Assembly (NCBI GenBank): GCA_965228735.1
Contig: OZ245838.1
Span: forward strand, 6,560,001 to 6,624,000
Reading direction: 5' to 3'
Origin: Planctomycetota bacterium
GTDB taxonomy: Bacteria; Planctomycetota; UBA1135; UBA2386
Length of the DNA: 64,000 nucleotides
Part shown: piece after piece, positions 1 through 64,000 of the stretch
Numbering within the stretch: the stretch's first letter is position 1
How the letters are laid out: each line of letters begins with the position of its first letter
The notes under the pieces: model-generated
What the model was told of the DNA's origin: nothing
Seen by the model: the letters and a program-made list of their open reading frames with translations, nothing else
The model's database searches: none
Translations under genes and position numbers: made by a program

Positions 1-1122
1 GTGCGCGGCCAGCTCACGGCGGGCGACACGCTGACGAACGTGCGCACCGGCACCGCCATCGCCGTCGATGAGCTCTGGATGATGCACGGCGATCGCCACC
101 GCGTGCTGCCCGCCGTCGCGCCGGGCGAGATCGTCGTCGTGCCCGGCGATTTCGACCTGATGACCGGTGATTCGCTGTGCGCGACGGGGCACCCGCTCGC
201 GCTGCCCGTGCCCGAGTTCCCGCCGCCGGTGCTCGCCGTCACGTTCGAGCCGGACCACAGCGAGAACGGCCCGCGGCTGTTCGAGGCGCTGCGCGATCTC
301 GCGGGCGACGACCCGACGCTCGAGGCCGAGCTCAGCCACGGCGAGGTGAACGTGCGCGGCATGGGCGAGCTGCACCTCGAGATCGTGGCCGAGGTCGTGC
401 GCGGCCGCGTCGACTTCGCGTTCGACGTCGGCAAGCCGCGCGTCGAGCGGCGCGAGACCGTCGCGAGCGCAGCCGTGGGGGAGGTCGAGATCCGCGCGAC
501 CGTCGCGGAGGCGCTGCGCGCCGTGCGGTGCGAGGTGCGCGTCGCGCCGCTGCCGGCCGCGCCGCTCTCGGCCGAGCCCAGCTCCGTTGCGGGCGGTGAA
601 CGTTCGGCAGCGGAGGGCGCGGCCGTCGTTCGCAGTTCGGTCACGGCCGACGCCGGCGAGCGCGGCAAGGAGCTCGCGATCGTCGAGCGCTTCGCCCTCG
701 CCGAGCTGCGTTCGCGCGCGCTCTCGGGGCTGCGCGCCGGCAGCCTCGTCGACGCCGACGTCGAACTCTGCGCCCTGACGATCGACCCGCCCGCCGGGGC
801 GGCGGCCGAGTTCCTCGAAGGCCTGATCGAACAGGCCGCGACCCGCGCGCTCACGCTCGCGGTCGAACGCGCCGGCCTCGTCGAGCTCGAGCCGGTCGTG
901 CAACTCGAGGTCACCTGCCCCGAGGACGGCTGCGCGGCGGTGCTCGCCGACCTCGGTTCGCGCGGCGCCGACGTGAGCAGTGTGGTCAGCGGCAGCCTCG
1001 GGGCACGGATCGTCGGGCGGGCCCCGCTCTCGCGGATGCTCGGCTACGTGACGCGGTTGCGCTCGATCACCAAGGGCCGCGGCCAGGCCTGGCTGCGCCC
1101 CGCGGGCTTCCAGGCGAGCTGA
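1..1122 (+). CDS. fusA: Elongation factor G-like protein, divergent, 5'-truncated by window edge (domains II-V)
   Basis: TGDSLC, EFPPPVLAVTFEP, DDPTL, GMGELHLEI, GKPRVxxRETV, LEPVVQLEV, GYVTRLRSITKGRG; directly upstream of rpsJ; domain IV motifs degenerate. Confidence 0.85.
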   Translation: MRGQLTAGDTLTNVRTGTAIAVDELWMMHGDRHRVLPAVAPGEIVVVPGDFDLMTGDSLCATGHPLALPVPEFPPPVLAVTFEPDHSENGPRLFEALRDLAGDDPTLEAELSHGEVNVRGMGELHLEIVAEVVRGRVDFAFDVGKPRVERRETVASAAVGEVEIRATVAEALRAVRCEVRVAPLPAAPLSAEPSSVAGGERSAAEGAAVVRSSVTADAGERGKELAIVERFALAELRSRALSGLRAGSLVDADVELCALTIDPPAGAAAEFLEGLIEQAATRALTLAVERAGLVELEPVVQLEVTCPEDGCAAVLADLGSRGADVSSVVSGSLGARIVGRAPLSRMLGYVTRLRSITKGRGQAWLRPAGFQAS

Positions 1123-1294
1123 TGTCCTGGGTGTTGCCGATATCCGGTAACCAGCTTCTTGCAAATGACTTGTGCTAGAGTGGCCGGCCGTCGCCACCGT
1201 TGTCGGCGGCGCGCGCCCAGCGCGTCTTCGAAACACGGGCGGAGCACTCGTGTTCGGCGTCGCCGGATCCGCGAATCCACACCCAGGACATCAG
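1119..1294. mobile_element. Putative MITE/palindromic element with 16-bp terminal inverted repeats
   Basis: CTGATGTCCTGGGTGT (1119-1134) and its reverse complement ACACCCAGGACATCAG (1279-1294); left end overlaps the fusA TGA stop. Confidence 0.5.
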
Positions 1295-1339
1295 TCTCTG
1301 GAAGTGGCGGGATGGACTGGGAATGCGCGGCTACGATCC

Positions 1340-1368
1340 TTGACGCCGCCACATCCCATCGCTACCAT
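1340..1368 (+). promoter_or_regulatory. Sigma70-type promoter of the S10 operon
   Basis: TTGACG-17 nt-TACCAT, about 170 nt upstream of the rpsJ ATG. Confidence 0.7.
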
Positions 1369-1540
1369 CTCGCGCCCGCCATCGCTCCAGGGAGCACACT
1401 CGACGGTGTAACCCCTTGCCGTGACGGCGCTTAGGCCGCGAAACGCTCGCTTCCCCTCGATCCGTCGTGGATCGTTCCCCCGGGCTGCTCCGACCGACAT
1501 TTTTTCCCCAAGGCTGGTTCGAGCGGGCCAGTCATTTGCA

Positions 1541-1849
1541 ATGCAAGAGCGAATCCAGATCCGAATGGAGGCCTACGACTACGAGGCCCTCGACCAGTCG
1601 GCCCTCGACATCGTCGAGACCAGCAAGCGCACGGGCGCGCGCGTCGCCGGTCCGGTGCCGTTGCCGACCCGCGTGGAGCGCTACACGGTTCTGCGCTCGC
1701 CGCACGTCGACAAGAAGAGTCGCGAGCAGTTCGAGATCCGGACGCACAAGCGGTTGATCTACATCTCGGAGCCGACCACCAAGACGGTCGACGCGCTGAG
1801 CAAGCTCAACATGCCGGCCGGCGTCGACATCCGCATCAAGGCCTGTTAG
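1541..1849 (+). CDS. rpsJ: 30S ribosomal protein S10
   Basis: [39 protein letters not shown]; start reassigned to ATG 1541. Confidence 0.98.
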
Positions 1850-1872
1850 GCGCGGGGAACGAGGAGAACACC

Positions 1873-2535
1873 ATGGTCGAGATCAAGGTATTCGACGGCG
1901 GCAACGTGACCTCCAAGGAGGTCGACGCCGACAACTTCGGCGGCAAGGTCCTCGGGCGCACGCTCAAGGACGCCGTCGTGATGTACGAGAACAACCTGCG
2001 CCAGGGCACGGTGCGCGCCAAGACGCGCTCGATGGTGCGGGGGCCCAACAACAAGCTGTGGCGCCAGAAGCACACCGGCCGCGCCCGCATGGGCACGACC
2101 AAGTCGCCGATCTGGCGCGGCGGTGGCCGCATCCACCCGCCGGAGCCGCGCGAGCATCACTACTCGATGCCGAAGAAGGCGCGGCGCGCGGCGCTGCGCA
2201 ACGCGGTGTTCTCCAAGTTCCAGGACGGCGAGGTCGCGATGGCCAACGGTTGGCCGACCGACAAGCCGAGCACCAAGACCGCTCACGCGGTGCTCGAGAG
2301 CCTCGGCATGGGCCGCAGCGCGACGGTCGTCACGGCCGGTCTCGACCGCAACCTGGTCCTGTCGCTGCGCAACGTCCCGCTCGTCGACGTCTGCACGGTC
2401 GACGACCTCAACGCCCGCCAGGTGCTGCTGCGCCGTTACCTGGTCCTGACCCCGGACGCGTACGAAGCCGTCGAGAAGAAGTTCGCGACGGGCAAGATCA
2501 AAGAACGCGCTGCCGCCGGCACGAAGGAGAGCTGA
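1873..2535 (+). CDS. rplD: 50S ribosomal protein L4
   Basis: RQGT..KTRS.V.G, WRQKHTGRAR.G..KSP.WRGGG, SLRNVP; GAGGAG RBS. Confidence 0.97.
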   Translation: MVEIKVFDGGNVTSKEVDADNFGGKVLGRTLKDAVVMYENNLRQGTVRAKTRSMVRGPNNKLWRQKHTGRARMGTTKSPIWRGGGRIHPPEPREHHYSMPKKARRAALRNAVFSKFQDGEVAMANGWPTDKPSTKTAHAVLESLGMGRSATVVTAGLDRNLVLSLRNVPLVDVCTVDDLNARQVLLRRYLVLTPDAYEAVEKKFATGKIKERAAAGTKES

Positions 2536-2537
2536 GC

Positions 2538-2852
2538 ATGGCCAACGACAGCAAAGCAACCGAAGCCAACCCGCAGCAGTACTACAGCGTGCTGAAGAAG
2601 CCGCTCGTCACCGAGAAGACGACGATGCAGCAGGAGCTGCGCAACCAGTACGCGTTCGCCGTCGACCCCGACACCAACAAGGTCGAGGTTCGCAAGGCGG
2701 TCGAGGTGCTGTTCGGCGTGCGCGTCAAGGCGGTCAACATCGTTCGTATGCCGAGCAAGCGGAAGCGCATGTTCGGCCGTCCGGGCCTCTCGCGCCCCTG
2801 GAAGAAGGCCATCGTGACTCTGCACGAAGGCGACGCCATCGAGGTCGCGTAG
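2538..2852 (+). CDS. rplW: 50S ribosomal protein L23
   Basis: [38 protein letters not shown]; start ATG 2538. Confidence 0.97.
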
Positions 2853-2898
2853 CGCGCCGGCAGCGCTACCAGATACGGGCCAAACACACGGAGAACTG

Positions 2899-3753
2899 AT
2901 GCCAGTCAAGGTCTACAAGCCAACGTCCGCCGGCCGACGCAACTCGTCGGTGCTGGACTTCAGCCACCTGACGAAGGGCAAGCGCCGCGAGAAGTCGCTC
3001 ACGGAGCGGCTGACCCACAAGGCGGGTCGCAACGCGCATGGTCACATCACGATCCGGCACCGCGGTGGCGGCGCCCGCAAGATGTACCGCAAGGTCGACT
3101 TCCGACGCGACAAGGACGGCGTGCCCGCGCGCGTCGCCGCGATCGAGTACGACCCCAACCGCACGGCCGACATCGCGCTGCTGTTCTACGCGGACGGCGA
3201 GAAGCGCTACATGCTCGCGCCCAAGGGGCTCGCGGTCGGCATGACGGTGATGTCCGGGCAGACCTGCGAGCCCGAGGTCGGCAACTGCATGCCGCTGTCG
3301 TCGATCCCGATCGGCCTCGAGGTTCACAACGTCGAGCTCAAGCCCGGCAAGGGTGGCCAGATCGCGCGGTCGGCGGGCAACAAGTGCCAGCTGCTCGCCC
3401 GCGACGGCGCCTACGCGACGCTGATCATGCCGTCGGGTGAGACCCGCAAGGTCGAGGCCCGGTGCCGCGCGACGATCGGCGAGATCGGCAACAAGGACCA
3501 CCAGAACGTGCGGTGGGGCAAGGCCGGCCGCATGCGCCACAAGCGTCGTCGCCCGATCGTTCGCGGCACGGCGATGAACCCCGTCGCCCACCCGATGGGC
3601 GGTGGTGAAGGTCGCACCGGCGGTGGTCGCCACCCGTGCTCGCCGCAGGGCAAGCTCACGAAGGGTGTCCGCACGCGCAAGAAGAAGGCCAAGAGCAGTG
3701 ACCTGATCCTGCGGCGTCGACCGCCGGGCAAGCACATGGCGGTTGGCAAGTAG
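2899..3753 (+). CDS. rplB: 50S ribosomal protein L2
   Basis: [37 protein letters not shown]. Confidence 0.99.
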
Positions 3754-3789
3754 GCCCTGAGGCAACGAACACCGAGTTCCTGAGGAATC

Positions 3790-4056
3790 ATGAGTCGCAG
3801 CATCAAGAAGGGCCCGTTCGTCCACCCGAGCTTGCTCAAGAAGGTCGAGGCCCAGAACGCCAAGAACACGCGCCAGCCCATGAAGACGTGGTCGCGCGCG
3901 AGCGTCGTCCTGCCGGACTTCGTCGGGCACACGTTCGACGTGCACAACGGCCGCGCGTTCATCAAGGTCTATGTCACCGAGGACATGGTCGGGCACCGGC
4001 TCGGCGAGTTCGCCCCGACCCGCACGTTCCGCGGCCACTCGAAGAAGGACAAGTAA
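3790..4056 (+). CDS. rpsS: 30S ribosomal protein S19
   Basis: [32 protein letters not shown]. Confidence 0.99.
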
Positions 4057-4481
4057 TGTTCGAAACGCGAGCAGTTCACCGTCGGGCCCGTATGAGCGCG
4101 TTCAAGGCGCGCCGCGTGCTCGATCTGATCCGCGGCCGGACCGTCAACCAGGCCCTCGATGATCTGCGCCACGACCGCCACCGCGCGGCGCGCGCGATCT
4201 ACAAGGTGCTCGCGTCGGCCGTCGCCAACGCGCTGCAGAACCCGAGCGTCCGCGCCAACCGGTTGGTGATCTCCAAGACGTTCGCGCAGGACGGCCCGCC
4301 GCTGCCGGGCGGCATGCGCCTGCGTCCGGGCCCGCAGGGTCGCGCGATGCCGATCAAGCGCCGCACCTGCCACATCCACATTCACGTCGCCGATCCGCAG
4401 GCGAGCGCGGCCGAGCCGGTTGCGGCGCCCGCGGGTGCTGCCGACGACGTTGCCGACGCCCCGAGTGGGGGCGAGGAATAG
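4056..4481 (+). CDS. rplV: 50S ribosomal protein L22
   Basis: RMSAFKARRVLDLIRG, SAVANA, GRA.PIKRRTCHI; TAATG overlap with rpsS. Confidence 0.96.
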   Translation: MFETRAVHRRARMSAFKARRVLDLIRGRTVNQALDDLRHDRHRAARAIYKVLASAVANALQNPSVRANRLVISKTFAQDGPPLPGGMRLRPGPQGRAMPIKRRTCHIHIHVADPQASAAEPVAAPAGAADDVADAPSGGEE

Positions 4482-4484
4482 ATC

Positions 4485-5195
4485 ATGGGACAGAAGGTTC
4501 ACCCCACCGGGTTCCGCATCGGCGTCACCGAGCAGTGGCGTTCGCGCTGGTACGCCAGCAAGAAGGACTTCTCCCGCAATCTGGTCGAGGACCAGAAGAT
4601 CCGCAACTTCATCAAGAAGGAGTGGCAGTTCGCGGCCATTCCGAAGGTGGAGATCGAGCGGGCCGGCGCGGGCGAGACGATCACGGTCTTCGTGCACACG
4701 GCGCGCCCCGGCGTGCTGATCGGCAAGAAGGGCACCAAGGTCGACGAGTTCCGCAACGAGCTCGAGAAGCTGACCGGCAGCCCGGTGCGGATGAAGATCA
4801 TCGAGATCCACCGCCCCGAGATGGAGGCCAGCCTCGTCGCCGAGGCGGTCGCCGAGCAGCTCGGCAAGCGAATCAACTACCGCCGCGCGCTCAAGAAGGT
4901 CGCGGAGACGTCGATCGCCGCGGGCGCCAAGGGCATCAAGATCCGCGTCTCGGGGCGTCTGCAGGGTGCCGAGATGTCGCGCGTCGGCATCTTCCGCAAG
5001 GGCCGCGTGCCCTGCAACACGCTGCGCGCGCAGCTGGACTACGGCTTTGCCACGGCGAAAACCAAGTACGGATCGCTCGGCTGCAAGGTCTGGATCTACA
5101 AGGGCGAGTACGGTCCGGGTGAGACGACCCGGGGCCTGCTGCCCGTCAAGGTTGCCGACCGGAGCGCTGCCGACCGGGCCGCGACCGGAGCCTGA
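4485..5195 (+). CDS. rpsC: 30S ribosomal protein S3
   Basis: MGQKVHPTGFRIG, HTARPGVLIGKKG, SGRLQGAEM, KVWIYKGE. Confidence 0.99.
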   Translation: MGQKVHPTGFRIGVTEQWRSRWYASKKDFSRNLVEDQKIRNFIKKEWQFAAIPKVEIERAGAGETITVFVHTARPGVLIGKKGTKVDEFRNELEKLTGSPVRMKIIEIHRPEMEASLVAEAVAEQLGKRINYRRALKKVAETSIAAGAKGIKIRVSGRLQGAEMSRVGIFRKGRVPCNTLRAQLDYGFATAKTKYGSLGCKVWIYKGEYGPGETTRGLLPVKVADRSAADRAATGA

Positions 5196-5232
5196 ACCCG
5201 CCGCCGCCTAGGAGACTACGAGGAGCACTATC

Positions 5233-5643
5233 ATGTTGATGCCCAAGCGTACGAAGTGGCGCAAGCAGCACCGCGGTCGCATCCGCGGCGTCGCGTCACG
5301 TGGCACCGAGGTCGCGTTCGGCGAGTTCGGTCTGCAGTCGCTCGAGCCGGGTTGGCTGCCGTCGCGCACGATCGAGGCCGCGCGTATCGCCGCGTCACGT
5401 AACGCGCCCGAAGGCAAGCTCTGGATCCGCGTCTTCCCGCACAAGTCGATCAGCAAGAAGCCGGCCGAGACTCGTCAGGGCACCGGCAAGGGCGACGTCG
5501 AGTACTGGGCCGCGGTGATCAAGCCCGGGATGATCCTCTACGAGCTGGACGGCGTCACCGAGGACGTTGCGAAGAAGGCGTTCAACCGCGTCGCTCACAA
5601 GCTCCCGGTCAAGGTCCGGATGGTCCGCCGCCGTCGCGGCTAG
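5233..5643 (+). CDS. rplP: 50S ribosomal protein L16
   Basis: [41 protein letters not shown]. Confidence 0.99.
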
Positions 5644-5655
5644 AGAGATACTGCG

Positions 5656-5919
5656 ATGAAGAACGCAATGACCGAGATTCGCGGCCTCGACACGGCCGAC
5701 CTCCAGGGGCGCCTCAGCGAACTGCGCAAGGAGCAGTTCGAGCTGCGCTTCCGCGGGTCGGACGAGGCTGCCGCGATGAACAACCGGAACCGCGAGATCC
5801 GCCGCACGATCGCGCGCATTCTCACCGTGATCGGCGAGCGTGAGCGCGCCGCCGGTAGCACCAAGAGTGGCACCACCAAGAACGGCGCAGCCGCGAGCGA
5901 CGGAGGCCAGCAATCATGA
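5656..5919 (+). CDS. rpmC: 50S ribosomal protein L29
   Basis: [28 protein letters not shown]; position between rplP and rpsQ. Confidence 0.95.
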
Positions 5920-6245
5920 GCGAAGACACCCAAGCTGTCGGGAACCCGGCCAGCAACCCAGCTGGCGCGGATGCCCCCGAAGGTCGCAAGCACGCGCGCG
6001 CCCTGCGCGGCATCGTCATCTCCGACAAGATGAACAAGACCGTGATCGTCGCCGTCAACCGCAAGGTTCGGCACCCGGTCTACGAGAAGTTCGTCTCGCG
6101 CCGCACCAAGCTGCACGCCCACGACGAGAAGGACGAGGCGAAGATCGGCGACACCGTCGAGATCGCGCAGACCCGGCGTCTGAGCAAGACCAAGAACTGG
6201 CGCCTCGTGCGCGTCATCCAGGCGGCCGAGCGCGCCGACGCCTAG
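5916..6245 (+). CDS. rpsQ: 30S ribosomal protein S17
   Basis: [33 protein letters not shown]. Confidence 0.98.
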
Positions 6246-6281
6246 CCCTCCCGTCCAGCACAAGCTCGAAAGGAATCTACG

Positions 6282-6650
6282 ATGATCCAGGAAATGTCGA
6301 TGCTCGACGTGGCCGACAACACCGGCGCCAAGCGCGCCATGTGTGTCAAGGTCCTCGGGGGCAGTGGCCGGCGCTACGCGTCGGTCGGCGACGTCGTCGT
6401 CGCGGTCGTCAAGAAGGCGCTGCCGGCGGGTGAGGTGAAGGAGCACGACCTCGTGAAGGGTGTCGTGGTTCGCACCGCCTACGCCGTTCGCCGGCCGGAC
6501 GGTTCGTACATCAAGTTCGACCGCAATGCCCTCGTCGTGATCGACAAGGACAACAACCCGCGCGGCACCCGCATCTTCGGCGCGGTGGCCCGCGAGCTGC
6601 GTGATCGCAACTTCATGAAGATCGTTTCGCTCGCCGAGGAGGTCGTCTGA
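6282..6650 (+). CDS. rplN: 50S ribosomal protein L14
   Basis: MIQ...[30 protein letters not shown]. Confidence 0.99.
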
Positions 6651-7000
6651 TGCTGGACATCAAGGGCAAGGCCCCCAAGCAGAAGCTGCACGTGAAGAAG
6701 GGCGACCGGGTGGTCGTCATCTCCGGGCAGTACAAGTCCGACGAGCCGCGTGAGGTGCTCAAGGTCGACGCGCGCACCGGCAAGGTGATCGTCGCCGGCG
6801 TGAACCTGCGCTGGAAGCACCAGGCGCGTTCGCAGGAGAACCCGAAGGGCGGTCGGGTGCAGGTCGAGATCCCGATCCCGGCGTGCAAGGTGCTGCTCTA
6901 CAGCGAGTCGCTCGGCAAGGGCACGCGCACCAAGACCGAGATCGTCGACGGCAAGAAGGTCCGCGTCGGCGTGAAGTGCGGGACCAAATTCGATTCGTAA
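6650..7000 (+). CDS. rplX: 50S ribosomal protein L24
   Basis: KOW motif VKKGDRVVVISG, VIVAGVN, PKGG...E.PI. Confidence 0.95.
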   Translation: MLDIKGKAPKQKLHVKKGDRVVVISGQYKSDEPREVLKVDARTGKVIVAGVNLRWKHQARSQENPKGGRVQVEIPIPACKVLLYSESLGKGTRTKTEIVDGKKVRVGVKCGTKFDS

Positions 7001-7002
7001 CG

Positions 7003-7578
7003 ATGACCACTACCGAAGCAACACCGGAGACCCCGAAGGCGCTGCCGCGCATGCTGCAGCACTATCGGGAGAAGGTGATCGACGCGCTGAAGAAGGACTT
7101 CGGGTACGCCAACCCGATGATGGTTCCGAAGCTGCAGAAGATCGTCGTCAACATGGGCGTCGGCAAGGCGGTCGAGAACAAGAAGGCTCTCGAGTCCGCC
7201 ACCAAGGACATGGTCACGATCACGGGCCAGCAGCCGATGGTGCGCAAGGCGCGCGTCTCGGTGTCCGGCTTCCGCCTGCGCCAGGGCTATGCGGTCGGCG
7301 TCGCCGTCACGCTGCGTGGCTCGCGCATGTGGGAGTTCCTCGACCGTCTCGTCTCGCTCGCCATCCCTCGAATCCGCGACTTCCGCGGCCTGCCCACCAA
7401 GCTCGACGGGCAGGGCAACTACTCGATGGGACTGTCGGAGCAGAGCGTGTTCCCTGAGATCCAGCTCGACAAGGTCGAGTTCGTGCAGGGAATGAACATC
7501 ACCTTCGTCACCAGCGCACCGACCGACAAGGAAGGCCTCGCGCTGCTGACCCACCTGGGCATGCCGTTCAAGAAGTAG
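7003..7578 (+). CDS. rplE: 50S ribosomal protein L5
   Basis: [41 protein letters not shown]; start ATG 7003. Confidence 0.99.
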
Positions 7579-7580
7579 CC

Positions 7581-7766
7581 ATGGCAAAGAAGTGCTTGAA
7601 AGTGAAGCAGCAGCGTCCCGCGAAGTTCTCGACGCGCCGCTACAACCGCTGCCAACTCTGTGGGCGCCCGCGGGCCTACTACCGCAAGTTCGGCATTTGC
7701 CGGTGCTGTTTCCGTGACCTCGCCCTGCAGGGTGAGATCCCGGGTGTCCGTAAGGCCTCGTGGTAA
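7581..7766 (+). CDS. rpsN: 30S ribosomal protein S14, zinc-binding (type Z, 61 aa)
   Basis: [27 protein letters not shown]. Confidence 0.98.
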
Positions 7767-7785
7767 CCGACAGGAGACTTGGCCC

Positions 7786-8181
7786 ATGATGACCGACCCG
7801 ATCGCCGACATGCTCACGCGCATGCGCAACGCTCTGATGAGCGGGGCGAACCATTGCGTGGTGCCCGGCAGCAAACTCAAGGTCCGGATCCTCGACGCGA
7901 TGAAGCGAGAAGGCTTCGTCGACAGTTACGAGGTGCACTCCGAGGGTCACCGCTCGGTGATCCGAATCAACTTCAAGTATGGCCCGGAAGGCGAGGTCGT
8001 CATCTCGACGATCCAGCGCTTCAGCAAGCCGGGCTGTCGCCGTTACCGCAAGTTCGAGGACCTGCCGCAAGTGCGCGGCGGGCTCGGCATCGCGGTGGTC
8101 TCGACCAACCAGGGCGTGCTGTCCGACCGCGAGTGCCGCGAGCGCCGCGTCGGTGGCGAGGTCCTCTGCACGGTTGACTGA
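7786..8181 (+). CDS. rpsH: 30S ribosomal protein S8
   Basis: MTDPIADMLTRMRNA, SKPG.R.Y, GLGIAVVSTNQGV, GGEVLC. Confidence 0.99.
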   Translation: MMTDPIADMLTRMRNALMSGANHCVVPGSKLKVRILDAMKREGFVDSYEVHSEGHRSVIRINFKYGPEGEVVISTIQRFSKPGCRRYRKFEDLPQVRGGLGIAVVSTNQGVLSDRECRERRVGGEVLCTVD

Positions 8182-8237
8182 CTCTTTTGGCGACTGAGCC
8201 GTTCGGCGACCCCAACGCAACGCACGAGGAACATTCA

Positions 8238-8783
8238 ATGTCACGTATCGGCAAGCAGCCCATCGCCGTCCCCAAGGGCGTGACCGTCGCCGTCGCGGAC
8301 GGCGTGGTCTCGGTCAAGGGCAGCAAGGGCGAGTCCAAGCTCGACCTGCGCAAGGAAGTCGCGGTCGCGATCGACGGCGACTCCGTCACGGTCAGCACGA
8401 CCGACGGGGAGCGCTGGTCGCGCGCGATGCAGGGCACGACCCGCGCGCTGCTCCACAACATGATGGTCGGCGTCTCCGAGGGCTACGAGAAGAAGCTCGA
8501 GGTCAACGGCGTCGGTTTCGAGGCGGACCTGCAGGGCAAGACGCTCGTGCTCAAGGTCGGCTTCAACAAGCCGGTGAAGTACCAGGTGCCGGACACGGTC
8601 ACGATCGAGTGCCCGTCGGTGACCAACATCACGATTCGCGGCATCGACAAGCAGCAGGTCGGAGCGGTCGCCGCCGAGATCCGCAAGATCCGGAAGCCGG
8701 AGCCCTACAAGGGCAAGGGCATCAAGTACGCCGACGAGGTCATCAAGCGCAAGGCCGGCAAGGCCTTCGCGTCGGGCGGCTAA
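8238..8783 (+). CDS. rplF: 50S ribosomal protein L6
   Basis: [31 protein letters not shown]. Confidence 0.99.
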
Positions 8784-8833
8784 CGCCGACCGGTGGTGTC
8801 ACGAACCGAGCCATAGACAAGAGATCAACCGCA

Positions 8834-9208
8834 ATGACTTCCTCCGTAACCCGCAAGAAGCACGCCGCCCGTCGCGGCAAGGCGACCTCGCTGCGCAAGC
8901 GCATGCGCCGGCGTACGGACCACCCGCGCCTCTCGGTGTGCCGCAGCCTGACGAACATCTCGGTCCAGATCATCGACGACCTCAAGGGGCACACGCTGTG
9001 CGCCGCGTCGTCGCTCGAGAAGGACCTCAAGGGTCAGACCGAGGGCAAGAACAAGACCGACGTCGCGGCCAAGGTCGGCGAGGTGCTCGCCGAGCGCGCG
9101 AAGCAGGCCGGCGTCAGCAAGGTCGCGTTCGACCGCGGCCCTTACAAGTATCACGGCCGCATCAAGGCGCTGGCCGACGCCGCTCGGAAGGGCGGCCTGG
9201 AGTTCTAG
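8834..9208 (+). CDS. rplR: 50S ribosomal protein L18
   Basis: [38 protein letters not shown]. Confidence 0.98.
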
Positions 9209-9209
9209 T

Positions 9210-9722
9210 ATGGTCAACAAGTTCTACCCGCAGGTCTCGATCGACGAAGCGCTCGCGGCGAACGTCGACGACGACGTCGTGGCGATCAACCGCTCGGCGG
9301 CCGTGGTCAAGGGCGGCCGCCGCTTCTCGTTCAGCGCGCTGAGCGTGGTCGGCAACCGCGACGGACTCGTCGGCATCGGCTACGGCAAGGGCCGCGAGGT
9401 CCCGTCCGCGATCGAGAAGTCGGTCAAGGACGCACGCAAGCAGATGATGCGCGTCGTTCGCGACGGCACGTCGATCCCGCACGGCGTCGAGGCGCGCTAC
9501 TGCAGCTCGCGCGTGCGGCTCATCCCGGCGGCGCCGGGCACGGGCATCATCGCCGGCAAGGCCGTGCGCAAGATCCTCGAGCACGCCGGCATCACGGACA
9601 TCCTGACCAAGAACTACGGCTCGACCAACGCCCTCAACGTCGTCAAGGCGACCATGCTCGCGCTGAGCATGCTGCGGACGAAAGAGGACACGGCCCAGCT
9701 GCGAGGAGTCGAGATCGCATGA
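9210..9722 (+). CDS. rpsE: 30S ribosomal protein S5
   Basis: VVKGGRRFSFSAL.VVG, G.GKGREVP.AI, PAAPGTGIIAG. Confidence 0.99.
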   Translation: MVNKFYPQVSIDEALAANVDDDVVAINRSAAVVKGGRRFSFSALSVVGNRDGLVGIGYGKGREVPSAIEKSVKDARKQMMRVVRDGTSIPHGVEARYCSSRVRLIPAAPGTGIIAGKAVRKILEHAGITDILTKNYGSTNALNVVKATMLALSMLRTKEDTAQLRGVEIA

Positions 9723-10306
9723 ATCTCTCCGAAGCGAAAGAACTCGGACTGAAGTATCCCGAACGCAAGCGCGTCGGGCGCGGCACGGGCTCGGGCACCG
9801 GCAAGACGGCCGGCCGCGGCCACAAGGGCGCGCGCGCGCGCTCGGGTTGGTCGCAGCGCATCGGTTGGGAAGGCGGTCAGATGCCGATCTACCGCCGCGT
9901 GCCGAAGCGCGGGTTCAACAACAAGAACTTCGAGAAGGTCTATACGACGGTCAACGTCCGCGACCTCGAGGGGTTCGACGCCGGTGCGACGGTCGATCTC
10001 GAGGCGGTGCTCTCAAAGGGCCTGACGTCCAAGGCCAAGCACAGCGACCTGTTCAAGATCCTCGGTGACGGCGAGCTGACGAAGTCGGTCACGGTCAAGG
10101 TCCACGCGATCACGAAGAGCGCGCAGGAGAAGATCGAGAAGGCCGGCGGCAAGGTCGAGCTCATCGAGCCGAAGCAGATGCGACCCAAGTTCGTGGCCAA
10201 GGACGGCAGCAAGCGCAAGCCGGGCACGAAGCGTCGCCGACGCGGCGGTCCGATCAGCGAAGCGGCATCGGCAGCCAACGAGACCACCCAAGGCGAGGAC
10301 TCCTAA
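9719..10306 (+). CDS. rplO: 50S ribosomal protein L15 with basic C-terminal extension
   Basis: RVGRGTGSGTGKTAGRGHKG, EGGQMPIYRRVPKRGF, KIEKAGG. Confidence 0.98.
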   Translation: MNLSEAKELGLKYPERKRVGRGTGSGTGKTAGRGHKGARARSGWSQRIGWEGGQMPIYRRVPKRGFNNKNFEKVYTTVNVRDLEGFDAGATVDLEAVLSKGLTSKAKHSDLFKILGDGELTKSVTVKVHAITKSAQEKIEKAGGKVELIEPKQMRPKFVAKDGSKRKPGTKRRRRGGPISEAASAANETTQGEDS

Positions 10307-10324
10307 GGGAGCTGCGACAACGGC

Positions 10325-11719
10325 ATGAGCTTCACCGTCGCCAATCTGTTCAAGGTCAAGGAGATCAGGAACAAGATCCTGATCACCCTCGGTCTGCTCA
10401 TCGTCTACCGGATCGGGTTCTGGATCCCGATCCCGGGCGTCAACCAGGTGGAGCTCTTCAAGCAGATCGGCAACGAGGGGGGCATCGGCAAGTTGTTCTC
10501 CATGATGAACGTCCTGACGGGCGGCAACCTGCAGAGCGCGACGTTGTTCTCGCTCGGCGTGATGCCGTACATCTCGGCGAGCATCATCTTCAGTCTGTTG
10601 TCCAAGGCCGTGCCCGCGCTCGAGAAGATCAGCAAGGAGGGCGCGAGCGGGCAGAAGAAGATCAACCAGATGACCCGCATGGCCACCGTGGCCATCTGCC
10701 TCGTGCAGTCGTGGTTCGTGATCTTCGGTGTGCTCGGCGTCGAGGGCAGCAAGCTGCTGCACGCGGGCGTGCAGGACTGGTTCGGGATCTACTGCGTGGT
10801 CGTGATGATCGCGCTGACCGCCGGCACGATGTTCATCATGTGGCTCGGCGAGCAGATCACCGAGCACGGCGTCGGCAACGGCATCTCGCTGATCATCATG
10901 GCCGGCATCATCGCCAGCCTGTATCCGTCGATCTCGCAGTACTTCTCGTTCGGCTTCGGCCGCGAGGAGTGGCAGAAGCTGCTGACCTTCATGGCGGCGT
11001 GGGGTGTCGTCGTGGTCGCCGTCGTCTACATGACGAAGGCGCAGCGCCGCATCCCGATCCAGCAGGCCAAGCACACGCGCGGCCGCCGCGTCTACGGCGG
11101 GCAGCGCATGTTCCTGCCGTTCAAGGTCAACCAGGCCGGCGTCATGCCGATCATCTTCGGTTCGACCCTGCTGCTGATCCCGACCATGATCGGCAGCGCG
11201 GTGCCGGGCATGGGCTGGCTCAGCGACACGTTCGGCAGCCAGCGCGGCTTCTGGTACGTGACGACGTTCACGATCCTGATCTTCTTCTTCTCGTTCTTCT
11301 GGACGTCGATGATGTTCCAGCCGACCGACATCGCGAACAACCTGCGCGAGGGCGGCTCGTTCATCCCGGGCATCCGCCCCGGCAAGCCGACGGCGGACTA
11401 CCTCGAGGCGACGATGCTGCGCATCACGCTCGTCGGGGCGCTGTTCCTCGCGACCGTGTCGGTCATCCCGGCGTTCTTCGGTGGGGGTGGCGGCAGCCAG
11501 ATGGACCAGGTGCTGCTTTACTTCATGTCCGGCACGTCGATCCTCATCGTCGTCTCGGTGGCGCTCGACATGGTCGAGAAGATCAACGCGCTGCTCGTGA
11601 TGAAGAACTACGAGGGCTTCATGACGGAGCATGGCACCCAGGGCGGCCGTCAGGCCGGTCAGGGCGCCGGTGGTCAGGGCACGACCGGCTGGGGCCGCCG
11701 CGGAGGGGCGACCAGCTGA
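10325..11719 (+). CDS. secY: Preprotein translocase subunit SecY
   Basis: LFSLGVMPYISASII, WLGEQIT..GVGNGISLII, GVMPIIF, FIPGIRPG, GTSILIVV.V. Confidence 0.99.
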   Translation: MSFTVANLFKVKEIRNKILITLGLLIVYRIGFWIPIPGVNQVELFKQIGNEGGIGKLFSMMNVLTGGNLQSATLFSLGVMPYISASIIFSLLSKAVPALEKISKEGASGQKKINQMTRMATVAICLVQSWFVIFGVLGVEGSKLLHAGVQDWFGIYCVVVMIALTAGTMFIMWLGEQITEHGVGNGISLIIMAGIIASLYPSISQYFSFGFGREEWQKLLTFMAAWGVVVVAVVYMTKAQRRIPIQQAKHTRGRRVYGGQRMFLPFKVNQAGVMPIIFGSTLLLIPTMIGSAVPGMGWLSDTFGSQRGFWYVTTFTILIFFFSFFWTSMMFQPTDIANNLREGGSFIPGIRPGKPTADYLEATMLRITLVGALFLATVSVIPAFFGGGGGSQMDQVLLYFMSGTSILIVVSVALDMVEKINALLVMKNYEGFMTEHGTQGGRQAGQGAGGQGTTGWGRRGGATS

Positions 11720-11720
11720 G

Positions 11721-12392
11721 ATGCGAGCGACCGTGACAGCCCGCTGCGTGTTCCTCGGCGCCCCGGGTGCCGGCAAGGGCACCCAGGCCAAGAAGGTCGC
11801 GGAGTCCGTCCAGGCTGGCGGTGCGGGCCTGGCCCACATCTCGACGGGCGACATGCTGCGGGCGCAGGTGTCGGCCGGCACGGAGCTCGGACTGCAGGCC
11901 AAGGGCTTCATGGACCAGGGGCAGCTGGTGCCGGATCAGGTCATCATCGCGATGGTCCAGGACCGGATTGCCCAGCCCGACGCCACTTCGGCATGGATCC
12001 TGGACGGCTTTCCCCGTACGCTGCCGCAGGCCGAGGCCCTGGATCAGGGCCTCGCCGACAGCACCCCGCTGTCACACGTGATCTACTTCGCCGTACCCGA
12101 GGCCGAGCTGCTGGGACGTCTGACGGGTCGCCGGACCTGCTCCAACTGCGGAGCGATCTGGCACGTCACCAACAAGCCGACCAAGGTGGCAGGCGTCTGT
12201 GATCTGTGCGGTGGGGAATTGACCCAACGCGCTGACGATCGCGAGGAAGCGATCGCCCAGCGCCTCGTTGCCTACCGGGAGCAGACCGCTCCCCTTCTGG
12301 AGTACTACCGTTCCCGGAATGTCCTGCGGGAGATCGATGCGAATCGATCGCCCGATGTCGTGTTCGAGGAGTTGTTGACGCTGATGCAATGA
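11721..12392 (+). CDS. adk: Adenylate kinase with zinc-finger LID
   Basis: GAPGAGKGTQA, HISTGDMLR, LDGFPRT, CSNC...CDLC, QRADD. Confidence 0.97.
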   Translation: MRATVTARCVFLGAPGAGKGTQAKKVAESVQAGGAGLAHISTGDMLRAQVSAGTELGLQAKGFMDQGQLVPDQVIIAMVQDRIAQPDATSAWILDGFPRTLPQAEALDQGLADSTPLSHVIYFAVPEAELLGRLTGRRTCSNCGAIWHVTNKPTKVAGVCDLCGGELTQRADDREEAIAQRLVAYREQTAPLLEYYRSRNVLREIDANRSPDVVFEELLTLMQ

Positions 12393-12405
12393 TCGAGTGT
12401 GTGCG

Positions 12406-12696
12406 ATGAGCGACGTCGAAGGAGCACCTTCGGAACCCGCCGTGCAGGCGACCGTGATCGGCCGACTGCCCAACGAGATGTTCCGGTTGCGCCTGCAAGA
12501 CGGCCAGCTTGTCGACGCCCACGCCGCCAAGAACCTGCGAATGACCTACGTCCGGCTCGTGCCGGGAGACGTCGTCGAGATCGACCGTTCTCCGTTCGAC
12601 CCCGACAAGGCGCGGATCATCCGGATCCGCAAGCTGAAGCACCAGCAGCAGGCCAGCAACACGACTCCACCCTCCGCCACCGAATCCAACCCCTAG
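12406..12696 (+). CDS. infA: Translation initiation factor IF-1-like, divergent
   Basis: [30 protein letters not shown]; syntenic before rpmJ. Confidence 0.85.
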
Positions 12697-12715
12697 TCAA
12701 CCCGAGAGCCCAGCC

Positions 12716-12835
12716 GTGAAAGTCAGAGCCAGCGTTCGACGGATCTGCGAGCACTGCAAAGTCGTGAAGCGTCGCGGTGTCGTCCGGATCATCTGCAGCA
12801 GCAACCCGCGCCACAAGCAGCGCCAAGGGAAGTAA
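12716..12835 (+). CDS. rpmJ: 50S ribosomal protein L36 (absent from ORF track)
   Basis: Manual translation from [42 protein letters not shown], zinc ribbon intact. Confidence 0.98.
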
Positions 12836-12838
12836 GCC

Positions 12839-13216
12839 ATGCCACGCCTCCTCGGTGTCGACATCCCGAACGAGAAGCGCATCGACGTTGCGCTCACCTA
12901 CATCTACGGCGTGGGCCACACCACGGCGCTGAAGGTGCTCGAAGAACTCAACATCCCGCGTGAGACGCGCAGCAAGGACCTCAAGGACGACGAGGTCGCG
13001 ACGCTCGCTGCTCACCTTGAGAAGACGCTGCCCGTCGAGGGTGCGCTGCGTCGCCTGACGATGCAGAACATCTCGCGGCTCAAGGACATCCAGTGCTACC
13101 GCGGTCTGCGCCACCGGCGCGGTCTGCCCGTTCACGGTCAGCGCACGCGCTGCAATGCCCGCACCCGCAAGGGCCCGCGCAAGACCGTCGCCAACAAGAA
13201 GATCCTCAGGAAGTAA
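12839..13216 (+). CDS. rpsM: 30S ribosomal protein S13
   Basis: [37 protein letters not shown]. Confidence 0.99.
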
Positions 13217-13220
13217 TTCG

Positions 13221-13613
13221 ATGGCCGGACCCAAAACGGACAAGAAGAAGGCGCGCGTTCGCAAGAACGTCGGCAAGGCGATCGCCCACGTGAAGGCGTC
13301 GTTCAACAACACGATCGTCACGGTCACGGACGCCTCCGGGCAGGTCATCGCCTGGGACTCGGCCGGCACCATCGGCTACAAGGGCTCGCGCAAGAGCACG
13401 CCGTTCGCGGCGCAGCGCGCGGCCGAGAAGGTCGCCGACAAGTGCAAGAAGATGGGCGTGCACGAGATGGAGGTCCTGGTTCGCGGCCCGGGTTCGGGAC
13501 GCGAGTCGGCGGTCCGCGCCCTCGCGTCGTCCGGCATCGAGATCCGCTCGATCGAGGACGCCACCCCGCTGCCGCACAACGGCTGCCGTTCGCGCAAGCG
13601 CCGCCGCGTCTAG
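13221..13613 (+). CDS. rpsK: 30S ribosomal protein S11
   Basis: [41 protein letters not shown]. Confidence 0.99.
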
Positions 13614-13664
13614 CGCGGCTCCACCCAGCCGCGCCCACCACAGCAAACCAACCGCATTCTACTG

Positions 13665-14288
13665 ATGGCTCGTATTTCGAATCAGGTCTGCAAGCTCTGC
13701 CGCCGCGAGGGCGTCAAGCTGTTCCTCAAGGGGCAGCGGTGCTTCTCCGAGAAGTGTGGCGTGAACCGCCGCAACTACCCGCCGGGTCAGCATGTTCGGC
13801 CCAAGAAGGGCACGGACTACGGCGCCCAGCTCCGCGAGAAGCAGAAGTGCAAGCGCATCTACGGCGTGCTCGAGCGCCAGTTCATGAACTACTTCACGAT
13901 CGCGCAGCGCCAGAAGGGCAACACGGGTGACAACCTGCTGATCCTGCTGGAGCGTCGCCTCGACAACGTGGTTCTGAGCCTGGGTCTCGCGTTCTCGCGC
14001 TTCGATGCGCGGCAGACGGTGGCCCATGGCCACGTCTACGTGAACGGCAAGCGCCTCGACATCCCGAGCTACCTCGTGCGTCCTGGCGACGAGATCGAGG
14101 TGCGCGGCAAGGAGAAGCTCAAGAAGAAGGTCACGGACGCGATCGAGATGAACAAGGGCCGGCCGCTGCCGCCCTGGCTCGAAGCCGTGCCGACCGACCT
14201 CAAGGGCAAGGTCGTGCAGCTGCCGAAGCGCGAAGACGTCACGGCCGAGATCAACGAGCAGCTCATCATCGAGCTCTGCTCCAAGTAA
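13665..14288 (+). CDS. rpsD: 30S ribosomal protein S4
   Basis: CKLCRREG.KLFLKG.RC, PPGQH, QLREKQK, LERRLDNVV, DIPSYLV. Confidence 0.99.
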   Translation: MARISNQVCKLCRREGVKLFLKGQRCFSEKCGVNRRNYPPGQHVRPKKGTDYGAQLREKQKCKRIYGVLERQFMNYFTIAQRQKGNTGDNLLILLERRLDNVVLSLGLAFSRFDARQTVAHGHVYVNGKRLDIPSYLVRPGDEIEVRGKEKLKKKVTDAIEMNKGRPLPPWLEAVPTDLKGKVVQLPKREDVTAEINEQLIIELCSK

Positions 14289-14387
14289 GCACGCAGCTGG
14301 CCGCGTCTGGCGGCGAGCTGCACCCCGGCCCGGTGGCGACCGCGTTCGCACCCGGGCCACTGACGGCAAAGCAAGGATTCACACGCA

Positions 14388-15386
14388 ATGCGTATTCGTT
14401 GGCGCAACTTCGAGCTGCCTTCCCAGGTCCGCCTGGAGCAGGACACCTCCTCCTCGAGCTACGGCAAGTTCACGGTCGAGCCGTTCGAGAAGGGTTTCGG
14501 CACCACGATCGGCAATGGTCTGCGCCGCGTTCTGCTCTCGTCGATCGAGGGCACCGCGGTCACGTGGGTGCGCATCGACGGCGTCGTGCACGAGTTCTCG
14601 ACGATGCAGGGCATCCTCGAGGACGTCACGCAGATCGTGCTCAACATCAAGAAACTGCGCGTCAAGATGCACACCGACGCGCCGACGACGCTGCGCATCG
14701 ACTGCAGCGAGAAGGGCGAGGTGCTCGCCGGCATGATCGAGGGTGACCACAACGTCGAGGTCGCCAACCCCGAGCTCAAGATCTGCACCCTGACCGAGGA
14801 CGTCCGGTTCTACGCCGAGATGCAGGTTAAGAAGGGCCGCGGCTACGTCACGGCCGAGGAGAACGTCACCGAGGACCAGGAGATCGGCACGATCCCGGTC
14901 GACTCGATCTTCAGCCCGGTGCACCGCGTGCGCTACGGCATCGAGAACACGCGCGTCGGCAAGTCGACCGACTACGATCGCCTCGTCCTCGAGGTCTGGA
15001 CCGACGGCACCGTGTCGCCCGAGATGGCGCTCGTCGAGGCGAGCAAGATCTACCGCAAGCACCTCAACCCGTTCGTCCAGTACTTCGAGTTCAAGGAAGA
15101 CCTGGCCGTCGAGGGTGGTGTGCTCGCGCCGGAAGGCGACGAGGGCGCGAAGCGCCGCGAGATGACGGACCTGCTGAGCAAGAGCGTCGACATGCTCGAG
15201 CTGTCGGTCCGCGCAAAGAACTGCCTGGACAGCGAGAACATCACGGTCATCAAGGACCTGGTGCGCATGTCGGAGGCGGAGCTGCTCAAGGTCCGCAACT
15301 TCGGCCGCACCTCGCTCAAGGAGGTCAAGAGCAAGCTCAGCGCGCTCGGCCTCTCGCTCGGGATCAACGTCGACGAGTACGCTTAG
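14388..15386 (+). CDS. rpoA: RNA polymerase alpha subunit
   Basis: EPFEKGFGTTIGNGLRRVLLSS, HEFST, GRGYV, IFSPV, LELSVRA.NCL, NFGRTSL.E. Confidence 0.99.
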   Translation: MRIRWRNFELPSQVRLEQDTSSSSYGKFTVEPFEKGFGTTIGNGLRRVLLSSIEGTAVTWVRIDGVVHEFSTMQGILEDVTQIVLNIKKLRVKMHTDAPTTLRIDCSEKGEVLAGMIEGDHNVEVANPELKICTLTEDVRFYAEMQVKKGRGYVTAEENVTEDQEIGTIPVDSIFSPVHRVRYGIENTRVGKSTDYDRLVLEVWTDGTVSPEMALVEASKIYRKHLNPFVQYFEFKEDLAVEGGVLAPEGDEGAKRREMTDLLSKSVDMLELSVRAKNCLDSENITVIKDLVRMSEAELLKVRNFGRTSLKEVKSKLSALGLSLGINVDEYA

Positions 15387-15441
15387 GCCGCGTCACCCGC
15401 CGCACAGCACTGCACACAACTACTGACAGGACTATCGGGTC

Positions 15442-15894
15442 ATGAAGCACCGCGTCGCCGGCAAACATCTCAACCGCAACTCCGCGCACCGCGCGGCGCT
15501 GCGCAAGAACTTCTGCGTGTCCGTCATCATGCACGAGCGGGTCACCACGACCCTGGCCAAGGCCAAGGCGCTGCGCCCGTTCGTCGAGAAGATGATCACG
15601 CTGGCCAAGGGTGCCAACGAGCAGAACAAGCTGCACCGCATCCGTCGCGCCGTCTCGATCCTGCAGGACAAGACCGCGGTGAAGAAGCTGTTCGAGGAGA
15701 TCGCGCCGCGCTTCCAGAACCGCGCGGGCGGCTACACGCGCATCCTGCGCCTGCCCGACTACCGCATCGGTGACGGCGGCGACAAGGCCCTGTTCGAGCT
15801 CCTCGACAACGACGTCCTCGAGCGCCAGATCAAGGCGGCCGAGGAGGCCGAGGCCGAGGTCGACAGCGAAGAGGAAGCGGAAGCGGGCGTCTAG
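15442..15894 (+). CDS. rplQ: 50S ribosomal protein L17
   Basis: MKHR...K.LNR..HR.A, TTTLAKAK, R.GGYTRILRL. Confidence 0.99.
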   Translation: MKHRVAGKHLNRNSAHRAALRKNFCVSVIMHERVTTTLAKAKALRPFVEKMITLAKGANEQNKLHRIRRAVSILQDKTAVKKLFEEIAPRFQNRAGGYTRILRLPDYRIGDGGDKALFELLDNDVLERQIKAAEEAEAEVDSEEEAEAGV

Positions 15895-15927
15895 ACGCTA
15901 CTTCTGACGCTCCTGGGCACACTCCCG

Positions 15928-15968
15928 AACGGGCCGGCTCACCAGCGGTGAGGCGGCCCGTTGTCGTT
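15928..15968 (+). terminator. Probable intrinsic terminator of the ribosomal protein operon
   Basis: Hairpin AACGGGCCG-G-CTCACC-AGC-GGTGAG-G-CGGCCCGTT followed by a weak T-rich tail. Confidence 0.55.
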
Positions 15969-16064
15969 GGCCCGTTGTCGTTGGTGGGGGGCGGGACCGA
16001 GTTGGGACGCCGTCGGACCGGCGTACGGGCGTGCTCGGGCGCTCGACGCCGTATCCTCGTGGGC

Positions 16065-17243
16065 ATGCGTTTCGTCCGTGCGTCGCTCTGCCTGCTGGCT
16101 CTCGGTCTCGTCGCTTCGGCCCAGGAGCCGGGCGACCCGAAGACGGACGCGCTCGAGCGTCGGCTGACCGCCCTGTTCGAGCGCCCGGCTGGCCAGCGCA
16201 TCTCGGACGCGCAGAAGGCCGCGCTCGGCGAATTCGTCGCCGCGCACGCGGGTGAGCTCGGTCGCCTCGGCTATGCCAAGGGGCTGCACAGCTACCTCAC
16301 GCGGCAGCCCGAGCGGGCGGTCACGGAGCTCGACGCGTTCTTCGAAGGCCACGGTCCGGACGCGATTCGGGTCGCCGAGCAACGGCTCATGGTGGGGCGG
16401 ATCTACATGGCCGCGTTCGGCCGGGTCGCGCGGACCGAGGCGCCCGACGTCGAGGCGCTGCAGCTCTACGGCGAACGCGCGACCCGGCTCTACGCGGATC
16501 TGCCGCTGCTCACGCGCTACATGCCGCGCATGCTCGGCGGGATCGCGGACGACGCGACCCGGGTCCTGGCGCGCGCGGCGCTCGTGCGCGGCGCGGCGAA
16601 TTCGGGCGGCGAGCCGGCGGCGTTCGACCGCTTCGTCGCGGCGCTCTATGCCGATGTCGCGGCACCGGTGCCGGCCAATGCGCGGCGTGGCGCCGCCGGT
16701 CGGACGTCGGGCAAGCGCACCGACCCGACCGCAGCGGTGCGCGACGCGCTCACCGGCAAGACGCCACCCGCGCTGTCGGTGCAGCACCGGATCGGCGAGG
16801 GGCGGGCGGAGATCGCGGCCCACCGCGGCAAGGTCGTGCTCGTCGACTTCTGGGCCACGTGGTGCGGGCCGTGCCGGGCCGTAATCCCCGAGCTCGTGAA
16901 GCTGCAAGACCAGCATCCGGACTCGCTTCGGGTCGTCGGCGCCACGCGGTTCTACGGCTACGGCATGGACTTCACGGGGGACGGCAAGGTGCCGCACAGC
17001 GGGACCATCGTCCGTGAGCTCGATGAGGCTGCCGAACTCGCGATCAACCGCACGTTCGCGATCGCGTTCGAGCTCAACTACCCGATCGCGTTCGTCCCGA
17101 AGGGCACGTTCGAGGCCTACGGCATCCGCGGCATCCCGACGGTGTTCGTGATCGGCCGCGACGGCAAGGTCGTCGGCCACGTGGTCGGCAACCGCCACGA
17201 AGAACTCACCGCCCTCGTCGAGCGCGCGCTCGGCGACGAGTAG
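16065..17243 (+). CDS. Exported TlpA/ResA-family thiol-disulfide oxidoreductase with N-terminal helical region
   Basis: Signal peptide MRFVRASLCLLALGLVASAQE; GKVVLVDFWATWCGPC; GIPTVFVIGRDG. Confidence 0.88.
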   Translation: MRFVRASLCLLALGLVASAQEPGDPKTDALERRLTALFERPAGQRISDAQKAALGEFVAAHAGELGRLGYAKGLHSYLTRQPERAVTELDAFFEGHGPDAIRVAEQRLMVGRIYMAAFGRVARTEAPDVEALQLYGERATRLYADLPLLTRYMPRMLGGIADDATRVLARAALVRGAANSGGEPAAFDRFVAALYADVAAPVPANARRGAAGRTSGKRTDPTAAVRDALTGKTPPALSVQHRIGEGRAEIAAHRGKVVLVDFWATWCGPCRAVIPELVKLQDQHPDSLRVVGATRFYGYGMDFTGDGKVPHSGTIVRELDEAAELAINRTFAIAFELNYPIAFVPKGTFEAYGIRGIPTVFVIGRDGKVVGHVVGNRHEELTALVERALGDE

Positions 17244-17281
17244 CTCTGTCTGCTGACCCCTGCCCTGCAAGGAGGTTTTCG

Positions 17282-17794
17282 ATGCGACCGTTCCTGTTCG
17301 TCTGCTCCGTCACCCTGACCTTTTGCGCCACCGCACCGGCGCAGTACGGCTTCCTGGCCCACACGTCCGGCTCGAGCACGCAGATCAACTCCGGCTGCGG
17401 GTTCGACTGCACCGATCCGCAGAACGTCGTCCAGGTCACCGTCGTCGGCGGCGACCGGCTCAACTACGAGATCCAGGGCGACGGCGGCGCGCTCGCGGGC
17501 GTGCTGATCAGCATCGTGCCGCCGCTGCCCGCGTGCCCCGGCATTCCGTTCGCCGGCATCCAGAACTCGCTGCTGCTCGATCCCAACCCGACGTTCACGG
17601 CCGTGGCCGGGATCCTGCCGTCGCTCTCGACGTCGACGGCGCAGAGCTCGTGCGGCGCGTTCGGCCGCCGGCGCATCCTCGCGCTGTTCGACCTGCCGGC
17701 GTTCTTGTCCGGGTTGACGGTCTCGTTCCAGGGCTTCGTGTACGAGAACGGCACACCGACGTTCACGCGCGCGCTGCAGATCGATGTGACCTGA
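17282..17794 (+). CDS. Secreted hypothetical protein
   Basis: AAGGAGG RBS, signal peptide ending APAQ, Cys pairs, C-terminal GLTVSFQGFVY...TRALQIDV segment. Confidence 0.75.
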   Translation: MRPFLFVCSVTLTFCATAPAQYGFLAHTSGSSTQINSGCGFDCTDPQNVVQVTVVGGDRLNYEIQGDGGALAGVLISIVPPLPACPGIPFAGIQNSLLLDPNPTFTAVAGILPSLSTSTAQSSCGAFGRRRILALFDLPAFLSGLTVSFQGFVYENGTPTFTRALQIDVT

Positions 17795-17813
17795 GCGCGC
17801 GCGCCCCGCTTCG

Positions 17814-18221
17814 TCAGCGGGGGCAGAGGATGTTGTGACGGCCGGCGTGCGGGCCCGTCATGACGATGTCATCCCAGTACTGGCCCGCCTCGTTCCACGT
17901 CGTCATGCCGAACGTGCCGCGCTGGTTGACCCACATGTAGGTCACGGGCTCGAGGCTGATGAGCTCCATCGTCGCGGTCTCGTCCGGGATCAGCACGCCG
18001 TTGAACTTGACCAGGGCGTAGATCGTGCCGCCCTGGTTGGAGCACTCGAGCGTGATCGTGTTGCCGGGGCTCACCGGCACGCCGTCGGACGTGAGGATCT
18101 CGTGGGTGCCGATGATGCTCGGCGTGCCTTCCGGCGGCACCTGGGCGAGCGCCGCGCTGCTGAACGCGGCCAGGGTGATCACGGCGATGGCGGAGCGGAG
18201 GAGGGCGGGAAGGCTGGTCAT
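17814..18221 (-). CDS. Small secreted hypothetical protein
   Basis: Signal peptide MTSLPALLRSAIAVITLAAFSSAALAQ; beta-rich mature part. Confidence 0.7.
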   Translation of the reverse strand: MTSLPALLRSAIAVITLAAFSSAALAQVPPEGTPSIIGTHEILTSDGVPVSPGNTITLECSNQGGTIYALVKFNGVLIPDETATMELISLEPVTYMWVNQRGTFGMTTWNEAGQYWDDIVMTGPHAGRHNILCPR

Positions 18222-18371
18222 GGGGGCTTTCGACGGAACGGGAGAGCGAATGGCCGATCGGCCGGGCGGCACGACGCCGCCGAGCCTCGGCGGTTCCAGG
18301 GTGCCGAAGCCCTTTGCCTCTAACGCACCTTCTCGGATTCCGATGACCGGCCCCCGTCGGCGCCGGTGCAG

Positions 18372-19280
18372 CTACTCGCGGTGTGTCGCCCGCACGAACG
18401 TCACGAGCCAGGAGCCGCTCGCGCGGCGGACCGCGACGAGGCCCGCGCAGCCGACCGGCAGTTCGACGCTCTGCGCCATCTCGACCGAGCGGCGCAGCGG
18501 CGCGTGGATCTCGCGTTCGACGCCGGGGTAGACCTCGACGTCGACGGCCGGCAGCGGGAGCTCGATGTCGCTCTGGGTGACGCGGTAGTCGAGGCTGACG
18601 GTGCCGTCGTGCAGGCAGGCACCGAACAGGTCGACGGTGATGCCGTCGAACAGGGTCTCGGTCACGGGCGTCGTCACGGGTTTGCCGTCGACGAGCTCGA
18701 CCTCGAAGTCGCGGGTGCACGAGACGGAGCGGCCGACCGACAGCCGGGCCTTGCCGGCGTGGTAGGTGAGCAGGCGCGGCGCGTGGATCATCTCGACCGC
18801 GTCGTCCTGCTTGAGTGAGCGTTCGAGCTCTGCCGCGCGCTTCGGCTTCAGGACCGCGAAGCGTTGGTCGCCGTCCTGCTCCGGCCCGAACACCGCGTCG
18901 AGCTGGCGTTCGAACAACGACGTGTCGGCGCGCATGATCCAGCTCTCGACGTCGATCTGGGTCCCGTGCAGCTCCTGGCAGCGGGCGATCAGGCGCTCGA
19001 CCCACGCGCACTGCGGCTCGGTGCCGAGGACCGTGAGGTGTCGGTCGCCGAGGAGCTGGATCCCGTGCTCCGGCCCGAGCGCGGGTTCGACGAACCGGCG
19101 GGCGAACGCGGCGATGGCCTCGCCGTCGAACGGGAGGTCGTCGTTCCCGAGCTTCGACAGGTCGTGGACCTGCAGCGTGAGGTTGGTCGCGACCGGCATC
19201 TTCTGGGCCTGCGCGACCGCGGTGCACGTCGAGACGGTGAGCGCCGCAGTGAGGGCGGCGGAGAGATGATCGAAGGTCAC
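18372..19280 (-). CDS. Short secretin-like (GspD/PilQ-related) exported protein
   Basis: GTG start overlapping upstream stop; signal peptide; N-domain-like LTVLGTEPQCAWVERLI; QIDVES, APRLLT...ARLSVG, GITVDL resemble secretin core motifs. Confidence 0.55.
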   Translation of the reverse strand: MTFDHLSAALTAALTVSTCTAVAQAQKMPVATNLTLQVHDLSKLGNDDLPFDGEAIAAFARRFVEPALGPEHGIQLLGDRHLTVLGTEPQCAWVERLIARCQELHGTQIDVESWIMRADTSLFERQLDAVFGPEQDGDQRFAVLKPKRAAELERSLKQDDAVEMIHAPRLLTYHAGKARLSVGRSVSCTRDFEVELVDGKPVTTPVTETLFDGITVDLFGACLHDGTVSLDYRVTQSDIELPLPAVDVEVYPGVEREIHAPLRRSVEMAQSVELPVGCAGLVAVRRASGSWLVTFVRATHRE

Positions 19281-19747
19281 AGGGAACGGCTCCGCGTGGT
19301 GGTGACGATGACGTGGGTGCGGTGACCGCCGCGTTCGGCGGCGATGCGTTCGGCGACGGTCCACGAGACCGTTCCGGAGGTGGGGGATCGATTCTCGGAG
19401 ACCGTGACGCCGAGCAGTCGTCCGGCGGTGGCGTTCGAGGACGCTTCGGCGTCGGCCGGGAACGAGGCGAACACGGCGGCGGTCGCGAGGACGGGAATCG
19501 CGGCCGCGACGAGGATCCACCCGAGCGCCCGCCCTCGGCGGCGCGGAGCTCGGCCGGCCGGGGCGGCTGGGGGCATTGTGTTTGGAGGCAAGGCCTGCAG
19601 CCGCGCGTAGAGGTTCGCGAACCCCGGCAGCTCGTCCGGTTCGGCCAGCAGCGCGTCGACGACGGCGGGGTCGTCGAGCGGGTCGGCGCGCCGGTCGAGG
19701 CAGTCGTGCAGCGCGCGTTCGAGTTCTCGGCGGGTGCGGTCAGTCAT
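19277..19747 (-). CDS. Putative membrane-anchored anti-sigma factor
   Basis: Overlaps ECF sigma stop; short cytoplasmic N-terminus, one TM (ALGWILVAAAIPVLATAAVF), small periplasmic part. Confidence 0.7.
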   Translation of the reverse strand: MTDRTRRELERALHDCLDRRADPLDDPAVVDALLAEPDELPGFANLYARLQALPPNTMPPAAPAGRAPRRRGRALGWILVAAAIPVLATAAVFASFPADAEASSNATAGRLLGVTVSENRSPTSGTVSWTVAERIAAERGGHRTHVIVTTTRSRSL

Positions 19748-20237
19748 GGTCGGCGTTCTCCGCGGCGGTCCGTCGCAGCTTCTCGCGCGCGCGGCGCAGG
19801 TGCGACTTGACGGTGTTCAGGGGCAGGTCGTGGTCCGCGGCGAGCTGCAGCAGCGTGCGGTCGTCGCGATGGAAGCCGAGCAGCAGCGCGCGCTCGATCG
19901 CCGAGAGCTCGTCGAGGACGCGCTCGACCTCGTCGCGCAGCTCTGCCGTGCACGGCGGCGTCGCGCTCTGCGAACGCGCGAGCTCGTCGGCCGCCTGCGG
20001 GACGCTGCGCAGCTTGCGCCGGTGGTCGATGACGCATCGAAACCCGGTCTGCAGCAGCCAGCCACGAGTGCTGCGCCTGGGATCCCAGCTGCCGCGGTAG
20101 CGCCAGGCGCGGGTCATCGCCTCCTGCAGCAGGTCGTCGGCGTCGCGCGGCGCGAGCCGCCGGAGCATGGCGATCAGGGCCATGCGATGCCGCGCGAGGT
20201 AGTCGGCAAACTCGCGTTCGATCGCACTCTGGTTCAT
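19740..20237 (-). CDS. ECF RNA polymerase sigma factor
   Basis: DADDLLQEAMTRAWR, RGWLL, region 4 LLQLAADHDLPLNTVKSHLRRAREKLR. Confidence 0.92.
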   Translation of the reverse strand: MNQSAIEREFADYLARHRMALIAMLRRLAPRDADDLLQEAMTRAWRYRGSWDPRRSTRGWLLQTGFRCVIDHRRKLRSVPQAADELARSQSATPPCTAELRDEVERVLDELSAIERALLLGFHRDDRTLLQLAADHDLPLNTVKSHLRRAREKLRRTAAENADHD

Positions 20238-20335
20238 CGCCGTCGACACCGGGGTCACTCCGGCTGCTATACCGCAGCCGGCCGGCGCGAAGTTGCGGCC
20301 GGCGACGATTTCCGCCTGGTTCACGAACCCGGGCG

Positions 20336-23779
<3,444 letters not shown>

Positions 23780-23865
23780 CGCCGCTCAGCGTACGGTGCG
23801 CGCCGGACACCGCAATCACGTACCGGAACAGCCGCGAGGGCGAGCCTGTGCGGTGGCGTCCGCCA

Positions 23866-24894
23866 CTACTGCAACAGCTGCATCAGGATCGCCTTCTGCA
23901 CGTGCACGCGGTTTTCCGCCTGGTCGTAGATCGCGGAGCGCGGGCCGTCGAGCACCGCGTCCGTCGCCGCGACGTTGCGGCGCACGGGCAGCGGGTGCAT
24001 GAGCAGCGCGTCGGCCGTCTGCTGCATCAGCGCCTCGTCGACCTTCCAGTCCTGCAGCGAGCGCTTCATCATCGCTTCGCGTTCGGGATCGTCCCAGTAC
24101 TTCGTGCTGCCCCAGGACCGCGCGTAGAGCACCTGCGCGCCTTCGCTGGCCGAGGCCAGGTCGTTCTTCACGCTGACCTGGCCGCCGGCTTCCTTCGCCA
24201 TGCCGCTGGCCTGACTCAGCACTTCGCTGTCGACGTCGAACCCGATCGGGTTGGCGACGGTGACGTCCATGCCGAGCATCGCGGCGACGCGCAGGATCGA
24301 GTGGGTCGGACCGAGCGACTTGGGGTCGGGGTGGTTGCACCACGCCAGCGTGAGCTTCTTGCCGCGCAGGTCTTGGAGGTGCTCGCGCATCGTCATCGCG
24401 TCGGCGATCGCCTGGCACGGGTGCTCGAAGCAGGTCTCGAGGTTGATGACCGGCACTGAGCTGTGCTGCGCATAGCTCCGCAGCAGCAGCTCCTGCCGGT
24501 CGCGTTCCCACGTGCCGACACGCGAGACCGCGCGGACCCCGAGCGCGTCGACGTAGCGTGACATCGTGCGCGCGGCGTCGATCACGTGCTCCTCGGCGCG
24601 GCCGTCCATCACGACCTGGTCGCCGGGCTCGAGCTCGTAGAGGTCGTCGCGCGCGAGGTTCACGCAGTGGCCGCCGAGCTGCACCATCGCGGTCTCGAAC
24701 GACACGCGCGTGCGCAGGCTCGGCTGGAAGAACAGCATGCCGAGCGTCTTGCCGGCCAGGCCCTGCGTCAGGCGCTTGCCCTTGGCCCGCGAGGCGAGGT
24801 CCAGCAGGTCGTCCAGGTCGGAGCGGGAGAGTTCGGCCGTCGATAGGAAGTCGCGCTTGCTCAAGGCTGTTCGGTCCGTTTTCGTGGAGCCCAT
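23866..24894 (-). CDS. N-acetylornithine carbamoyltransferase-like (ArgF' type); alternative TTG start at 24864
   Basis: SLRTRVSFE, GRAEEHV, HPCQ, W..HP.P loop, SWG, HPLPVRRNV, QAENR. Confidence 0.82.
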   Translation of the reverse strand: MGSTKTDRTALSKRDFLSTAELSRSDLDDLLDLASRAKGKRLTQGLAGKTLGMLFFQPSLRTRVSFETAMVQLGGHCVNLARDDLYELEPGDQVVMDGRAEEHVIDAARTMSRYVDALGVRAVSRVGTWERDRQELLLRSYAQHSSVPVINLETCFEHPCQAIADAMTMREHLQDLRGKKLTLAWCNHPDPKSLGPTHSILRVAAMLGMDVTVANPIGFDVDSEVLSQASGMAKEAGGQVSVKNDLASASEGAQVLYARSWGSTKYWDDPEREAMMKRSLQDWKVDEALMQQTADALLMHPLPVRRNVAATDAVLDGPRSAIYDQAENRVHVQKAILMQLLQ

Positions 24895-24896
24895 AG

Positions 24897-25364
24897 ATGA
24901 GCACCACGCCGGGCGCAAAGGAAGACGAACGTTGGATCGCGCGTTGTCTCGAGCTCGCCGCGGAGGCTGCGCAGAACGCCGAGGTCCCGGTCGGCGCCCT
25001 CGTGGTGCTGGACGACGAGGTCGTGGGGGAGGGCCGGAACCGCGTCGAGGCCGAACGGTCCCCGCTCGCCCACGCCGAGATGATCGCCCTGCAGGCGGCT
25101 CTCCGGACGGTGGGCGAGAAGCGCCTGCCGACCGCGACGCTCTACTGCACGCTCGAGCCCTGTTTCCTCTGCGCGGGGGCGATTCTGCACACCCGCATCC
25201 GGCGCGTCGTGTTCGGCGCCCGCGACCCCAAGTTCGGGGCCGTGCGGTCGCTCGGCACGATCCTCGAGGACGATCGGCTGAACCACCGCTGCGAGGTCGT
25301 CGAGGGCGTCGGGGCGTCTGCCAGCGCGGAGCTATTGCGGGCCTTTTTCAGGGCCCGTCGATAG
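24897..25364 (+). CDS. tadA: tRNA-specific adenosine deaminase
   Basis: EVPVGAL, AHAEM, TLEPCFLCAGAI, FGARDPKFGA, LNH. Confidence 0.93.
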   Translation: MSTTPGAKEDERWIARCLELAAEAAQNAEVPVGALVVLDDEVVGEGRNRVEAERSPLAHAEMIALQAALRTVGEKRLPTATLYCTLEPCFLCAGAILHTRIRRVVFGARDPKFGAVRSLGTILEDDRLNHRCEVVEGVGASASAELLRAFFRARR

Positions 25365-25451
25365 ATCCGTGTTTCGCACGAGGAGGTGGCTCACCGATGA
25401 TTCCGGGCCCGCCGACATCCCGATGGCCGGTACTACCTCGCTGAGCTGACC

Positions 25452-26636
25452 GTGACCCGTACCCTCGCACTCGTGATCTCGGCGGCGTTCGCAGCGCCCC
25501 TCCTGGCGCAGTCTCCAACGCCGGAATCGGGCGCTCCGGCGGACCCCGACCACCAGCACCCGCATCCGCTCGTGCAGCGGCCTGACTCCGGGCCGACGGC
25601 GATCGCCGACGTCGTGCAGTTCTCCGGCATCTTCTCGGCGGCCTGGCAGCACGAGAGCGTGCGGGGCGCGCGCGATCGCGAGGGCGGGTCGTTCATCTTC
25701 CAGCCCGAGGTGGTCGCGCGGGCGTCCGAGCGCACCCTCGTGCGGGCTCGCTTCGGTTTCGCCGCCGACGATGCGCTCAACAACGACTCGCCGTTCGCGT
25801 CGGTCCAGCCGTGGGCCGCGGACACCGAGTCCGGCGTCAACAACATCAACGGCCGCAGTCGCGATGCCGTCATCATCGCCGAGGTGACGCACGCGATGAC
25901 GACGCGGGCGGGCGAGCTCACGATCACGGGCGGCGTCCTCGACCCGACCGAGTTCCTCGACGAGAACGCGTTCGCCAACGACGAACTCAGTCAGTTCATG
26001 AACCTCGCGTTCGTCAACGACCCGATCGCCAACCTGCCGACCTACGACGTCGGCGCGGCCGTGCGGCTCGACAGCGGCGACTGGCAGTTCACCGCGCTCG
26101 GCCAGCGCTACGGCAGCAACGGCATCGGGCGCTCGTTCACGCTGTGGGGCGGGCAGGCGATGTATCACTTCGGCGGCGAGGATCGCGACGTCGACAACGT
26201 CCGCCTGACGGTGACCGGCACGAGCTCGGACTTCGCGGACCCGACCGGGGCGTCGAACGACGAATCGCAGATCGGAGTGTCGGTTTCGGTCGATCATCGC
26301 CTGCTCGACTGCTGCGGCGTCTTCAGCCGGCTGAGCTGGGGCAACGACGATCCGGCCCGCGCGTTCGACCGCTACGCGTCCGCGGGATTTGCGTTCAACG
26401 GCTCATCGTGGGGCCGCGAGCACGACGTCGTCGGGGTCGGTCTCGGCTACCTCGATGGCGGCAACACGTTCTACGACGACGCGATCGTCGGCGAGATCTA
26501 CGGCTCGGTGGAGCTCGTCGACACGATCGTGCTGACGGCCGACGCGCAGTACGTCGACGAGAACGTCATCGCCGGCGCGCCGCAGCGCGGCGTCGACGGC
26601 TGGATCCTCGGCCTCCGCGTGACGATGACCTTCTGA
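25452..26636 (+). CDS. OprB-like carbohydrate-selective porin
   Basis: Signal peptide; G.LDPTEFLDENAFANDELSQFMN.AFVN; amphipathic strands; C-terminal Phe beta-signal (LRVTMTF). Confidence 0.78.
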   Translation: MTRTLALVISAAFAAPLLAQSPTPESGAPADPDHQHPHPLVQRPDSGPTAIADVVQFSGIFSAAWQHESVRGARDREGGSFIFQPEVVARASERTLVRARFGFAADDALNNDSPFASVQPWAADTESGVNNINGRSRDAVIIAEVTHAMTTRAGELTITGGVLDPTEFLDENAFANDELSQFMNLAFVNDPIANLPTYDVGAAVRLDSGDWQFTALGQRYGSNGIGRSFTLWGGQAMYHFGGEDRDVDNVRLTVTGTSSDFADPTGASNDESQIGVSVSVDHRLLDCCGVFSRLSWGNDDPARAFDRYASAGFAFNGSSWGREHDVVGVGLGYLDGGNTFYDDAIVGEIYGSVELVDTIVLTADAQYVDENVIAGAPQRGVDGWILGLRVTMTF

Positions 26637-26671
26637 GCGCGATCGGCGCGGTTCGCCGCCGGCGCGGCGCG

Positions 26672-27793
26672 CTACCAGCCGCCGAGCACGAGCTCGACGC
26701 CGCGCGTGCTCGACGCGAGGCCGTTGCTGCTCGTGAAGTCGAGCACGAAGCCCTGCGCGAACAGGCTGAGCCCGCAGAAGCTCGTGCCGCCCGGGAACTG
26801 GAAGTCGAAGTAGGCCGAGCCGTCCGGGAACGTGCGGCTCGAGAGCGTCGGCGTGCCGTTCGGCACGACGAGCACGTTGATGCCGCCGAAGTTCTGGTTG
26901 GTCGGCTGGGTGCCGAGCAGCAGCGCGGACAGCGAATTGCCGAGGCCGTTCTCGATGCGGATCGCGGTCGAGCTCAGCTGTGCGCGGGTGACGAGGTACT
27001 CGGAGTAGAGGTTCGGCAGGCCGGTCGTGCCCGCGGTGCCGGTGCCGTACGTCACGATGTTGGGGCGGCAGTCGAGCAGCGCGAGCGTGCACTCGACGGC
27101 GACCGAGCCGTTCGCCGGGACCATCAGCGACCACTGGAACGCGCCGCCGTAGTCGCCCACGCCCTGCTGGCCGCTCCAGCCGCCGAGGTTCGTCAGCTCG
27201 ATGTCCGTGAGGCCTGCGGTCAGGGTCGCGGGCGGCGCCACGGCGGTGCGCGTGGCGCCCTCGGCGCGGAACTCGCATGCCTGCGTGATGCCGTCCTGCA
27301 CGACGTGGCTGATGCGGTTGCCGCGCGCGATGTTGAGCGGGTTGCCGCCGGCATCGAGATCGGCGATCGCGAACAGGTCGACCGTCAGGGGCTGGGCCCT
27401 GAGATTCGTGAGCGTCATCGTCTCCTCGAGGCGCGCGCCCTGGACGCCCGACGTCGCGAGCGTCTGCACGAGCGTCGCCGAGAAGTCACCGCGGCCGTCG
27501 AGATCGACCCAGGTGGTCGTGATCGTCGGGCCGCTCACGACGCGCGTCACCATGCCGTCGTCCTTGAACGCGTACTCGCGCCGTTGCCCCGGGCCGCGGA
27601 AGTACCACCAGTGGTTGCGCAGCGGGTCCGAACCGCCGCTCGTGAGATCCCCATCCGGGATCATGGTCTCCGTGGTCGGCAGGGCGCCGACGACGAGCGT
27701 CGCGGGCCCGGTCGAGACCGTGACCGGCAGGTTGGTCTGCGCGACGGCGACCGACAGGCCGCTCGTCAGGATCAAGACTGGAATGAGGCGCAT
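26672..27793 (-). CDS. Secreted hypothetical protein
   Basis: Signal peptide MRLIPVLILTSGLSVAVAQ; Thr/Gly-rich beta structure; C-terminal GLSLFAQGFVLD...STRGVELVLG. Confidence 0.8.
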   Translation of the reverse strand: MRLIPVLILTSGLSVAVAQTNLPVTVSTGPATLVVGALPTTETMIPDGDLTSGGSDPLRNHWWYFRGPGQRREYAFKDDGMVTRVVSGPTITTTWVDLDGRGDFSATLVQTLATSGVQGARLEETMTLTNLRAQPLTVDLFAIADLDAGGNPLNIARGNRISHVVQDGITQACEFRAEGATRTAVAPPATLTAGLTDIELTNLGGWSGQQGVGDYGGAFQWSLMVPANGSVAVECTLALLDCRPNIVTYGTGTAGTTGLPNLYSEYLVTRAQLSSTAIRIENGLGNSLSALLLGTQPTNQNFGGINVLVVPNGTPTLSSRTFPDGSAYFDFQFPGGTSFCGLSLFAQGFVLDFTSSNGLASSTRGVELVLGGW

Positions 27794-28133
27794 GGATACT
27801 CGGAGGCAGTGGGGCCTGAACGTAACCGACGCCAGGGTTGCCGCGAAGGGGGGGGCAATCGCCGGAAACGCGCGTTCTCGGGCCCGGATCGTCGGTTTCC
27901 GGTGTTCCGCCGTCAGGCCCGCGCGGCGGCACCGGCGGTGACCGGGCACTGCCATCGGGCGTTGCCGCGGCGGCAGGAGAGCTGCGGCCGCGGCCCGGGG
28001 TGTCGCAGCGATGACGCGCGCCGCGGCGCTCGGTGCGGCGGCAAAACCGTGCCGGGCTGATTGTTGCAATGTCACGGCCGGCCCGGCACGATCCTCCGCC
28101 CCAAGGCGCGTCGTCCCCACGGCGGCCCCTCGC

Positions 28134-28223
<90 letters not shown>

Positions 28224-28232
28224 CTTCTCCCC

Positions 28233-28316
28233 GGCGGCTGGTCTCCGGCGGCCTGACCCCAGCGGCCTGACTTTGGCGGCCCGTCTCCGTCGGCCGGACT
28301 CCGTCAGCCTCGGCTC
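28233..28316. repeat. Six degenerate 14-bp tandem repeats (consensus GGCGGCCTGACTCC)
   Basis: ggcggctggtctcc, ggcggcctgacccc, agcggcctgacttt, ggcggcccgtctcc, gtcggccggactcc, gtcagcctcggctc in register. Confidence 0.7.
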
Positions 28317-28350
28317 GGGGACGGCCTGAGCCGGAATTACCCGGTCGCGG

Positions 28351-30474
28351 TCACTTACCCTGGAGCGTGCGCCACAGGAACGTGTAGGCCAGCGCCGTCA
28401 TGAACGCGGCCTGTTCGTTGTCCGCCGCGCCGCCGTGGCCGCCCTCGATGTTCTCGTAGTAGAGCGCTCGGTGCCCCTGCTCCATCATCCGCGCCATCAT
28501 CTTGCGCGCGTGACCCGGGTGGACGCGGTCGTCGCGCGTCGAGGTCGTGAACAGCACGCGCGGGTACCGCGTCTCCGACTTCACGTTGTGATACGGCGAG
28601 TAGCGCACGAGGAACTCGGCCTCGGCCGGGTCCTCCGGGTCGCCGTACTCGCCGATCCACGACGCGCCCGCGAGCAGCTTGTGGAAGCGCAGCATGTCGA
28701 GCAGCGGCACCTGGCAGACCACGGCGCCGAACAGCTCGGGATACGTCGTCAGCATGTTGCCGACGAGCAGGCCGCCGTTGCTGCCGCCCTGCACGCCGAG
28801 GTGCGGTGCTGCGGTGACGCGTCGCGCGATCAGGTCCCTCGCGACGGCCGCGAAGTCCTCGTAGGCCTTGTGGCGTTTGCCCTTCAGCGCCGCCTGATGC
28901 CAGCGCGGGCCGAACTCGCCGCCGCCCCGGATGTTCGCGACGCAGAAGACGCCGCCGCGCTCGAGCCACGCGGTGCCGGTGACCGCGCCGTAGCTCGGCG
29001 TCATCGAGATCTCGAAGCCGCCGTAGCCGTAGAGCAACGTCGGGTTCGTGCCATCGAACGCGAGGTCGTCGCGGCGCACGAGGAAGTACGGGATCGACGT
29101 GCCGTCCGCGGACTTCGCCGCGTGCTGCTCGACGACGAGGCCGTCGGCATCGAAGAACGCGGGCAGGCTCTTCAGCTGCTTGGGCGCGCCGTTGCCGACC
29201 GTGCCGAGCCACAGGCTCGTCGGCGTCAGGTAGTCCGTGATCGTGAGGAAGTAGTCGTCGGAGAAGTCGCTGTCCGCGGCGCTCGCGCTCACCGTGCCGA
29301 ACTCGGGCAGGCCGGGCAGCAGTTCGCGGTTCCAGCTCGCCCCCGCCGCGCCCGGCGTCAGCACGTAGACCCGGTTCTTGACGTTGTCGAGCACGTTGAG
29401 CAGCACGTGGTTCAACGTCGGCGAATAGCCCGCGAGTGACGTCCGCGCGGTCGGTTCGAACAGGATCTCGAAGTCGCGTTCGCCCGCGAGGAACGCCTGC
29501 AGATGGATGACGAGCAGCGCGCCGGCCGGGTAGGTCGTCTGCTCGATCGGCCAGTCCTCGCGCAGCGACACGAACAGCCATTCCCGGTGCAGGTTCACCG
29601 TGGCGCTGTCCGGTTTGTCGAGCTTGATGGTCTTGCCGTCCTCGAGCAGCAGGACCTCGTTGGTGAAGAACGTCTTCGCGCGCGTCAGGATGTCGCGTTC
29701 GAAGCCCGGGGACTGGTCGTGGTTGGCCGCGAACGCGACGTCCGTCGCCTCGCCCTCGCCGACGAGCTCCGCGCTGGCGAGTTCGGTGCCGCGCCGCCAG
29801 CGCCGCGCGGTGCGCGGGTAGCCCGAGTCGGTCATCGTGCCGGCGCCGAAGTCCGTGCCGACGTAGATGTGATCGCGGTCGATCCAGCCCGCCATCGTCT
29901 TGGCCTCGGGCACCGTGAAGCCGCCTTCGACGAACGTGCGCGTCTGGACGTCGAACTCGCGGATGACGACCGCGTCCGCACCGCCGCGCGACAGCGACAC
30001 GAGGCAGTAGCGGCGCTCGGGCAGCAGGAACGTCGCGCCCTTCCACACCCAGTTCTCGTTCTCCTGTCGCCCGAGCTCGTCGAGGTCGAGCAGGACGTCC
30101 CACTCGGGCTCGTCCTGCACGTACTGCTCGAAGCTCGTGCGCCGCCACAGGCCGCGCGGGTTCTTCGCGTCCTGCCAGAAGTTGAAGTAGTGCGCGCCGC
30201 GCCGCGTGACGAACGGGATCCTGTCGTCGCTGTCGAGCACCGCCAGGACGGCGCGCTTCAGCTCGGCGAACAGCTCGGTCTCGGCGAGTTCGCCCGTCGT
30301 CGCGGCGTTGCGTTCGCGGACCCAACCCAGGGCCTCGTCGCTGTCGACGGCCTCGAGCCAGAGATTCGGATCGGCGGGGAGGTCGGGATCGGGCATCGGG
30401 GGAGTCTGCGCCGCGGGGGAGCCGGCGACGGCGAGGGTGGCGGCGATTGCGGTGGCGCGGAGGTGCGGGATCAT
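28351..30474 (-). CDS. Exported prolyl oligopeptidase (S9A)
   Basis: Signal peptide; DPNLWLE, LYGYGGF, NIRGGGEFG, GGSNGG, DDRVHP, EGGHG; start ATG 30474. Confidence 0.95.
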   Translation of the reverse strand: MIPHLRATAIAATLAVAGSPAAQTPPMPDPDLPADPNLWLEAVDSDEALGWVRERNAATTGELAETELFAELKRAVLAVLDSDDRIPFVTRRGAHYFNFWQDAKNPRGLWRRTSFEQYVQDEPEWDVLLDLDELGRQENENWVWKGATFLLPERRYCLVSLSRGGADAVVIREFDVQTRTFVEGGFTVPEAKTMAGWIDRDHIYVGTDFGAGTMTDSGYPRTARRWRRGTELASAELVGEGEATDVAFAANHDQSPGFERDILTRAKTFFTNEVLLLEDGKTIKLDKPDSATVNLHREWLFVSLREDWPIEQTTYPAGALLVIHLQAFLAGERDFEILFEPTARTSLAGYSPTLNHVLLNVLDNVKNRVYVLTPGAAGASWNRELLPGLPEFGTVSASAADSDFSDDYFLTITDYLTPTSLWLGTVGNGAPKQLKSLPAFFDADGLVVEQHAAKSADGTSIPYFLVRRDDLAFDGTNPTLLYGYGGFEISMTPSYGAVTGTAWLERGGVFCVANIRGGGEFGPRWHQAALKGKRHKAYEDFAAVARDLIARRVTAAPHLGVQGGSNGGLLVGNMLTTYPELFGAVVCQVPLLDMLRFHKLLAGASWIGEYGDPEDPAEAEFLVRYSPYHNVKSETRYPRVLFTTSTRDDRVHPGHARKMMARMMEQGHRALYYENIEGGHGGAADNEQAAFMTALAYTFLWRTLQGK

Positions 30475-30635
30475 AGGAACTCGGGGGGCGACGGCGCGCG
30501 GCGGGCCGCGCTGTGGACGCGCGGCCGGCCGTTCATGTTCATACGGCGTCGCCCGGGCCTCGGCGAACTGCGACCGTATTTGCGGTGTGGCGTATCCGGG
30601 CGCACCCGCCCGAGGAAAGACGCACGGCCCGCGAA

Positions 30636-30748
30636 GGTGAGATCCACCAGGCGGCCCGCGCACAAGAGACTGCACGCTTATGGCTGCTTCCTTCCGGACC
30701 TGACCAGGTTCACGCCGCCCCCTTGCACGGGACCCGACGAACCCCACC
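30636..30748 (-). ncRNA. ffs: Signal recognition particle RNA (small bacterial type)
   Basis: Minus strand has GAACCTGGTCAGGTCCGGAAGGAAGCAGCCA (domain IV, GGAA tetraloop) within a long hairpin; ends approximate. Confidence 0.93.
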
Positions 30749-30765
30749 TTCGCGAGCCGTGCAGG

Positions 30766-30858
<93 letters not shown>

Positions 30859-31026
30859 ACGCAACGCCGCGTGGGCCCCGGAGATCAGTCCTCCGGAAAA
30901 TGGGGAGGGGAGTTCTAGGTGGCCGCCCCGCGAGATGCAAGGTCGGCATGGCGGCGCCGTGCGATCGCGTTCGCGAAGCGGGCCTCGAGCCTTCCCCGGG
31001 TGCGCGCGAGGTTGCACACTGACCGC

Positions 31027-32736
31027 ATGGCAGCGTCCAAGAAGGCGACCTCGAAGCCCGCTCCGGCGGCGGACGGGGCAGACGGGTATCAGGTCGTTGC
31101 CCGCCGGTTCCGGCCGCAGTCGTTCGAGGAGATGGTCGGCCAGGACGAGGTCCTGCAGTCGTTGCGGGCCGCGCTGGAGCAGAAGCGCATTCCGCATGCG
31201 TTCCTGTTCTCCGGCAGTCGCGGCGTCGGCAAGACGACCTCGGCGCGCATCCTCGCGCGCTGCCTCAACTGCGTGCACGGCCCGACGCCGACACCATGCG
31301 GGAAGTGCGAGCTCTGCACGTCGATCCTCGACGGCAGCAACCCGGACGTGATCGAGATCGACGCCGCGTCGAACAACAGCGTCGACGACGTGCGGCAGCT
31401 GCGCGAGCACGCGGCGTTCGCAACGATGCGCTCGCGCAACCGGGTGTTCATCCTCGACGAGGTCCACATGCTGAGCAAGGGCGCGTTTAATGCGCTGCTC
31501 AAGACTCTCGAGGAGCCGCCGGCCGGGGTGGTGTTCGTGCTCGCGACGACCGAGCTGCACAAGGTGCCGGAGACGATCCGGTCGCGATGTCAGGTCCTGA
31601 TGTTCCGTCGCGTCGGCGAGCCGGACCTGCAGCGCCGGCTCGCGACGATCGCCGAGCGCGAGGGCGTCGACGTGCCGGCCGAGGTGCTCGCGGAGATCGC
31701 GGCGTCCGTGCGCGGCGGCGTGCGCGATGCCGAGACCGCGCTCGAACGCGTGATCCCGCTGGCGCGCGAACTCGGCAGCAAGTTCGACCTCTTGGCCTAC
31801 CGGACGCTCGTCGCGCGGGTCGGCACGGACGCGGTGGTCGACGTCGTCGCGGAGCTGCTGCAGGGGAACGTGCAGGCGGGGTTGCACTTCGCCCGTTCGC
31901 TGCAGGAGCAAGGGGTCGACGAACGTGAGGCGCTCGGCGAGATCGTCGAGGTGTTGCGGTGGCTGTTGCTGCTCCGCGTCGACGGACCCGACAGCGTGCT
32001 CGTGCCGCTGACCGGTGCGTTGCGCGACCGTCTCGTCGAGCTGCGCGAACAGGCCGACACGGCGAAACTCGACGCGATGATCACGGCCGGACTGCTCGGC
32101 CGCGAACGGCTGCGTCGGCTCGAGGATCGCGGCGTCGTGTTCGAGGTCGCGCTCGTGCGAATCGCGCAGGCGGGCACGCTGCCGAGCGTTGCCGAGTTGT
32201 TGTCCGAGGTGCGCGCGGGTGGTGGGGTCGTCGCCGCCGGACCGGCGGGTGGCGGCGCTCCGGTTGCGGGGGCGGCCGCCGGCGGCGGCGATCTCAAGAG
32301 TCGCGTGCTCGAGCTCGCGCGCGAGAAGGGCCTGCTGCGGGCGACGCTCGAACTCTGCGAGTTCGCCGACCCGGACAGCAGCGGCAAGGTCGTCGTGAGC
32401 ACGCAGACGCCGCGCAAGATGCACCAGGACCGGCTGCAGTCACCCGACGTCCAGCAGCAGCTGCAGGGCTGGGTCCGGCAGGCGACCGGCGCAGACGTGC
32501 GCGTCGAGGTCAAGATCGGCAAGGCCGACGCTGGTGGCGCCAGTGGCGGCGCCGGAGGTGCGGCGAAGGCCGGTGCCGCGTCGGGGCCCGCGAAGAAGCC
32601 CGGAGCCGCCGCGAAGCGCGCCATGGGGCGCTTCGGCGGCCGTGTCGTCGACGTCAATCCGGACGACCGCGTGCAGAAGCAACCGCCCGCAAGCGACGAC
32701 GGCGACGACGCGCCGGACGCGCCGCCGGAAGACTGA
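31027..32736 (+). CDS. dnaX: DNA polymerase III gamma/tau subunit
   Basis: ARRFRPQSF, GSRGVGKTT, PCGKCELC, EIDAASN, ILDEVHMLS..AFNALLKTLEEPP, SRCQ. Confidence 0.98.
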   Translation: MAASKKATSKPAPAADGADGYQVVARRFRPQSFEEMVGQDEVLQSLRAALEQKRIPHAFLFSGSRGVGKTTSARILARCLNCVHGPTPTPCGKCELCTSILDGSNPDVIEIDAASNNSVDDVRQLREHAAFATMRSRNRVFILDEVHMLSKGAFNALLKTLEEPPAGVVFVLATTELHKVPETIRSRCQVLMFRRVGEPDLQRRLATIAEREGVDVPAEVLAEIAASVRGGVRDAETALERVIPLARELGSKFDLLAYRTLVARVGTDAVVDVVAELLQGNVQAGLHFARSLQEQGVDEREALGEIVEVLRWLLLLRVDGPDSVLVPLTGALRDRLVELREQADTAKLDAMITAGLLGRERLRRLEDRGVVFEVALVRIAQAGTLPSVAELLSEVRAGGGVVAAGPAGGGAPVAGAAAGGGDLKSRVLELAREKGLLRATLELCEFADPDSSGKVVVSTQTPRKMHQDRLQSPDVQQQLQGWVRQATGADVRVEVKIGKADAGGASGGAGGAAKAGAASGPAKKPGAAAKRAMGRFGGRVVDVNPDDRVQKQPPASDDGDDAPDAPPED

Positions 32737-32766
32737 CCGGACGGGTCGGCGCGTTCGTTTGGGGGT

Positions 32767-34563
32767 CTACTTCTCGGACAGGCAGTAGAGGCTCTTGTGC
32801 CCGCGCAGGTAGATTGCGTCGCCGAGGATCACCGCGCTCGCGTCGAACGCGTCCGCCAGTTCGTTCGTCGCGACCTCTTCGAACGTGTGGCCGGCCTTGA
32901 AGACCTTGGTCTGGCCTTCGCGCGACGTGACGTAGACGTGGCCGTTGGCGCCGACGGGTGACGCGTAGACCGTGCGCAGGCCGCCGAGGCGCTGGCCTTC
33001 GTAGTGCACCTCGCCGGTCTTGGCGTCGACGCAGGTCAGCACCGCGTTGTTGACGCGCAGGAAGTAGATGTCGTCGCCGTAGAGCAGGGCCGACGGCACG
33101 TACGACGTCGCGCGCGTGTGCTGCCACAGCACGTGCTCCGAATCGGTGAGATCACCGCGCGCGCCCGGCAACGCGACGGCCTGTAACATCGCGCCGCGGA
33201 ACCCGCTCATGAGGAACGCAACGTCGTCGCGGATGATCGGCGTCGGGATGGTGTTCACCGTCATGCCACCGAGCTCCCAGATTACCTTGCCCGTCTGCAG
33301 GTCGTAGCCGCGCGAGGCGGTGGTCGCGTTGATGATGATCTGCGGCTTGCCATCGACCTTCGTGATGACCGGCGTGGACCAGCTCGTGACCTCGTCGCGG
33401 TCCTGCTTCCAGAGCTCCTTGCCCGTGCGCTTGTCGAGCGCCGCGATGAACGACTGCTTCTCGTGGTCCCAGTTGATCACGACGATATCACCCCAGATCG
33501 CGGGCGAACTGCCCTCGCCGAACTGGTTGCGCGTCCGCATGTAGCCGTAGTCCTTCGACCAGAGCACCTCGCCCTTCATGTCGAGACAGTGGATGCCGCG
33601 CGAGCCGAAGTGAGTGTAGATCCGTTCGCCGTCGGTGATGGGCGAACCCGAAGCCTGCGAACCCGTCGAGTGGCCGCGCTCGTGCGGTACGGTGCGCGCG
33701 ACGCTCGTGCTCCAGGCCGTCGAACCGTCCTTGCGATCGAGCGCCATGACGCGGAAGTCGAAGACCTTGGTCAGCGGCTCCGGGGGGCGGCGGCCGCGGC
33801 GACCGCCGCGGCCGCCGCGGCCCGCGCCGTCGCCGATCGGTTCGAGCTCGGGCGCCTCGCCGTCCTCGTCCGTCTCGATGGCCGTCGTGAGGATGATGTG
33901 ATCGCCCCAGACGATCGGCGTCGCGTGGCCGAGGCCCGGCACGTCGACCTTCCACCGCACGTTCTCGTTCTCGCTCCAGGTCAGCGGCGGCGTCGTGCCC
34001 GGGGCGGCGCCGGACCCCTCCGGGCCGCGCCAGAACGCCCAGTTCTTGCTGCCGCCCTGCTGCGTGGTGGCGGCCTGCGGCACCGGATCCTGCTGGGTCT
34101 CTGCGGCCTTCGCCGGCATGCGCTCGAGGTGGCCGAACATGTGACCGCCGTAGCTCTTGCCCGACCAGACGCCGGCGTAGCGGTCACCGTGGAAGACCAC
34201 GCGCGCGCTGTAGGTGCCGAGCATCGGGAAGCCGACGTCGGTGACCTGGATGGTCGGCGTGTCGCCGGCCCACAGCACGTTCGCGCCGACGGGTAGCGTC
34301 ACGTCCTTGCCGTCGTAGCGGATCGTCGCGTCGATCTTCCACTTCTCGTCGCGCAGCTTGGTCGCCTTCTCGATGAGATAGGTCTCGGGCCGCGGCGGCC
34401 CGTCGTTGCCGTCGACGGTGAACCGGCCGACCATCTTGCAGCGGGACATGCGCTTCGCGAACGCGGCCTCGCGCGCGGCCTGCTCGGCGTCGTCCGACTG
34501 GGCGGACAGGAGGGCGGGCGAGAGAGAGAACGCGACGAGCGAAGCGATGGCGTGATACTGCAT
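32767..34563 (-). CDS. Exported PQQ/BamB-like beta-propeller protein with extra N-terminal beta domain
   Basis: Signal peptide; WAFWRGP, ENVRWK, repeated SP / A.D..TG..W blades. Confidence 0.85.
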   Translation of the reverse strand: MQYHAIASLVAFSLSPALLSAQSDDAEQAAREAAFAKRMSRCKMVGRFTVDGNDGPPRPETYLIEKATKLRDEKWKIDATIRYDGKDVTLPVGANVLWAGDTPTIQVTDVGFPMLGTYSARVVFHGDRYAGVWSGKSYGGHMFGHLERMPAKAAETQQDPVPQAATTQQGGSKNWAFWRGPEGSGAAPGTTPPLTWSENENVRWKVDVPGLGHATPIVWGDHIILTTAIETDEDGEAPELEPIGDGAGRGGRGGRRGRRPPEPLTKVFDFRVMALDRKDGSTAWSTSVARTVPHERGHSTGSQASGSPITDGERIYTHFGSRGIHCLDMKGEVLWSKDYGYMRTRNQFGEGSSPAIWGDIVVINWDHEKQSFIAALDKRTGKELWKQDRDEVTSWSTPVITKVDGKPQIIINATTASRGYDLQTGKVIWELGGMTVNTIPTPIIRDDVAFLMSGFRGAMLQAVALPGARGDLTDSEHVLWQHTRATSYVPSALLYGDDIYFLRVNNAVLTCVDAKTGEVHYEGQRLGGLRTVYASPVGANGHVYVTSREGQTKVFKAGHTFEEVATNELADAFDASAVILGDAIYLRGHKSLYCLSEK

Positions 34564-34672
34564 GGCGAGATCGGCTCCTTGAGGCGATCCGGTGTACCCC
34601 TGGGGGGCGCCAGCGGAAGCGCCGCTGGCCGAGTCGGCAAGGGTTACTTACTTTCGACAGCTCGCGGCCCGT

Positions 34673-35947
34673 TCACCGCCAGGCGAACGCGGCGAGCCCC
34701 TGCAGGCCGCGCACGAAGACCTGATCGCCGTCGACCGCGAGATGGGCCCAGGTCTCCTCCTCCGCGACCTCCATCCGGCTCTCGATCTCGAGCTCCTCGG
34801 TGTTCGCGCGGATCATCAGCAGTTCGCCGGAATCGGTCAGCGCGAGCATGCGATCGCCCCGAGCGACGATCGACCAGTAGGTGTCCCCGAGCGGTTCGCT
34901 GATCCACGCGACCTCGCCGGCGGCGAGGTCGACGCAGCAGAAGCGCTTGCTGCGCAGATAGAGATACGCGTGGCCGTCGATCACGACCGGTGACGTCATG
35001 TTGCCCTGCGCGCGGTTCGTCCACGCCTGCTCGACCTGCATCGCCGGCGCGCCGTCGCCGCCCTCGGCGTTCTTGCTGACCGCGAAGTAGTGCGCGCGGC
35101 CGCCGTAGGCCGACGTGAACACGCCGTCGCCGAACGGCAGGGGCGTGAGGATGTTCATGCCGCGGAACGACTTGATGTCGACGCCCCAGAGCTCGTCACC
35201 TGTCTCGAGGTCGACGCCCGACAGTCGGGTTCGGCCCTGCACGATGATCTGCTCCTGACCGGCGATCGTCGCGATCACCGGCGAGCTGAACGCGCCCGCG
35301 TTCATCATGTTGTTGCCGTCGTCAGCGAGCCCGCGCCAGACCGACTCGCCGGTCGCGGCGTCGAGCTTGATCAGGCCGGCGGCGGTGTGCACGTAGACCG
35401 CGCCGTCGTGGACGAGGGGCGAACAGACGAAGCCGAACGGCTGCTTGGGCGTGCCGTAGCGACCCTTGAAGTCGACGCGCCAGTGTTCGTTGCCGGTCGG
35501 GGCATCGAGGCAGACGAGCACGTCGAGCATGCCGGCGACGTAGAGCCGATCGCCGTGGAGCGCCGGCGTCGCGCGGATCCACGAACCGTTGCGGGCCGCG
35601 AAGAACGGCACCTTCATCGCGCCCTCCCAGGTTGCCTCCCAGACCTTCTCCCCGGTCTTGCGATCGATGGCCCAGACGCACTCCTCGAACTGGTCGAGCG
35701 TCGCGGTCGTGTAGACCCGCTCGGCGTCGCACACGGGGCCCGAGTAGCTCTCGCCGAGCTCGACGTGCCACTGCCGTTGCAGGGTCTCCTTCGCCAACTG
35801 CTCGGGCCACTCGGCGCCGGCCGCTTGACCGTCGCGGGCCGGGCCGCGCCATTGGTTCCAGTGGTCGCCCTGGGCAGCAACGGCGGCGGTCAGAGCGAGG
35901 GCGAAGACGACGGCGGGGAGGACGAGGCGCGGGGTCGCGAGTGGCAT
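34673..35947 (-). CDS. Exported PQQ/BamB-like beta-propeller protein
   Basis: Signal peptide; WNQWRGP; IDRKTGEKVWE, LDAPTGNEHW, LDAATGESVW blades; start ATG 35947. Confidence 0.85.
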   Translation of the reverse strand: MPLATPRLVLPAVVFALALTAAVAAQGDHWNQWRGPARDGQAAGAEWPEQLAKETLQRQWHVELGESYSGPVCDAERVYTTATLDQFEECVWAIDRKTGEKVWEATWEGAMKVPFFAARNGSWIRATPALHGDRLYVAGMLDVLVCLDAPTGNEHWRVDFKGRYGTPKQPFGFVCSPLVHDGAVYVHTAAGLIKLDAATGESVWRGLADDGNNMMNAGAFSSPVIATIAGQEQIIVQGRTRLSGVDLETGDELWGVDIKSFRGMNILTPLPFGDGVFTSAYGGRAHYFAVSKNAEGGDGAPAMQVEQAWTNRAQGNMTSPVVIDGHAYLYLRSKRFCCVDLAAGEVAWISEPLGDTYWSIVARGDRMLALTDSGELLMIRANTEELEIESRMEVAEEETWAHLAVDGDQVFVRGLQGLAAFAWR

Positions 35948-36009
35948 GCCGGCACTTCGGCCGGAACGGCGCCGCGGATGCACCCGATGCGGTCGGGTCG
36001 AAGCGGGCT

Positions 36010-39000
36010 CTATTCGGCGTGCAGGGCCCGGAGCAGCTGCCCCCGGGTCGCCAGGGCGCTCGCCAGGACGACCCAGAACGCGCCGCTGAGCGCGATCAGC
36101 GCCACGAAGCCGAGGAGCGGCCCGATGGCGACCGGGTCGGGCGACCGGACGACCGGGACGATCGCGAGGCCTGCCGCCACGAGCCCGGTGAGGAGGCCGA
36201 GGCCCAGCAGCAGCCCGTGTTCGCTCACGACGAGTCGGCGCACGTCCCGGCTCGAGAAGCCGACGGCCTGCAGGGTCGCGAGCTCGGCGCGGCGTTCGAG
36301 CGTGTTGCGGAGCACGACCACGCCGAGCCCGACCGTGCCGAGCAGCAGGCCGAGGCCGCCGAGCAGCTGGAAGATCGCGAGGTAGGTGTTCTGCACGGCC
36401 TGGAACGCGGCGAGCCGGTCGGCGGACTTCGTGAGCTCGAGTCCGAGGTCCGCCAGCGCGCGCGACAGCGACGTCGCGACCGCGTCCGCGCGTTGGGCAT
36501 CGGCGTCGACGAGGAACATGCGGAACCCCGTCGCCGACGGGAATCGTTCCCGCAGGTGCCGATCGGCGATGACGAGATTGCCCTGCAGGATCGAATCGCT
36601 CACCGTCGCGACGATGCGCACGTCGAACTCGTTCCCGGCCTCGTCCCGGTAGCGCAGCGCATCGCCGACGGCCTTGTGCAGGCTCCACGTCACGCTCGCG
36701 GCGTCGCCGATCGCCGGCACGACGTCGGGTCCGAGGTCCCGGTCGAGCAGTCGCCACGGGTTGTCGTCGCCCGCGTCACCCGTGACCGCGAACCGGAAGG
36801 CCTCGCGTTGCGCCAGCTGTTCCGGCTCGACGCCGACGAGCCGCGGGCTTTGCGGCGTGCTGAGGTTGAGGCAGCTGCCGTCGTCGCCGTCCTTGACGCG
36901 CAGCGGCACGATGCGTGCGCCCTGCAGATCGTCGTCGTCGAGCGCGTAGGCGTCGCGTCCGGCGGTGGTCGCGAGATCGCGCAGCACCGGCAGCGACGAG
37001 CGGCCGAACAGCGCGAACCCGCCCGTGCCCGACGCGCGCACGCTCGGATCGGTCGGCGGCTCGAGCCGGTTGCTCTGGACGGCGACGACGAGGAACGTGC
37101 CGCTCGCGAGCAGCGCGATCGTCGTGAGGCTCCGACCCGTGCGGCGCGAGCTGTTGCGCACGCCGAGCGCGGTGATCGTCGGCAGGCCCGCCGTGCGTTT
37201 CGCGGCGTGGCGCAGCAGCAGGTGGCGCGATGCGAAGATGCCGGCGATGAGCACGAGCGCACCCGCGCCGAAGAACGTGCCGGCGGTCGCGGCCGAGCTC
37301 GACCCTGCGGTCATCACGAGCGTGATCGCGCCGGCGAGTGCGATGACGGCGAGCCCGAGGCTCAGTCCACGCGGGCCCCGGGCACCGGGTCGTGCCGTGG
37401 GCGCCAGCGTACCGTCGCCCTGCAGCAGTTCGACGGCCGGCCGCCGGAACGCGCGGCGCAGCGTGAGCAGGATCGCGAGCAGCGCCGCGACGACCGCACC
37501 GATCGCGCCGCCCACGATCGAGCCCGGGACGAGGTGGGCCGTGAGCGTCGTCTGGCCGACCGCGTCCTGCCACAGCGACCCGAGGCCGGCGAGCACGGCG
37601 TGGGCGTAGCCGATGCCGAGCAGGGCGCCGAGCGTCGCGCCGACGCCCGCGAGCAGCAGTGCTTCGCGCACGAACAGGCCGCGCACCCTGCCCTCCGTGA
37701 AGCCGACCCCGAGCAGCAGGCCGACTTCGCGCCGGCGCTGTTCGACCCCGAACACGAACAGCAGCGCCGTGAGCATGAGCCCGGCGATGACGAGGAAGAA
37801 GCTCAGTCCGAGGAAGAGGCCGCCGAAGTCGGTCGCCGGCGAGCCTGCGGCGAGTGCCGGGCCGCGCAGGTCGCGGAAGAACAGCCCGAGTGCTTCGGGA
37901 TCGAGCTGCTGCGCGAGCTCGGTGCGCACGCGCGCGGCGGCCGGCGCGCTGAGCCGGATCGCCGTGAGGTTGCCGAACCGGTTGCCGAAGAGCCGCTGCC
38001 CGGCGGCGAGCCCGAGGAACGCCTTGGGCGTGCCGCGGTGTTCTTCCCAGTAGGCCTGGTCCTCGCCATCGAGCCGGTCGAGTTCGACCGGGATGCCCGG
38101 CTCCCAATCGCCGCAGCTGCGCGCTTCGGCGAGGCCCGGGAACGCCGGCATCAGAGCCGGGTCGAGCGCGGCATTCGCGAGCTCGACGATCGCGCTGACG
38201 CGCATCGTGTGGGTGCGTTCGTCGAGCTGCAGCTGCTCGTCCATGACGTAGTAGCTCAGCACGAGCTCGGCGCCGGGCTCGGCGCCGATGTCCTTGGCGA
38301 GCCAGTCGTGGATCACCAGCTCGTCGCCCTCCGGCGCGAGACTCGCGGTCGCGGCGAGCGGCGCTGCGGGAGCGGTCGCCGGGTCGAGCGGCCCGAGTGC
38401 GGTCACCGTCGAGTACGGCGTCACGCGTTCGCCGGCCGCGATCGAGTTCACGAAGTAGGTGAGGATCGCCAGGCCGTCGGGCGCGATGGCGCGAACGGTG
38501 TCGCCGATCGCGGGATCGAGGAAGACGCGGCCGCTCGTCAGCGCGTGGATCTCGGGGTTCGTCGCGCTGCCGTCGAGGTCGGCCGGGATCGGGCCGAGCT
38601 CGAGCTCCGCGTCCGCGAGGGTCCAGTGGGTGCGCAACGCCCGGTCCGCGGCCGCAGGCGTCGCATCGATCGCGAGCAGGTTGGCGCGGTCCTCGAGTTC
38701 GAGCTCGGCGTTGAGCCACGCCCGGTCGAGGAACACGTTGAACGGCGGCACCTGGCTCGCCCGCAGACCGAAGCGGCCGAACTCGTCGTCCTGCAGCACG
38801 CGGTCGACGGTGACGCGCAGCGCGAACGCGACGTCGTCGACGGTCGCCATCGTGGCCTCGCGCGGCATGAGGCTCGGACGCTCGACGCGCACGACGAACT
38901 CGTCGCCGGCGTCGATCTGCAGCTGGCGCGCGAGTCGCACGTTCACGAACGCGCGGCCAGGTGGGATCGCGGTGACCGCCGATGCCCGGGCTGGCGCCAT

Positions 39001-39375
39001 CGCGAAGAAGCGTGTGTCCACGCCGTAGACGTCGACGAGACCGGTGCGCAGTTCGGTCGGCCCCTGTTCGTTGCCCTTGCGGCGGCTGGTGGCCACGCCC
39101 GGCAGCTGCACGATCGGCGCGCACGTGCTGCCCTCGATCGCGGCTGCGATCCGATCCGCGAGCGCGACCGTGACGAACCGGTCGCCCGCGGTCAACGCCG
39201 CGTCGAACCCGCCGATCCGTTGCAGTGCCTGCTCGCGCAGGCTGAGCCGTACGGAGTCGCCGACGGTGAGCGCGCCGACGAGCACGGTCGCGGCACACAG
39301 CACGCCGAGGACGACCCCGACTTGGGTGCGCCAGTAGTGCCGCAGGCTGGCCTTCGTCAGGCGCCAGGCATTCAT
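36010..39375 (-). CDS. ABC transporter permease, duplicated MacB/FtsX-like
   Basis: N-terminal TM, two large periplasmic domains; EQRRREVGLLLGVGF and ERRAELATLQAVGF FtsX signatures. Confidence 0.9.
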   Translation of the reverse strand: MNAWRLTKASLRHYWRTQVGVVLGVLCAATVLVGALTVGDSVRLSLREQALQRIGGFDAALTAGDRFVTVALADRIAAAIEGSTCAPIVQLPGVATSRRKGNEQGPTELRTGLVDVYGVDTRFFAMAPARASAVTAIPPGRAFVNVRLARQLQIDAGDEFVVRVERPSLMPREATMATVDDVAFALRVTVDRVLQDDEFGRFGLRASQVPPFNVFLDRAWLNAELELEDRANLLAIDATPAAADRALRTHWTLADAELELGPIPADLDGSATNPEIHALTSGRVFLDPAIGDTVRAIAPDGLAILTYFVNSIAAGERVTPYSTVTALGPLDPATAPAAPLAATASLAPEGDELVIHDWLAKDIGAEPGAELVLSYYVMDEQLQLDERTHTMRVSAIVELANAALDPALMPAFPGLAEARSCGDWEPGIPVELDRLDGEDQAYWEEHRGTPKAFLGLAAGQRLFGNRFGNLTAIRLSAPAAARVRTELAQQLDPEALGLFFRDLRGPALAAGSPATDFGGLFLGLSFFLVIAGLMLTALLFVFGVEQRRREVGLLLGVGFTEGRVRGLFVREALLLAGVGATLGALLGIGYAHAVLAGLGSLWQDAVGQTTLTAHLVPGSIVGGAIGAVVAALLAILLTLRRAFRRPAVELLQGDGTLAPTARPGARGPRGLSLGLAVIALAGAITLVMTAGSSSAATAGTFFGAGALVLIAGIFASRHLLLRHAAKRTAGLPTITALGVRNSSRRTGRSLTTIALLASGTFLVVAVQSNRLEPPTDPSVRASGTGGFALFGRSSLPVLRDLATTAGRDAYALDDDDLQGARIVPLRVKDGDDGSCLNLSTPQSPRLVGVEPEQLAQREAFRFAVTGDAGDDNPWRLLDRDLGPDVVPAIGDAASVTWSLHKAVGDALRYRDEAGNEFDVRIVATVSDSILQGNLVIADRHLRERFPSATGFRMFLVDADAQRADAVATSLSRALADLGLELTKSADRLAAFQAVQNTYLAIFQLLGGLGLLLGTVGLGVVVLRNTLERRAELATLQAVGFSSRDVRRLVVSEHGLLLGLGLLTGLVAAGLAIVPVVRSPDPVAIGPLLGFVALIALSGAFWVVLASALATRGQLLRALHAE

Positions 39376-40082
39376 CGCGGTTGGCCCGCGGGTGCTGCGG
39401 CCCCGGCGAGGACGCCGTCACGCAGTTCGATCGCGCGACTCATCCGGTCGGCGAGGCGGCGCGAGTGGGTGACGACGAAGAGCGCCACGTCGTGTTCGCT
39501 GTTGAGCTCGACGAGTAGCTCGCCGAGTCGGTCGGCGCCGCGCTCGTCGAGCGACCCCGTCGGTTCGTCCGCGAGCAGCAGGCGCGGCCGGTTGACGAGC
39601 GCGCGCACGACGGCGACGCGTTGGCGTTCGCCGCCCGAGAGCTCGGCCGGGCGGTGATCGAGTCGGTCGCCGAGTCCGACGTCGTTCAGCAGCGCCCGGG
39701 CGCGGTCGGGCGCGGCCTTGCGTACCGCGGTATCGGACAGCGCGAGCGTCGGCACGAGCACGTTCTCGAGCGCCGTGCACTGCGGCAGGAGGTGGTGCGA
39801 TTGGAACACGAAGCCGATCTCCCGGCTGCGCAGCGCGGCGAGTTCCTTCGCCGACAGTTCGCCGAGATCGCGGCCGTCGAACCGCACCGTGCCGGTGCTC
39901 GGCGGCAGCAGCCCGCCGATGAGGTTGAGCAGCGTGCTCTTGCCGCAGCCGGACGGCCCGAGCACGGCCACCGACTCGCGCGCCGCGATCGTGAGGTCGA
40001 CCCCGCGCAGCACCTCGGTCGTGGGGCCGAACGTCCGCGTCGCGCGCTCGACCTCGACGAGTGGCCGGTCGGCGGTCGTCAT
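39372..40082 (-). CDS. ABC ATP-binding protein, LolD/MacB type
   Basis: GPSGCGKST, IGFVFQ, LSGGERQRVAV, LLADEPTGSLD, VTH. Confidence 0.95.
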   Translation of the reverse strand: MTTADRPLVEVERATRTFGPTTEVLRGVDLTIAARESVAVLGPSGCGKSTLLNLIGGLLPPSTGTVRFDGRDLGELSAKELAALRSREIGFVFQSHHLLPQCTALENVLVPTLALSDTAVRKAAPDRARALLNDVGLGDRLDHRPAELSGGERQRVAVVRALVNRPRLLLADEPTGSLDERGADRLGELLVELNSEHDVALFVVTHSRRLADRMSRAIELRDGVLAGAAAPAGQPR

Positions 40083-40612
40083 TTGGGCGCCTGTTGCGAC
40101 GGGGCCTGTTGCGATGGGGGCGTGCCGGGTTTCGCGCCGGCCGGTGCCGGCTTGTAGAGCGTCACGAGCAGGCCGCCGGTCGCGGCGAGTGCGATGCCGA
40201 GCAGGAACCGCCAGTCGAGACTCCCGAAGCCGCCCGTCGGCGGGTGGACGGCGATCGCGACGAACGCGTTCACCATCGGCGCACCCGCGAAGATGATGGA
40301 CATCACCGCGGCGGGGTGACCCTTCGCCCCGAACGCGAGCAGCACGCCGAACGCGCCGATCGCGCCCATGATGCCCGCGACGAGCGACCAGGTGACGGCC
40401 TTGGGCGGCATCGACCAGGACGCGCCGGCGAACCACAGCATCGCGGCCGGGGCGAGCACGGCGATGAGGAAGTAGGCGATGCCGACCCAGAAGAACGCCT
40501 TGTAGCGCCCGTTCTGCGGGTCGCCCATGGCGACCTGGCCGGTGTGCAGGAGCACGCCGTAGAGCCCCCAGCTGACGACGGTGAGGAGGGCGAAGAGGAT
40601 CCAGGTCTGCAT
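40079..40612 (-). CDS. Small multi-pass membrane protein (DMT/EamA-like)
   Basis: About five hydrophobic helices, FALLTVVSWGLYG N-terminus; overlaps the ABC ATPase start. Confidence 0.7.
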   Translation of the reverse strand: MQTWILFALLTVVSWGLYGVLLHTGQVAMGDPQNGRYKAFFWVGIAYFLIAVLAPAAMLWFAGASWSMPPKAVTWSLVAGIMGAIGAFGVLLAFGAKGHPAAVMSIIFAGAPMVNAFVAIAVHPPTGGFGSLDWRFLLGIALAATGGLLVTLYKPAPAGAKPGTPPSQQAPSQQAPK

Positions 40613-40653
40613 GGTCTCAGTCTGCTCGGGGTATTCGGGGGGCGCAAGGTTTG

Positions 40654-41958
40654 TCAGCGGGGGGCCGCGGCGACGGTCTCGCAGATCGCAGCGACCTCGC
40701 GCGCCATGCGCTCGGCGGTGAAGTGGGTGCGAACGGATTGCCGGCCACGTTCGCCGAGGGACCGGGCGAGCACGTCATCCGAGAGCACTGTCCGGAGGCC
40801 GTTCGCGAGCGCTGCCGCATCGCCGGGTTCGCACAAGAGTCCGCCGCCCGTCGCCTCGAGGATCTCGGGGAACGCGGCGTGGCGCGGCTGCACGACGGGC
40901 ACGCCCGCCGCCATCGCCTCGAGCACGTAGAGCCCGAACGACTCGCCGTAGAGCGCTGGCACCGACATCACCGAGAGGGTGCGCAGGAACTCGAGCTTGG
41001 TCGGACGATCGATGTTCGGCAGGAAGTCGACGCGGCCCGCGGCGCCGTTGGCCGCGATGCGGTTCTCGAGCTCAACGGTGAACGCTTCGTCCTCGCGCAG
41101 GCGCACGCCGGCGACCCGCAGCCGCACGTCGGCGAGCGCGGGATCGGCGGTCAGTTCGAGGAACGCGTCGACGAGCACGTCGAGGCCCTTGTCGCGGCAC
41201 ATGCGCGCGAGGTAGCCGATCGTACGCGGGCGGCGAGCAGCCGCAGGCTCCGCCGGTTCCATGATGTCCGTGCTGTCGATGCCGTTGTGCACGACGTGCA
41301 GGCGGTCGGTGGCGGGGCCGAGGCGCTCGCGCATCACGTCGCGATACGAGTGACTCACCGCGATCAGCGCGTCGACCTCGGCAGCCCGCTCGCGCAGAGT
41401 CTGCCACGCGGCGTCGCGGTCGCGCGGCGGCAGCATGTCGAGGAACGGCTGTTCACCCTGCAGCGTCACGACGACCGGGACGCCGAGTGCCTGGCGCAAC
41501 GGCCGCGCGACGCCGACGAGCATCGCGTTGCTGACGATGACGACGTCGGGCGTTTCGCCGGTGCTGATCCAGCGCACGAGCCGGTCGATCTCCGTCTTCT
41601 GGCGGCCCTCTTCGCCGCGCAGCAGGGACACCGTCATGGCGCCGAGGTCAGGGGCGTCCGTCATGCTGCCGCGGTTCGCGGCCCAACGCAGCAGCCCCGG
41701 CCGATCGAGCCAGTTGCTGACGAAGCGCGGCAGCAGTCGGGCGAGCCCGCTCTTCTGCTGCAGGTAGACGTTGATGCCGCCCATGCGGATCGCCGGCTCG
41801 ATCCCCGTGCCGTCGGTCTCGATGACGAGCGGCAGGTAGAGCGGCGCGACCCGCACGTCGTGGCCGAGGCCGCGCAGCGCGTCGCCGAGCGCGATGTCAC
41901 GCAGGCAGCTGCCGCAGAAGAAGTTGCCGGTGCCCGGGGTCAGCAGCAGGACGCGCAT
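40654..41958 (-). CDS. Glycosyltransferase family 4
   Basis: VVHNGID, IGYLARM..DKG, ESFGLYVLEAMAAGVPVV (EX7E). Confidence 0.92.
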   Translation of the reverse strand: MRVLLLTPGTGNFFCGSCLRDIALGDALRGLGHDVRVAPLYLPLVIETDGTGIEPAIRMGGINVYLQQKSGLARLLPRFVSNWLDRPGLLRWAANRGSMTDAPDLGAMTVSLLRGEEGRQKTEIDRLVRWISTGETPDVVIVSNAMLVGVARPLRQALGVPVVVTLQGEQPFLDMLPPRDRDAAWQTLRERAAEVDALIAVSHSYRDVMRERLGPATDRLHVVHNGIDSTDIMEPAEPAAARRPRTIGYLARMCRDKGLDVLVDAFLELTADPALADVRLRVAGVRLREDEAFTVELENRIAANGAAGRVDFLPNIDRPTKLEFLRTLSVMSVPALYGESFGLYVLEAMAAGVPVVQPRHAAFPEILEATGGGLLCEPGDAAALANGLRTVLSDDVLARSLGERGRQSVRTHFTAERMAREVAAICETVAAAPR

Positions 41959-41961
41959 CGG

Positions 41962-44043
41962 CTACTCGTCGCCTCCGGCCGGCGCGCGGAAGGCCCAGAC
42001 GCGCTTGTCGCCCGCACCGACGACGATCATACCGTCGATCACGGCGGGCGAGCTGAAGATCGGGCGACCGATGTCGTAGTTCCAGACCTCGTCGCCGGTC
42101 GCGAGTCGCACGAGGTAGAGCCGGCCGTCGCCCGACCCGAAGACGACCTTGTCGCCGCAGATCACGGGCGAGCCGTCGACCTTGCGGCGAGTCTTGAACG
42201 TCCAGAGCTGCTTGCCGGTCGCGCGTTCGATGCAGTGCAGCTGCTTGTCGCGGCTGCCGATCACGATGTGATCCTCGGCGATCGCGGGCGACGAGACGAA
42301 GCCCTCGCGGCGGTTGCTGTAGGTCCACTCCGTCTCGCCCGACTCGAGATGAACGCGCAGGAACTCGTTGCCGTAGTGCCCGAACCAGGCGCGGTCGTTC
42401 GCGAGCGCGACGGAGCCCGCGACCTGGCAACCCTGCCCGAGGTCGATCCGGGTGATCGGTTTGCCAGTCGCGGCCGCGACGAGGTGCAGGCCGGCGTCGC
42501 AGCCGCCGAATACGACCTCGCCGCCGGCGATCGCCGGCGCGCCGTGCACCTGGTCCGTCGTCTCGTAGACCCACTGCTGCTCTCCCGCGGCGTCGACGCA
42601 GTAGACGCGCGCGTCGTAGCTCGGGACGACGATGCGCAGCGCGCCGCCTTTGAGCCGGAAGTAGTTCGCACCGCCGAGGATCTGGTCCTCGGTCTGGAAC
42701 TTCCAGCGCAGTTCGCCGGACGCGGCGTCGAGCGCGTAGAGGTGGCTGTCGGACGAGCCGATGTAGACGACGCCGTCGACGACGAGCGCCGGCGCCTCGA
42801 CCATGTCGCCCGTCGGGAATGCCCAGCGCCGCTGACCGCTCCGCAGGTCGATCGCGTAGACCGAGTTGTCGGTCGAGCCGACGTAGACGAAGCCGCCCGC
42901 GATCACGGGCGACGACATCACCTCACCGCCGGTCTCGAACTTCCACGCGACCTCGGGCGTGTCCGAGAGCGCGCCGCGGGCGACGCCGTGCAGCGACGGG
43001 TTGCCGCGGTAGTGTGGCCACTCGCCGAGCGGTGGGGGCACGGCCGGGGTGTCCGCGACCTCTGGCTCGCTCGCGGCCTCGGCTTTGGCCGCTTCGTCGA
43101 GCAGCGGCGAACGGAACTCGTATTTCGCGAACAGGCGTTCCCGCAGCGCGTCGATCTCCGCGCGGGTCGCCTTGCCGCCGGACAGCTCCTTCTGCAGCGC
43201 CGGGCGCACGCGATCGAGCTCGGTGACCTGCTTGTCGAGCAGCTGGATCAGGTGGTAGCCCGTGCTCGAACGAACGGGTGCGGAGACCTCGCCGACGGCG
43301 AGCCGGCGCACGGCGTCCGCGAACGATTGCCCGAACCGCACGAAGTTGTAGCGCGGCAGCACGCCGGCCTCCGAAGCCGTCGCCGCGTTGCGCAGCAGAC
43401 GCCGCGTCGTGCGATCGTCCGACTCGCGCAGCAGCGCGTCGAACGACTCGCCGTTCTGCAGTCGGGCGTGCAGCCGCTTCGCGCGCGCCTCGGCGTCCTG
43501 CCGGCGGTCGTTCACGAGCACGTGCCGCACCTTCACCCGCACGCCGCCCTCGCCGTACCGATGTTCGAACAGCGCCTGCACGCGCGCGGGGTCGACGCTG
43601 CGGGCGGCGGCGACGAGCGCGTCGATGCGCAGGTCGCGCAGGGCCTCGGTCGCGAACCGGGCGCGCAGACGAACGTCGGCGACCTCGCGGTCGGAGGCGA
43701 GGCGCCGGCGCGAACCCATGGCGCGCGCGAGGGTGGGGGCGCTGCGCGCGATGCGGCGCTTCTCGCACTCCGCAGCGAGCAGGATGTCGAACGCGAGCTC
43801 ACGGATCTGCCGCGGCCCGGCGCGGCCCGGCGCGAGGTCGCGCTGGTAGCGGTCGAACGTAGCGCGCGTGATCGGGCCGGCCGTCGTCGTGGCGACGATC
43901 TCCGAGCCTTCCGCCGTTCCGCCCGTGGCGGGGTCGGTCGAGCAGAAGAACCCGCGGGACGGGTCCAGGTGGACCTCCTGGGCCAAGCCTTGGGCGAACG
44001 ACGCGAGCAGCGTCAGTGCGAACAGCCGTAACGTGCGGGTCAT
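41962..44043 (-). CDS. Exported fusion of parvulin (PpiC-type) PPIase and PQQ/BamB-like beta-propeller
   Basis: Signal peptide; VRHVLV, GESF, GEVSAPVRSSTGYHLI; then WPHYRGN and multiple SSP..G.VYVGS.D blades. Confidence 0.85.
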   Translation of the reverse strand: MTRTLRLFALTLLASFAQGLAQEVHLDPSRGFFCSTDPATGGTAEGSEIVATTTAGPITRATFDRYQRDLAPGRAGPRQIRELAFDILLAAECEKRRIARSAPTLARAMGSRRRLASDREVADVRLRARFATEALRDLRIDALVAAARSVDPARVQALFEHRYGEGGVRVKVRHVLVNDRRQDAEARAKRLHARLQNGESFDALLRESDDRTTRRLLRNAATASEAGVLPRYNFVRFGQSFADAVRRLAVGEVSAPVRSSTGYHLIQLLDKQVTELDRVRPALQKELSGGKATRAEIDALRERLFAKYEFRSPLLDEAAKAEAASEPEVADTPAVPPPLGEWPHYRGNPSLHGVARGALSDTPEVAWKFETGGEVMSSPVIAGGFVYVGSTDNSVYAIDLRSGQRRWAFPTGDMVEAPALVVDGVVYIGSSDSHLYALDAASGELRWKFQTEDQILGGANYFRLKGGALRIVVPSYDARVYCVDAAGEQQWVYETTDQVHGAPAIAGGEVVFGGCDAGLHLVAAATGKPITRIDLGQGCQVAGSVALANDRAWFGHYGNEFLRVHLESGETEWTYSNRREGFVSSPAIAEDHIVIGSRDKQLHCIERATGKQLWTFKTRRKVDGSPVICGDKVVFGSGDGRLYLVRLATGDEVWNYDIGRPIFSSPAVIDGMIVVGAGDKRVWAFRAPAGGDE

Positions 44044-45197
44044 CGCAGCGCAGCCTCCAGGATCGAGCGCAGCTCGCCCGAGGTGACGGTCCGCGGGTTG
44101 AACTGCGCCGTCCACTGCGTCGCGGCGGCGGCCGCGAGGTCGTCGAGCGCCGACTCCGGCACGGCGGGGAGCGTGCGTTCCGCAAGCTCCACGAGGGTCA
44201 CGAGCCGCTTGACGAAACGAGCGTAGGCCTCGCCGTCGTCGACGTGCGTGTCAGCGAGCGCGGCGCCGCGAGCGAGGTGCGCGTACATTGCCTGCGCACC
44301 CGGCTCTTCCGCGTTGAACCGGACGACGAACGGCAGCAGCGCGCCGACCGCGACGCCGTGAACCACGCCGAACCTCTGCGTCAGTGGGTTCGCCAGCGAG
44401 TGCGCCGCGCCCAGCATGCTGTTCTCGATCGCGATGCCGGCCCAGGCCGACGCGTGCAGCATCCCGGCGCGCGCCACGAGGTCGTTCGGGTCCTCCAGAA
44501 CGCGCGGGAAGTGCTCACTGACGAGCCGGAACGCCTCGGTCGAGCACGTCGCCGACATCGGCGTGCGGGCGCGCGTCACGGCGGTCTCGACCGCGTGCGC
44601 GAGCGTGTCGAGGCCGGTGCACGCCGTGACGAAGCGCGGCATCGTCACCGTGAGCGTCGGGTCGAGCACCGCGATGCGGGGCGCGGCCTGCGGATCGCCG
44701 CACGCCATCTTGCCGTGATCGTCGCTGTTGGTGATCAGGGCGAACGACTGCACCTCGCTGCCCGTGCCGGCCGTCGTCGGCACGGCGATGAGCGGCAGCA
44801 GCTGCCCCTTCGCGGTGCCCTTGCCGCGGTAGTCGCGCATGCGCCCGCCGCCGGCTGCAACGAACAGCGCGCCCTTGGCCACATCGATCGCGCTGCCGCC
44901 ACCGACCGCGATCACGAGATCCGTCGCGGGGTCGAGCGCCTGCCGGCAGCGCTCGACGTCGTCCTCGGTCGGGTTCTCCGCGGCATCATCGAAGCGGTCG
45001 ACGGTGAGACCGGCCTGCTCGAGGCAGCGCTGCGCGCGGTCCGGATGCCCCGCGGCCGCAACGCCCGGGTCGGTCACGAGCAGCACGCGCGTGGCCGACA
45101 GCTCGCGCGCGAGGTCACCGATCCCGTCGACCGCGTTCTCGCCCAGCACGAGCCGGGTAGGGCACTGGAACTGCGGGTGCGATCCCGGCGCGGTCAC
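44040..45197 (-). CDS. Iron-containing alcohol dehydrogenase
   Basis: PTRLVLG, GGGSAIDVAK, VPTTAGTGSE, D.LAHAVE, GAAHSLA, HGVA; GTG start at 45197. Confidence 0.93.
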   Translation of the reverse strand: MTAPGSHPQFQCPTRLVLGENAVDGIGDLARELSATRVLLVTDPGVAAAGHPDRAQRCLEQAGLTVDRFDDAAENPTEDDVERCRQALDPATDLVIAVGGGSAIDVAKGALFVAAGGGRMRDYRGKGTAKGQLLPLIAVPTTAGTGSEVQSFALITNSDDHGKMACGDPQAAPRIAVLDPTLTVTMPRFVTACTGLDTLAHAVETAVTRARTPMSATCSTEAFRLVSEHFPRVLEDPNDLVARAGMLHASAWAGIAIENSMLGAAHSLANPLTQRFGVVHGVAVGALLPFVVRFNAEEPGAQAMYAHLARGAALADTHVDDGEAYARFVKRLVTLVELAERTLPAVPESALDDLAAAAATQWTAQFNPRTVTSGELRSILEAALR

Positions 45198-45205
45198 CGC
45201 TGCTC

Positions 45206-46636
45206 CTACCAGCCCTGGGCGCGCTGGATCGCGCGGCGCTCGTAGAGGAACTCGAACAGGTTGCCCTCGTGCGGCTGGTCCCACTCGACGTGCGACGTCG
45301 GCACGGGCCCGACGTTGAGGCGGTCGACGTGGTGCGACCGCGACAGCTCCGCGAGCAGGTCCTCGTCCTTGGTGATCGCGGTCACGACGAGGCTCGGGCC
45401 GAGGTCCTCGACGAGCCGGTCCGCGGGTACCTCGACGACGCTCGCGAATGGGCAGAGGAACTCGGTGCGCGCGAGCGGGTGCTCGACGTCGTCGCAGCGC
45501 ACGACGGTCGGCAGCAGGTACTGGCGGCCGCTGTGTTGGACGGCGCGCGGGCCGTCGCGGTGCGCGGCGCTCACGTCGCGGGCGCCGCTCCGGATGCCGT
45601 CCTCGATGCGCGCGTCGATGAACTCGGCCATCTTCGGGTTGGCTAACGCGGACAGCGACGCATCGTCGGCGTCGGGTGCGGTGGGGGCGCGGTTCTTCAG
45701 TTCGGCGGCCAGCGCGTCGGCGATCGCGTCGCCGTGCTTGCTGACGAAGATCGAGGACGCGTTGACGCAGCTGCGACCGCCGTTGTCCGCGACGGACGCG
45801 GCGAGCACGGGCAGGTACTCGCGCCAGTCGTCGATCAGGTCCGGACCGATGACGACCTTGCTGCGGCCAGGGCCGTGGATCTCGATGCGCGGGTCGTGGG
45901 CCCACGCCTTGGTCACGGCCTCGTCGCCGAACAGCTGCGTCCGACCGCAGCGTTCGAGGATGACGCCCGAGCCCTCGTGGTCGGTCGGGTAATAGCTGAA
46001 CGCTTCGCGTGGGCAGCCCGCCGCGATGAACGCCTGCATGATGCGCAGCGGCGTCCACGGTTCTTCGCGGCCCGGCTTGAGCACGACCGGAATGCCGAGC
46101 GCGATCGCGGGCATCCAGATCGAGTTCACGCCCGGCGAATTGCTCGGCAGGATGACGCCGAGCGCATCGGTGGTCGGCGCGTAGTAGACCGGCACGTCGC
46201 CGTGGCTGCCGAAGCCGGTCTCGACGACGGCCGGGTCCATGCCGCGCGTTAGGCCGCGCAGGATGCCCGCCATGCCGTCGAAGACCGTGAAGATCTTCTG
46301 CATGTTGCGGCGCACGAGCACGTGCGGCAGTCCGCTCGTGCGGCTCAACGTCGTGACATGGTCCTCGGCCGACTGCGTCGCGCCTTCACCGTTGAGCGGC
46401 AGCTCGGCGGTCATGAACAGCTCGCCGGCCTTCTTGCAGATCTCGAGCAGCTGCGCGCTCGACAGCGCCCGCAGCGTCTTCGCCGCGCGATCGGCCTTCT
46501 TCAGGTCGCGCTTGATCATGCCGGCGTTGGCCTGACTGATCACGGCCACGACGTCGTCGCCGCTCAGCAGCTCGTTCTGCTCGAGGCTGGTGTACTCCTT
46601 GCCGGCGCGCAGAACGGGGATGTGCGGAGCGCTCAA
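45206..46636 (-). CDS. ALDH-superfamily acyl reductase (EhpG/LuxC-like)
   Basis: ILPSN, VVLKP, HGPGRSKV in place of ELGGK, catalytic NGGRSC, EFLCP; TTG start overlapping upstream stop. Confidence 0.8.
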   Translation of the reverse strand: MSAPHIPVLRAGKEYTSLEQNELLSGDDVVAVISQANAGMIKRDLKKADRAAKTLRALSSAQLLEICKKAGELFMTAELPLNGEGATQSAEDHVTTLSRTSGLPHVLVRRNMQKIFTVFDGMAGILRGLTRGMDPAVVETGFGSHGDVPVYYAPTTDALGVILPSNSPGVNSIWMPAIALGIPVVLKPGREEPWTPLRIMQAFIAAGCPREAFSYYPTDHEGSGVILERCGRTQLFGDEAVTKAWAHDPRIEIHGPGRSKVVIGPDLIDDWREYLPVLAASVADNGGRSCVNASSIFVSKHGDAIADALAAELKNRAPTAPDADDASLSALANPKMAEFIDARIEDGIRSGARDVSAAHRDGPRAVQHSGRQYLLPTVVRCDDVEHPLARTEFLCPFASVVEVPADRLVEDLGPSLVVTAITKDEDLLAELSRSHHVDRLNVGPVPTSHVEWDQPHEGNLFEFLYERRAIQRAQGW

Positions 46637-47673
46637 TAGACCCCCTCGACGATCTTCTCCTTCTCCGCCTCGAACGGCCGCACCTCGCCGACGCCGTCCC
46701 ACGCGTACTGCTCGCACGGCTTGCGGCGAAGCGCCTCGTCGCGCTCGAGGAAGCGCGGCATGAAGAACTCCTTCGTCAGCGTCGTGAGCTCGACGCGGCC
46801 CCAGTCGTCGTAGTCGACGACGTTCTCCGTCTGCTCGGGGTCGACGACGCGCAGCACGGCGCGCGGCTGCGGCGCGTAGTAGGTGATCGAGTAGCCGTCC
46901 GCTGCGAAGTCGGGCTTGTGGGCCGCGAGGCCCATGAGCGTGTTGCCGTAGGTCGGGACGAACTCGACCTCGCCCTCGAGGACCTCCTCGCAGATGAACC
47001 GCGTGTTCTGCGGCGTCATCGTCGTGCCGCCGCAGAAGACGCCCTTGATGCCGGCCTCGGGGATCGACGTGCGTTCGCCGAGCTCCTCGAGGAGCTTGGG
47101 CGTCGTGAACAGCGCGGCCACGTCGCGGTGCTGGATGATCGACATCGCCTGGTCGACGACGTGCGCCATGTAGGCCTTGGCCTGGTCGAACTCCTTGTTC
47201 CTGATCAGCTTCTTCACCCAGCGCGGGTCGAGGTCGACGAAGTAGCACGATGAGCCGCGGAAGTTGGCGAGGTGCTCGATCGCGAGCCGGAGGCGCCGCG
47301 GTCCCGTCGGGCCGACCATGAGCCACGCGCCGCCCGGCGGAAACGCCGCGTCGCTCAGCGTCGCGGAGAACTGCTCGTAGTCCGTCTTGTAGTCCTCCCA
47401 GTTGATGCGCTGCTTCGGCATCCCGGTCGTGCCGCCGGTCTCGAACACGGTGAACGGCCGGCCCTCGTACGCCTTCGGGATGAAGCGGGCGTGCGGCTCG
47501 GTGCGCAGCAGCTCGCCGTCGAAGTGGGGGAAGCGCGTGACGTCGGCGAAGCCCGTCACCTCCTCGGCCGGGTTCCAGCCACTGGCCTTGGCCCAGTCGA
47601 GCCAGTGCGGCGTGCCGGTCTCGGGCGAGAAGTGCCAGCGCACGATCTCGCAGAAGTGTTGGTCGAGGTTCAT
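46633..47673 (-). CDS. EhpF-like compact adenylate-forming enzyme (PaaK/LuxE-related)
   Basis: RWHFS.ETG.P.WL, ETGGTTGMPK P-loop, PTGP, DLDPRWVK, GGT, YG.T, PR..ERD, C-terminal EGVY resemble Pantoea EhpF as I recall it. Confidence 0.82.
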   Translation of the reverse strand: MNLDQHFCEIVRWHFSPETGTPHWLDWAKASGWNPAEEVTGFADVTRFPHFDGELLRTEPHARFIPKAYEGRPFTVFETGGTTGMPKQRINWEDYKTDYEQFSATLSDAAFPPGGAWLMVGPTGPRRLRLAIEHLANFRGSSCYFVDLDPRWVKKLIRNKEFDQAKAYMAHVVDQAMSIIQHRDVAALFTTPKLLEELGERTSIPEAGIKGVFCGGTTMTPQNTRFICEEVLEGEVEFVPTYGNTLMGLAAHKPDFAADGYSITYYAPQPRAVLRVVDPEQTENVVDYDDWGRVELTTLTKEFFMPRFLERDEALRRKPCEQYAWDGVGEVRPFEAEKEKIVEGVY

Positions 47674-47675
47674 CG

Positions 47676-47839
47676 CTAGTGCCGTGTACCGGAAGTCACC
47701 TTGTAGATCGCGAGGTCATTCGCGTTCCTGGCAAGGAGCGATCCGCAGGAGTATTGGTGGATACGCCGAGGACGCGCGACGCAGCCAGGGGCGTGAAGGG
47801 CCCGCGAACTACAAGGTGACTTCCGGTACATGGCACTAG
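47676..47839. mobile_element. MITE-like element with ~31-bp terminal inverted repeats and CTAG ends
   Basis: CTAGTGCCgTGTACCGGAAGTCACCTTGTAG versus CTACAAGGTGACTTCCGGTACAtGGCACTAG (one mismatch); no ORF; fills the intergenic space. Confidence 0.75.
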
Positions 47840-49377
47840 GGACTGAGGTCGGGACGGTCGAAGAAGCGGTCGATGGTCTTGTCCGATGGGGGTCGGGTCA
47901 CGAGGCTGACGACCACGAGGGTGACCGTGGATGCCGCGATCATGACCGTGACGGGCATCATCCCACCGATCAGATAGTCCTCGCCGGCGCGTTCACCAGC
48001 CAGAGTTGGCGCCAGCAGGCCGTCGTAGAACAGGACGGCCCAGGTGACCCCGGCGACGAGGACCGCGGCGATCGCGCCCGCGGCCGTGGCCCGGCGCCAG
48101 TAGACGGCCGCGACGACGAGCGGGAACAGCGCCGCGAAGCCGCTGAAGCACCAGACCGCGAGGTCGAAGACGTTCGGCGGCGGGAACAGCGACAGTAGGT
48201 ACGTGACCGCGACGATCGCGAGGATGAAGAGGCGACCGAGGCGGACCTTCTGGGCCTCGTCGAGCCGGGCGCCCATCCGGTGGGCGACGATGTCGTGGGT
48301 GAAGATCGAGCCGAGGCAGACGAATTGCGAGTCGAGCGACGACATGATCGCGGCGAGGATGCCGGCGAGCAGGAGCCCTTCGACGAACGGGTTGCTCAGC
48401 TGGATGCCGACCATCTTGGCCAGGATCGCGTTGCTGTTGCCGCCCGGCGCCTCGATGCCGGCGCCCGCCGCCCAGATGCCGATGAGCACGCACGGCGCCC
48501 AGACGATCATGATGAACAGCGGGTGGGCGACGACCGTCATGCGGAACGTCTTCGCGCTGCGGGCGGTCAGCCAGTGCTGGAACAGGTGCGGGAACATGCC
48601 GACCGACAGCGGCACGAACATGTAGGACAGGAACTGCAGGTGGCCGATCTCGCCCTCGCGTGCGAGCAGCTCGGGCCGGTTGTCCAGCACGTTCTGGCTC
48701 GCGGCCTCGACGCCGCCGAGCGAGTCGCTGATCAGGTAGAACGCGAGCAGGCCGACGAGCATGAACACGATCGTCTGGACGGCGTTGGCGAGCGCCGCGG
48801 CGCGCACGCCGCCCGTGAGGATGTAGGCGAGCACGACGCCGCAGACCACGAGACCCGTGATCCACGGCTGCACACCGGCGATGCCCTTCACGACCGCGCC
48901 CGCGCCGACGATGCCGATCAGCAGATACGGGATCACGAGCCCGACGAGCACCGGGAACAGCAGGTAGCCGAGCGCGTTCGACTCGAACCGGCCGCGGAAG
49001 AACTGGATCTGCGTGACGTAGTTGTGCTTCTTCCCGATCGCCCACAGCTTGATGCCGACGAGGAAGAACACGAGCGAGTGGATGATGCCCGACGCCGACG
49101 CCATCAGACCGTAGACGCCGATGCCGGCGTCGTAGGCCTTGCCGGTCGAACCGACGAGCGCGAACGCGGTCATCGTCGTGCCGAACACGCTCATGAGCAG
49201 CAGGAACGGCCCGATCGAGCGGCCCGCGACGAAGTACTCGCCGGCCGAGCCGCGCGAGCGACGGCTGTTGACCATGCTGAAGAGCAACAGCAGCGCGAGG
49301 TAGCCGGCGACGACCCAGAGCGGGGTCGTGCTCTTCTCGGCGGGGGCCTGCAGCGTGGCGAGCAGGTCGGCGATCAT
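47836..49377 (-). CDS. Sodium:solute symporter (SSS) family protein
   Basis: YFVAGRSIG, GGVRA, PHL.Q, AAIMSSLDSQ, YWRRAT..GA; about 13 TMs. Confidence 0.93.
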   Translation of the reverse strand: MIADLLATLQAPAEKSTTPLWVVAGYLALLLLFSMVNSRRSRGSAGEYFVAGRSIGPFLLLMSVFGTTMTAFALVGSTGKAYDAGIGVYGLMASASGIIHSLVFFLVGIKLWAIGKKHNYVTQIQFFRGRFESNALGYLLFPVLVGLVIPYLLIGIVGAGAVVKGIAGVQPWITGLVVCGVVLAYILTGGVRAAALANAVQTIVFMLVGLLAFYLISDSLGGVEAASQNVLDNRPELLAREGEIGHLQFLSYMFVPLSVGMFPHLFQHWLTARSAKTFRMTVVAHPLFIMIVWAPCVLIGIWAAGAGIEAPGGNSNAILAKMVGIQLSNPFVEGLLLAGILAAIMSSLDSQFVCLGSIFTHDIVAHRMGARLDEAQKVRLGRLFILAIVAVTYLLSLFPPPNVFDLAVWCFSGFAALFPLVVAAVYWRRATAAGAIAAVLVAGVTWAVLFYDGLLAPTLAGERAGEDYLIGGMMPVTVMIAASTVTLVVVSLVTRPPSDKTIDRFFDRPDLSP

Positions 49378-49658
49378 TCGTTACCCCCGCTGCCGCTGCT
49401 GTTGCCGCTGTCGTCACTCTCAGAAGCCCACTCCTCGATGTGGGAGGGCCACGCGAACTTCACGACGAGCAGCCACGCCGTCGCGGCGCCGACCGAGATC
49501 AGCACCTGGAACAGCAGGCCGATCGGCACGAACCCGAACACGAGCGTGCGGTCGTCCCAGTACCAGAAGTCGTAGTGCAGGACCGCGAGCACCACGACGA
49601 GCAACCAGGCGAGGATCCCGGCACCCGAGATCCTCCGGCCGGAGTGCGCATCGCTCAT
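49374..49658 (-). CDS. Small two-TM SSS partner protein (DUF3311-like)
   Basis: LHYDFWYWDD.TLVFGFVP.GL; directly upstream of and overlapping the SSS gene. Confidence 0.75.
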   Translation of the reverse strand: MSDAHSGRRISGAGILAWLLVVVLAVLHYDFWYWDDRTLVFGFVPIGLLFQVLISVGAATAWLLVVKFAWPSHIEEWASESDDSGNSSGSGGNE

Positions 49659-51220
49659 TTGCCCTGCTTGTCGCCGTCGGTGGTGGCGATCGCGTAGAGG
49701 TGCGTGTGCGTTGCCACGTAGAGCGTGCCGTTCGCCGCGATCGGCGAGCTGAAGATCGGGGTGCCGAAGTCGATCTCCTTGACCTGCTTCTTGTCGAGCG
49801 TCTTCTTCGCGGGGGCGGAGACCAGGAAACCGTCCTCGATGCCGACGTAGACGCGGCCGTCGGCGACCAGCGTCGAACCCCAGATGTGCGCGCTCGTGTC
49901 GTAGCGCCAGTGCAGCTTGCCGGTCGCGACGTCGAAGCAGTAGAGGAAGCCGGAGTAGTCAGCGATGAACAACATGTCCTCCCAGATCGACAGCGTCGTC
50001 ATGGACCGGTTGATGTCGTTGTAGCTCCAGACCTCCTTGCCCTCGTGATCGACGCACACGAGGTTGCCCACGCCCTCGCCGTGCTCGGGGTCCTGACCGA
50101 TCGCCGTGTAGACGCGGCCGTCGTGCACGATCGGGGTCGCGAGCACTTCGCTCGGGCCCTTCGCCGTCGCGTACTTGCGCGGCTTGCCGTCCTCGTCGAA
50201 GCGGTAGCGCTTCGGGTTGCAGTCGTACTCCCAGACCTTCTTCAGGACCTGGAAGCCCTCCTCGTCCGGCACGGGCTTCGGGTCGAACGCGTAGAGCACG
50301 CCGTCCGGACCGCCGAAGATCGCGAGCTTGACCGGGCCCTTCTCGAGCCAGGCCGGGGACGACCAGTTGCTGTGGAAGATGTGCTCACCGAGGCCCGAGG
50401 CCTCTTCGCCGATGAGCTCGCCCGTGTTCTTGTCGACGACGATCATCGACGGGGCGTTCGGCGCGGGCGTCTCGACGTGGCCGTAGTCGACGCCGTTGCT
50501 CGTCGAAGTCCAGACCTGGTCACCGACGATCATCACGGAGCAGCTCGTGATGTTGTGCGGGAACACGCCGCACTCGTCGATCATGTTGAGCTTCCAGATG
50601 ATGTCGGCGTCGGTCTTGCTCACCGCCATCGGCGGCTTGCCGTTGTCGGGGAAGTACTTGCCCTCGTCCTGGAAGGGGCCGTCGTTGCCGTTCTCCATCC
50701 CGTTCACGTCGAGGCACATGACCTCGCAGCGGTTGGTCACGAGGTAGACGCGGTCGCCCTCGATCGCCGGCGAGCTGCAGATGCCGAGGAACTCCCAGTC
50801 GCTGACCTTGCCGGTGCCGAGCTTGGGCACGTTGAGCTGCCAGATGAGCTCGCCCGTCTTCTCGTCGAGGCAGTAGACGCACGACCGGTCGCCCGCGAAG
50901 CGCGGGTCGCGCGGCGTGTCGTTGTTGGTGCCGACGTAGACGCGGCCGTTGGCGACGGTCGGGTTGCCGTAGCTCTGTGAGCCGAGCTTGGCGACCCACT
51001 TGACGTTCTTCGTCGTCGCCATGTCGATCTCCTCGCTGTCACCCTTGTAGGTGCCCGGGTTGAAGTCGACGGGCAGGCCCTTCACACCGGGCGCGACCAT
51101 GTTGCGCGCGGCGGTGCGGCCCCACATGGGCCAGTCTTGGGCGGCGGCCATGGGCGCGGTCAGCGCGCCCAGCGCACCGATGCCAACGAGGGCGAACAGT
51201 CGATTCTTCAGATCAGTCAT
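49655..51220 (-). CDS. Exported PQQ/BamB-like beta-propeller protein
   Basis: Signal peptide, QDWPMWG, NVKWVAKLG, CLDEKTGELIW blades, SSPIAANG. Confidence 0.85.
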   Translation of the reverse strand: MTDLKNRLFALVGIGALGALTAPMAAAQDWPMWGRTAARNMVAPGVKGLPVDFNPGTYKGDSEEIDMATTKNVKWVAKLGSQSYGNPTVANGRVYVGTNNDTPRDPRFAGDRSCVYCLDEKTGELIWQLNVPKLGTGKVSDWEFLGICSSPAIEGDRVYLVTNRCEVMCLDVNGMENGNDGPFQDEGKYFPDNGKPPMAVSKTDADIIWKLNMIDECGVFPHNITSCSVMIVGDQVWTSTSNGVDYGHVETPAPNAPSMIVVDKNTGELIGEEASGLGEHIFHSNWSSPAWLEKGPVKLAIFGGPDGVLYAFDPKPVPDEEGFQVLKKVWEYDCNPKRYRFDEDGKPRKYATAKGPSEVLATPIVHDGRVYTAIGQDPEHGEGVGNLVCVDHEGKEVWSYNDINRSMTTLSIWEDMLFIADYSGFLYCFDVATGKLHWRYDTSAHIWGSTLVADGRVYVGIEDGFLVSAPAKKTLDKKQVKEIDFGTPIFSSPIAANGTLYVATHTHLYAIATTDGDKQGK

Positions 51221-53504
51221 TGGGAGTCACCGAGATGTTGTCGAGGTAGACCCGGAAGCGGCTCTGCGGGGTGAAGCCGTATACGCCGGGCGCGCCGTGC
51301 GTGTTGGCGATCGGCACGTCGACCTCGAGCGTCCAGGCGTCGGGTTCTTCAGTGCCGCGTTCCCAGGCCTTGGCGCGCACGACGCCCGACCCGTCGGAGT
51401 TGACGTCGACGCGGCTCTTGAGGGTGTACCACTTGCCGGGCTGCCAGCGGAAGCGAACGCTCTCCTTGAGCAGCTCTTCGTTGGACGTGATCTCGAGCTT
51501 CTGGTGGTTGCCCTTGAGCACGATCTGGTAGCGCTGGTTGATGATGCCGGGGTTGCTCTTGATGCGGCGGTTGCCGTCCGTGCGGACGTCGGCCTGCACC
51601 GTGTAGTTCTGCATGTCCGGGTGCCCGATCATCGTGATCGTGCGCTGGAACAGCGGAATGTCGAGCGTGCGCGCGAGGACCTTGTCGCCGTCCACGTCGC
51701 GCACCTCCCACTTGTTCTTGGCGCCGATCCAGTGCGCGGGCGGGTCGTCGAACATGACGCCGGCTTCCTTCGGGTGGGGGCGCAGGGTCGCGCTCTCGAA
51801 GTCCTCGGCGATGGGCGTGTCGGCGACGATGCGAATGCGGGCGGTGCCGGTCAGGTCGCCGACCGTCGCCTTCAGCAGGCCCGCCATCGGCACGGCGTCG
51901 CGCGCGATCGTGAGCTTGCCGCTGCGGTCGATCGTCACGCCCTTCGTGAGCTTGCCGCTCCACTGGATGTCTTCGTTAGCTGGACCCTCGGCCGGATCGG
52001 CGACCGTCGCGCCGTTGCCGTCGAGGCTGCGCACGCGGAACTGCACGGTTTCGCCCTGCCTCATCAGGATGTCGGCGGGAATGACCTGCAGCTGCGCTGC
52101 GGCGCCGACCGGCGCGGGCTGCGCCATGACCGGGGCTGCTGGCACGGGGCCGCCCTTGCCGGCGAAGCAGTAGAGCGCCTTCGTCGTGTGTACGTAGATC
52201 CGGCCGCCGCAGATCGCGGGCGCGCCCAGGCAGTTGCCTTCGAGCTGGCGCTCGGCGATCACGTTCGGCTTCTCGTCGGTCGGCTCCACGATGAAGAGCG
52301 TGCCGTTGTTCATCGGCACGTAGAGCCGGCCGTCGCCGAACGCGGGGGAGGCGTGGATCTGGTCGGGCGCGAGCTTGTGCTCCCAGTAGATCTTGCCGGT
52401 GTCGGCGTCGACGCACGCGAGCTCGCCGGTCGCGACCGTCTGATAGACGCGGTTGCCCGCGAGCACGGGCGAGCTCGTGAACGCGACGAGGTGGTTGCGC
52501 CACGCCTCGTCGGCCTTGCCGAGGTCCTTCAACGACCCGTCGGGTGCCGGCGGGCTGCCGCGCCGGATCGCGACCATGCGACCGGCCGTCGAGTCGTCGA
52601 GGTTCTCCTTGCCGTGGATCGCGATGACCGTGTCACCGTGCACGACGGCGCTGCTGCTCATGCCGCCGGTGCACATCGGGAAGCGCCACAGCGGCTGTCC
52701 GGTGCGCACGTCGACGCACGCGAGGTGGCCGCCCGAGCCGCCCGCGTACATCACGCGCCGGCCGTTCTCCCAGTCGAGCACGGGCATCGTGAACGAGATG
52801 TCCTTCGGCGGCCCGCCCGGGGTCGACGACCAGACGTTCTCGCCCGTCTCCTTGTCGAACGCGAAGAAGCGCTCGCGCGCGGGGCCGTGCGGCCCCCAGC
52901 CCGACGTCGTGCCGTGGATGATCGCGAGCCCGCTGTCGATCACGGGCGAACCGGTGCGGCCGTTGGGGAACACGAGCCGGCCGAACTCGGAGCCAGTCGC
53001 GTGCTGCCAGCGCAGGTCGCCGTCCCGCGTGAACGAGCAGAACAACCCAGCGGACGTGAGGCAGAACACGTTGCCGGTCTCGGGGTCGACCGTCGGGCTG
53101 CCGATCGAGAACCGGTAGTAGATGATGTCCGTGAGGAAGTGCTGGAAGCGGCGTTCCCAGATGCGTTCGCCGGTTGCCGCGTCGAGGCACAGCAGCACCT
53201 CCTCGAGGTTCTTGCCGTCGCCCTCGTACCCGAGCGTGTAGAGTCGCCCGTCGTGGACGACCGGCGTGCCACGGCCCGCGAGGTCGTACTGCCACGCGAG
53301 GTCGTCGAGCTGCGTCGGCAGGCCGATCTCACGCGAGGTGCCGTTCTGATCGGGGCCGCGCCAGCTGAGCCAGCTGTGGGTCGCGGTGGCCGGGTTCTGC
53401 GCCTGGGCCATCGTGCAACTCGGCAGCGCGAGCGTTCCGGCCGTGAGCAACGTGGCAACCGTCGCGGAGCTGGCGAAGAGCGAGCGGAGAATCATGGGGA
53501 GCAT
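51213..53504 (-). CDS. Exported PQQ/BamB-like beta-propeller with C-terminal Ig-like and lectin/jelly-roll-like domains
   Basis: WLSWRGP, CLDAATGERIW blades; then LQVIPA.I...GETVQF; then NYTVQADV, WYTLK, AKAW, G.PG.YG, YLDNI. Confidence 0.8.
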   Translation of the reverse strand: MLPMILRSLFASSATVATLLTAGTLALPSCTMAQAQNPATATHSWLSWRGPDQNGTSREIGLPTQLDDLAWQYDLAGRGTPVVHDGRLYTLGYEGDGKNLEEVLLCLDAATGERIWERRFQHFLTDIIYYRFSIGSPTVDPETGNVFCLTSAGLFCSFTRDGDLRWQHATGSEFGRLVFPNGRTGSPVIDSGLAIIHGTTSGWGPHGPARERFFAFDKETGENVWSSTPGGPPKDISFTMPVLDWENGRRVMYAGGSGGHLACVDVRTGQPLWRFPMCTGGMSSSAVVHGDTVIAIHGKENLDDSTAGRMVAIRRGSPPAPDGSLKDLGKADEAWRNHLVAFTSSPVLAGNRVYQTVATGELACVDADTGKIYWEHKLAPDQIHASPAFGDGRLYVPMNNGTLFIVEPTDEKPNVIAERQLEGNCLGAPAICGGRIYVHTTKALYCFAGKGGPVPAAPVMAQPAPVGAAAQLQVIPADILMRQGETVQFRVRSLDGNGATVADPAEGPANEDIQWSGKLTKGVTIDRSGKLTIARDAVPMAGLLKATVGDLTGTARIRIVADTPIAEDFESATLRPHPKEAGVMFDDPPAHWIGAKNKWEVRDVDGDKVLARTLDIPLFQRTITMIGHPDMQNYTVQADVRTDGNRRIKSNPGIINQRYQIVLKGNHQKLEITSNEELLKESVRFRWQPGKWYTLKSRVDVNSDGSGVVRAKAWERGTEEPDAWTLEVDVPIANTHGAPGVYGFTPQSRFRVYLDNISVTPND

Positions 53505-53644
53505 GGAACGGGGCGTGGGGGCAGATGGCACGAGGTTTCGCAACAGTTGACCCACAAGTTACTTGCCCACGACGTATGGGCCGGTCGAGCGCTCGGGGTC
53601 GGGTGCGTGGCGAGGGCGCTCGGGAGGCTGTTACGGCCGTTCGC

Positions 53645-54928
53645 TCAGTTCGGTGAGGAGATGCACCACAGGTGCTCGTGGGTGCGCAGGAACAGCTCGC
53701 CGCCGGCGGCGGCCGGCGTCGAGTTGGTGTCCTCGCCGAGCTCGTTGCGGGCGAGGACGACGAGTTCTTCGCGGTCGGGCGCGAACACCGTCGTCGTGCC
53801 GTTCTGGCCCATGAGGTACAGCCGGTTGCCGGTGGTCAGGACGGAACCCCACGTCTTGCCGCGCGTGACGCGCGAGCGCCAGTGCTGCGTGCCGTCCTTC
53901 GGATCGAGGCACCGCACGAAGCCGTCCATCTCCGGCACGAAGATCGCGCCGTTCTCGAACACGGCCGATGCGCAGTTCGTGATCGACTCGGGATGCAGCC
54001 ACTCGCGATGGGTCGCCGTCACGTCGCCGGTGCCGTCGAGCCGCACGCCGAGCATGGGGCCGACGTAGCCGCCGAAGATCGCGCACAGCTCGCCGGCGAT
54101 GACCGGCGAGCTGTAGGTCAGGTCGCCGCGCGAACTCGAGACCCCGCCGCACTCCCAGGCGATGGAGCCGTCCTTCGCGTCGTAGGCCACGAGCCGCGTC
54201 GGCTGGCCGCAGAGCACGAGGTCGCGATTGCCGACGCGCTGCACGAGCGGCGTGTGCCACGAACCTGCGAGTCGCTTCTTCTCGACCTGCTCGGGCGTCA
54301 GGTGCGGCGGCTCGTCGGTGCGCCACACGGTTGCGCCGGTCTCGCGATCGAAGGCGGCCACGAACGACGTCTCGCCCGGACCGGTGTGGAGCAGCACATG
54401 ATCCCCGTGCAGCACGGGCGATGTGCCGTGCCCCCATTGGTGGCGGAACTCACCGAGATCGCGGCGCCAGAGCTCCTTGCCGTCGAGGTCGTAGCACAGC
54501 AGCCCCGCGCTCGCATGCCACACGATCACCCGGTCGCCGTCGCACGCGGGCGTCGTGCTGCAGTGCGGGTTGGTCTGGTGTGTCGGCATCGCGCGGTCGA
54601 GCGTGACCGTGCGGCGCCAGAGTTCCTTGCCCGAGCTCTGATCGAAGCACAAGAGCGACCGCCCGCGCCCGTCCTCGTCCTCGGCCATCGTGAGGAACAC
54701 GCGACCTTCGGCCACGATCGGGCTGCCGTTGCCTGCGCGGGCGAGGGGTGTCTTCCACTTGACGTTCTTCGTCGGGCTCCACTCGAGCGGCAGGTTCTGC
54801 GCCGGCACGCGGCCGTCGCCGGTCGGGCCGCGCCATTGCGGCCAATCCTGCGCGTTGGAGCGGGCGACGAGCAGCAGGAGGCCCGCGGTGGTGCAGGCGA
54901 GCGTGAACGCGGGGTGATGGCGCGGCAT
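53645..54928 (-). CDS. Exported PQQ/BamB-like beta-propeller protein
   Basis: Signal peptide, QDWPQWRGP, KNVKWK, AFDRETGATVW blades. Confidence 0.85.
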   Translation of the reverse strand: MPRHHPAFTLACTTAGLLLLVARSNAQDWPQWRGPTGDGRVPAQNLPLEWSPTKNVKWKTPLARAGNGSPIVAEGRVFLTMAEDEDGRGRSLLCFDQSSGKELWRRTVTLDRAMPTHQTNPHCSTTPACDGDRVIVWHASAGLLCYDLDGKELWRRDLGEFRHQWGHGTSPVLHGDHVLLHTGPGETSFVAAFDRETGATVWRTDEPPHLTPEQVEKKRLAGSWHTPLVQRVGNRDLVLCGQPTRLVAYDAKDGSIAWECGGVSSSRGDLTYSSPVIAGELCAIFGGYVGPMLGVRLDGTGDVTATHREWLHPESITNCASAVFENGAIFVPEMDGFVRCLDPKDGTQHWRSRVTRGKTWGSVLTTGNRLYLMGQNGTTTVFAPDREELVVLARNELGEDTNSTPAAAGGELFLRTHEHLWCISSPN

Positions 54929-54959
54929 CCCGTCATCGGACGGGGAATGCCGCGTGCCG

Positions 54960-56315
54960 TCAATCCGACTCGGGGGCGATCGCGACGAGCTTCGTCCGCG
55001 TGCGGTAGAGCAGCATCCCGCGGGAGATCGCGGGTGTCGCCATGACCGTTTCGCCGAACTCGTGGACGCCGAGCAACTCGAACTCCGGGCCGGCCTTGAC
55101 GACGTGCACGTCGCCTTCCTCGCTCGAGTAGTAGAGCTTGCCGTCCGCGGCGACGCCCGAGCTCGTGTAGCCGAAGCCGGCCGTCAGCCGTTCGCGGTAG
55201 TGCTGGGTGCCCGTCCTGGCGTCCCAGCACGTGATCACGCCGTTGTCGCGACAGACGTAGAGTTCGTCGCCGTAGACGATCGGCGTCTGCATGTAGGCGC
55301 CGAAGCGCTTCGAGCTCCACACCATCTGCTTGCCGTCGGCTTCCATCGACAGCTCGCCTTTCGAGTTCGCCGCGACCGCGAGGATCTGCGTGCCGCCGTG
55401 CGAGCTCGTGAGGAAGAACATGTCGTGCGCGACCGCGGGCCGCGGCACGGGCAGGTCGCCCTTGCCCGCGAGCCACCACAGCGGTTTGCCCGAGTCGAGG
55501 TCGTAGCCGCCGATGTGCTTCCAGCCGTTGAGCACGAGCTGCCGGCGACCCTCGCCGATGTGCACCGTCGGCGTGCACCACGTCGACTTCTCGGCGCGAT
55601 CGGTGCGCCAGACCTGCTTGCCGGTCGCGACGTCGAACGCGGCGACGAAGCTGCCCTCGTGCGCGTCGGCCTGCACGTAGACGCGGCCGTCGTGGATGAT
55701 CGGCGAGCTCGCCCAGCCCCATTGCGCCTTGGGCATCGCGAAGAAGCACGAGTCGAGCACGCCGAAGTCCTTCGACCAGAGCTTCTCGCCCGCGACGGTG
55801 TAGACGTGCAGCCCCTCGCTGCCGAGGAACGTGGCGACGTGCTCGCCGTCGGTGGCCGGCGTCGATGCCGCATGCGTTCCCTTGGGGTGCCGCGGGATCG
55901 CGGGCTTGCCCCGCCACACGCTCTTCGACCAACGGACTTCCCCGCTCTTGCGATCGACGCAGAGCAGCTGGAAGTCGAACTCGGAGTCGTCCTCGACGGG
56001 GCGGATGTCGCCGTAGAGGCCGACCTTGAGCTCCTCCTCGCCCTCCTTGTCACCTTGCCGGATCGAGGTGTTGACGAACACCATGTCACCCCAGATCACC
56101 GGCGAGCTGTGCGACAGACCCGGGATGGCGGTCTGCCAGGCGATGTTCTTGCCCGACTCGACGTCCCACTCCGTTGCGGTCTCGAAGCCTTCGGCGACGC
56201 CGCGCCCGTGCGGGCCGTGGAAGCCCGGCCAGGCGGTCTCCGCGTCGGACTGCGCCGGCAGCGCACCGAGCGTGAGGGTCAGGAGAGAGCATGGAGCGGC
56301 GAGTCGGGCGTTCAT
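54960..56315 (-). CDS. Exported PQQ/BamB-like beta-propeller protein
   Basis: Signal peptide, WPGFHGP, NIAWQT.IPG..HSSPVIWGD, MATPAI. Confidence 0.85.
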   Translation of the reverse strand: MNARLAAPCSLLTLTLGALPAQSDAETAWPGFHGPHGRGVAEGFETATEWDVESGKNIAWQTAIPGLSHSSPVIWGDMVFVNTSIRQGDKEGEEELKVGLYGDIRPVEDDSEFDFQLLCVDRKSGEVRWSKSVWRGKPAIPRHPKGTHAASTPATDGEHVATFLGSEGLHVYTVAGEKLWSKDFGVLDSCFFAMPKAQWGWASSPIIHDGRVYVQADAHEGSFVAAFDVATGKQVWRTDRAEKSTWCTPTVHIGEGRRQLVLNGWKHIGGYDLDSGKPLWWLAGKGDLPVPRPAVAHDMFFLTSSHGGTQILAVAANSKGELSMEADGKQMVWSSKRFGAYMQTPIVYGDELYVCRDNGVITCWDARTGTQHYRERLTAGFGYTSSGVAADGKLYYSSEEGDVHVVKAGPEFELLGVHEFGETVMATPAISRGMLLYRTRTKLVAIAPESD

Positions 56316-57580
56316 CTGCGTTCACCTTGGGGCCGGCCGAGCGCCAGCAGTTCGGTCTCGGTGCGAATGTAGAGGCGGTCGTGCGCGATCGCAGGCGTCG
56401 CGCAGGTGGGGCTGCCGAGGTCGAGCTCGCCGAGCGGCGTGTGCTCGTCGCCGGTCGCCGAGAACGTGCGCAGCGTGCCGGCGCGGTCGCAGACGAAGAT
56501 CGTCTCGCCGTTGGTCACGGGCGAGCTGAAGTAGCGCGCGTCGGTGCGTTCGCGCCACAGCTCGTCGCCGGTGTCGGCCTGCAGACACACGGCGTAGCCG
56601 CTGTCCGAGAACCAGAAGTAGCGCTGGCCGATCGCGATCGCCGCCGGCACGTAGGGCAGGCCGCGGCGCGGGCGATACGCGATCGCGGGCTCGGTCGCGC
56701 CCGCCTTGCCGAGGTCGAACACGGCGCACTCCTTGCCGGCGTTGCCCGCACCCGTGTTGACGAACAGGCGGTTGCCGCAGCGGGTCGGCGTCGCGATGAA
56801 CCGGTACTTGAAGCCCGGGTCGGCCTGCCAGCGCAGTTCGCCGGTCGCGGGTTCGATCGCCGTGAGCCCGTGCGCCGAGCTGGCCACGAGCAGGAACGGA
56901 TCGCCCGTCTCCGGTTCGAACAGCAGCGGCGGCGAATACTGCGCCCAGCGCGCGTTCGCCTCGCGATCGATCCGCCAGACCGGTTCGCCCGTCTTGCGAT
57001 CGAGCGCCGTGAGGAAGCTGTCGGGGCCCTGGTTCTCGTTCGCGATGATGACGAGATCGCCGCACAGCACGGGCGCCATCGCGCTGCCGTGGTTGCTCTT
57101 GAACGTGCCGAGCACGTGGCGCCACGCCTGCTTGCCGTCGTGATCGAACGCAGCCGCGACCAGGTCGGCGCCGTCGGTCCACAGCCCGTAGACCGCGTCG
57201 GCGTCGCAACACATCGTCGCGCTCGCGAAGTTGTTGAGCTTGTGCTGGTCGTGGGCCTCGAACTCGCGGCCCGCCGTCCAGAGTTCGTTGCCGGAGTCGG
57301 CGTCGAAGCACACGACGGCTCGGGTCGAGCCGACGATCCGGGTCAGGAACACGCGCTTGCCCCAGAGAACGGGCGAGCTGTGGCCGACGCCGCGGAGTTC
57401 GGCGCGCCAGCGGATGTGTTCGGGCGTCAGGTCGCCGGGCAGGTCGAGCTGGCCGTGACCCTGGCCGCCCGGCCCGCGGAAGCGCGGCCACTCCTGCGCG
57501 GTCGCGCGTCCCGAGACGGCCGCCGCGAAGACCGCGGTCGACGCCGCGAGCAGAACTCCGAGAACGCGGTCTCGCATCAT
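56312..57580 (-). CDS. Exported PQQ/BamB-like beta-propeller protein
   Basis: Signal peptide, QEWPRFRGP, GHSSPVLWG, ALDRKTGEPVW; ATGA overlap. Confidence 0.85.
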   Translation of the reverse strand: MMRDRVLGVLLAASTAVFAAAVSGRATAQEWPRFRGPGGQGHGQLDLPGDLTPEHIRWRAELRGVGHSSPVLWGKRVFLTRIVGSTRAVVCFDADSGNELWTAGREFEAHDQHKLNNFASATMCCDADAVYGLWTDGADLVAAAFDHDGKQAWRHVLGTFKSNHGSAMAPVLCGDLVIIANENQGPDSFLTALDRKTGEPVWRIDREANARWAQYSPPLLFEPETGDPFLLVASSAHGLTAIEPATGELRWQADPGFKYRFIATPTRCGNRLFVNTGAGNAGKECAVFDLGKAGATEPAIAYRPRRGLPYVPAAIAIGQRYFWFSDSGYAVCLQADTGDELWRERTDARYFSSPVTNGETIFVCDRAGTLRTFSATGDEHTPLGELDLGSPTCATPAIAHDRLYIRTETELLALGRPQGERR

Positions 57581-59031
57581 TTCGCCCCGAGCTTGTAGAG
57601 GTGTTCGTCGGTGCGCAGCCAGATGCTGCCGTCGACGAGCGCCGGCGTCGCGAAGCACGTCTCGCCGAAGTCGGCCTCGTGCAGCACCTCGAGCGTGCCG
57701 GCGCGCAGCACCGTGAGGATGCCGGCCTCGCTCAACAGGTAGACCTTGCCGTCGCCCGCGACCGGCGCGGTGAAGTAGGCATCGCCCGCGTGCCCGACCC
57801 GTTCCTTCCCCTGCAGTTCACCGCTCTCGGCATCGAGCGCGGTCACGAGGCCGCCCTGGTCGGCGGCGAGGTAGTAGGTGCCGCCAGTGACGAGGGGCGA
57901 CGGCAGCTGCGGGATGGAGCGGTAGTACTGCCACAGCACGTTCTCGTCGGTCATGTCGCCCTCGCCGCCGACCTTGACGGCGATCGCGCAGTTGACCGCG
58001 GCGAGCGACAGTCGCAGGAGGTGCCACTCGCGCGCGTCGAGCACCTTGTCACGGTTGCTGTCGACGAAGCCGGCGTAGCCGCGCGCCCGCCGGTCCGTGA
58101 GCTCGGCGGCGTCGATCTTGCCGTTGTCGTTGCTGTCGAACTGTTCGAGCGCCGCCTCGAACTCGGGCAGGTCGAGCTGCCGGCCCTTGTTGTTGATCGG
58201 GCTCGCGAAACCGTGGATCCAGAGCGTGTCGTCGAGCAGCACGGGCACCGACTTCATCTCGCCCGCGAGGCCGCGGATCCACCACACGCGCTTGCCGGTC
58301 TGCACGTCGTAGGCGTCGAGCAGGAACGAGCCCGCGAGGATGAACTGCTTGGCCCCGCCGTCCGGCTGCCACAGGACCGGCGTGCAGTGGCCGCTCACGG
58401 CGTCGGGTCGCGCGGTCTTCCAGAGCACCTTGCCGCTGTGCTTGTGGATGCCGAGCACGTAGCTGTCGACGCCGTCGTCGCACGGCACGATCGCGACGTC
58501 GTCGATCAGGATCGGCGACGCGCCCATGCCGTACGCGTTGTGGAACGGGCCGAGCGGCAATCGCCAGCGTTCGTTGCCGTCGTGGTCGTAGGCGAGCGCG
58601 CCGAACTCGTCGAAGAACACCACGACGGTGTCCGCGTCGACCGCCGCTGATGCCGCGGCTGGACCGTTCTTGCCGTGAAACTTCGTCTCGCGTTCCCGCG
58701 GTGCCTCCTGCTGCCACACGGTTTCGCCGGTCGCCCGATCGACCGCGATCGTCCAGAGCTTGCCGTCTTCGAACGCCGTGAGGAACAACCGCGTCGGACT
58801 GAACGTCGGTGAGCTGTGACCCGGCGGGAATGCGCGCTTCCAGATCACGTTCCGTTCCGGCCCGACCTCGGCCGGATACGTGCCGCCAGTGGCGAGCCCG
58901 GTGCCGTTCGGGCCGCGGAACATGTTCCATGGCGAGGTGCCGTCTTGAGCGGCACCGTCCTGGGCGCCGAGCGTGGCGAGCATCAGCAGGGCGGTGATCG
59001 GCGGCAGGGCGCGGCGCGCGAGCGAGATCAT
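57577..59031 (-). CDS. Exported PQQ/BamB-like beta-propeller with inserted EF-hand pair
   Basis: WNMFRGP; loops DSNDNGKIDAAE and DSNRDKVLDARE. Confidence 0.85.
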   Translation of the reverse strand: MISLARRALPPITALLMLATLGAQDGAAQDGTSPWNMFRGPNGTGLATGGTYPAEVGPERNVIWKRAFPPGHSSPTFSPTRLFLTAFEDGKLWTIAVDRATGETVWQQEAPRERETKFHGKNGPAAASAAVDADTVVVFFDEFGALAYDHDGNERWRLPLGPFHNAYGMGASPILIDDVAIVPCDDGVDSYVLGIHKHSGKVLWKTARPDAVSGHCTPVLWQPDGGAKQFILAGSFLLDAYDVQTGKRVWWIRGLAGEMKSVPVLLDDTLWIHGFASPINNKGRQLDLPEFEAALEQFDSNDNGKIDAAELTDRRARGYAGFVDSNRDKVLDAREWHLLRLSLAAVNCAIAVKVGGEGDMTDENVLWQYYRSIPQLPSPLVTGGTYYLAADQGGLVTALDAESGELQGKERVGHAGDAYFTAPVAGDGKVYLLSEAGILTVLRAGTLEVLHEADFGETCFATPALVDGSIWLRTDEHLYKLGAK

Positions 59032-59115
59032 GGCGGGAGAGTAGGCGGCGCGGGCCTCGCCTGCACGTTCGCTTGCCGCGGACAGGAACGATGCCCGGCC
59101 GCCGTTGCAGGGTCG

Positions 59116-59547
59116 TTACGACAGGCGCTCGGCGGGCACGGCCTCGATCGCCGCGTCGATCGCGGGCGGCATCGCCACGGCGCGCAGCGTGCCGTCCGCG
59201 GTCTTCTCGATGCACACCGCCGTGATCGTGCCGCGCGCGACCTCTTCGCCGGCCAGCAGGAACCGCGTTTCGTAGACGATCGCCTTGCTGCGCTTCTCGC
59301 GCACCAGCAGGTGCAGTTCGACCTCGTCCTCGTAGCGCAGGGGCCGCTTGTAGTCGCACGTGGCGTTGCGACGGGCCCAGCCGAACGCCGCGGTCCGAAC
59401 GTCGCCGTGCACCGAGTAGCCGAGCGAGCGGAAGAACGCGTGCTCCGCCTCTTCCATGTACCGGAAGTAGTTGGAGAAGTGCAGGATCCCGGCCATGTCG
59501 GTCTCGGCGAACGTCACCGACCGTCGCATTCGGAACTCACTCGCCAT
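59116..59547 (-). CDS. Acyl-CoA thioesterase (4HBT/YbgC hotdog fold)
   Basis: FAETDMAGILHFSNYFRYMEEA, YKRPLRYED. Confidence 0.9.
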   Translation of the reverse strand: MASEFRMRRSVTFAETDMAGILHFSNYFRYMEEAEHAFFRSLGYSVHGDVRTAAFGWARRNATCDYKRPLRYEDEVELHLLVREKRSKAIVYETRFLLAGEEVARGTITAVCIEKTADGTLRAVAMPPAIDAAIEAVPAERLS

Positions 59548-59553
59548 GACGAC

Positions 59554-60864
59554 TCACGCGTAGCGCACGGCGCGGTGTTCGGCCGGAAAGAACTCGTGCA
59601 GCAGCCGGTCGATCTCGAGCATCGCCGCGCGCCGCACGGTGATCGCATCGCCGCTCACCTCGAAGTGGCCATCAGTGACGTGCTTGTCGAGCGCCCTGCC
59701 GAACCGCTGCGTGACCTCGACGCCGAACTTGCTGCGGAAGTAGCCCGCGTCGACCTGGCCGAGCTTGAGCTGCAGGATGAACTCGCGGATCAGCCGCTGG
59801 TCGTCGTCGAGCGGCAGCGCGCGATGGATCGGCAGCTCGCCGGCCTCGACGCGCTCGACGTAGGGCAGGAAGTCGTGCTCGTTCTGGAAGTGGATGCCGC
59901 CGACGTGCGAGAACGACGCGACGCCGAGCCCGAGCAGGTCGGCGCCGTGCCACAGGCCGTCGCGGTAGAGGAACTGCGCGTCGCCGCGCTTGGCCGTGTA
60001 GGCGCTGCCGATCGTGTAGCCATCGGCCTCGAGCGCGCGGAACGCCTCGTCGACCCAGCGCCGCTTGGTCGCCCAGTCGGCGACGGGGGCCACCTCCTCG
60101 CCGCTGTCCTTCATCCGGCGCGCGACCGTCGTGTTGAACGGGATCTCCATCTGGTAGATCGTCACGCTGTCGGGCTGCAGCTCGATCGTGCGTTCGATGC
60201 AACGTTGCCAGTTGTCGTCCGTCTCGCCGATCATGCCGGCGATCAGGTCGATGTTGATCTGCGGGAAGCCGACGTCGCGCGCGGTTCCGTAGGCCTTGTC
60301 GATCTCCTTGGCGCGGTGCGCGCGGTTGTTGCGTTCGAGGATCTCCGGATCGAAGTTCTCGACGCCGAGCGACAGCCGCGTGATGCCGAGGTCCTTCAGC
60401 GCCTTGATCTTCTTCTCCTGCAGCGTGCCCGGCTCGCACTCGAACGTGATCTCGCGCGCGGCGTCCCACGGCAGGTGCTCCTGGATGCCGGCGAACAGCT
60501 CGGTGAGCTGATCGACCGACAGATAGCTCGGCGTGCCGCCGCCGAAGTAGACGAAGTCGATCGGGCGCCCGGCGACCGCGGCCTGCTGCGCGTAGGACTT
60601 CGCCTCCTGCACGACCGCGCTCGTGTAGCGCCGGACCTCGTCGCTGTTCTTGTCCGTGTAGACCCGGAAGTAGCAGAAGTCGCAGCGCTTCCGGCAGAAC
60701 GGGATGTGGACGTAGAGCCCGAACGGGGTGCCCGGATCCGGCGGCTCGGCGAAGCGCGCGCGAGCAGCGGTGGCGTGCTCGGGCCGCCACACCGAGAACG
60801 GCGGATAGTTCGCGACGAAGTAATTCCCCGTCGTCGTGCTGTTGGCTTCGGAGTCGGAGGCCAT
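59554..60864 (-). CDS. HemN-like radical SAM enzyme
   Basis: LYVHIPFCRKRCDFCYF (CX3CX2C), YFGGGTPS, RLSLGV, NIDLIAG, LGLG..SFS. Confidence 0.92.
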   Translation of the reverse strand: MASDSEANSTTTGNYFVANYPPFSVWRPEHATAARARFAEPPDPGTPFGLYVHIPFCRKRCDFCYFRVYTDKNSDEVRRYTSAVVQEAKSYAQQAAVAGRPIDFVYFGGGTPSYLSVDQLTELFAGIQEHLPWDAAREITFECEPGTLQEKKIKALKDLGITRLSLGVENFDPEILERNNRAHRAKEIDKAYGTARDVGFPQINIDLIAGMIGETDDNWQRCIERTIELQPDSVTIYQMEIPFNTTVARRMKDSGEEVAPVADWATKRRWVDEAFRALEADGYTIGSAYTAKRGDAQFLYRDGLWHGADLLGLGVASFSHVGGIHFQNEHDFLPYVERVEAGELPIHRALPLDDDQRLIREFILQLKLGQVDAGYFRSKFGVEVTQRFGRALDKHVTDGHFEVSGDAITVRRAAMLEIDRLLHEFFPAEHRAVRYA

Positions 60865-60886
60865 ACGCGCATCCTATACCGCCAGT

Positions 60887-60980
60887 CGTTGCCGTACGGT
60901 ACCTGGTTCATGCTGCCAGGGAGCACGCGGCTCCGCTGCGTGCTCCCTGGCAGCATGAACCAGGTACCGTACGGCTAACG
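60887..60980. repeat. Long near-perfect palindrome (38-bp perfect arms)
   Basis: GCCGTACGGTACCTGGTTCATGCTGCCAGGGAGCACGC (60891-60928) with exact reverse complement at 60938-60975. Confidence 0.95.
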
Positions 60981-60996
60981 CGATACCCATCCCCGT

Positions 60997-61893
60997 CTAT
61001 CGCGGCACGCCGAACGGCAGCGCATCGAGCGCCGAACCGGGCAATCGGTGGATCGTGTACGCGAGCCCGGGCCGCACCTGGGTCGCCGTCGAGATCGGGA
61101 TGCCGAGGAAGCGGGTCGTCGTCGTGCTGCCGACCTCGGTCGGGACGTAGCCGCGGAAGACGCCGATGACCTCGAGGCGTTCGGTCTTCGCGTTCCAGAG
61201 CATCGCGGGGCCGCCGGACATGCCGCCGAGCTCGAAGTGGCCGCCCGCGGCGAACCAGTGGCGGGCGCCCGGGTCGGTGTCGCGGATCGTGGCCGGGATC
61301 GACGGTGCCCGCGCGGTGTGGTCGACGCGTTGGTCTTCGAAGAACCCGGCCGCGTAGCCGACGAGGAGGACTTCGTTGCCGACCTCGGGCCGCCAGTTCG
61401 CGGCGCGCGCCGGGGCGTGGATGGGGGCGATCGCCGTCCAGCGCGGCGCTGCCGCGCGCAGGATCACCCAGTCGCCGTGCGGGGTCTCGGGGTCGCCGGA
61501 TGCGACGACCGTGACCGCGACCTCCTCGCCGGCAACTCGCAGCGGGACCGTCTGCTCGACGTCGGTCGGCGTCGTGCGCGTCATGTGGGCCGCGGTGAGC
61601 AGGTGATCCGGCGCGATGATCGTCGCCGTGCCCTGGGTTCGCGCCCGCAGGTTGACGATCGCGACGACGGGCGCGAGATCGGTGTCATTCACGTGCTCCG
61701 GCGTCCGGTCGGCGAACCGGGTCGCGAGCGGCGGATACGCGCCCGCCGCGCTGCCGGGGCCGGTCGCACACGCCGTTGGCAGCGTCAGGGCCATGGCAAC
61801 GGCCAGGGCGGCGGCCAGGGCAGGGGTCAGAGCAGGGGTCAGAGCGACGGCTACGGAACCGGACCGACCAGCGCGACGGACGAACGGGAACAT
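60997..61893 (-). CDS. Trypsin-like serine protease, probable lipoprotein (start uncertain)
   Basis: LLTAAH, GDWVIL, GGMSGGP triad motifs; hydrophobic leader ending LPTAC. Confidence 0.75.
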   Translation of the reverse strand: MFPFVRRAGRSGSVAVALTPALTPALAAALAVAMALTLPTACATGPGSAAGAYPPLATRFADRTPEHVNDTDLAPVVAIVNLRARTQGTATIIAPDHLLTAAHMTRTTPTDVEQTVPLRVAGEEVAVTVVASGDPETPHGDWVILRAAAPRWTAIAPIHAPARAANWRPEVGNEVLLVGYAAGFFEDQRVDHTARAPSIPATIRDTDPGARHWFAAGGHFELGGMSGGPAMLWNAKTERLEVIGVFRGYVPTEVGSTTTTRFLGIPISTATQVRPGLAYTIHRLPGSALDALPFGVPR

Positions 61894-61957
61894 CGGGGTG
61901 GTGTCAGATTCTCGTCTCTGAGTTTGGTCTCGCGCGATCATGTACCATCATGCCGCG

Positions 61958-63193
61958 ATGAGCGCGCCCGGTGAGGAGCCAGATTTCGATGTCGTCGTGA
62001 TCGGCGGCGGGCCCGCGGGTGCCGCCGCCGCCGCACTCGTCGCCGCGCAAGGGCACAAGACCGCGCTGTTCGAACGCCAGTCGTTCCCGCGCTTCCACGT
62101 CGGCGAATCGCTCGTGCCGGCCGTGAACCAGACGCTCGATCGACTCGGCCTCCGGGGTCGGATGGACGAACTCGGCTTCGTGCAGAAGCATGGCGTGCAG
62201 TTCTACACGCCGAACGGGCCGAGCCGACCGTTCTACTTCAGCGAGGTCGACGATCCGGCGCTGCACAACACGTGGCAGGTCCACCGCAGCAAGTTCGACG
62301 CGATGCTGCTCGAGCACGCGCAGAACCGCGGCGTGCACGTCGAGACCGACACCCCGGTCGTGCATGCGCTGCGCGACGGGCCCGCTGTGACCGGCGTTCG
62401 CGTGCGGCATCTCGACGAGAGCGAGCAGAACGTGCGCGCTCGCATCGTGCTCGATGCGTCGGGGCAGAAGGGCATCGTCGCGTCCGACCTGACGCAGCAT
62501 CAGGGCGTGCCGGGGCTCGAGAACACGGCCGTCTACGCCCACTACCGCGACGTGCCGCTCGATCCGGGCAAGGACGCCGGGTCGACGCTGATCTATCGCC
62601 TCGACGCGCGATCGTGGATCTGGTTCATCCCGCTCGAAGGCGTCGTGAGCATCGGCCTCGTGACGTCGGCGCGCGAGATCCTGCGCTTCGGCCAGGACCG
62701 CAACGCGATCCTCGACACCGCGATCGCGCAGTCGGAGCACCTGAGCGAACGGCTGCAGTCCGCCACGCGCGCCGGTGAGGTCCGGGTTGCGCGCGACTTC
62801 AGCTACCGCGCCCAGCGCGACGGGGGGCCGGGTTGGGCCCTCGTCGGCGACGCGCTCGGCTTCATCGATCCGGTCTATTCGACCGGGCTGCTGCTCGCGA
62901 TGAAGGCGGCGGAGACCGCCGCGCTCGAAGTGACGTGTCGGCTCGCGAGCGACGCCGCGCACCCGGACATGCAGGGCTTCTCGGCGCCGTGGCAGCAGTC
63001 GTTCGACCGCTTCCTGCCGCTGGTCCGCGCGTTCTACACGGAGGACTTCCGCTTCGGCGAGGTCAGCAAGGAGCCCGCGCACCGCAAGGGCCTCGTCGAT
63101 CTGCTCACCGGGCTGACGGACACGCAGGAGGCCATCGACGTCACCGAATTGATACGCCGGCTGCTCGGTGACGAGGTGACGGCGGACTCGTAG
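61958..63193 (+). CDS. FAD-dependent halogenase-like oxidoreductase
   Basis: GGGPAG, FPRFHVGESL, GFVQKHG, WIWFIP (WxWxIP), LVGDALGFIDPVYSTG. Confidence 0.85.
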   Translation: MSAPGEEPDFDVVVIGGGPAGAAAAALVAAQGHKTALFERQSFPRFHVGESLVPAVNQTLDRLGLRGRMDELGFVQKHGVQFYTPNGPSRPFYFSEVDDPALHNTWQVHRSKFDAMLLEHAQNRGVHVETDTPVVHALRDGPAVTGVRVRHLDESEQNVRARIVLDASGQKGIVASDLTQHQGVPGLENTAVYAHYRDVPLDPGKDAGSTLIYRLDARSWIWFIPLEGVVSIGLVTSAREILRFGQDRNAILDTAIAQSEHLSERLQSATRAGEVRVARDFSYRAQRDGGPGWALVGDALGFIDPVYSTGLLLAMKAAETAALEVTCRLASDAAHPDMQGFSAPWQQSFDRFLPLVRAFYTEDFRFGEVSKEPAHRKGLVDLLTGLTDTQEAIDVTELIRRLLGDEVTADS

Positions 63194-63223
63194 AGTGTGG
63201 TCTCCCCTTCCCGGAGACCAACG

Positions 63224-64000
63224 TTGCGCCATCCCACGTCGACTCTCGTTCGTTCGTTCGCTTTCCTGACGCTGATCGGCAGCGTTGTTGCCGGCCTCCT
63301 GCCCGCGCAGGATTGGCCGCATTGGCGCGGTCCCGAGTACGACGGTTCGACGACCGTGACCGGACTGCCCACGACGTTCTCCAGGACCGAGAACGTGAAG
63401 TGGCAGACGGCGATGCCCGGCCCGGGTGCGAGCACGCCGATCGTCGTCGGCGATCGCATCTACCTCACGTCGGTCGACAGCGAGCGCGAGCGGCTCGTCG
63501 CCATGTGCCTCGATCGCAAGAGCGGCGAGGTCGTCTGGCAGCACGATGCGGGCAGCGGCTACAAGGAGCGCGAGGGCGCCACGCGAATCGCTCGCGGCAG
63601 CCGCACGCGGGCGACGTTCGCGTGCCCGTCGGCCGTGACCGACGGCGAGCACGTCGTGTTCTTCTTCGGCAACGGCGATCTCGTCGCCTACCACTGTCAG
63701 GGCGAGAACGACGGCGCCGAGGCCTGGCGCCGCAACGTGCAGGCGGACTACGGCAACTTCGCGTTCAACTGGACGTTTTCCGCGAGCCCGACGTACCACG
63801 ATGGCCTCGTCTATCTGCCCGTTCTGCAGCGCGACGAGCCGATCCAGCGGCGGCGCCGCGGGGGGCGCGGTCGGCGCGGGCCGCAGGACGGGGGCGCGGA
63901 CGGCGAGCAGCCGGCGGAGGCGAAGCCGCCGGCGATCGACTCGTTCCTGCTCGCGATGGACCCAGCGACCGGCAAGACGGTGTTCAAGCACGTGCGGCCG
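63224..64000 (+). CDS. Exported PQQ/BamB-like beta-propeller, 3'-truncated by window edge (absent from ORF track)
   Basis: GGAGA RBS then TTG; manual translation MRHPTSTLVRSFAFLTLIGSVVAGLLPAQDWPHWRGP...ENVKWQTAMPGPGASTPIVVGDRIYL; open to window end. Confidence 0.85.
   Translation, partial: MRHPTSTLVRSFAFLTLIGSVVAGLLPAQDWPHWRGPEYDGSTTVTGLPTTFSRTENVKWQTAMPGPGASTPIVVGDRIYLTSVDSERERLVAMCLDRKSGEVVWQHDAGSGYKEREGATRIARGSRTRATFACPSAVTDGEHVVFFFGNGDLVAYHCQGENDGAEAWRRNVQADYGNFAFNWTFSASPTYHDGLVYLPVLQRDEPIQRRRRGGRGRRGPQDGGADGEQPAEAKPPAIDSFLLAMDPATGKTVFKHVRP

Follow-up and report, generated by a model that had tools for sequence, protein, structure and literature searches.

A planctomycete gene cluster co-inherited with exported eight-bladed propeller proteins

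Described systems closest to the cluster

In the portions of the sources drawn on here, GriC and GriD adenylate and reduce 3-amino-4-hydroxybenzoate (PMC10179220) and EhpF-O convert phenazine dicarboxylate (PMC3175449). As with EhpF/EhpG (D-alanylgriseoluteic acid) and GriC/GriD (grixazone), the cluster analysed here encodes a full-length match to EhpF, followed by a gene for an ALDH-fold protein without the usual Glu; the likeness to GriC/GriD and EhpG is by description, the label EhpG/GriD-like having been assigned by context. The cluster differs in its importer, exporter, iron-containing alcohol dehydrogenase (Fe-ADH) and exported propellers, and no phenazine genes were found: phzA/B was missing from the window (the whole stretch of 64,000 nucleotides analysed), while PF03284, like pqqC, was detected in 0/5 genomes including the source genome in searches run without a positive control. 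Neither the LuxE/LuxC family nor LuxD/LuxAB neighbours were matched among 25 proteins (Pfam, E 1e-3).

A second parallel is the nos cluster, which the part of PMC13685413 used here describes as comprising the NosZ propeller, the NosDFY ABC machine and NosR or NosGH for electron supply, one of them NapGH-like. Its logic is the same, in that a propeller client is matured by an ABC machine and supplied with electrons by alternative modules that differ between clades; however, the clients here are eight-bladed PQQ_2-type propellers in many copies, the ABC system is MacB-type, a GT4 glycosyltransferase is present, no copper chaperone was seen and one alternative module consists of small-molecule chemistry. 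Pfam and NCBIfam scans of the cluster gave no match to NosZ, NosDFY, NosL or NosR/NosGH, and the likeness is an analogy, not whole-system homology. The eight-bladed Trp-docking fold is likewise shared with PQQ quinoprotein dehydrogenases, BamB, tetrathionate hydrolase and acido-empty-quinoprotein group A, but identity to solved structures is at most 19% and the propellers fall far below the NCBIfam cut-offs for PQQ-dependent dehydrogenases (TIGR03075 and TIGR03074, at most 83 bits versus 480 and at most 31 versus 833), BamB (TIGR03300, 33-140 versus 285) and the acido-empty group (TIGR04528, at most 61 versus 650).

In a planctomycete, baaA-baaB is the proposed locus for 3,5-dibromo-p-anisic acid, where a chorismate-lyase-like gene adjoins a flavin halogenase gene and BaaB is ~44% similar to Bmp5 (bioRxiv 10.1101/723874, in part). 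Lyase-halogenase adjacency is common to many relatives of our cluster, but no lyase-like gene was found in the source genome, the halogenase here is by description of the Trp_halogenase/CmlS type, and section 2.3 of 10.1101/723874 mentions no reductase, GT4, ABC or propeller. None of the characterised pathways compared matches the cluster, as the preliminary description had supposed, and our literature search found no description of the cluster or its propeller system.

Layout and inheritance of the cluster

Gene calling with Pfam and NCBIfam scans bore out the previously proposed array of ~29 kb, with 20 minus-strand genes spanning 28,098 bp (32767-60864) and overlaps of 4 or 8 bases at 9/19 junctions. 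All the enzyme and transporter genes named earlier (radical SAM, thioesterase, SSS, EhpF-like, acyl reductase, Fe-ADH, GT4, DMT-like and ABC) were present, and the nine propellers of the array, the divergent halogenase-like gene and the tenth propeller were all recovered (Table 1). Three features had not been described: the DUF3311 partner of the SSS protein, the PPIase domain fused to propeller P3, and a trypsin-like gene that has a counterpart in none of the related loci and probably lies outside the system. As pairwise identity among the ten propellers is only 21-34%, the array did not arise by recent tandem duplication.

Table 1. Features of the cluster, in window positions
Feature	Positions	Strand
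P1, exported 8-blade PQQ_2-type propeller, extra N-terminal domain; variable member	32767..34563	-
P2, exported propeller; variable member	34673..35947	-
Core MacB/LolE-type ABC permease, 1121 aa, two FtsX domains	36010..39375	-
Core LolD-like ABC ATPase	39372..40082	-
Module A half-size DMT/EamA-like membrane protein, proposed exporter	40079..40612	-
Core GT4 (GT-B fold), EX7E motif, N-terminal CxxC	40654..41958	-
Core P3, ACSF4-type propeller fused to PPIase domain	41962..44043	-
Module A Fe-ADH	44040..45197	-
Module A ALDH-fold acyl reductase, EhpG/GriD-like by context	45206..46636	-
Module A EhpF-like adenylating enzyme	46633..47673	-
Module A sodium:solute symporter (SSS), proposed carboxylate importer	47836..49377	-
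Module A DUF3311 small membrane partner of symporter	49374..49658	-
P4, strongly conserved exported propeller, conserved polar loops	49655..51220	-
P5, conserved exported propeller, C-terminal extra domains	51213..53504	-
P6, exported propeller; variable member	53645..54928	-
P7, exported propeller; variable member	54960..56315	-
P8, exported propeller; variable member	56312..57580	-
P9, exported propeller; variable member	57577..59031	-
Module A 4HBT-type hotdog thioesterase, true ATG at 59547	59116..59547	-
Module A HemN-like radical SAM enzyme, CxxxCxxC	59554..60864	-
Trypsin-like protein	60997..61794	-
Module A flavin-dependent halogenase-like protein	61940..63193	+
P10, exported propeller; 675 bases beyond window end, to 64675	63224..64000	+

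Comparison of 28 related loci revealed that the order P5-P4-DUF3311-SSS-EhpF-ALDH-FeADH-P3-rSAM-Halo-GT4-TE-DMT-ABC is repeated, with local shuffles, in many of them, so that the gene cluster is beyond chance; only P3, P4 and P5 are fixed propeller members. The cluster divides by comparison into a core, composed of the CxxC-bearing GT4, the MacB-type ABC system and P3, and module A, comprising the EhpF/EhpG-like reductase, Fe-ADH, HemN-like radical SAM enzyme, SSS importer and DMT exporter.

The propeller family, to which no function has been assigned, occurs in 99/301 sampled genomes of the phylum, about a third, with at least 23 copies in the source genome, and the cluster is inherited together with it. 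We compared the 99 propeller-positive with 202 propeller-negative genomes, and subsets of 24 EhpF-positive, 42 module-A-free (propeller-positive) and 14 propeller-negative genomes; these genomes are related to one another, and only 5-21 candidates were scored in each genome per search. GT4 was present in 87/99 propeller-positive versus 1/202 propeller-negative genomes, a split repeated inside families f1, f2, f5, f14, f15 and f25; among 191 near-complete genomes the counts for GT4 and propellers were 62 and 64. The ABC permease was found in 22/24, 33/42 and 0/14 genomes of the three subsets, while a control peptidase encoded by a neighbouring gene (18/24, 5/42 and 10/14) did not track the family. 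The core thus follows the propeller family almost exactly. Module A is limited to propeller-positive genomes: a close EhpF-like gene was found in 57 of the 99 and in 0/202 others, and the DMT-like and radical SAM genes (each 24/24) and the SSS gene (20/24) were found in EhpF-positive genomes versus 0/56 others. Conversely, GT4 occurs in 30/42 propeller-positive genomes that lack EhpF, radical SAM, SSS and DMT genes. The co-occurrence of enzyme genes and propellers in other genomes supports one conserved system; of the earlier claim that a carboxylic acid is taken up, modified, glycosylated and exported to the propellers, the union of enzymes, transporters and propellers stands, whereas a linear route from acid through alcohol and glycoside to ABC export loses support, since core genes are also present in genomes that have no module A.

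Most propeller-positive genomes without module A (37/42) carry instead module C, detected by its NapH-like marker, which was found in 1/24 module-A genomes (G228, carrying both modules) and 0/14 propeller-negative genomes; no NapG/NapH-like protein was matched in the source genome. Modules A and C are nearly exclusive and between them cover 61/66 propeller-positive genomes tested; among 80 metagenome GT4 loci, 35 had an A neighbour, 6 a C neighbour and 0 both. In the loci read, module C contains redox proteins and propellers only: NapG/NapH-like proteins (a twin-Arg ferredoxin and a Fer4_5 membrane protein) and Stn-like subunits (NuoE/F-like and 2Fe-2S/GltD-like), a set that is electron-transferring only, without a biosynthetic enzyme. 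The same NuoE/F-like and 2Fe-2S/GltD-like domains are described for the bifurcating Stn (Sporomusa-type Nfn transhydrogenase) family (PMC10482914, in part), although the GltD-like subunit of module C has ~520 aa versus 1172 aa for StnC; the ferredoxin and Fer4_5 protein are shared with NapGH/NosGH/MauMN, but no nap, nos or mau enzyme was seen in the loci read. A heme-copper oxidase was found in 5/5 A-type versus 1/5 C-type genomes. Two genomes (G284 and G206) combine the core with module C and lack both EhpF and DUF116, which means that GT4 may act on an acceptor other than the module-A alcohol.

A third set, the DUF116-polyprenyl synthase/SHC-like module B, whose marker was found in 51/66 propeller-positive and 0/14 negative genomes, is interleaved with module A in G228, G190 and G182; core genes without module A and without this marker were found in 8 genomes. 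In relatives, a gene with a squalene-hopene-cyclase fold adjoins the DUF116-polyprenyl synthase gene; no such cyclase was found in the source genome. We set it by description beside the 'SHC-like' cyclase clade, which the parts of PMC12324236 and PMC7306690 used here describe as uncharacterised and present in PVC, FCB, Spirochaetota and Acidobacteriota, and which is probably also joined to the propeller system. Also tied together are other orphans: the propellers, an EhpF/EhpG-like pair outside antibiotic clusters and a NapGH-like module without a reductase.

Predicted activities of the encoded proteins

The GT4 has the GT-B fold and EX7E motif of its family, and its predicted structure (pLDDT 93.5) best matches GlgM, MshA and BshA at 17-23% identity; its N-terminal CxxC is near-invariant (C15 in 72/72, C18 in 71/72). 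The ABC permease is predicted to cross the membrane ~10 times, has two periplasmic domains, keeps Cys421 in 19/23 aligned sequences and pairs FtsX domains with a LolD/MacB-like ATPase, as in MacB/LolCDE-type systems; the ATPase profile is LolD/DevA-like, at 244 bits versus a cut-off of 308 for the LolD equivalog. P3, with an invariant Cys515 (30/30), is a tentative candidate for the periplasmic partner of the ABC system by structure prediction: the P3-periplasmic domain pair scored 0.46 versus 0.02 for the best control, to be read against a calibration in which 18/157 solved pairs and both passing mismatches scored at or below 0.60. Partner pLDDT was at least 90, and runs shared at least 47% of contacts.

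The EhpF-like protein aligned over its full length (residues 9-346) with EhpF structures 3hgu and 3l2k (E 5.7e-44), the sole PDB family matched, which has a truncated ANL fold; its gene is single-copy, 52-82% conserved across many families, and overlaps by 4 bases that of the ALDH-fold protein, in which catalytic Cys290 is retained and His254 replaces the general-base Glu. Judged by sequence, the pair is likely a two-protein carboxylate reductase of the EhpF/GriC type. SSS/DUF3311 pairs are known as carboxylate importers, and the pair here scored above the SSF and DUF3311 cut-offs but at 76 bits versus 625 for MctP. The DMT-like protein has no Pfam match, its neighbours in comparison being DMT/EamA proteins. 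The radical SAM enzyme, of which the genome holds a second, 26% identical paralogue, reached none of the curated cut-offs for HemN, HemW and HutW (196/325, 174/205 and 179/400 bits). The halogenase-like protein (PF04820, 104 bits) keeps GxGxxG, Lys83 and WxWxIP in at least 90% of 16 aligned sequences, which we take to be the motifs of two-component flavin-dependent halogenases, and fits this class as a putative activity. In most relatives its counterpart follows the radical SAM gene inside the operon, and the halogenase gene is linked to chorismate-lyase-like, PaaK-like and 4HBT genes; the lyase profile was positive in 5/5 other A-type genomes.

The propellers keep the N-terminal W-x-x-x-RG strap. 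No polar residue is invariant among 125 family members (best, Arg9 88% and Ser338 81%), unlike the expectation for one shared cofactor site. P5 adjoins P4 nearly always in the loci read, and P4 relatives were found in 24/24 EhpF-positive, 9/42 module-A-free and 0/14 propeller-negative genomes.

A proposed reductant shuttle and its alternatives

We propose that the cluster is likely a service operon of exported eight-bladed propellers, combining a maturing or loading core with an aerobic reductant-feeding module. The GT4 and ABC genes likely mature propeller proteins. The acid-reducing enzymes, together with the two transporters, are likely a small-molecule shuttle by which reducing power would leave the cell; in related genomes, most of which lack the oxidase, an iron-sulfur wire seems to take over this putative task. 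More specifically, and as our preferred reading though short of an even chance in our estimate, module A would spend ATP to cycle an aromatic acid/alcohol couple and so export reductant to the propeller system. The SSS/DUF3311 pair would import an aromatic carboxylate, the EhpF-like enzyme would adenylate it, the ALDH-fold protein would use NAD(P)H to turn it into an aldehyde, on the GriC/GriD pattern, and Fe-ADH would yield the alcohol. The DMT protein would export this neutral form, which periplasmic P4/P5 may re-oxidise, passing low-potential electrons to the propeller system before the acid is re-imported. The halogenase, radical SAM enzyme and thioesterase, with the chorismate-lyase-like and PaaK-like proteins of relatives, may build a private carrier of the 4-hydroxybenzoate type, probably halogenated; without a lyase, the source genome would import a precursor. 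The GT4 would add a sugar to a lipid or cofactor, for the ABC system to hand over via P3 to client propellers, the molecule involved being the least constrained part of the proposal. If the shuttle is real, it would be a way of exporting a strong reductant across the inner membrane of which we found no description. Because the propeller family is inherited almost exactly with a single-copy GT4 and one ABC permease, one knockout would suffice to test the family as a whole. Rather unlikely in its full breadth is the extension that in aerobic Planctomycetota (and perhaps Verrucomicrobiota) a private halogenated aromatic couple replaces an oxygen-sensitive bifurcating Fe-S wire, powering a new class of periplasmic propeller enzymes with an undescribed, ABC-loaded glycosylated cofactor, the SHC-like clade being an optional tailoring module.

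Several observations run contrary to the shuttle. The A/C exclusion could merely follow oxygen lifestyle, G228 has both modules, SSS was not found in 4/24 A-type genomes, P4 relatives extend to genomes without module A, and the propellers lack an invariant polar residue. Moreover, GT4 in A-type loci is often immediately flanked by halogenase, lyase-like, thioesterase or ALDH genes, and the order PPS-UbiC-GT4-TE occurs twice among the metagenome loci. This arrangement, the interleaving of modules A and B and the distribution of the module-B marker would suit linear biosynthesis, a possible though doubtful alternative in which a hydroxybenzoate is halogenated, reduced, optionally prenylated and cyclised by module B, glycosylated by GT4 and ABC-exported as a propeller cofactor or ligand, anaerobes reaching an equivalent product via module C. 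However, the core persists without module A in 30-33/42 genomes and without either module A or the module-B marker in the 8 noted above, module C contains no biosynthetic enzyme, UbiC-like and halogenase orthologues were not found in 5/5 C-type genomes, and a separate importer and exporter tracking module A would go unexplained.

Top structural matches of P4 to BamB chains, the PPIase fusion to P3 in the source genome, the LolD/DevA-like ATPase and the want of family-wide catalytic residues are consistent with an envelope function, in which GT4 and ABC synthesise and transport a glycolipid to anchor or organise BamB-like propellers that have no catalytic role, the part of modules A and C being limited to setting redox state. 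This is improbable given the low BamB scores, the many polar loop residues kept in P4 and P5, and the near-constant presence of one of two redox modules, which it leaves unexplained. Electrons might also flow inward, the propellers being substrate dehydrogenases and modules A and C draining electrons or taking up and catabolising products; NapGH/NosGH-type modules are in principle reversible wires, and the kept strap and the quinoprotein dehydrogenase matches in profile and fold searches agree with this, but, as described for GriC/GriD, an adenylating enzyme paired with a Glu-less ALDH-fold protein works in the reductive direction, and carboxylate import by SSS/DUF3311 fits acid in and reduced form out, making this direction very unlikely. 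Scores of the halogenase-like flavoprotein below cut-off for QhpG (138 bits) and LodB (105 bits) could point to a maturase that, with the radical SAM enzyme, converts P4/P5 residues to a built-in quinone; the higher CmlS score (185 bits), the halogenase motifs, the linkage to chorismate-lyase-like, PaaK-like and 4HBT genes, and the cytoplasmic location of enzymes absent from C-type genomes render this highly improbable. Least credible of all is a chance neighbourhood of unrelated operons: seven of the ten propellers vary in position and the genes are scattered in family f7, but the scattered genes still co-occur genome-wide, the control peptidase does not, and the co-occurrence of EhpF and GT4 with propellers contradicts it.

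The propeller array and its enzymes

Gene calling with a codon model over the whole genome, together with family scans of 25 proteins, revealed 20 co-oriented minus-strand genes where the preliminary description had placed them. Nine of the 19 junctions overlap, in agreement with the overlapping start and stop codons reported there, and nine of the 20 genes encode PQQ_2 propellers; the divergent halogenase-like gene and the tenth propeller were both confirmed by the same analyses. All ten propellers (P1 to P10, the last running past the window end) have a signal-peptide-like N-terminal stretch as judged by eye, and their pairwise identity of 21-34% rules out recent tandem duplication. As the genome of the window (G000) contains 28 propeller-profile matches at E 1e-5 and 23 at E 1e-25, over half are located outside the cluster. 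P4 is predicted to fold as an eight-blade propeller (pLDDT 92.1), with no solved structure more than 19% identical to it, and membership of the cluster propellers in BamB or the PQQ dehydrogenases was rejected. The nearest named relatives are Planctomycetota records. The fusion of P3 to a PPIase recurs in just two close relatives (genome G157 and locus L071); elsewhere P3 is a single domain of 370-450 aa. The trypsin-like gene that separates the radical SAM gene from the halogenase gene may be a recent insertion; it has no counterpart in related loci and was rejected as a system member. A promoter and terminator scan of the stretch gave signal at chance level.

The enzyme and transport genes other than GT4 and the ABC pair are referred to here as module A. 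EhpF is the sole PDB match of the 346-aa EhpF-like protein (E 5.7e-44), whose neighbour has an ALDH fold with Cys290 present and His254 at the position of the general-base Glu, a pattern known from acyl reductases; identity of these reductase genes with LuxCDE was rejected. PMC10179220 describes GriC/GriD as a pair of an adenylating enzyme and a Glu-less reductase of ALDH-fold type. The radical SAM protein is HemN-like, yet falls under the HemN, HemW and HutW cut-offs. Halogenase motifs are intact in the flavoprotein, which lies on a long branch with proteins of genomes G157 and G074 in a tree of 18 rows. Two halogenase-like flavoproteins are encoded elsewhere in G000, in an aryl-polyene/flexirubin-like cluster that also has ACP and ketosynthase-like genes.

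The glycosyltransferase GT4, a MacB-type ABC ATPase and permease, and P3 form what we term the core. GT4 has a predicted GT-B fold (pLDDT 93.5) and matches GlgM, MshA and BshA at 17-23% identity. A CxxC motif at the start of its helix 1 is conserved in 72/72 (first Cys) and 71/72 (second Cys) rows, and conserved cysteines also occur in P3 (30/30) and the permease (19/23); this conservation hints at thiol or metal chemistry. When P3 was modelled with the permease's first periplasmic domain, the complex scored 0.46 versus 0.02 for the best control, with contact agreement of at least 47% and partner pLDDT of at least 90. Passes of this kind are wrong in more cases than not where the pairing was not likely beforehand; the model weakly supports P3 as a partner of this domain.

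Features of the window, of G000 and of related loci
Feature	Location	Strand
Part of the S10 ribosomal protein operon without rplC	window 1565-2535	
Two tRNA genes and small SRP RNA, flanking peptidase and dnaX genes	window 28134-28220; 30642-30739; 30771-30858	+; -; -
Co-oriented gene array	window 32767-60864	-
P3-PPIase fusion	window 41962-44043	
Trypsin-like gene	window 60997-61794	
L3 gene	G000:692600-693355	
Aryl-polyene/flexirubin-like cluster	G000:3988452-4004276	
PaaK-like gene	G000:5463303-5464655	
TonB-dependent receptor	G000:6637533-6639773	
Module C NHL propeller, two copies	L079:6942-7973; L084:15932-16999	

Conservation across the phylum

The gene order P5-P4-DUF3311-SSS-EhpF-ALDH-FeADH-P3-rSAM-halogenase-GT4-TE-DMT-ABC repeats across families in 28 related loci, with cluster genes scattered in family f7; a search of the genome collection with the single EhpF-like protein as query yielded 7 loci only. 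Genes added in relatives encode a PaaK-like ligase (8 loci), a chorismate-lyase-like protein (6; profile match to 2nwi, E 5e-4), a TonB receptor (4) and a divergent MarR (5). The chorismate-lyase-like gene was not found in G000, G157, G074, G053 or G182, and the same profile detects it in 5/5 other genomes with module A. A PaaK-like gene of G000 (37-39% identical to the cluster type) was left out of the system as its neighbourhood differs. The orthologous TonB-dependent receptor of G000, 13 kb beyond the window end, is 61% identical to the one adjoining the cluster in G157, and 4 loci have a relative of it beside the cluster. Between this receptor and P10 lies a Flp/Tad-like pilus block.

The proposed link between enzyme genes and propellers held across 301 genomes of the phylum. 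EhpF-like matches were found in 79/301 genomes, with E below 1e-100 in 57 and above 1e-60 in 22. All 57 genomes with a close EhpF-like gene are propeller-positive and GT4-positive. These counts include related genomes, which are not independent samples, and many incomplete ones, and few candidates were scored per genome. The propeller family, scored at E 1e-30 with a profile that includes P5, occurs in 99/301 genomes, most of which have at least 6 matches, six being the most that were scored per genome. GT4 orthologues occur in 88/301, and 87 of these 88 genomes are propeller-positive, the lone exception having the weakest GT4 match. Propellers occur in 64 and GT4 in 62 of the 191 near-complete genomes, and in split families the two tallies are identical (f1 1/4, f2 1/7, f5 2/3, f14 2/5, f15 7/15, f25 1/6). 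A distant EhpF-like clade (28-37% identity) occupies about 20 mostly propeller-negative genomes, e.g. in family f35. Atlas clusters of P4 and DMT are most frequent in Verrucomicrobiota or Planctomycetota.

Matches in a panel of 80 genomes: 24 of the 56 other EhpF-positive, all 42 propeller-positive EhpF-negative and 14 of the 202 propeller-negative (the set of 24 used for module B deviates from that of the other rows in five genomes)
Protein	EhpF-positive	EhpF-negative, propeller-positive	Propeller-negative
Radical SAM	24/24	0/42	0/14
DMT	24/24	0/42	0/14
SSS	20/24	0/42	0/14
P4	24/24	9/42	0/14
GT4	24/24	30/42	0/14
ABC permease	22/24	33/42	0/14
NapH-like marker of module C	1/24	37/42	0/14
Module B	19/24	32/42	0/14
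Prolyl oligopeptidase of the window (control)	18/24	5/42	10/14

Taken together, these results make it very probable that the cluster is a real and conserved system, as yet undescribed, that is linked to the family of orphan propellers. Every part of it belongs to a known fold. Our literature search, with subscription journals and bioRxiv supplements outside its coverage, found no paper describing the cluster. As described in section 2.3 of bioRxiv 10.1101/723874, the baaAB locus shares only the lyase-halogenase idea with the cluster, and identity of the two was rejected.

Modules C and B in relatives

Across 18 loci from EhpF-negative genomes, GT4 lies mostly within a P3-GT4-ATPase-permease block. 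Nearby are genes of what we term module C, encoding a twin-Arg ferredoxin (12), a Fer4_5 membrane protein (11), an NHL propeller (9), NuoE/F-like proteins (6) and 2Fe-2S/GltD-like proteins (6), as well as two membrane-anchored propellers. The domain composition of the redox proteins matches that of Stn-type NAD(P)H/ferredoxin enzymes (PMC10482914), and the ferredoxin/membrane set resembles NapGH/NosGH-type wires (PMC13685413). The two NHL propeller copies read both have a vicinal Cys-Cys. No NapG/NapH-like match was found in G000. Five propeller-positive genomes have neither module, with 1-5 propeller matches each and GT4 missing in four. Among the best 80 of 554 metagenome GT4 loci, a module A gene was nearby in 35, a module C gene in 6, both in 0 and neither in 39, many of the last being short. 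A heme-copper oxidase is present in 5/5 A-type versus 1/5 C-type genomes.

Module B is an operon conserved in loci L118-L137 and L081, encoding GcvH-like and CobW-like proteins, a cysteine desulfurase, a small Cys protein, a ferredoxin, a radical SAM protein, a DUF116-polyprenyl synthase, a prenyltransferase toroid and an SHC-fold cyclase. It was not found in G000, is optional in both A and C backgrounds, and is interleaved with module A or core genes in several genomes. Its product may be a sulfur-containing or cyclic terpenoid. An SHC-like clade without assigned function is noted in PMC12324236 and PMC7306690, the latter giving its genomic context in supplementary figure S10.

A possible role in electron transfer

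Module C consists of redox proteins only. If A and C stand in for each other in a single required task, this task would be the transfer of electrons across the inner membrane. A chemical version of such transfer could be built from module A, which has an importer and a separate exporter, an ATP-driven reductase, an ADH and two conserved propellers in the periplasm. With an acid/aldehyde couple that is very negative, on a par with ferredoxin reduced by bifurcation, both modules would send out strong reductant. A dedicated aromatic carrier would be made by the tailoring genes. The proposed task of the core is to load client propellers with a glycosylated lipid or cofactor. We infer this small-molecule shuttle throughout and hold it tentatively, at somewhat under even chances.

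Several observations speak against the shuttle: P4 has relatives in nine genomes free of module A, an SSS match is missing in four genomes with it, genome G228 carries both modules, and an alignment of 125 propellers has in common only structural Trp/Gly, with Arg9, Ser338 and Arg391 weaker. GT4 also often lies immediately beside module A genes, as expected of a linear biosynthesis pathway, a reading with a somewhat lower probability than the shuttle. The exclusion between A and C may also reflect oxygen lifestyle alone.

Outside the cluster, the S10 ribosomal protein operon of the window lacks rplC (L3) between rpsJ and rplD, and an L3 gene is located far off in the same genome.

Follow-up and report, generated by a model that had tools for sequence, protein, structure and literature searches.

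Reduction of a fatty acid by LuxE and LuxC runs from an acyl-AMP through an acyl-cysteine to an aldehyde, and the Lux synthetase carries the acyl group on a cysteine close to its C-terminus. EhpF and EhpG, which are encoded in the D-alanylgriseoluteic acid phenazine operon of Pantoea agglomerans, are proposed to act as a reductive pair as well. In the grixazone pathway of Streptomyces griseus, GriC and GriD reduce 3-amino-4-hydroxybenzoate via an acyl-AMP (Suzuki 2007, as a passage of PMC10179220 has it), and in the lomofungin cluster as described in PMC4549113 an EsmB1/EhpF-like gene adjoins those for an aldehyde and an alcohol dehydrogenase (lomo14-lomo16). For Planctomycetales strain 10988, the relevant part of bioRxiv 10.1101/723874 proposes baaA-baaB, without a genetic test, for 3,5-dibromo-p-anisic acid; it compares BaaB with Bmp5.

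Here, we analyzed a window of 64,000 nt, this being the whole stretch of DNA examined, from Planctomycetota bacterium GCA_965228735.1 (contig OZ245838.1, positions 6,560,001-6,624,000); the genome searched is 93% complete and forms one contig. Enzyme pairs of the EhpF/EhpG type have been known solely from the synthesis of antibiotics, whereas here the predicted counterpart belongs to a pathway found in about a quarter of the sampled Planctomycetota (71 of 301 genomes). No published description of this Planctomycete locus was found in a literature search covering few subscription journals.

Gene content of the locus

A first-pass annotation of the window had singled out, at 44040..47673, an EhpF-like gene (F) overlapping a gene of aldehyde dehydrogenase (ALDH) fold (G), followed by an iron-containing alcohol dehydrogenase, as a module of three genes. 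These genes are real and all lie on the minus strand at this span, but they are likely the middle of a Planctomycetota pathway whose genes, about 12 in number, are co-inherited, and taken by itself the module of three is less of a surprise than that annotation held. The features of the region are the following.

32767..35947, minus: two PQQ-like propeller genes, 34673..35947 (start estimated) and 32767..34563
36010..40082, minus: ABC exporter, with its ATPase (39372..40082) and a double-FtsX permease of 1121 aa (36010..39375)
40079..40612, minus: membrane protein of 177 aa with about five hydrophobic segments, without Pfam or NCBIfam family
40654..41958, minus: GT4 glycosyltransferase, CGSC motif near the N-terminus
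41962..44043, minus: parvulin PPIase domain fused to a PQQ-like beta-propeller
44040..45197, minus: iron-containing alcohol dehydrogenase (Fe-ADH), 385 aa (Pfam Fe-ADH, E 3e-44)
45206..46636, minus: G, predicted EhpG-like ALDH-fold reductase, 476 aa (Pfam Aldedh, EhpG alignment)
46633..47673, minus: F, predicted EhpF-like adenylating enzyme, 346 aa, ANL N-terminal domain only
47836..49377, minus: sodium:solute symporter
49377..49658, minus: DUF3311 small subunit of the symporter
49655..51220, minus: conserved PQQ-like propeller gene, signal-peptide-like N-terminus (judged by eye)
51213..53555, minus: conserved PQQ-like propeller gene, signal-peptide-like N-terminus (judged by eye)
53645..59031, minus: four more propeller genes, W-x-x-(W/F)-RG type, varying among relatives
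59116..59547, minus: hot-dog thioesterase, 4HBT/YbgC-like
59554..60864, minus: HemN-like radical SAM enzyme, CxxxCxxC present
61940..63193, plus: FAD enzyme with halogenase-type motifs GxGxxG, F-x-x-K, WxWxIP and FxDP

The overlap between F and G amounts to 4 nt, the TTG start of G lying on the stop of F. Fe-ADH does come next, its GTG start standing 8 nt past the stop of G with AGGAG ahead of it, and its own stop is overlapped by the start of the parvulin-propeller gene. For this fusion, only the propeller part was matched in most relatives. The segment 43900-47734 is identical in contigs of two other runs (X2 and X4), and the contig of a third run (X6) has one low-depth gap of 1 nt over it. 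The flavin halogenase-like enzyme of the window diverges from the others: its identity to the copy that lies within the clusters of relatives is 37-38%.

The enzyme pair and its alcohol dehydrogenase

The EhpF-like assignment of F was borne out. F aligns to EhpF (PDB 3L2K/3HGU) over residues 9-346, through its last residue, with end-to-end homology (E 5.5e-44, 30%), and structure prediction, proposed as a check on the assignment, gave a model matching EhpF with TM 0.84 (E 1.5e-29). By sequence and by structure, EhpF ranks best, followed by the aryl-acid ligases PaaK, ClxA, AjiA1 and NatL2. F is a truncated ANL fold of 346 aa, compared with 396-436 aa for PaaK-type matches: the PaaK-type C-terminal domain for thioester formation is absent from it by Pfam and structure comparison, and F would therefore be unable to make a CoA ester. 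It carries a P-loop ETGGTTG (78-84), YGN (242-244), ERD (310-312) and a C-terminal EGVY, together with a clade-specific loop, GPTGPRRLR, that reads RRLR where most other homologues have H-(I/V)-(V/I)-G. In a quick tree, where EhpF and the haloarchaeal row sit on long branches, F falls into a clade of its own, distant from EhpF; this separation and the RRLR loop suggest a substrate other than that of EhpF.

The likeness to LuxE/LuxC that had been drawn for the pair holds for the logic only. Neither family gave a match at E 0.01 (Pfam) or 0.001 (NCBIfam), and no cysteine occupies the invariant or 90% columns of 55 aligned F sequences; membership of these families was rejected.

G is 26% identical to Pantoea EhpG and 31% identical to a Streptomyces partner. 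Aligned to KauB, it shows Cys290 and H254-GPGRSK at the site of E-x-GGK in hydrolytic ALDHs; P164-S-N166, K187, H254, C290 and E392 are invariant. In all 37 aligned G sequences Cys290 is kept and His254 replaces the general-base Glu, which is absent. The catalytic Cys and the HGPGRSK that replaces ELGGK are thus present as first described, but the motif is not peculiar to this locus: the corresponding stretch reads QGPGRSK in Pantoea EhpG and RGPGRSK in two Streptomyces partners, and we rejected GPGRSK as a novelty. Fe-ADH has GGGS, D197, H201, H266 and H280. A dedicated ADH of this kind occurs in 71/71 genomes with F and G versus 0/9 near kin without them, and five further genomes lacking F/G have only paralogues of about 34%. 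From these sequence features, F and G are predicted with good confidence to be a two-protein, acid-activating and reducing pair of the EhpF/EhpG type. The pair belongs to a known kind, and the trio of F, G and ADH occurs in Streptomyces clusters too. With such a pair and its dedicated ADH, the acid to aldehyde to alcohol route put forward earlier is likely; its three-step logic is not new (lomo14-16; a Streptomyces plasmid).

That the phenazine core genes are missing was also confirmed. PhzA/B, PhzD and PhzG found no match in the whole genome; the PhzE query returned partial TrpE/PabB-like matches only, and the PhzF query one PhzF-like match of 31%. PhzA/B had no match in three genomes searched (G000, G121 and G035), with both control plasmids (W01 and W02) positive, and no phz gene is found among the recurring neighbors of F/G. 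A reading as plain phenazine tailoring, the phz genes lying elsewhere or the phenazine acid being imported, might draw on EhpF being the best solved match, on the PhzF-like match and on the 93% completeness of the genome; with the core not found and the controls positive, we rejected it as extremely improbable.

The same genes might also run in the opposite direction, the ADH oxidizing an imported alcohol, G acylating and F passing the acyl group on, for aromatic use or detoxification. An enzyme of ALDH fold that lacks the Glu can act as an acylating dehydrogenase, as G might; an importer lies immediately upstream of F, and a haloarchaeal symporter-F-G locus has genes for an amine oxidase and for a penicillin acylase close by. 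We consider this route improbable: known pairs of the EhpF/EhpG type are reductive, F has no CoA-transfer domain, the partner genes are tailoring and export enzymes, and ring-cleavage or beta-oxidation genes do not recur, save for a thiolase pair in two loci.

Distribution, substrate and product

Among 301 genomes of the phylum Planctomycetota, close F and close G occur in the same 71, with zero discordance, across 23 families. All 71 also have the ADH, the GT4, the halogenase-like enzyme and one secreted propeller (49655..51220), and 70 of them have the HemN-like radical SAM enzyme, which is present in 0 of the 230 others. The thioesterase was found in 22/22 and the 177-aa membrane protein in 21/22 of the F+G genomes tested, each versus 0/7 genomes without F/G. 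For ADH, GT4 and propeller, the negative controls were confined to nine near kin without F/G; two of the nine have a weaker match to the halogenase-like enzyme. Kin genomes are not independent, and for linked genes a single transfer explains co-occurrence; in family f8, all 24 genomes keep the pathway genes although these are scattered over the chromosome. Such a distribution, in 71/301 genomes and 23 families and with the scattered genes of f8, fits a physiological molecule and not an occasional antibiotic. Atlas cluster labels point to Verrucomicrobiota, while the genome counts cover Planctomycetota.

As to the substrate, five of eight plasmid loci with F homologues adjoin genes that make aryl acids (phenazine in two cases, DAHP with PabB, DAHP with isochorismate synthase, and Mqn); the other three, without such genes, comprise one PKS locus, the haloarchaeal symporter-F-G locus and one unannotated locus. 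On Streptomyces plasmids, homologues of F bear the annotation 'arylcarboxylate reductase', a label that presumably derives from GriC. These plasmid neighbors, the aryl-acid ligases among the best F matches and the chorismate-lyase/UTRA fold of a small partner protein indirectly support the (hetero)aromatic acid of the first-pass annotation, and an aromatic acid is the reasonably likely substrate of F/G. Neighboring genes hint further at an acid of 4-hydroxybenzoate type, a narrower assignment that we make tentatively. A small protein of chorismate-lyase/UTRA fold is encoded in 54/301 genomes, all within the 71, and directly precedes the halogenase-like gene in many relatives' loci; this protein or the symporter is present in 70/71. 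The genome of the window has the symporter directly upstream of F and, by PF04345, profile and tblastn searches (PF04345 control positive in E. coli), no chorismate-lyase-like gene, like 16 other F+G genomes.

The fold itself is no proof of lyase activity, since the best structural match is a DUF98 protein without characterization and UbiC is outscored by GntR effector domains. The UTRA-fold protein could then be a ligand binder, and the pair could reduce a (hetero)aromatic acid other than a benzoate, or a dicarboxylic acid, that the radical SAM enzyme and the flavin enzyme assemble or modify. The clade-specific arginines in the substrate-side loop of F, and a radical SAM enzyme more constant (70/71) than the lyase-fold protein (54/71), speak for this; the position before the halogenase-like gene speaks against it, as do Atlas neighbors of the small protein, named chorismate lyase or carrying PF04345/PF01947 in less than one fifth of members. 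We regard it as unlikely.

A further reading is a Lux-like reduction of fatty acids for a glycolipid, with the logic of LuxD/E/C and heterocyst glycolipids: the thioesterase would free an acyl chain, F, G and ADH would convert it to a fatty alcohol, GT4 would glycosylate it and the ABC exporter would send it out. Thioesterase, GT4 and exporter indeed co-travel with F/G, a distant F clade adjoins MMPL, SCP2 and a male-sterility-type reductase, and some genomes have a squalene-hopene-cyclase-like gene near the cluster. Yet the recurring neighbors include no ACP or ketosynthase, LuxE/LuxC went unmatched, the nearest folds to F are aryl-acid ligases, and the lyase-fold gene is found only alongside F/G, which makes this reading unlikely too. 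A hopanoid link was rejected: the gene resembling a cyclase, found close to the cluster in a few genomes, has no match in the genome of the window.

That the alcohol provides a hydroxyl acceptor for GT4 agrees with the presence of GT4 in 71/71 F+G genomes, but the association is one-way: four of five propeller-rich genomes without F, G, ADH and radical SAM enzyme retain GT4. Action of GT4 on the ADH-made alcohol is conceivable, with the balance somewhat against it. At least 10 PQQ-like propellers are encoded in 55/71 F/G genomes versus 7/230 others, and at least three in 71/71 versus 27/230, an enrichment from which the product might serve propeller proteins. The synthesis set (F, G, ADH, radical SAM, flavin enzyme, thioesterase, membrane protein and lyase-fold protein) never occurs without the use-and-export set (GT4, propellers and ABC exporter), which stands alone in a few genomes, a pattern as for cofactor makers and scavengers. 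PqqC had no match in five genomes, in a search without a positive control. That the locus makes and delivers an aromatic, glycosylated cofactor or ligand for the secreted PQQ-like beta-propellers of Planctomycetota is a speculative reading, to which we give a low probability.

Taking homology, residues, gene order and co-inheritance together, we lean slightly towards a pathway of about 12 genes that takes an aryl acid of 4-hydroxybenzoate type to the aldehyde and the benzyl alcohol. The acid would come from the chorismate-lyase-fold protein in most genomes and through symporter import in that of the window. F would convert it with ATP to an acyl-AMP, and, the C-terminal ANL domain being absent, to no CoA ester; the acyl group would pass to Cys290 of G, where His254, standing at the position of the hydrolytic Glu, would spare the thioester from hydrolysis, and NAD(P)H would release the aldehyde. 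Fe-ADH would reduce it to the benzyl alcohol, the flavin and radical SAM enzymes would decorate the ring, GT4 would glycosylate the product and the ABC exporter would send it out. The split reductase could serve as an aryl-acid biocatalyst and, if the product serves PQQ-like propellers, a large orphan family would gain a function and the molecule might be a new cofactor.

Comparison with described systems

Bmp5 belongs to a flavoprotein class other than that of the halogenase-like enzyme here and, given the comparison of BaaB with Bmp5, BaaB may be a different gene. Compared by description only, baaA-baaB resembles many relatives' loci in setting a chorismate-lyase-like gene beside a flavin halogenase-like gene, but its product retains the carboxyl group, and section 2.3 of bioRxiv 10.1101/723874 makes no mention of F/G. 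GriC/GriD, likened to F/G by description only, is an AMP-binding protein with a reductase that converts a simple aryl acid into the corresponding aldehyde without a phenazine; in that system reduction ends at the aldehyde, and the 3,4-AHBA synthesis genes do not recur at F/G loci. According to the cluster description, lomo14-lomo16 has the same F-like/ALDH/ADH trio as here, as does a Streptomyces plasmid locus (L084); they differ in their phenazine or isochorismate context, in the zinc dehydrogenase of L084 and in the absence of the Planctomycete partner genes.

Closest of all are EhpF/EhpG (PDB 3HGU, 3HGV, 3L2K), which share with F and G the 30% and TM 0.84 match, the truncated ANL fold, EGVY, and a neighboring ALDH-fold partner that has Cys as well as GPGRSK. 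The Planctomycete locus differs in having no phz genes, a separate F clade, the RRLR loop, His before GPG, an Fe-ADH where the Pantoea operon has an SDR, and other partner genes. The enzyme pair and its three-step logic were already known; the new part is the Planctomycete pathway.

The trio and the run of genes around it

The first-pass annotation had described an EhpF-like gene that overlaps an ALDH-fold gene and is followed by an iron-containing alcohol dehydrogenase (ADH). This arrangement is real, and the three genes are coupled on the minus strand:

46633-47673, minus strand: F, EhpF-like adenylating enzyme, 346 aa
45206-46636, minus strand: G, EhpG-like ALDH-fold reductase, 476 aa, TTG start, 4-base overlap with the stop of F
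44040-45197, minus strand: ADH, 385 aa

The genome (G000) is a single contig of 7.19 Mb, 93% complete, in which F and G are single copy, and the stretch bearing the trio shows no difference in contigs of two other public runs. Judged from gene arrangement, the trio forms the central part of a larger unit. It sits in a run of about 20 genes on one strand, most of which overlap or nearly do, in the order radical SAM enzyme, thioesterase, six PQQ-like propellers, DUF3311 protein and symporter, F, G and ADH, followed by a PPIase-propeller, a GT4 glycosyltransferase, a small membrane protein, an ABC ATPase and permease, and a further two propellers; the opposite strand bears a halogenase-like flavoprotein. 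The DNA flanking the cluster is of an ordinary housekeeping kind, and its G+C does not shift. Genes named there by eye from their translations include a ribosomal protein operon that has SecY- and RpoA-like genes (1-16000) and DnaE-, prolyl-oligopeptidase- and DnaX-like genes (20336-32736). Among 37 loci of the close F clade, picked for diversity and counted within the stretch read, F and G occur together in 29, and with ADH in 24.

Several further features were observed. The gap between symporter and F (47676-47839) is filled by a 160-bp element with inverted ends of about 31 bp, present in four genome copies (89-100% identity), whose right end provides the symporter's stop codon; it looks like a miniature inverted-repeat element. 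A palindromic repeat (60865-60996) upstream of the radical SAM gene has related stretches at about 30 places in the genome. A trypsin-like protein (60997-61941; Pfam E 1e-4), whose gene separates that of the radical SAM enzyme from the flavin gene, has no match in any related locus. The GT4 (40654-41958) has in its first 20 residues a CGSC motif, possibly metal-binding, that is also found in relatives and is unusual for GT4. A TonB-dependent receptor 14 kb past the window end (L081 14531-16580; G000:C1:6637533-6639578) is 45% identical to one in the cluster of two relatives. Five related loci (L088 2626-9244, L042, L002, L064, L065) have near the cluster an accessory block of GcvH-like protein, CobW-like GTPase, ferredoxin and second radical SAM enzyme, joined in L088 by a DUF116-polyprenyl synthase fusion and in several by a squalene-hopene-cyclase-like gene; in G000 the matches to these genes are only weak. 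Five loci (L050, L054, L055, L057 and L065) have a full-length PaaK-like CoA ligase within the cluster or close to it, and the best G000 match of this ligase (37%) is unlinked.

Relationship to EhpF and EhpG

Low similarity to EhpF would have spoken against the first-pass annotation, and structure prediction and alignment show that similarity is not low. F matches EhpF across residues 9-346 (E 5.5e-44), and its model (pLDDT 90.9) has EhpF as best structure match (TM 0.84). The next matches, PaaK, ClxA, AjiA1 and NatL2, are 50-90 residues longer, so that F lacks the C-terminal ANL domain; EhpF, its end-to-end homologue, is itself said to lack this domain. Across 55 sequences the P-loop, YGN and ERD motifs of F are invariant or nearly so, and no Cys is either. 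A quick tree with 62 rows groups the close Planctomycete F proteins in a single clade (48 rows, SH-aLRT 99) that is separate from EhpF and from the Streptomyces, haloarchaeal and distant Planctomycete groups. The six rows shown for this clade all carry GP(T/S)GPRRLR, whereas His follows GP in 8/10 other rows.

The distant Planctomycete clade (about 32% identity; 33/301 phylum genomes, 20/23 in family f30; L071-L075, L077-L080, for example L073 5291-14875) is without G. It adjoins an MMPL transporter and a male-sterility-type SDR reductase, which may take the place of G; in f30, an SCP2 protein, a U32 protein, a class III aminotransferase and multihaem cytochromes are also present.

G has an ALDH fold. 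Its identity is 26% to the gene that follows ehpF on a Pantoea plasmid (E 1e-40) and 31% to a Streptomyces partner. Residues P164-S-N166, K187, C290 and E392 are invariant in 37 sequences of the Planctomycete clade. The HGPGRSK motif and the catalytic Cys noticed at first pass are present, but the motif is no peculiarity: GPGRSK is a family signature, read as QGPGRSK in EhpG and RGPGRSK in two Streptomyces partners of F homologues, and the first residue is His in 37/37 of the Planctomycete clade. Two other G-type partners, from a haloarchaeon and Burkholderia, did not match the pattern used. In ALDH chemistry, loss of the hydrolytic Glu fits an enzyme that leaves the thioacyl intermediate unhydrolysed, and G, which is without this Glu, would suit such a role.

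The pair has both testable features of the EhpF/EhpG family and is predicted to work like EhpF/EhpG. By homology, F would most likely convert an aryl acid to an aryl-acyl-AMP, Cys290 of G would take the acyl group and NAD(P)H free the aldehyde, and ADH would yield a benzyl alcohol; the partner families suggest that ring decoration, glycosylation and export would complete the pathway. An oxidative route is a rival explanation, and another is a fatty alcohol made for a glycolipid. LuxC and LuxE profiles had no match among the window proteins, and Lux membership of F and G was rejected, as were phenazine, PaaK and ordinary ALDH membership. A further rival, phenazine tailoring, would place core genes elsewhere in the genome. 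With Pantoea proteins as queries, PhzE gave partial TrpE/PabB-like matches and PhzF one PhzF-like match (31%), but PhzA/B, PhzD and PhzG had none in the genome, which upholds the proposed absence of a phenazine core; the PhzA/B family was likewise not found in three Planctomycete genomes including G000, both control plasmids being positive.

Co-inheritance and two gene sets

F has a match in 104 of 301 phylum genomes, with two-tiered scores (gap from 1e-53 to 1e-76; cut at 1e-70, chosen after seeing the gap), and the close tier comprises 71 genomes, the very ones that have G. They belong to 23 families, several of which they cover only patchily. A radical SAM orthologue occurs in 70/71 of them and in 0/230 others. 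Other partners were counted in the 71 and in nine near kin without F/G: ADH (one a contig-end fragment), GT4 and the conserved propeller (49655-51220) are in 71/71 versus 0/9, the symporter is in 58/71 versus 0/9, and the halogenase-like gene is in 71/71 versus 2/9, the two being weaker matches. In 22 of the 71 and seven F/G-less genomes, the thioesterase was found in 22/22 versus 0/7 and the membrane protein in 21/22 versus 0/7. Since kin are not independent, all these counts are patterns rather than statistics. In family f8, F, G, ADH, GT4 and the radical SAM gene are often far apart and all are kept (24/24). Seven genomes (G252, G141, G167, G178, G188, G198, G258) have two close-tier F copies and one G; in G252 one copy adjoins ADH and the other G.

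Propellers were counted with a profile of their N-terminal part, up to 13 matches per genome. At least three occur in 71/71 F/G genomes versus 27/230 others, and at least ten in 55/71 versus 7/230. Five of these last seven were examined: F, G, the radical SAM enzyme, an ADH orthologue, the thioesterase and the membrane protein were found in none, and a halogenase-like match was missing from three. Each of the five has a relative of the conserved propeller, although in one it is weak and split. GT4 is present in four, and in three of the four it shares a unit with the ABC exporter and a propeller; in three F/G-less genomes GT4 directly follows an iron-sulfur protein. The earlier proposal that the trio makes the hydroxyl acceptor for GT4 holds as an association throughout the 71, but GT4 without F, G and ADH counts against a need for the trio's alcohol, unless the acceptor is imported or made otherwise. 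Retention of GT4 and propeller without F/G points to two nested gene sets, the first making the product and the second using and exporting it, and this nesting is the basis for a less likely reading, with the product as a cofactor or ligand for the propellers.

Substrate and known systems

In many relatives the radical SAM gene and the flavin gene have between them a gene for a 190-aa protein without Pfam match. Its model (pLDDT 88.9) has a chorismate-lyase/UTRA fold, with DUF98 AF1396 as best match (E 1e-7), then GntR effector domains and UbiC (3e-5); its Atlas neighbours carry PF04345/PF01947 on fewer than one in five of their members. The gene is in 54/301 genomes, all within the 71, and was looked for and not found in G000. 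Nearly every F+G genome has at least one of lyase-fold gene and symporter: 12/13 F+G genomes without the symporter have the former, and 16/17 without the lyase-fold gene have the latter, a distribution that would fit making or importing one acid. Among eight plasmid loci with F homologues, five adjoin aryl-acid synthesis genes; of the remaining three, one neighbours a PKS, one has no annotation and one is a haloarchaeal symporter-F-G set. The haloarchaeal set (Halalkalicoccus, L082 6511-10569) has the order of the window, with genes for an amine oxidase and a penicillin acylase nearby. The acid may be of the 4-hydroxybenzoate type, a reading examined here through the fold and the co-occurrence of the 190-aa protein; a non-benzoate ring is the rival substrate.

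GriC/GriD are described as reducing 3-amino-4-hydroxybenzoate to its aldehyde by way of an acyl-AMP (PMC10179220). For 3,5-dibromo-p-anisic acid, reported as the product of a Planctomycete, an adjacent lyase-like and halogenase-like gene pair was proposed, not tested (10.1101/723874). Halogenase-type motifs are kept in 4/4 flavoproteins checked here.

No account of this Planctomycete locus turned up in our literature search. The F/G-type pair is already known, as is a trio with alcohol dehydrogenase: the lomofungin cluster, like the window, has an EhpF-type trio that includes one (PMC4549113). The weight of the finding lies more in the wide conserved pathway and its propeller link than in the three genes alone. 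F and G share the type of EhpF/EhpG, but the close Planctomycete F proteins stand as a clade of their own.
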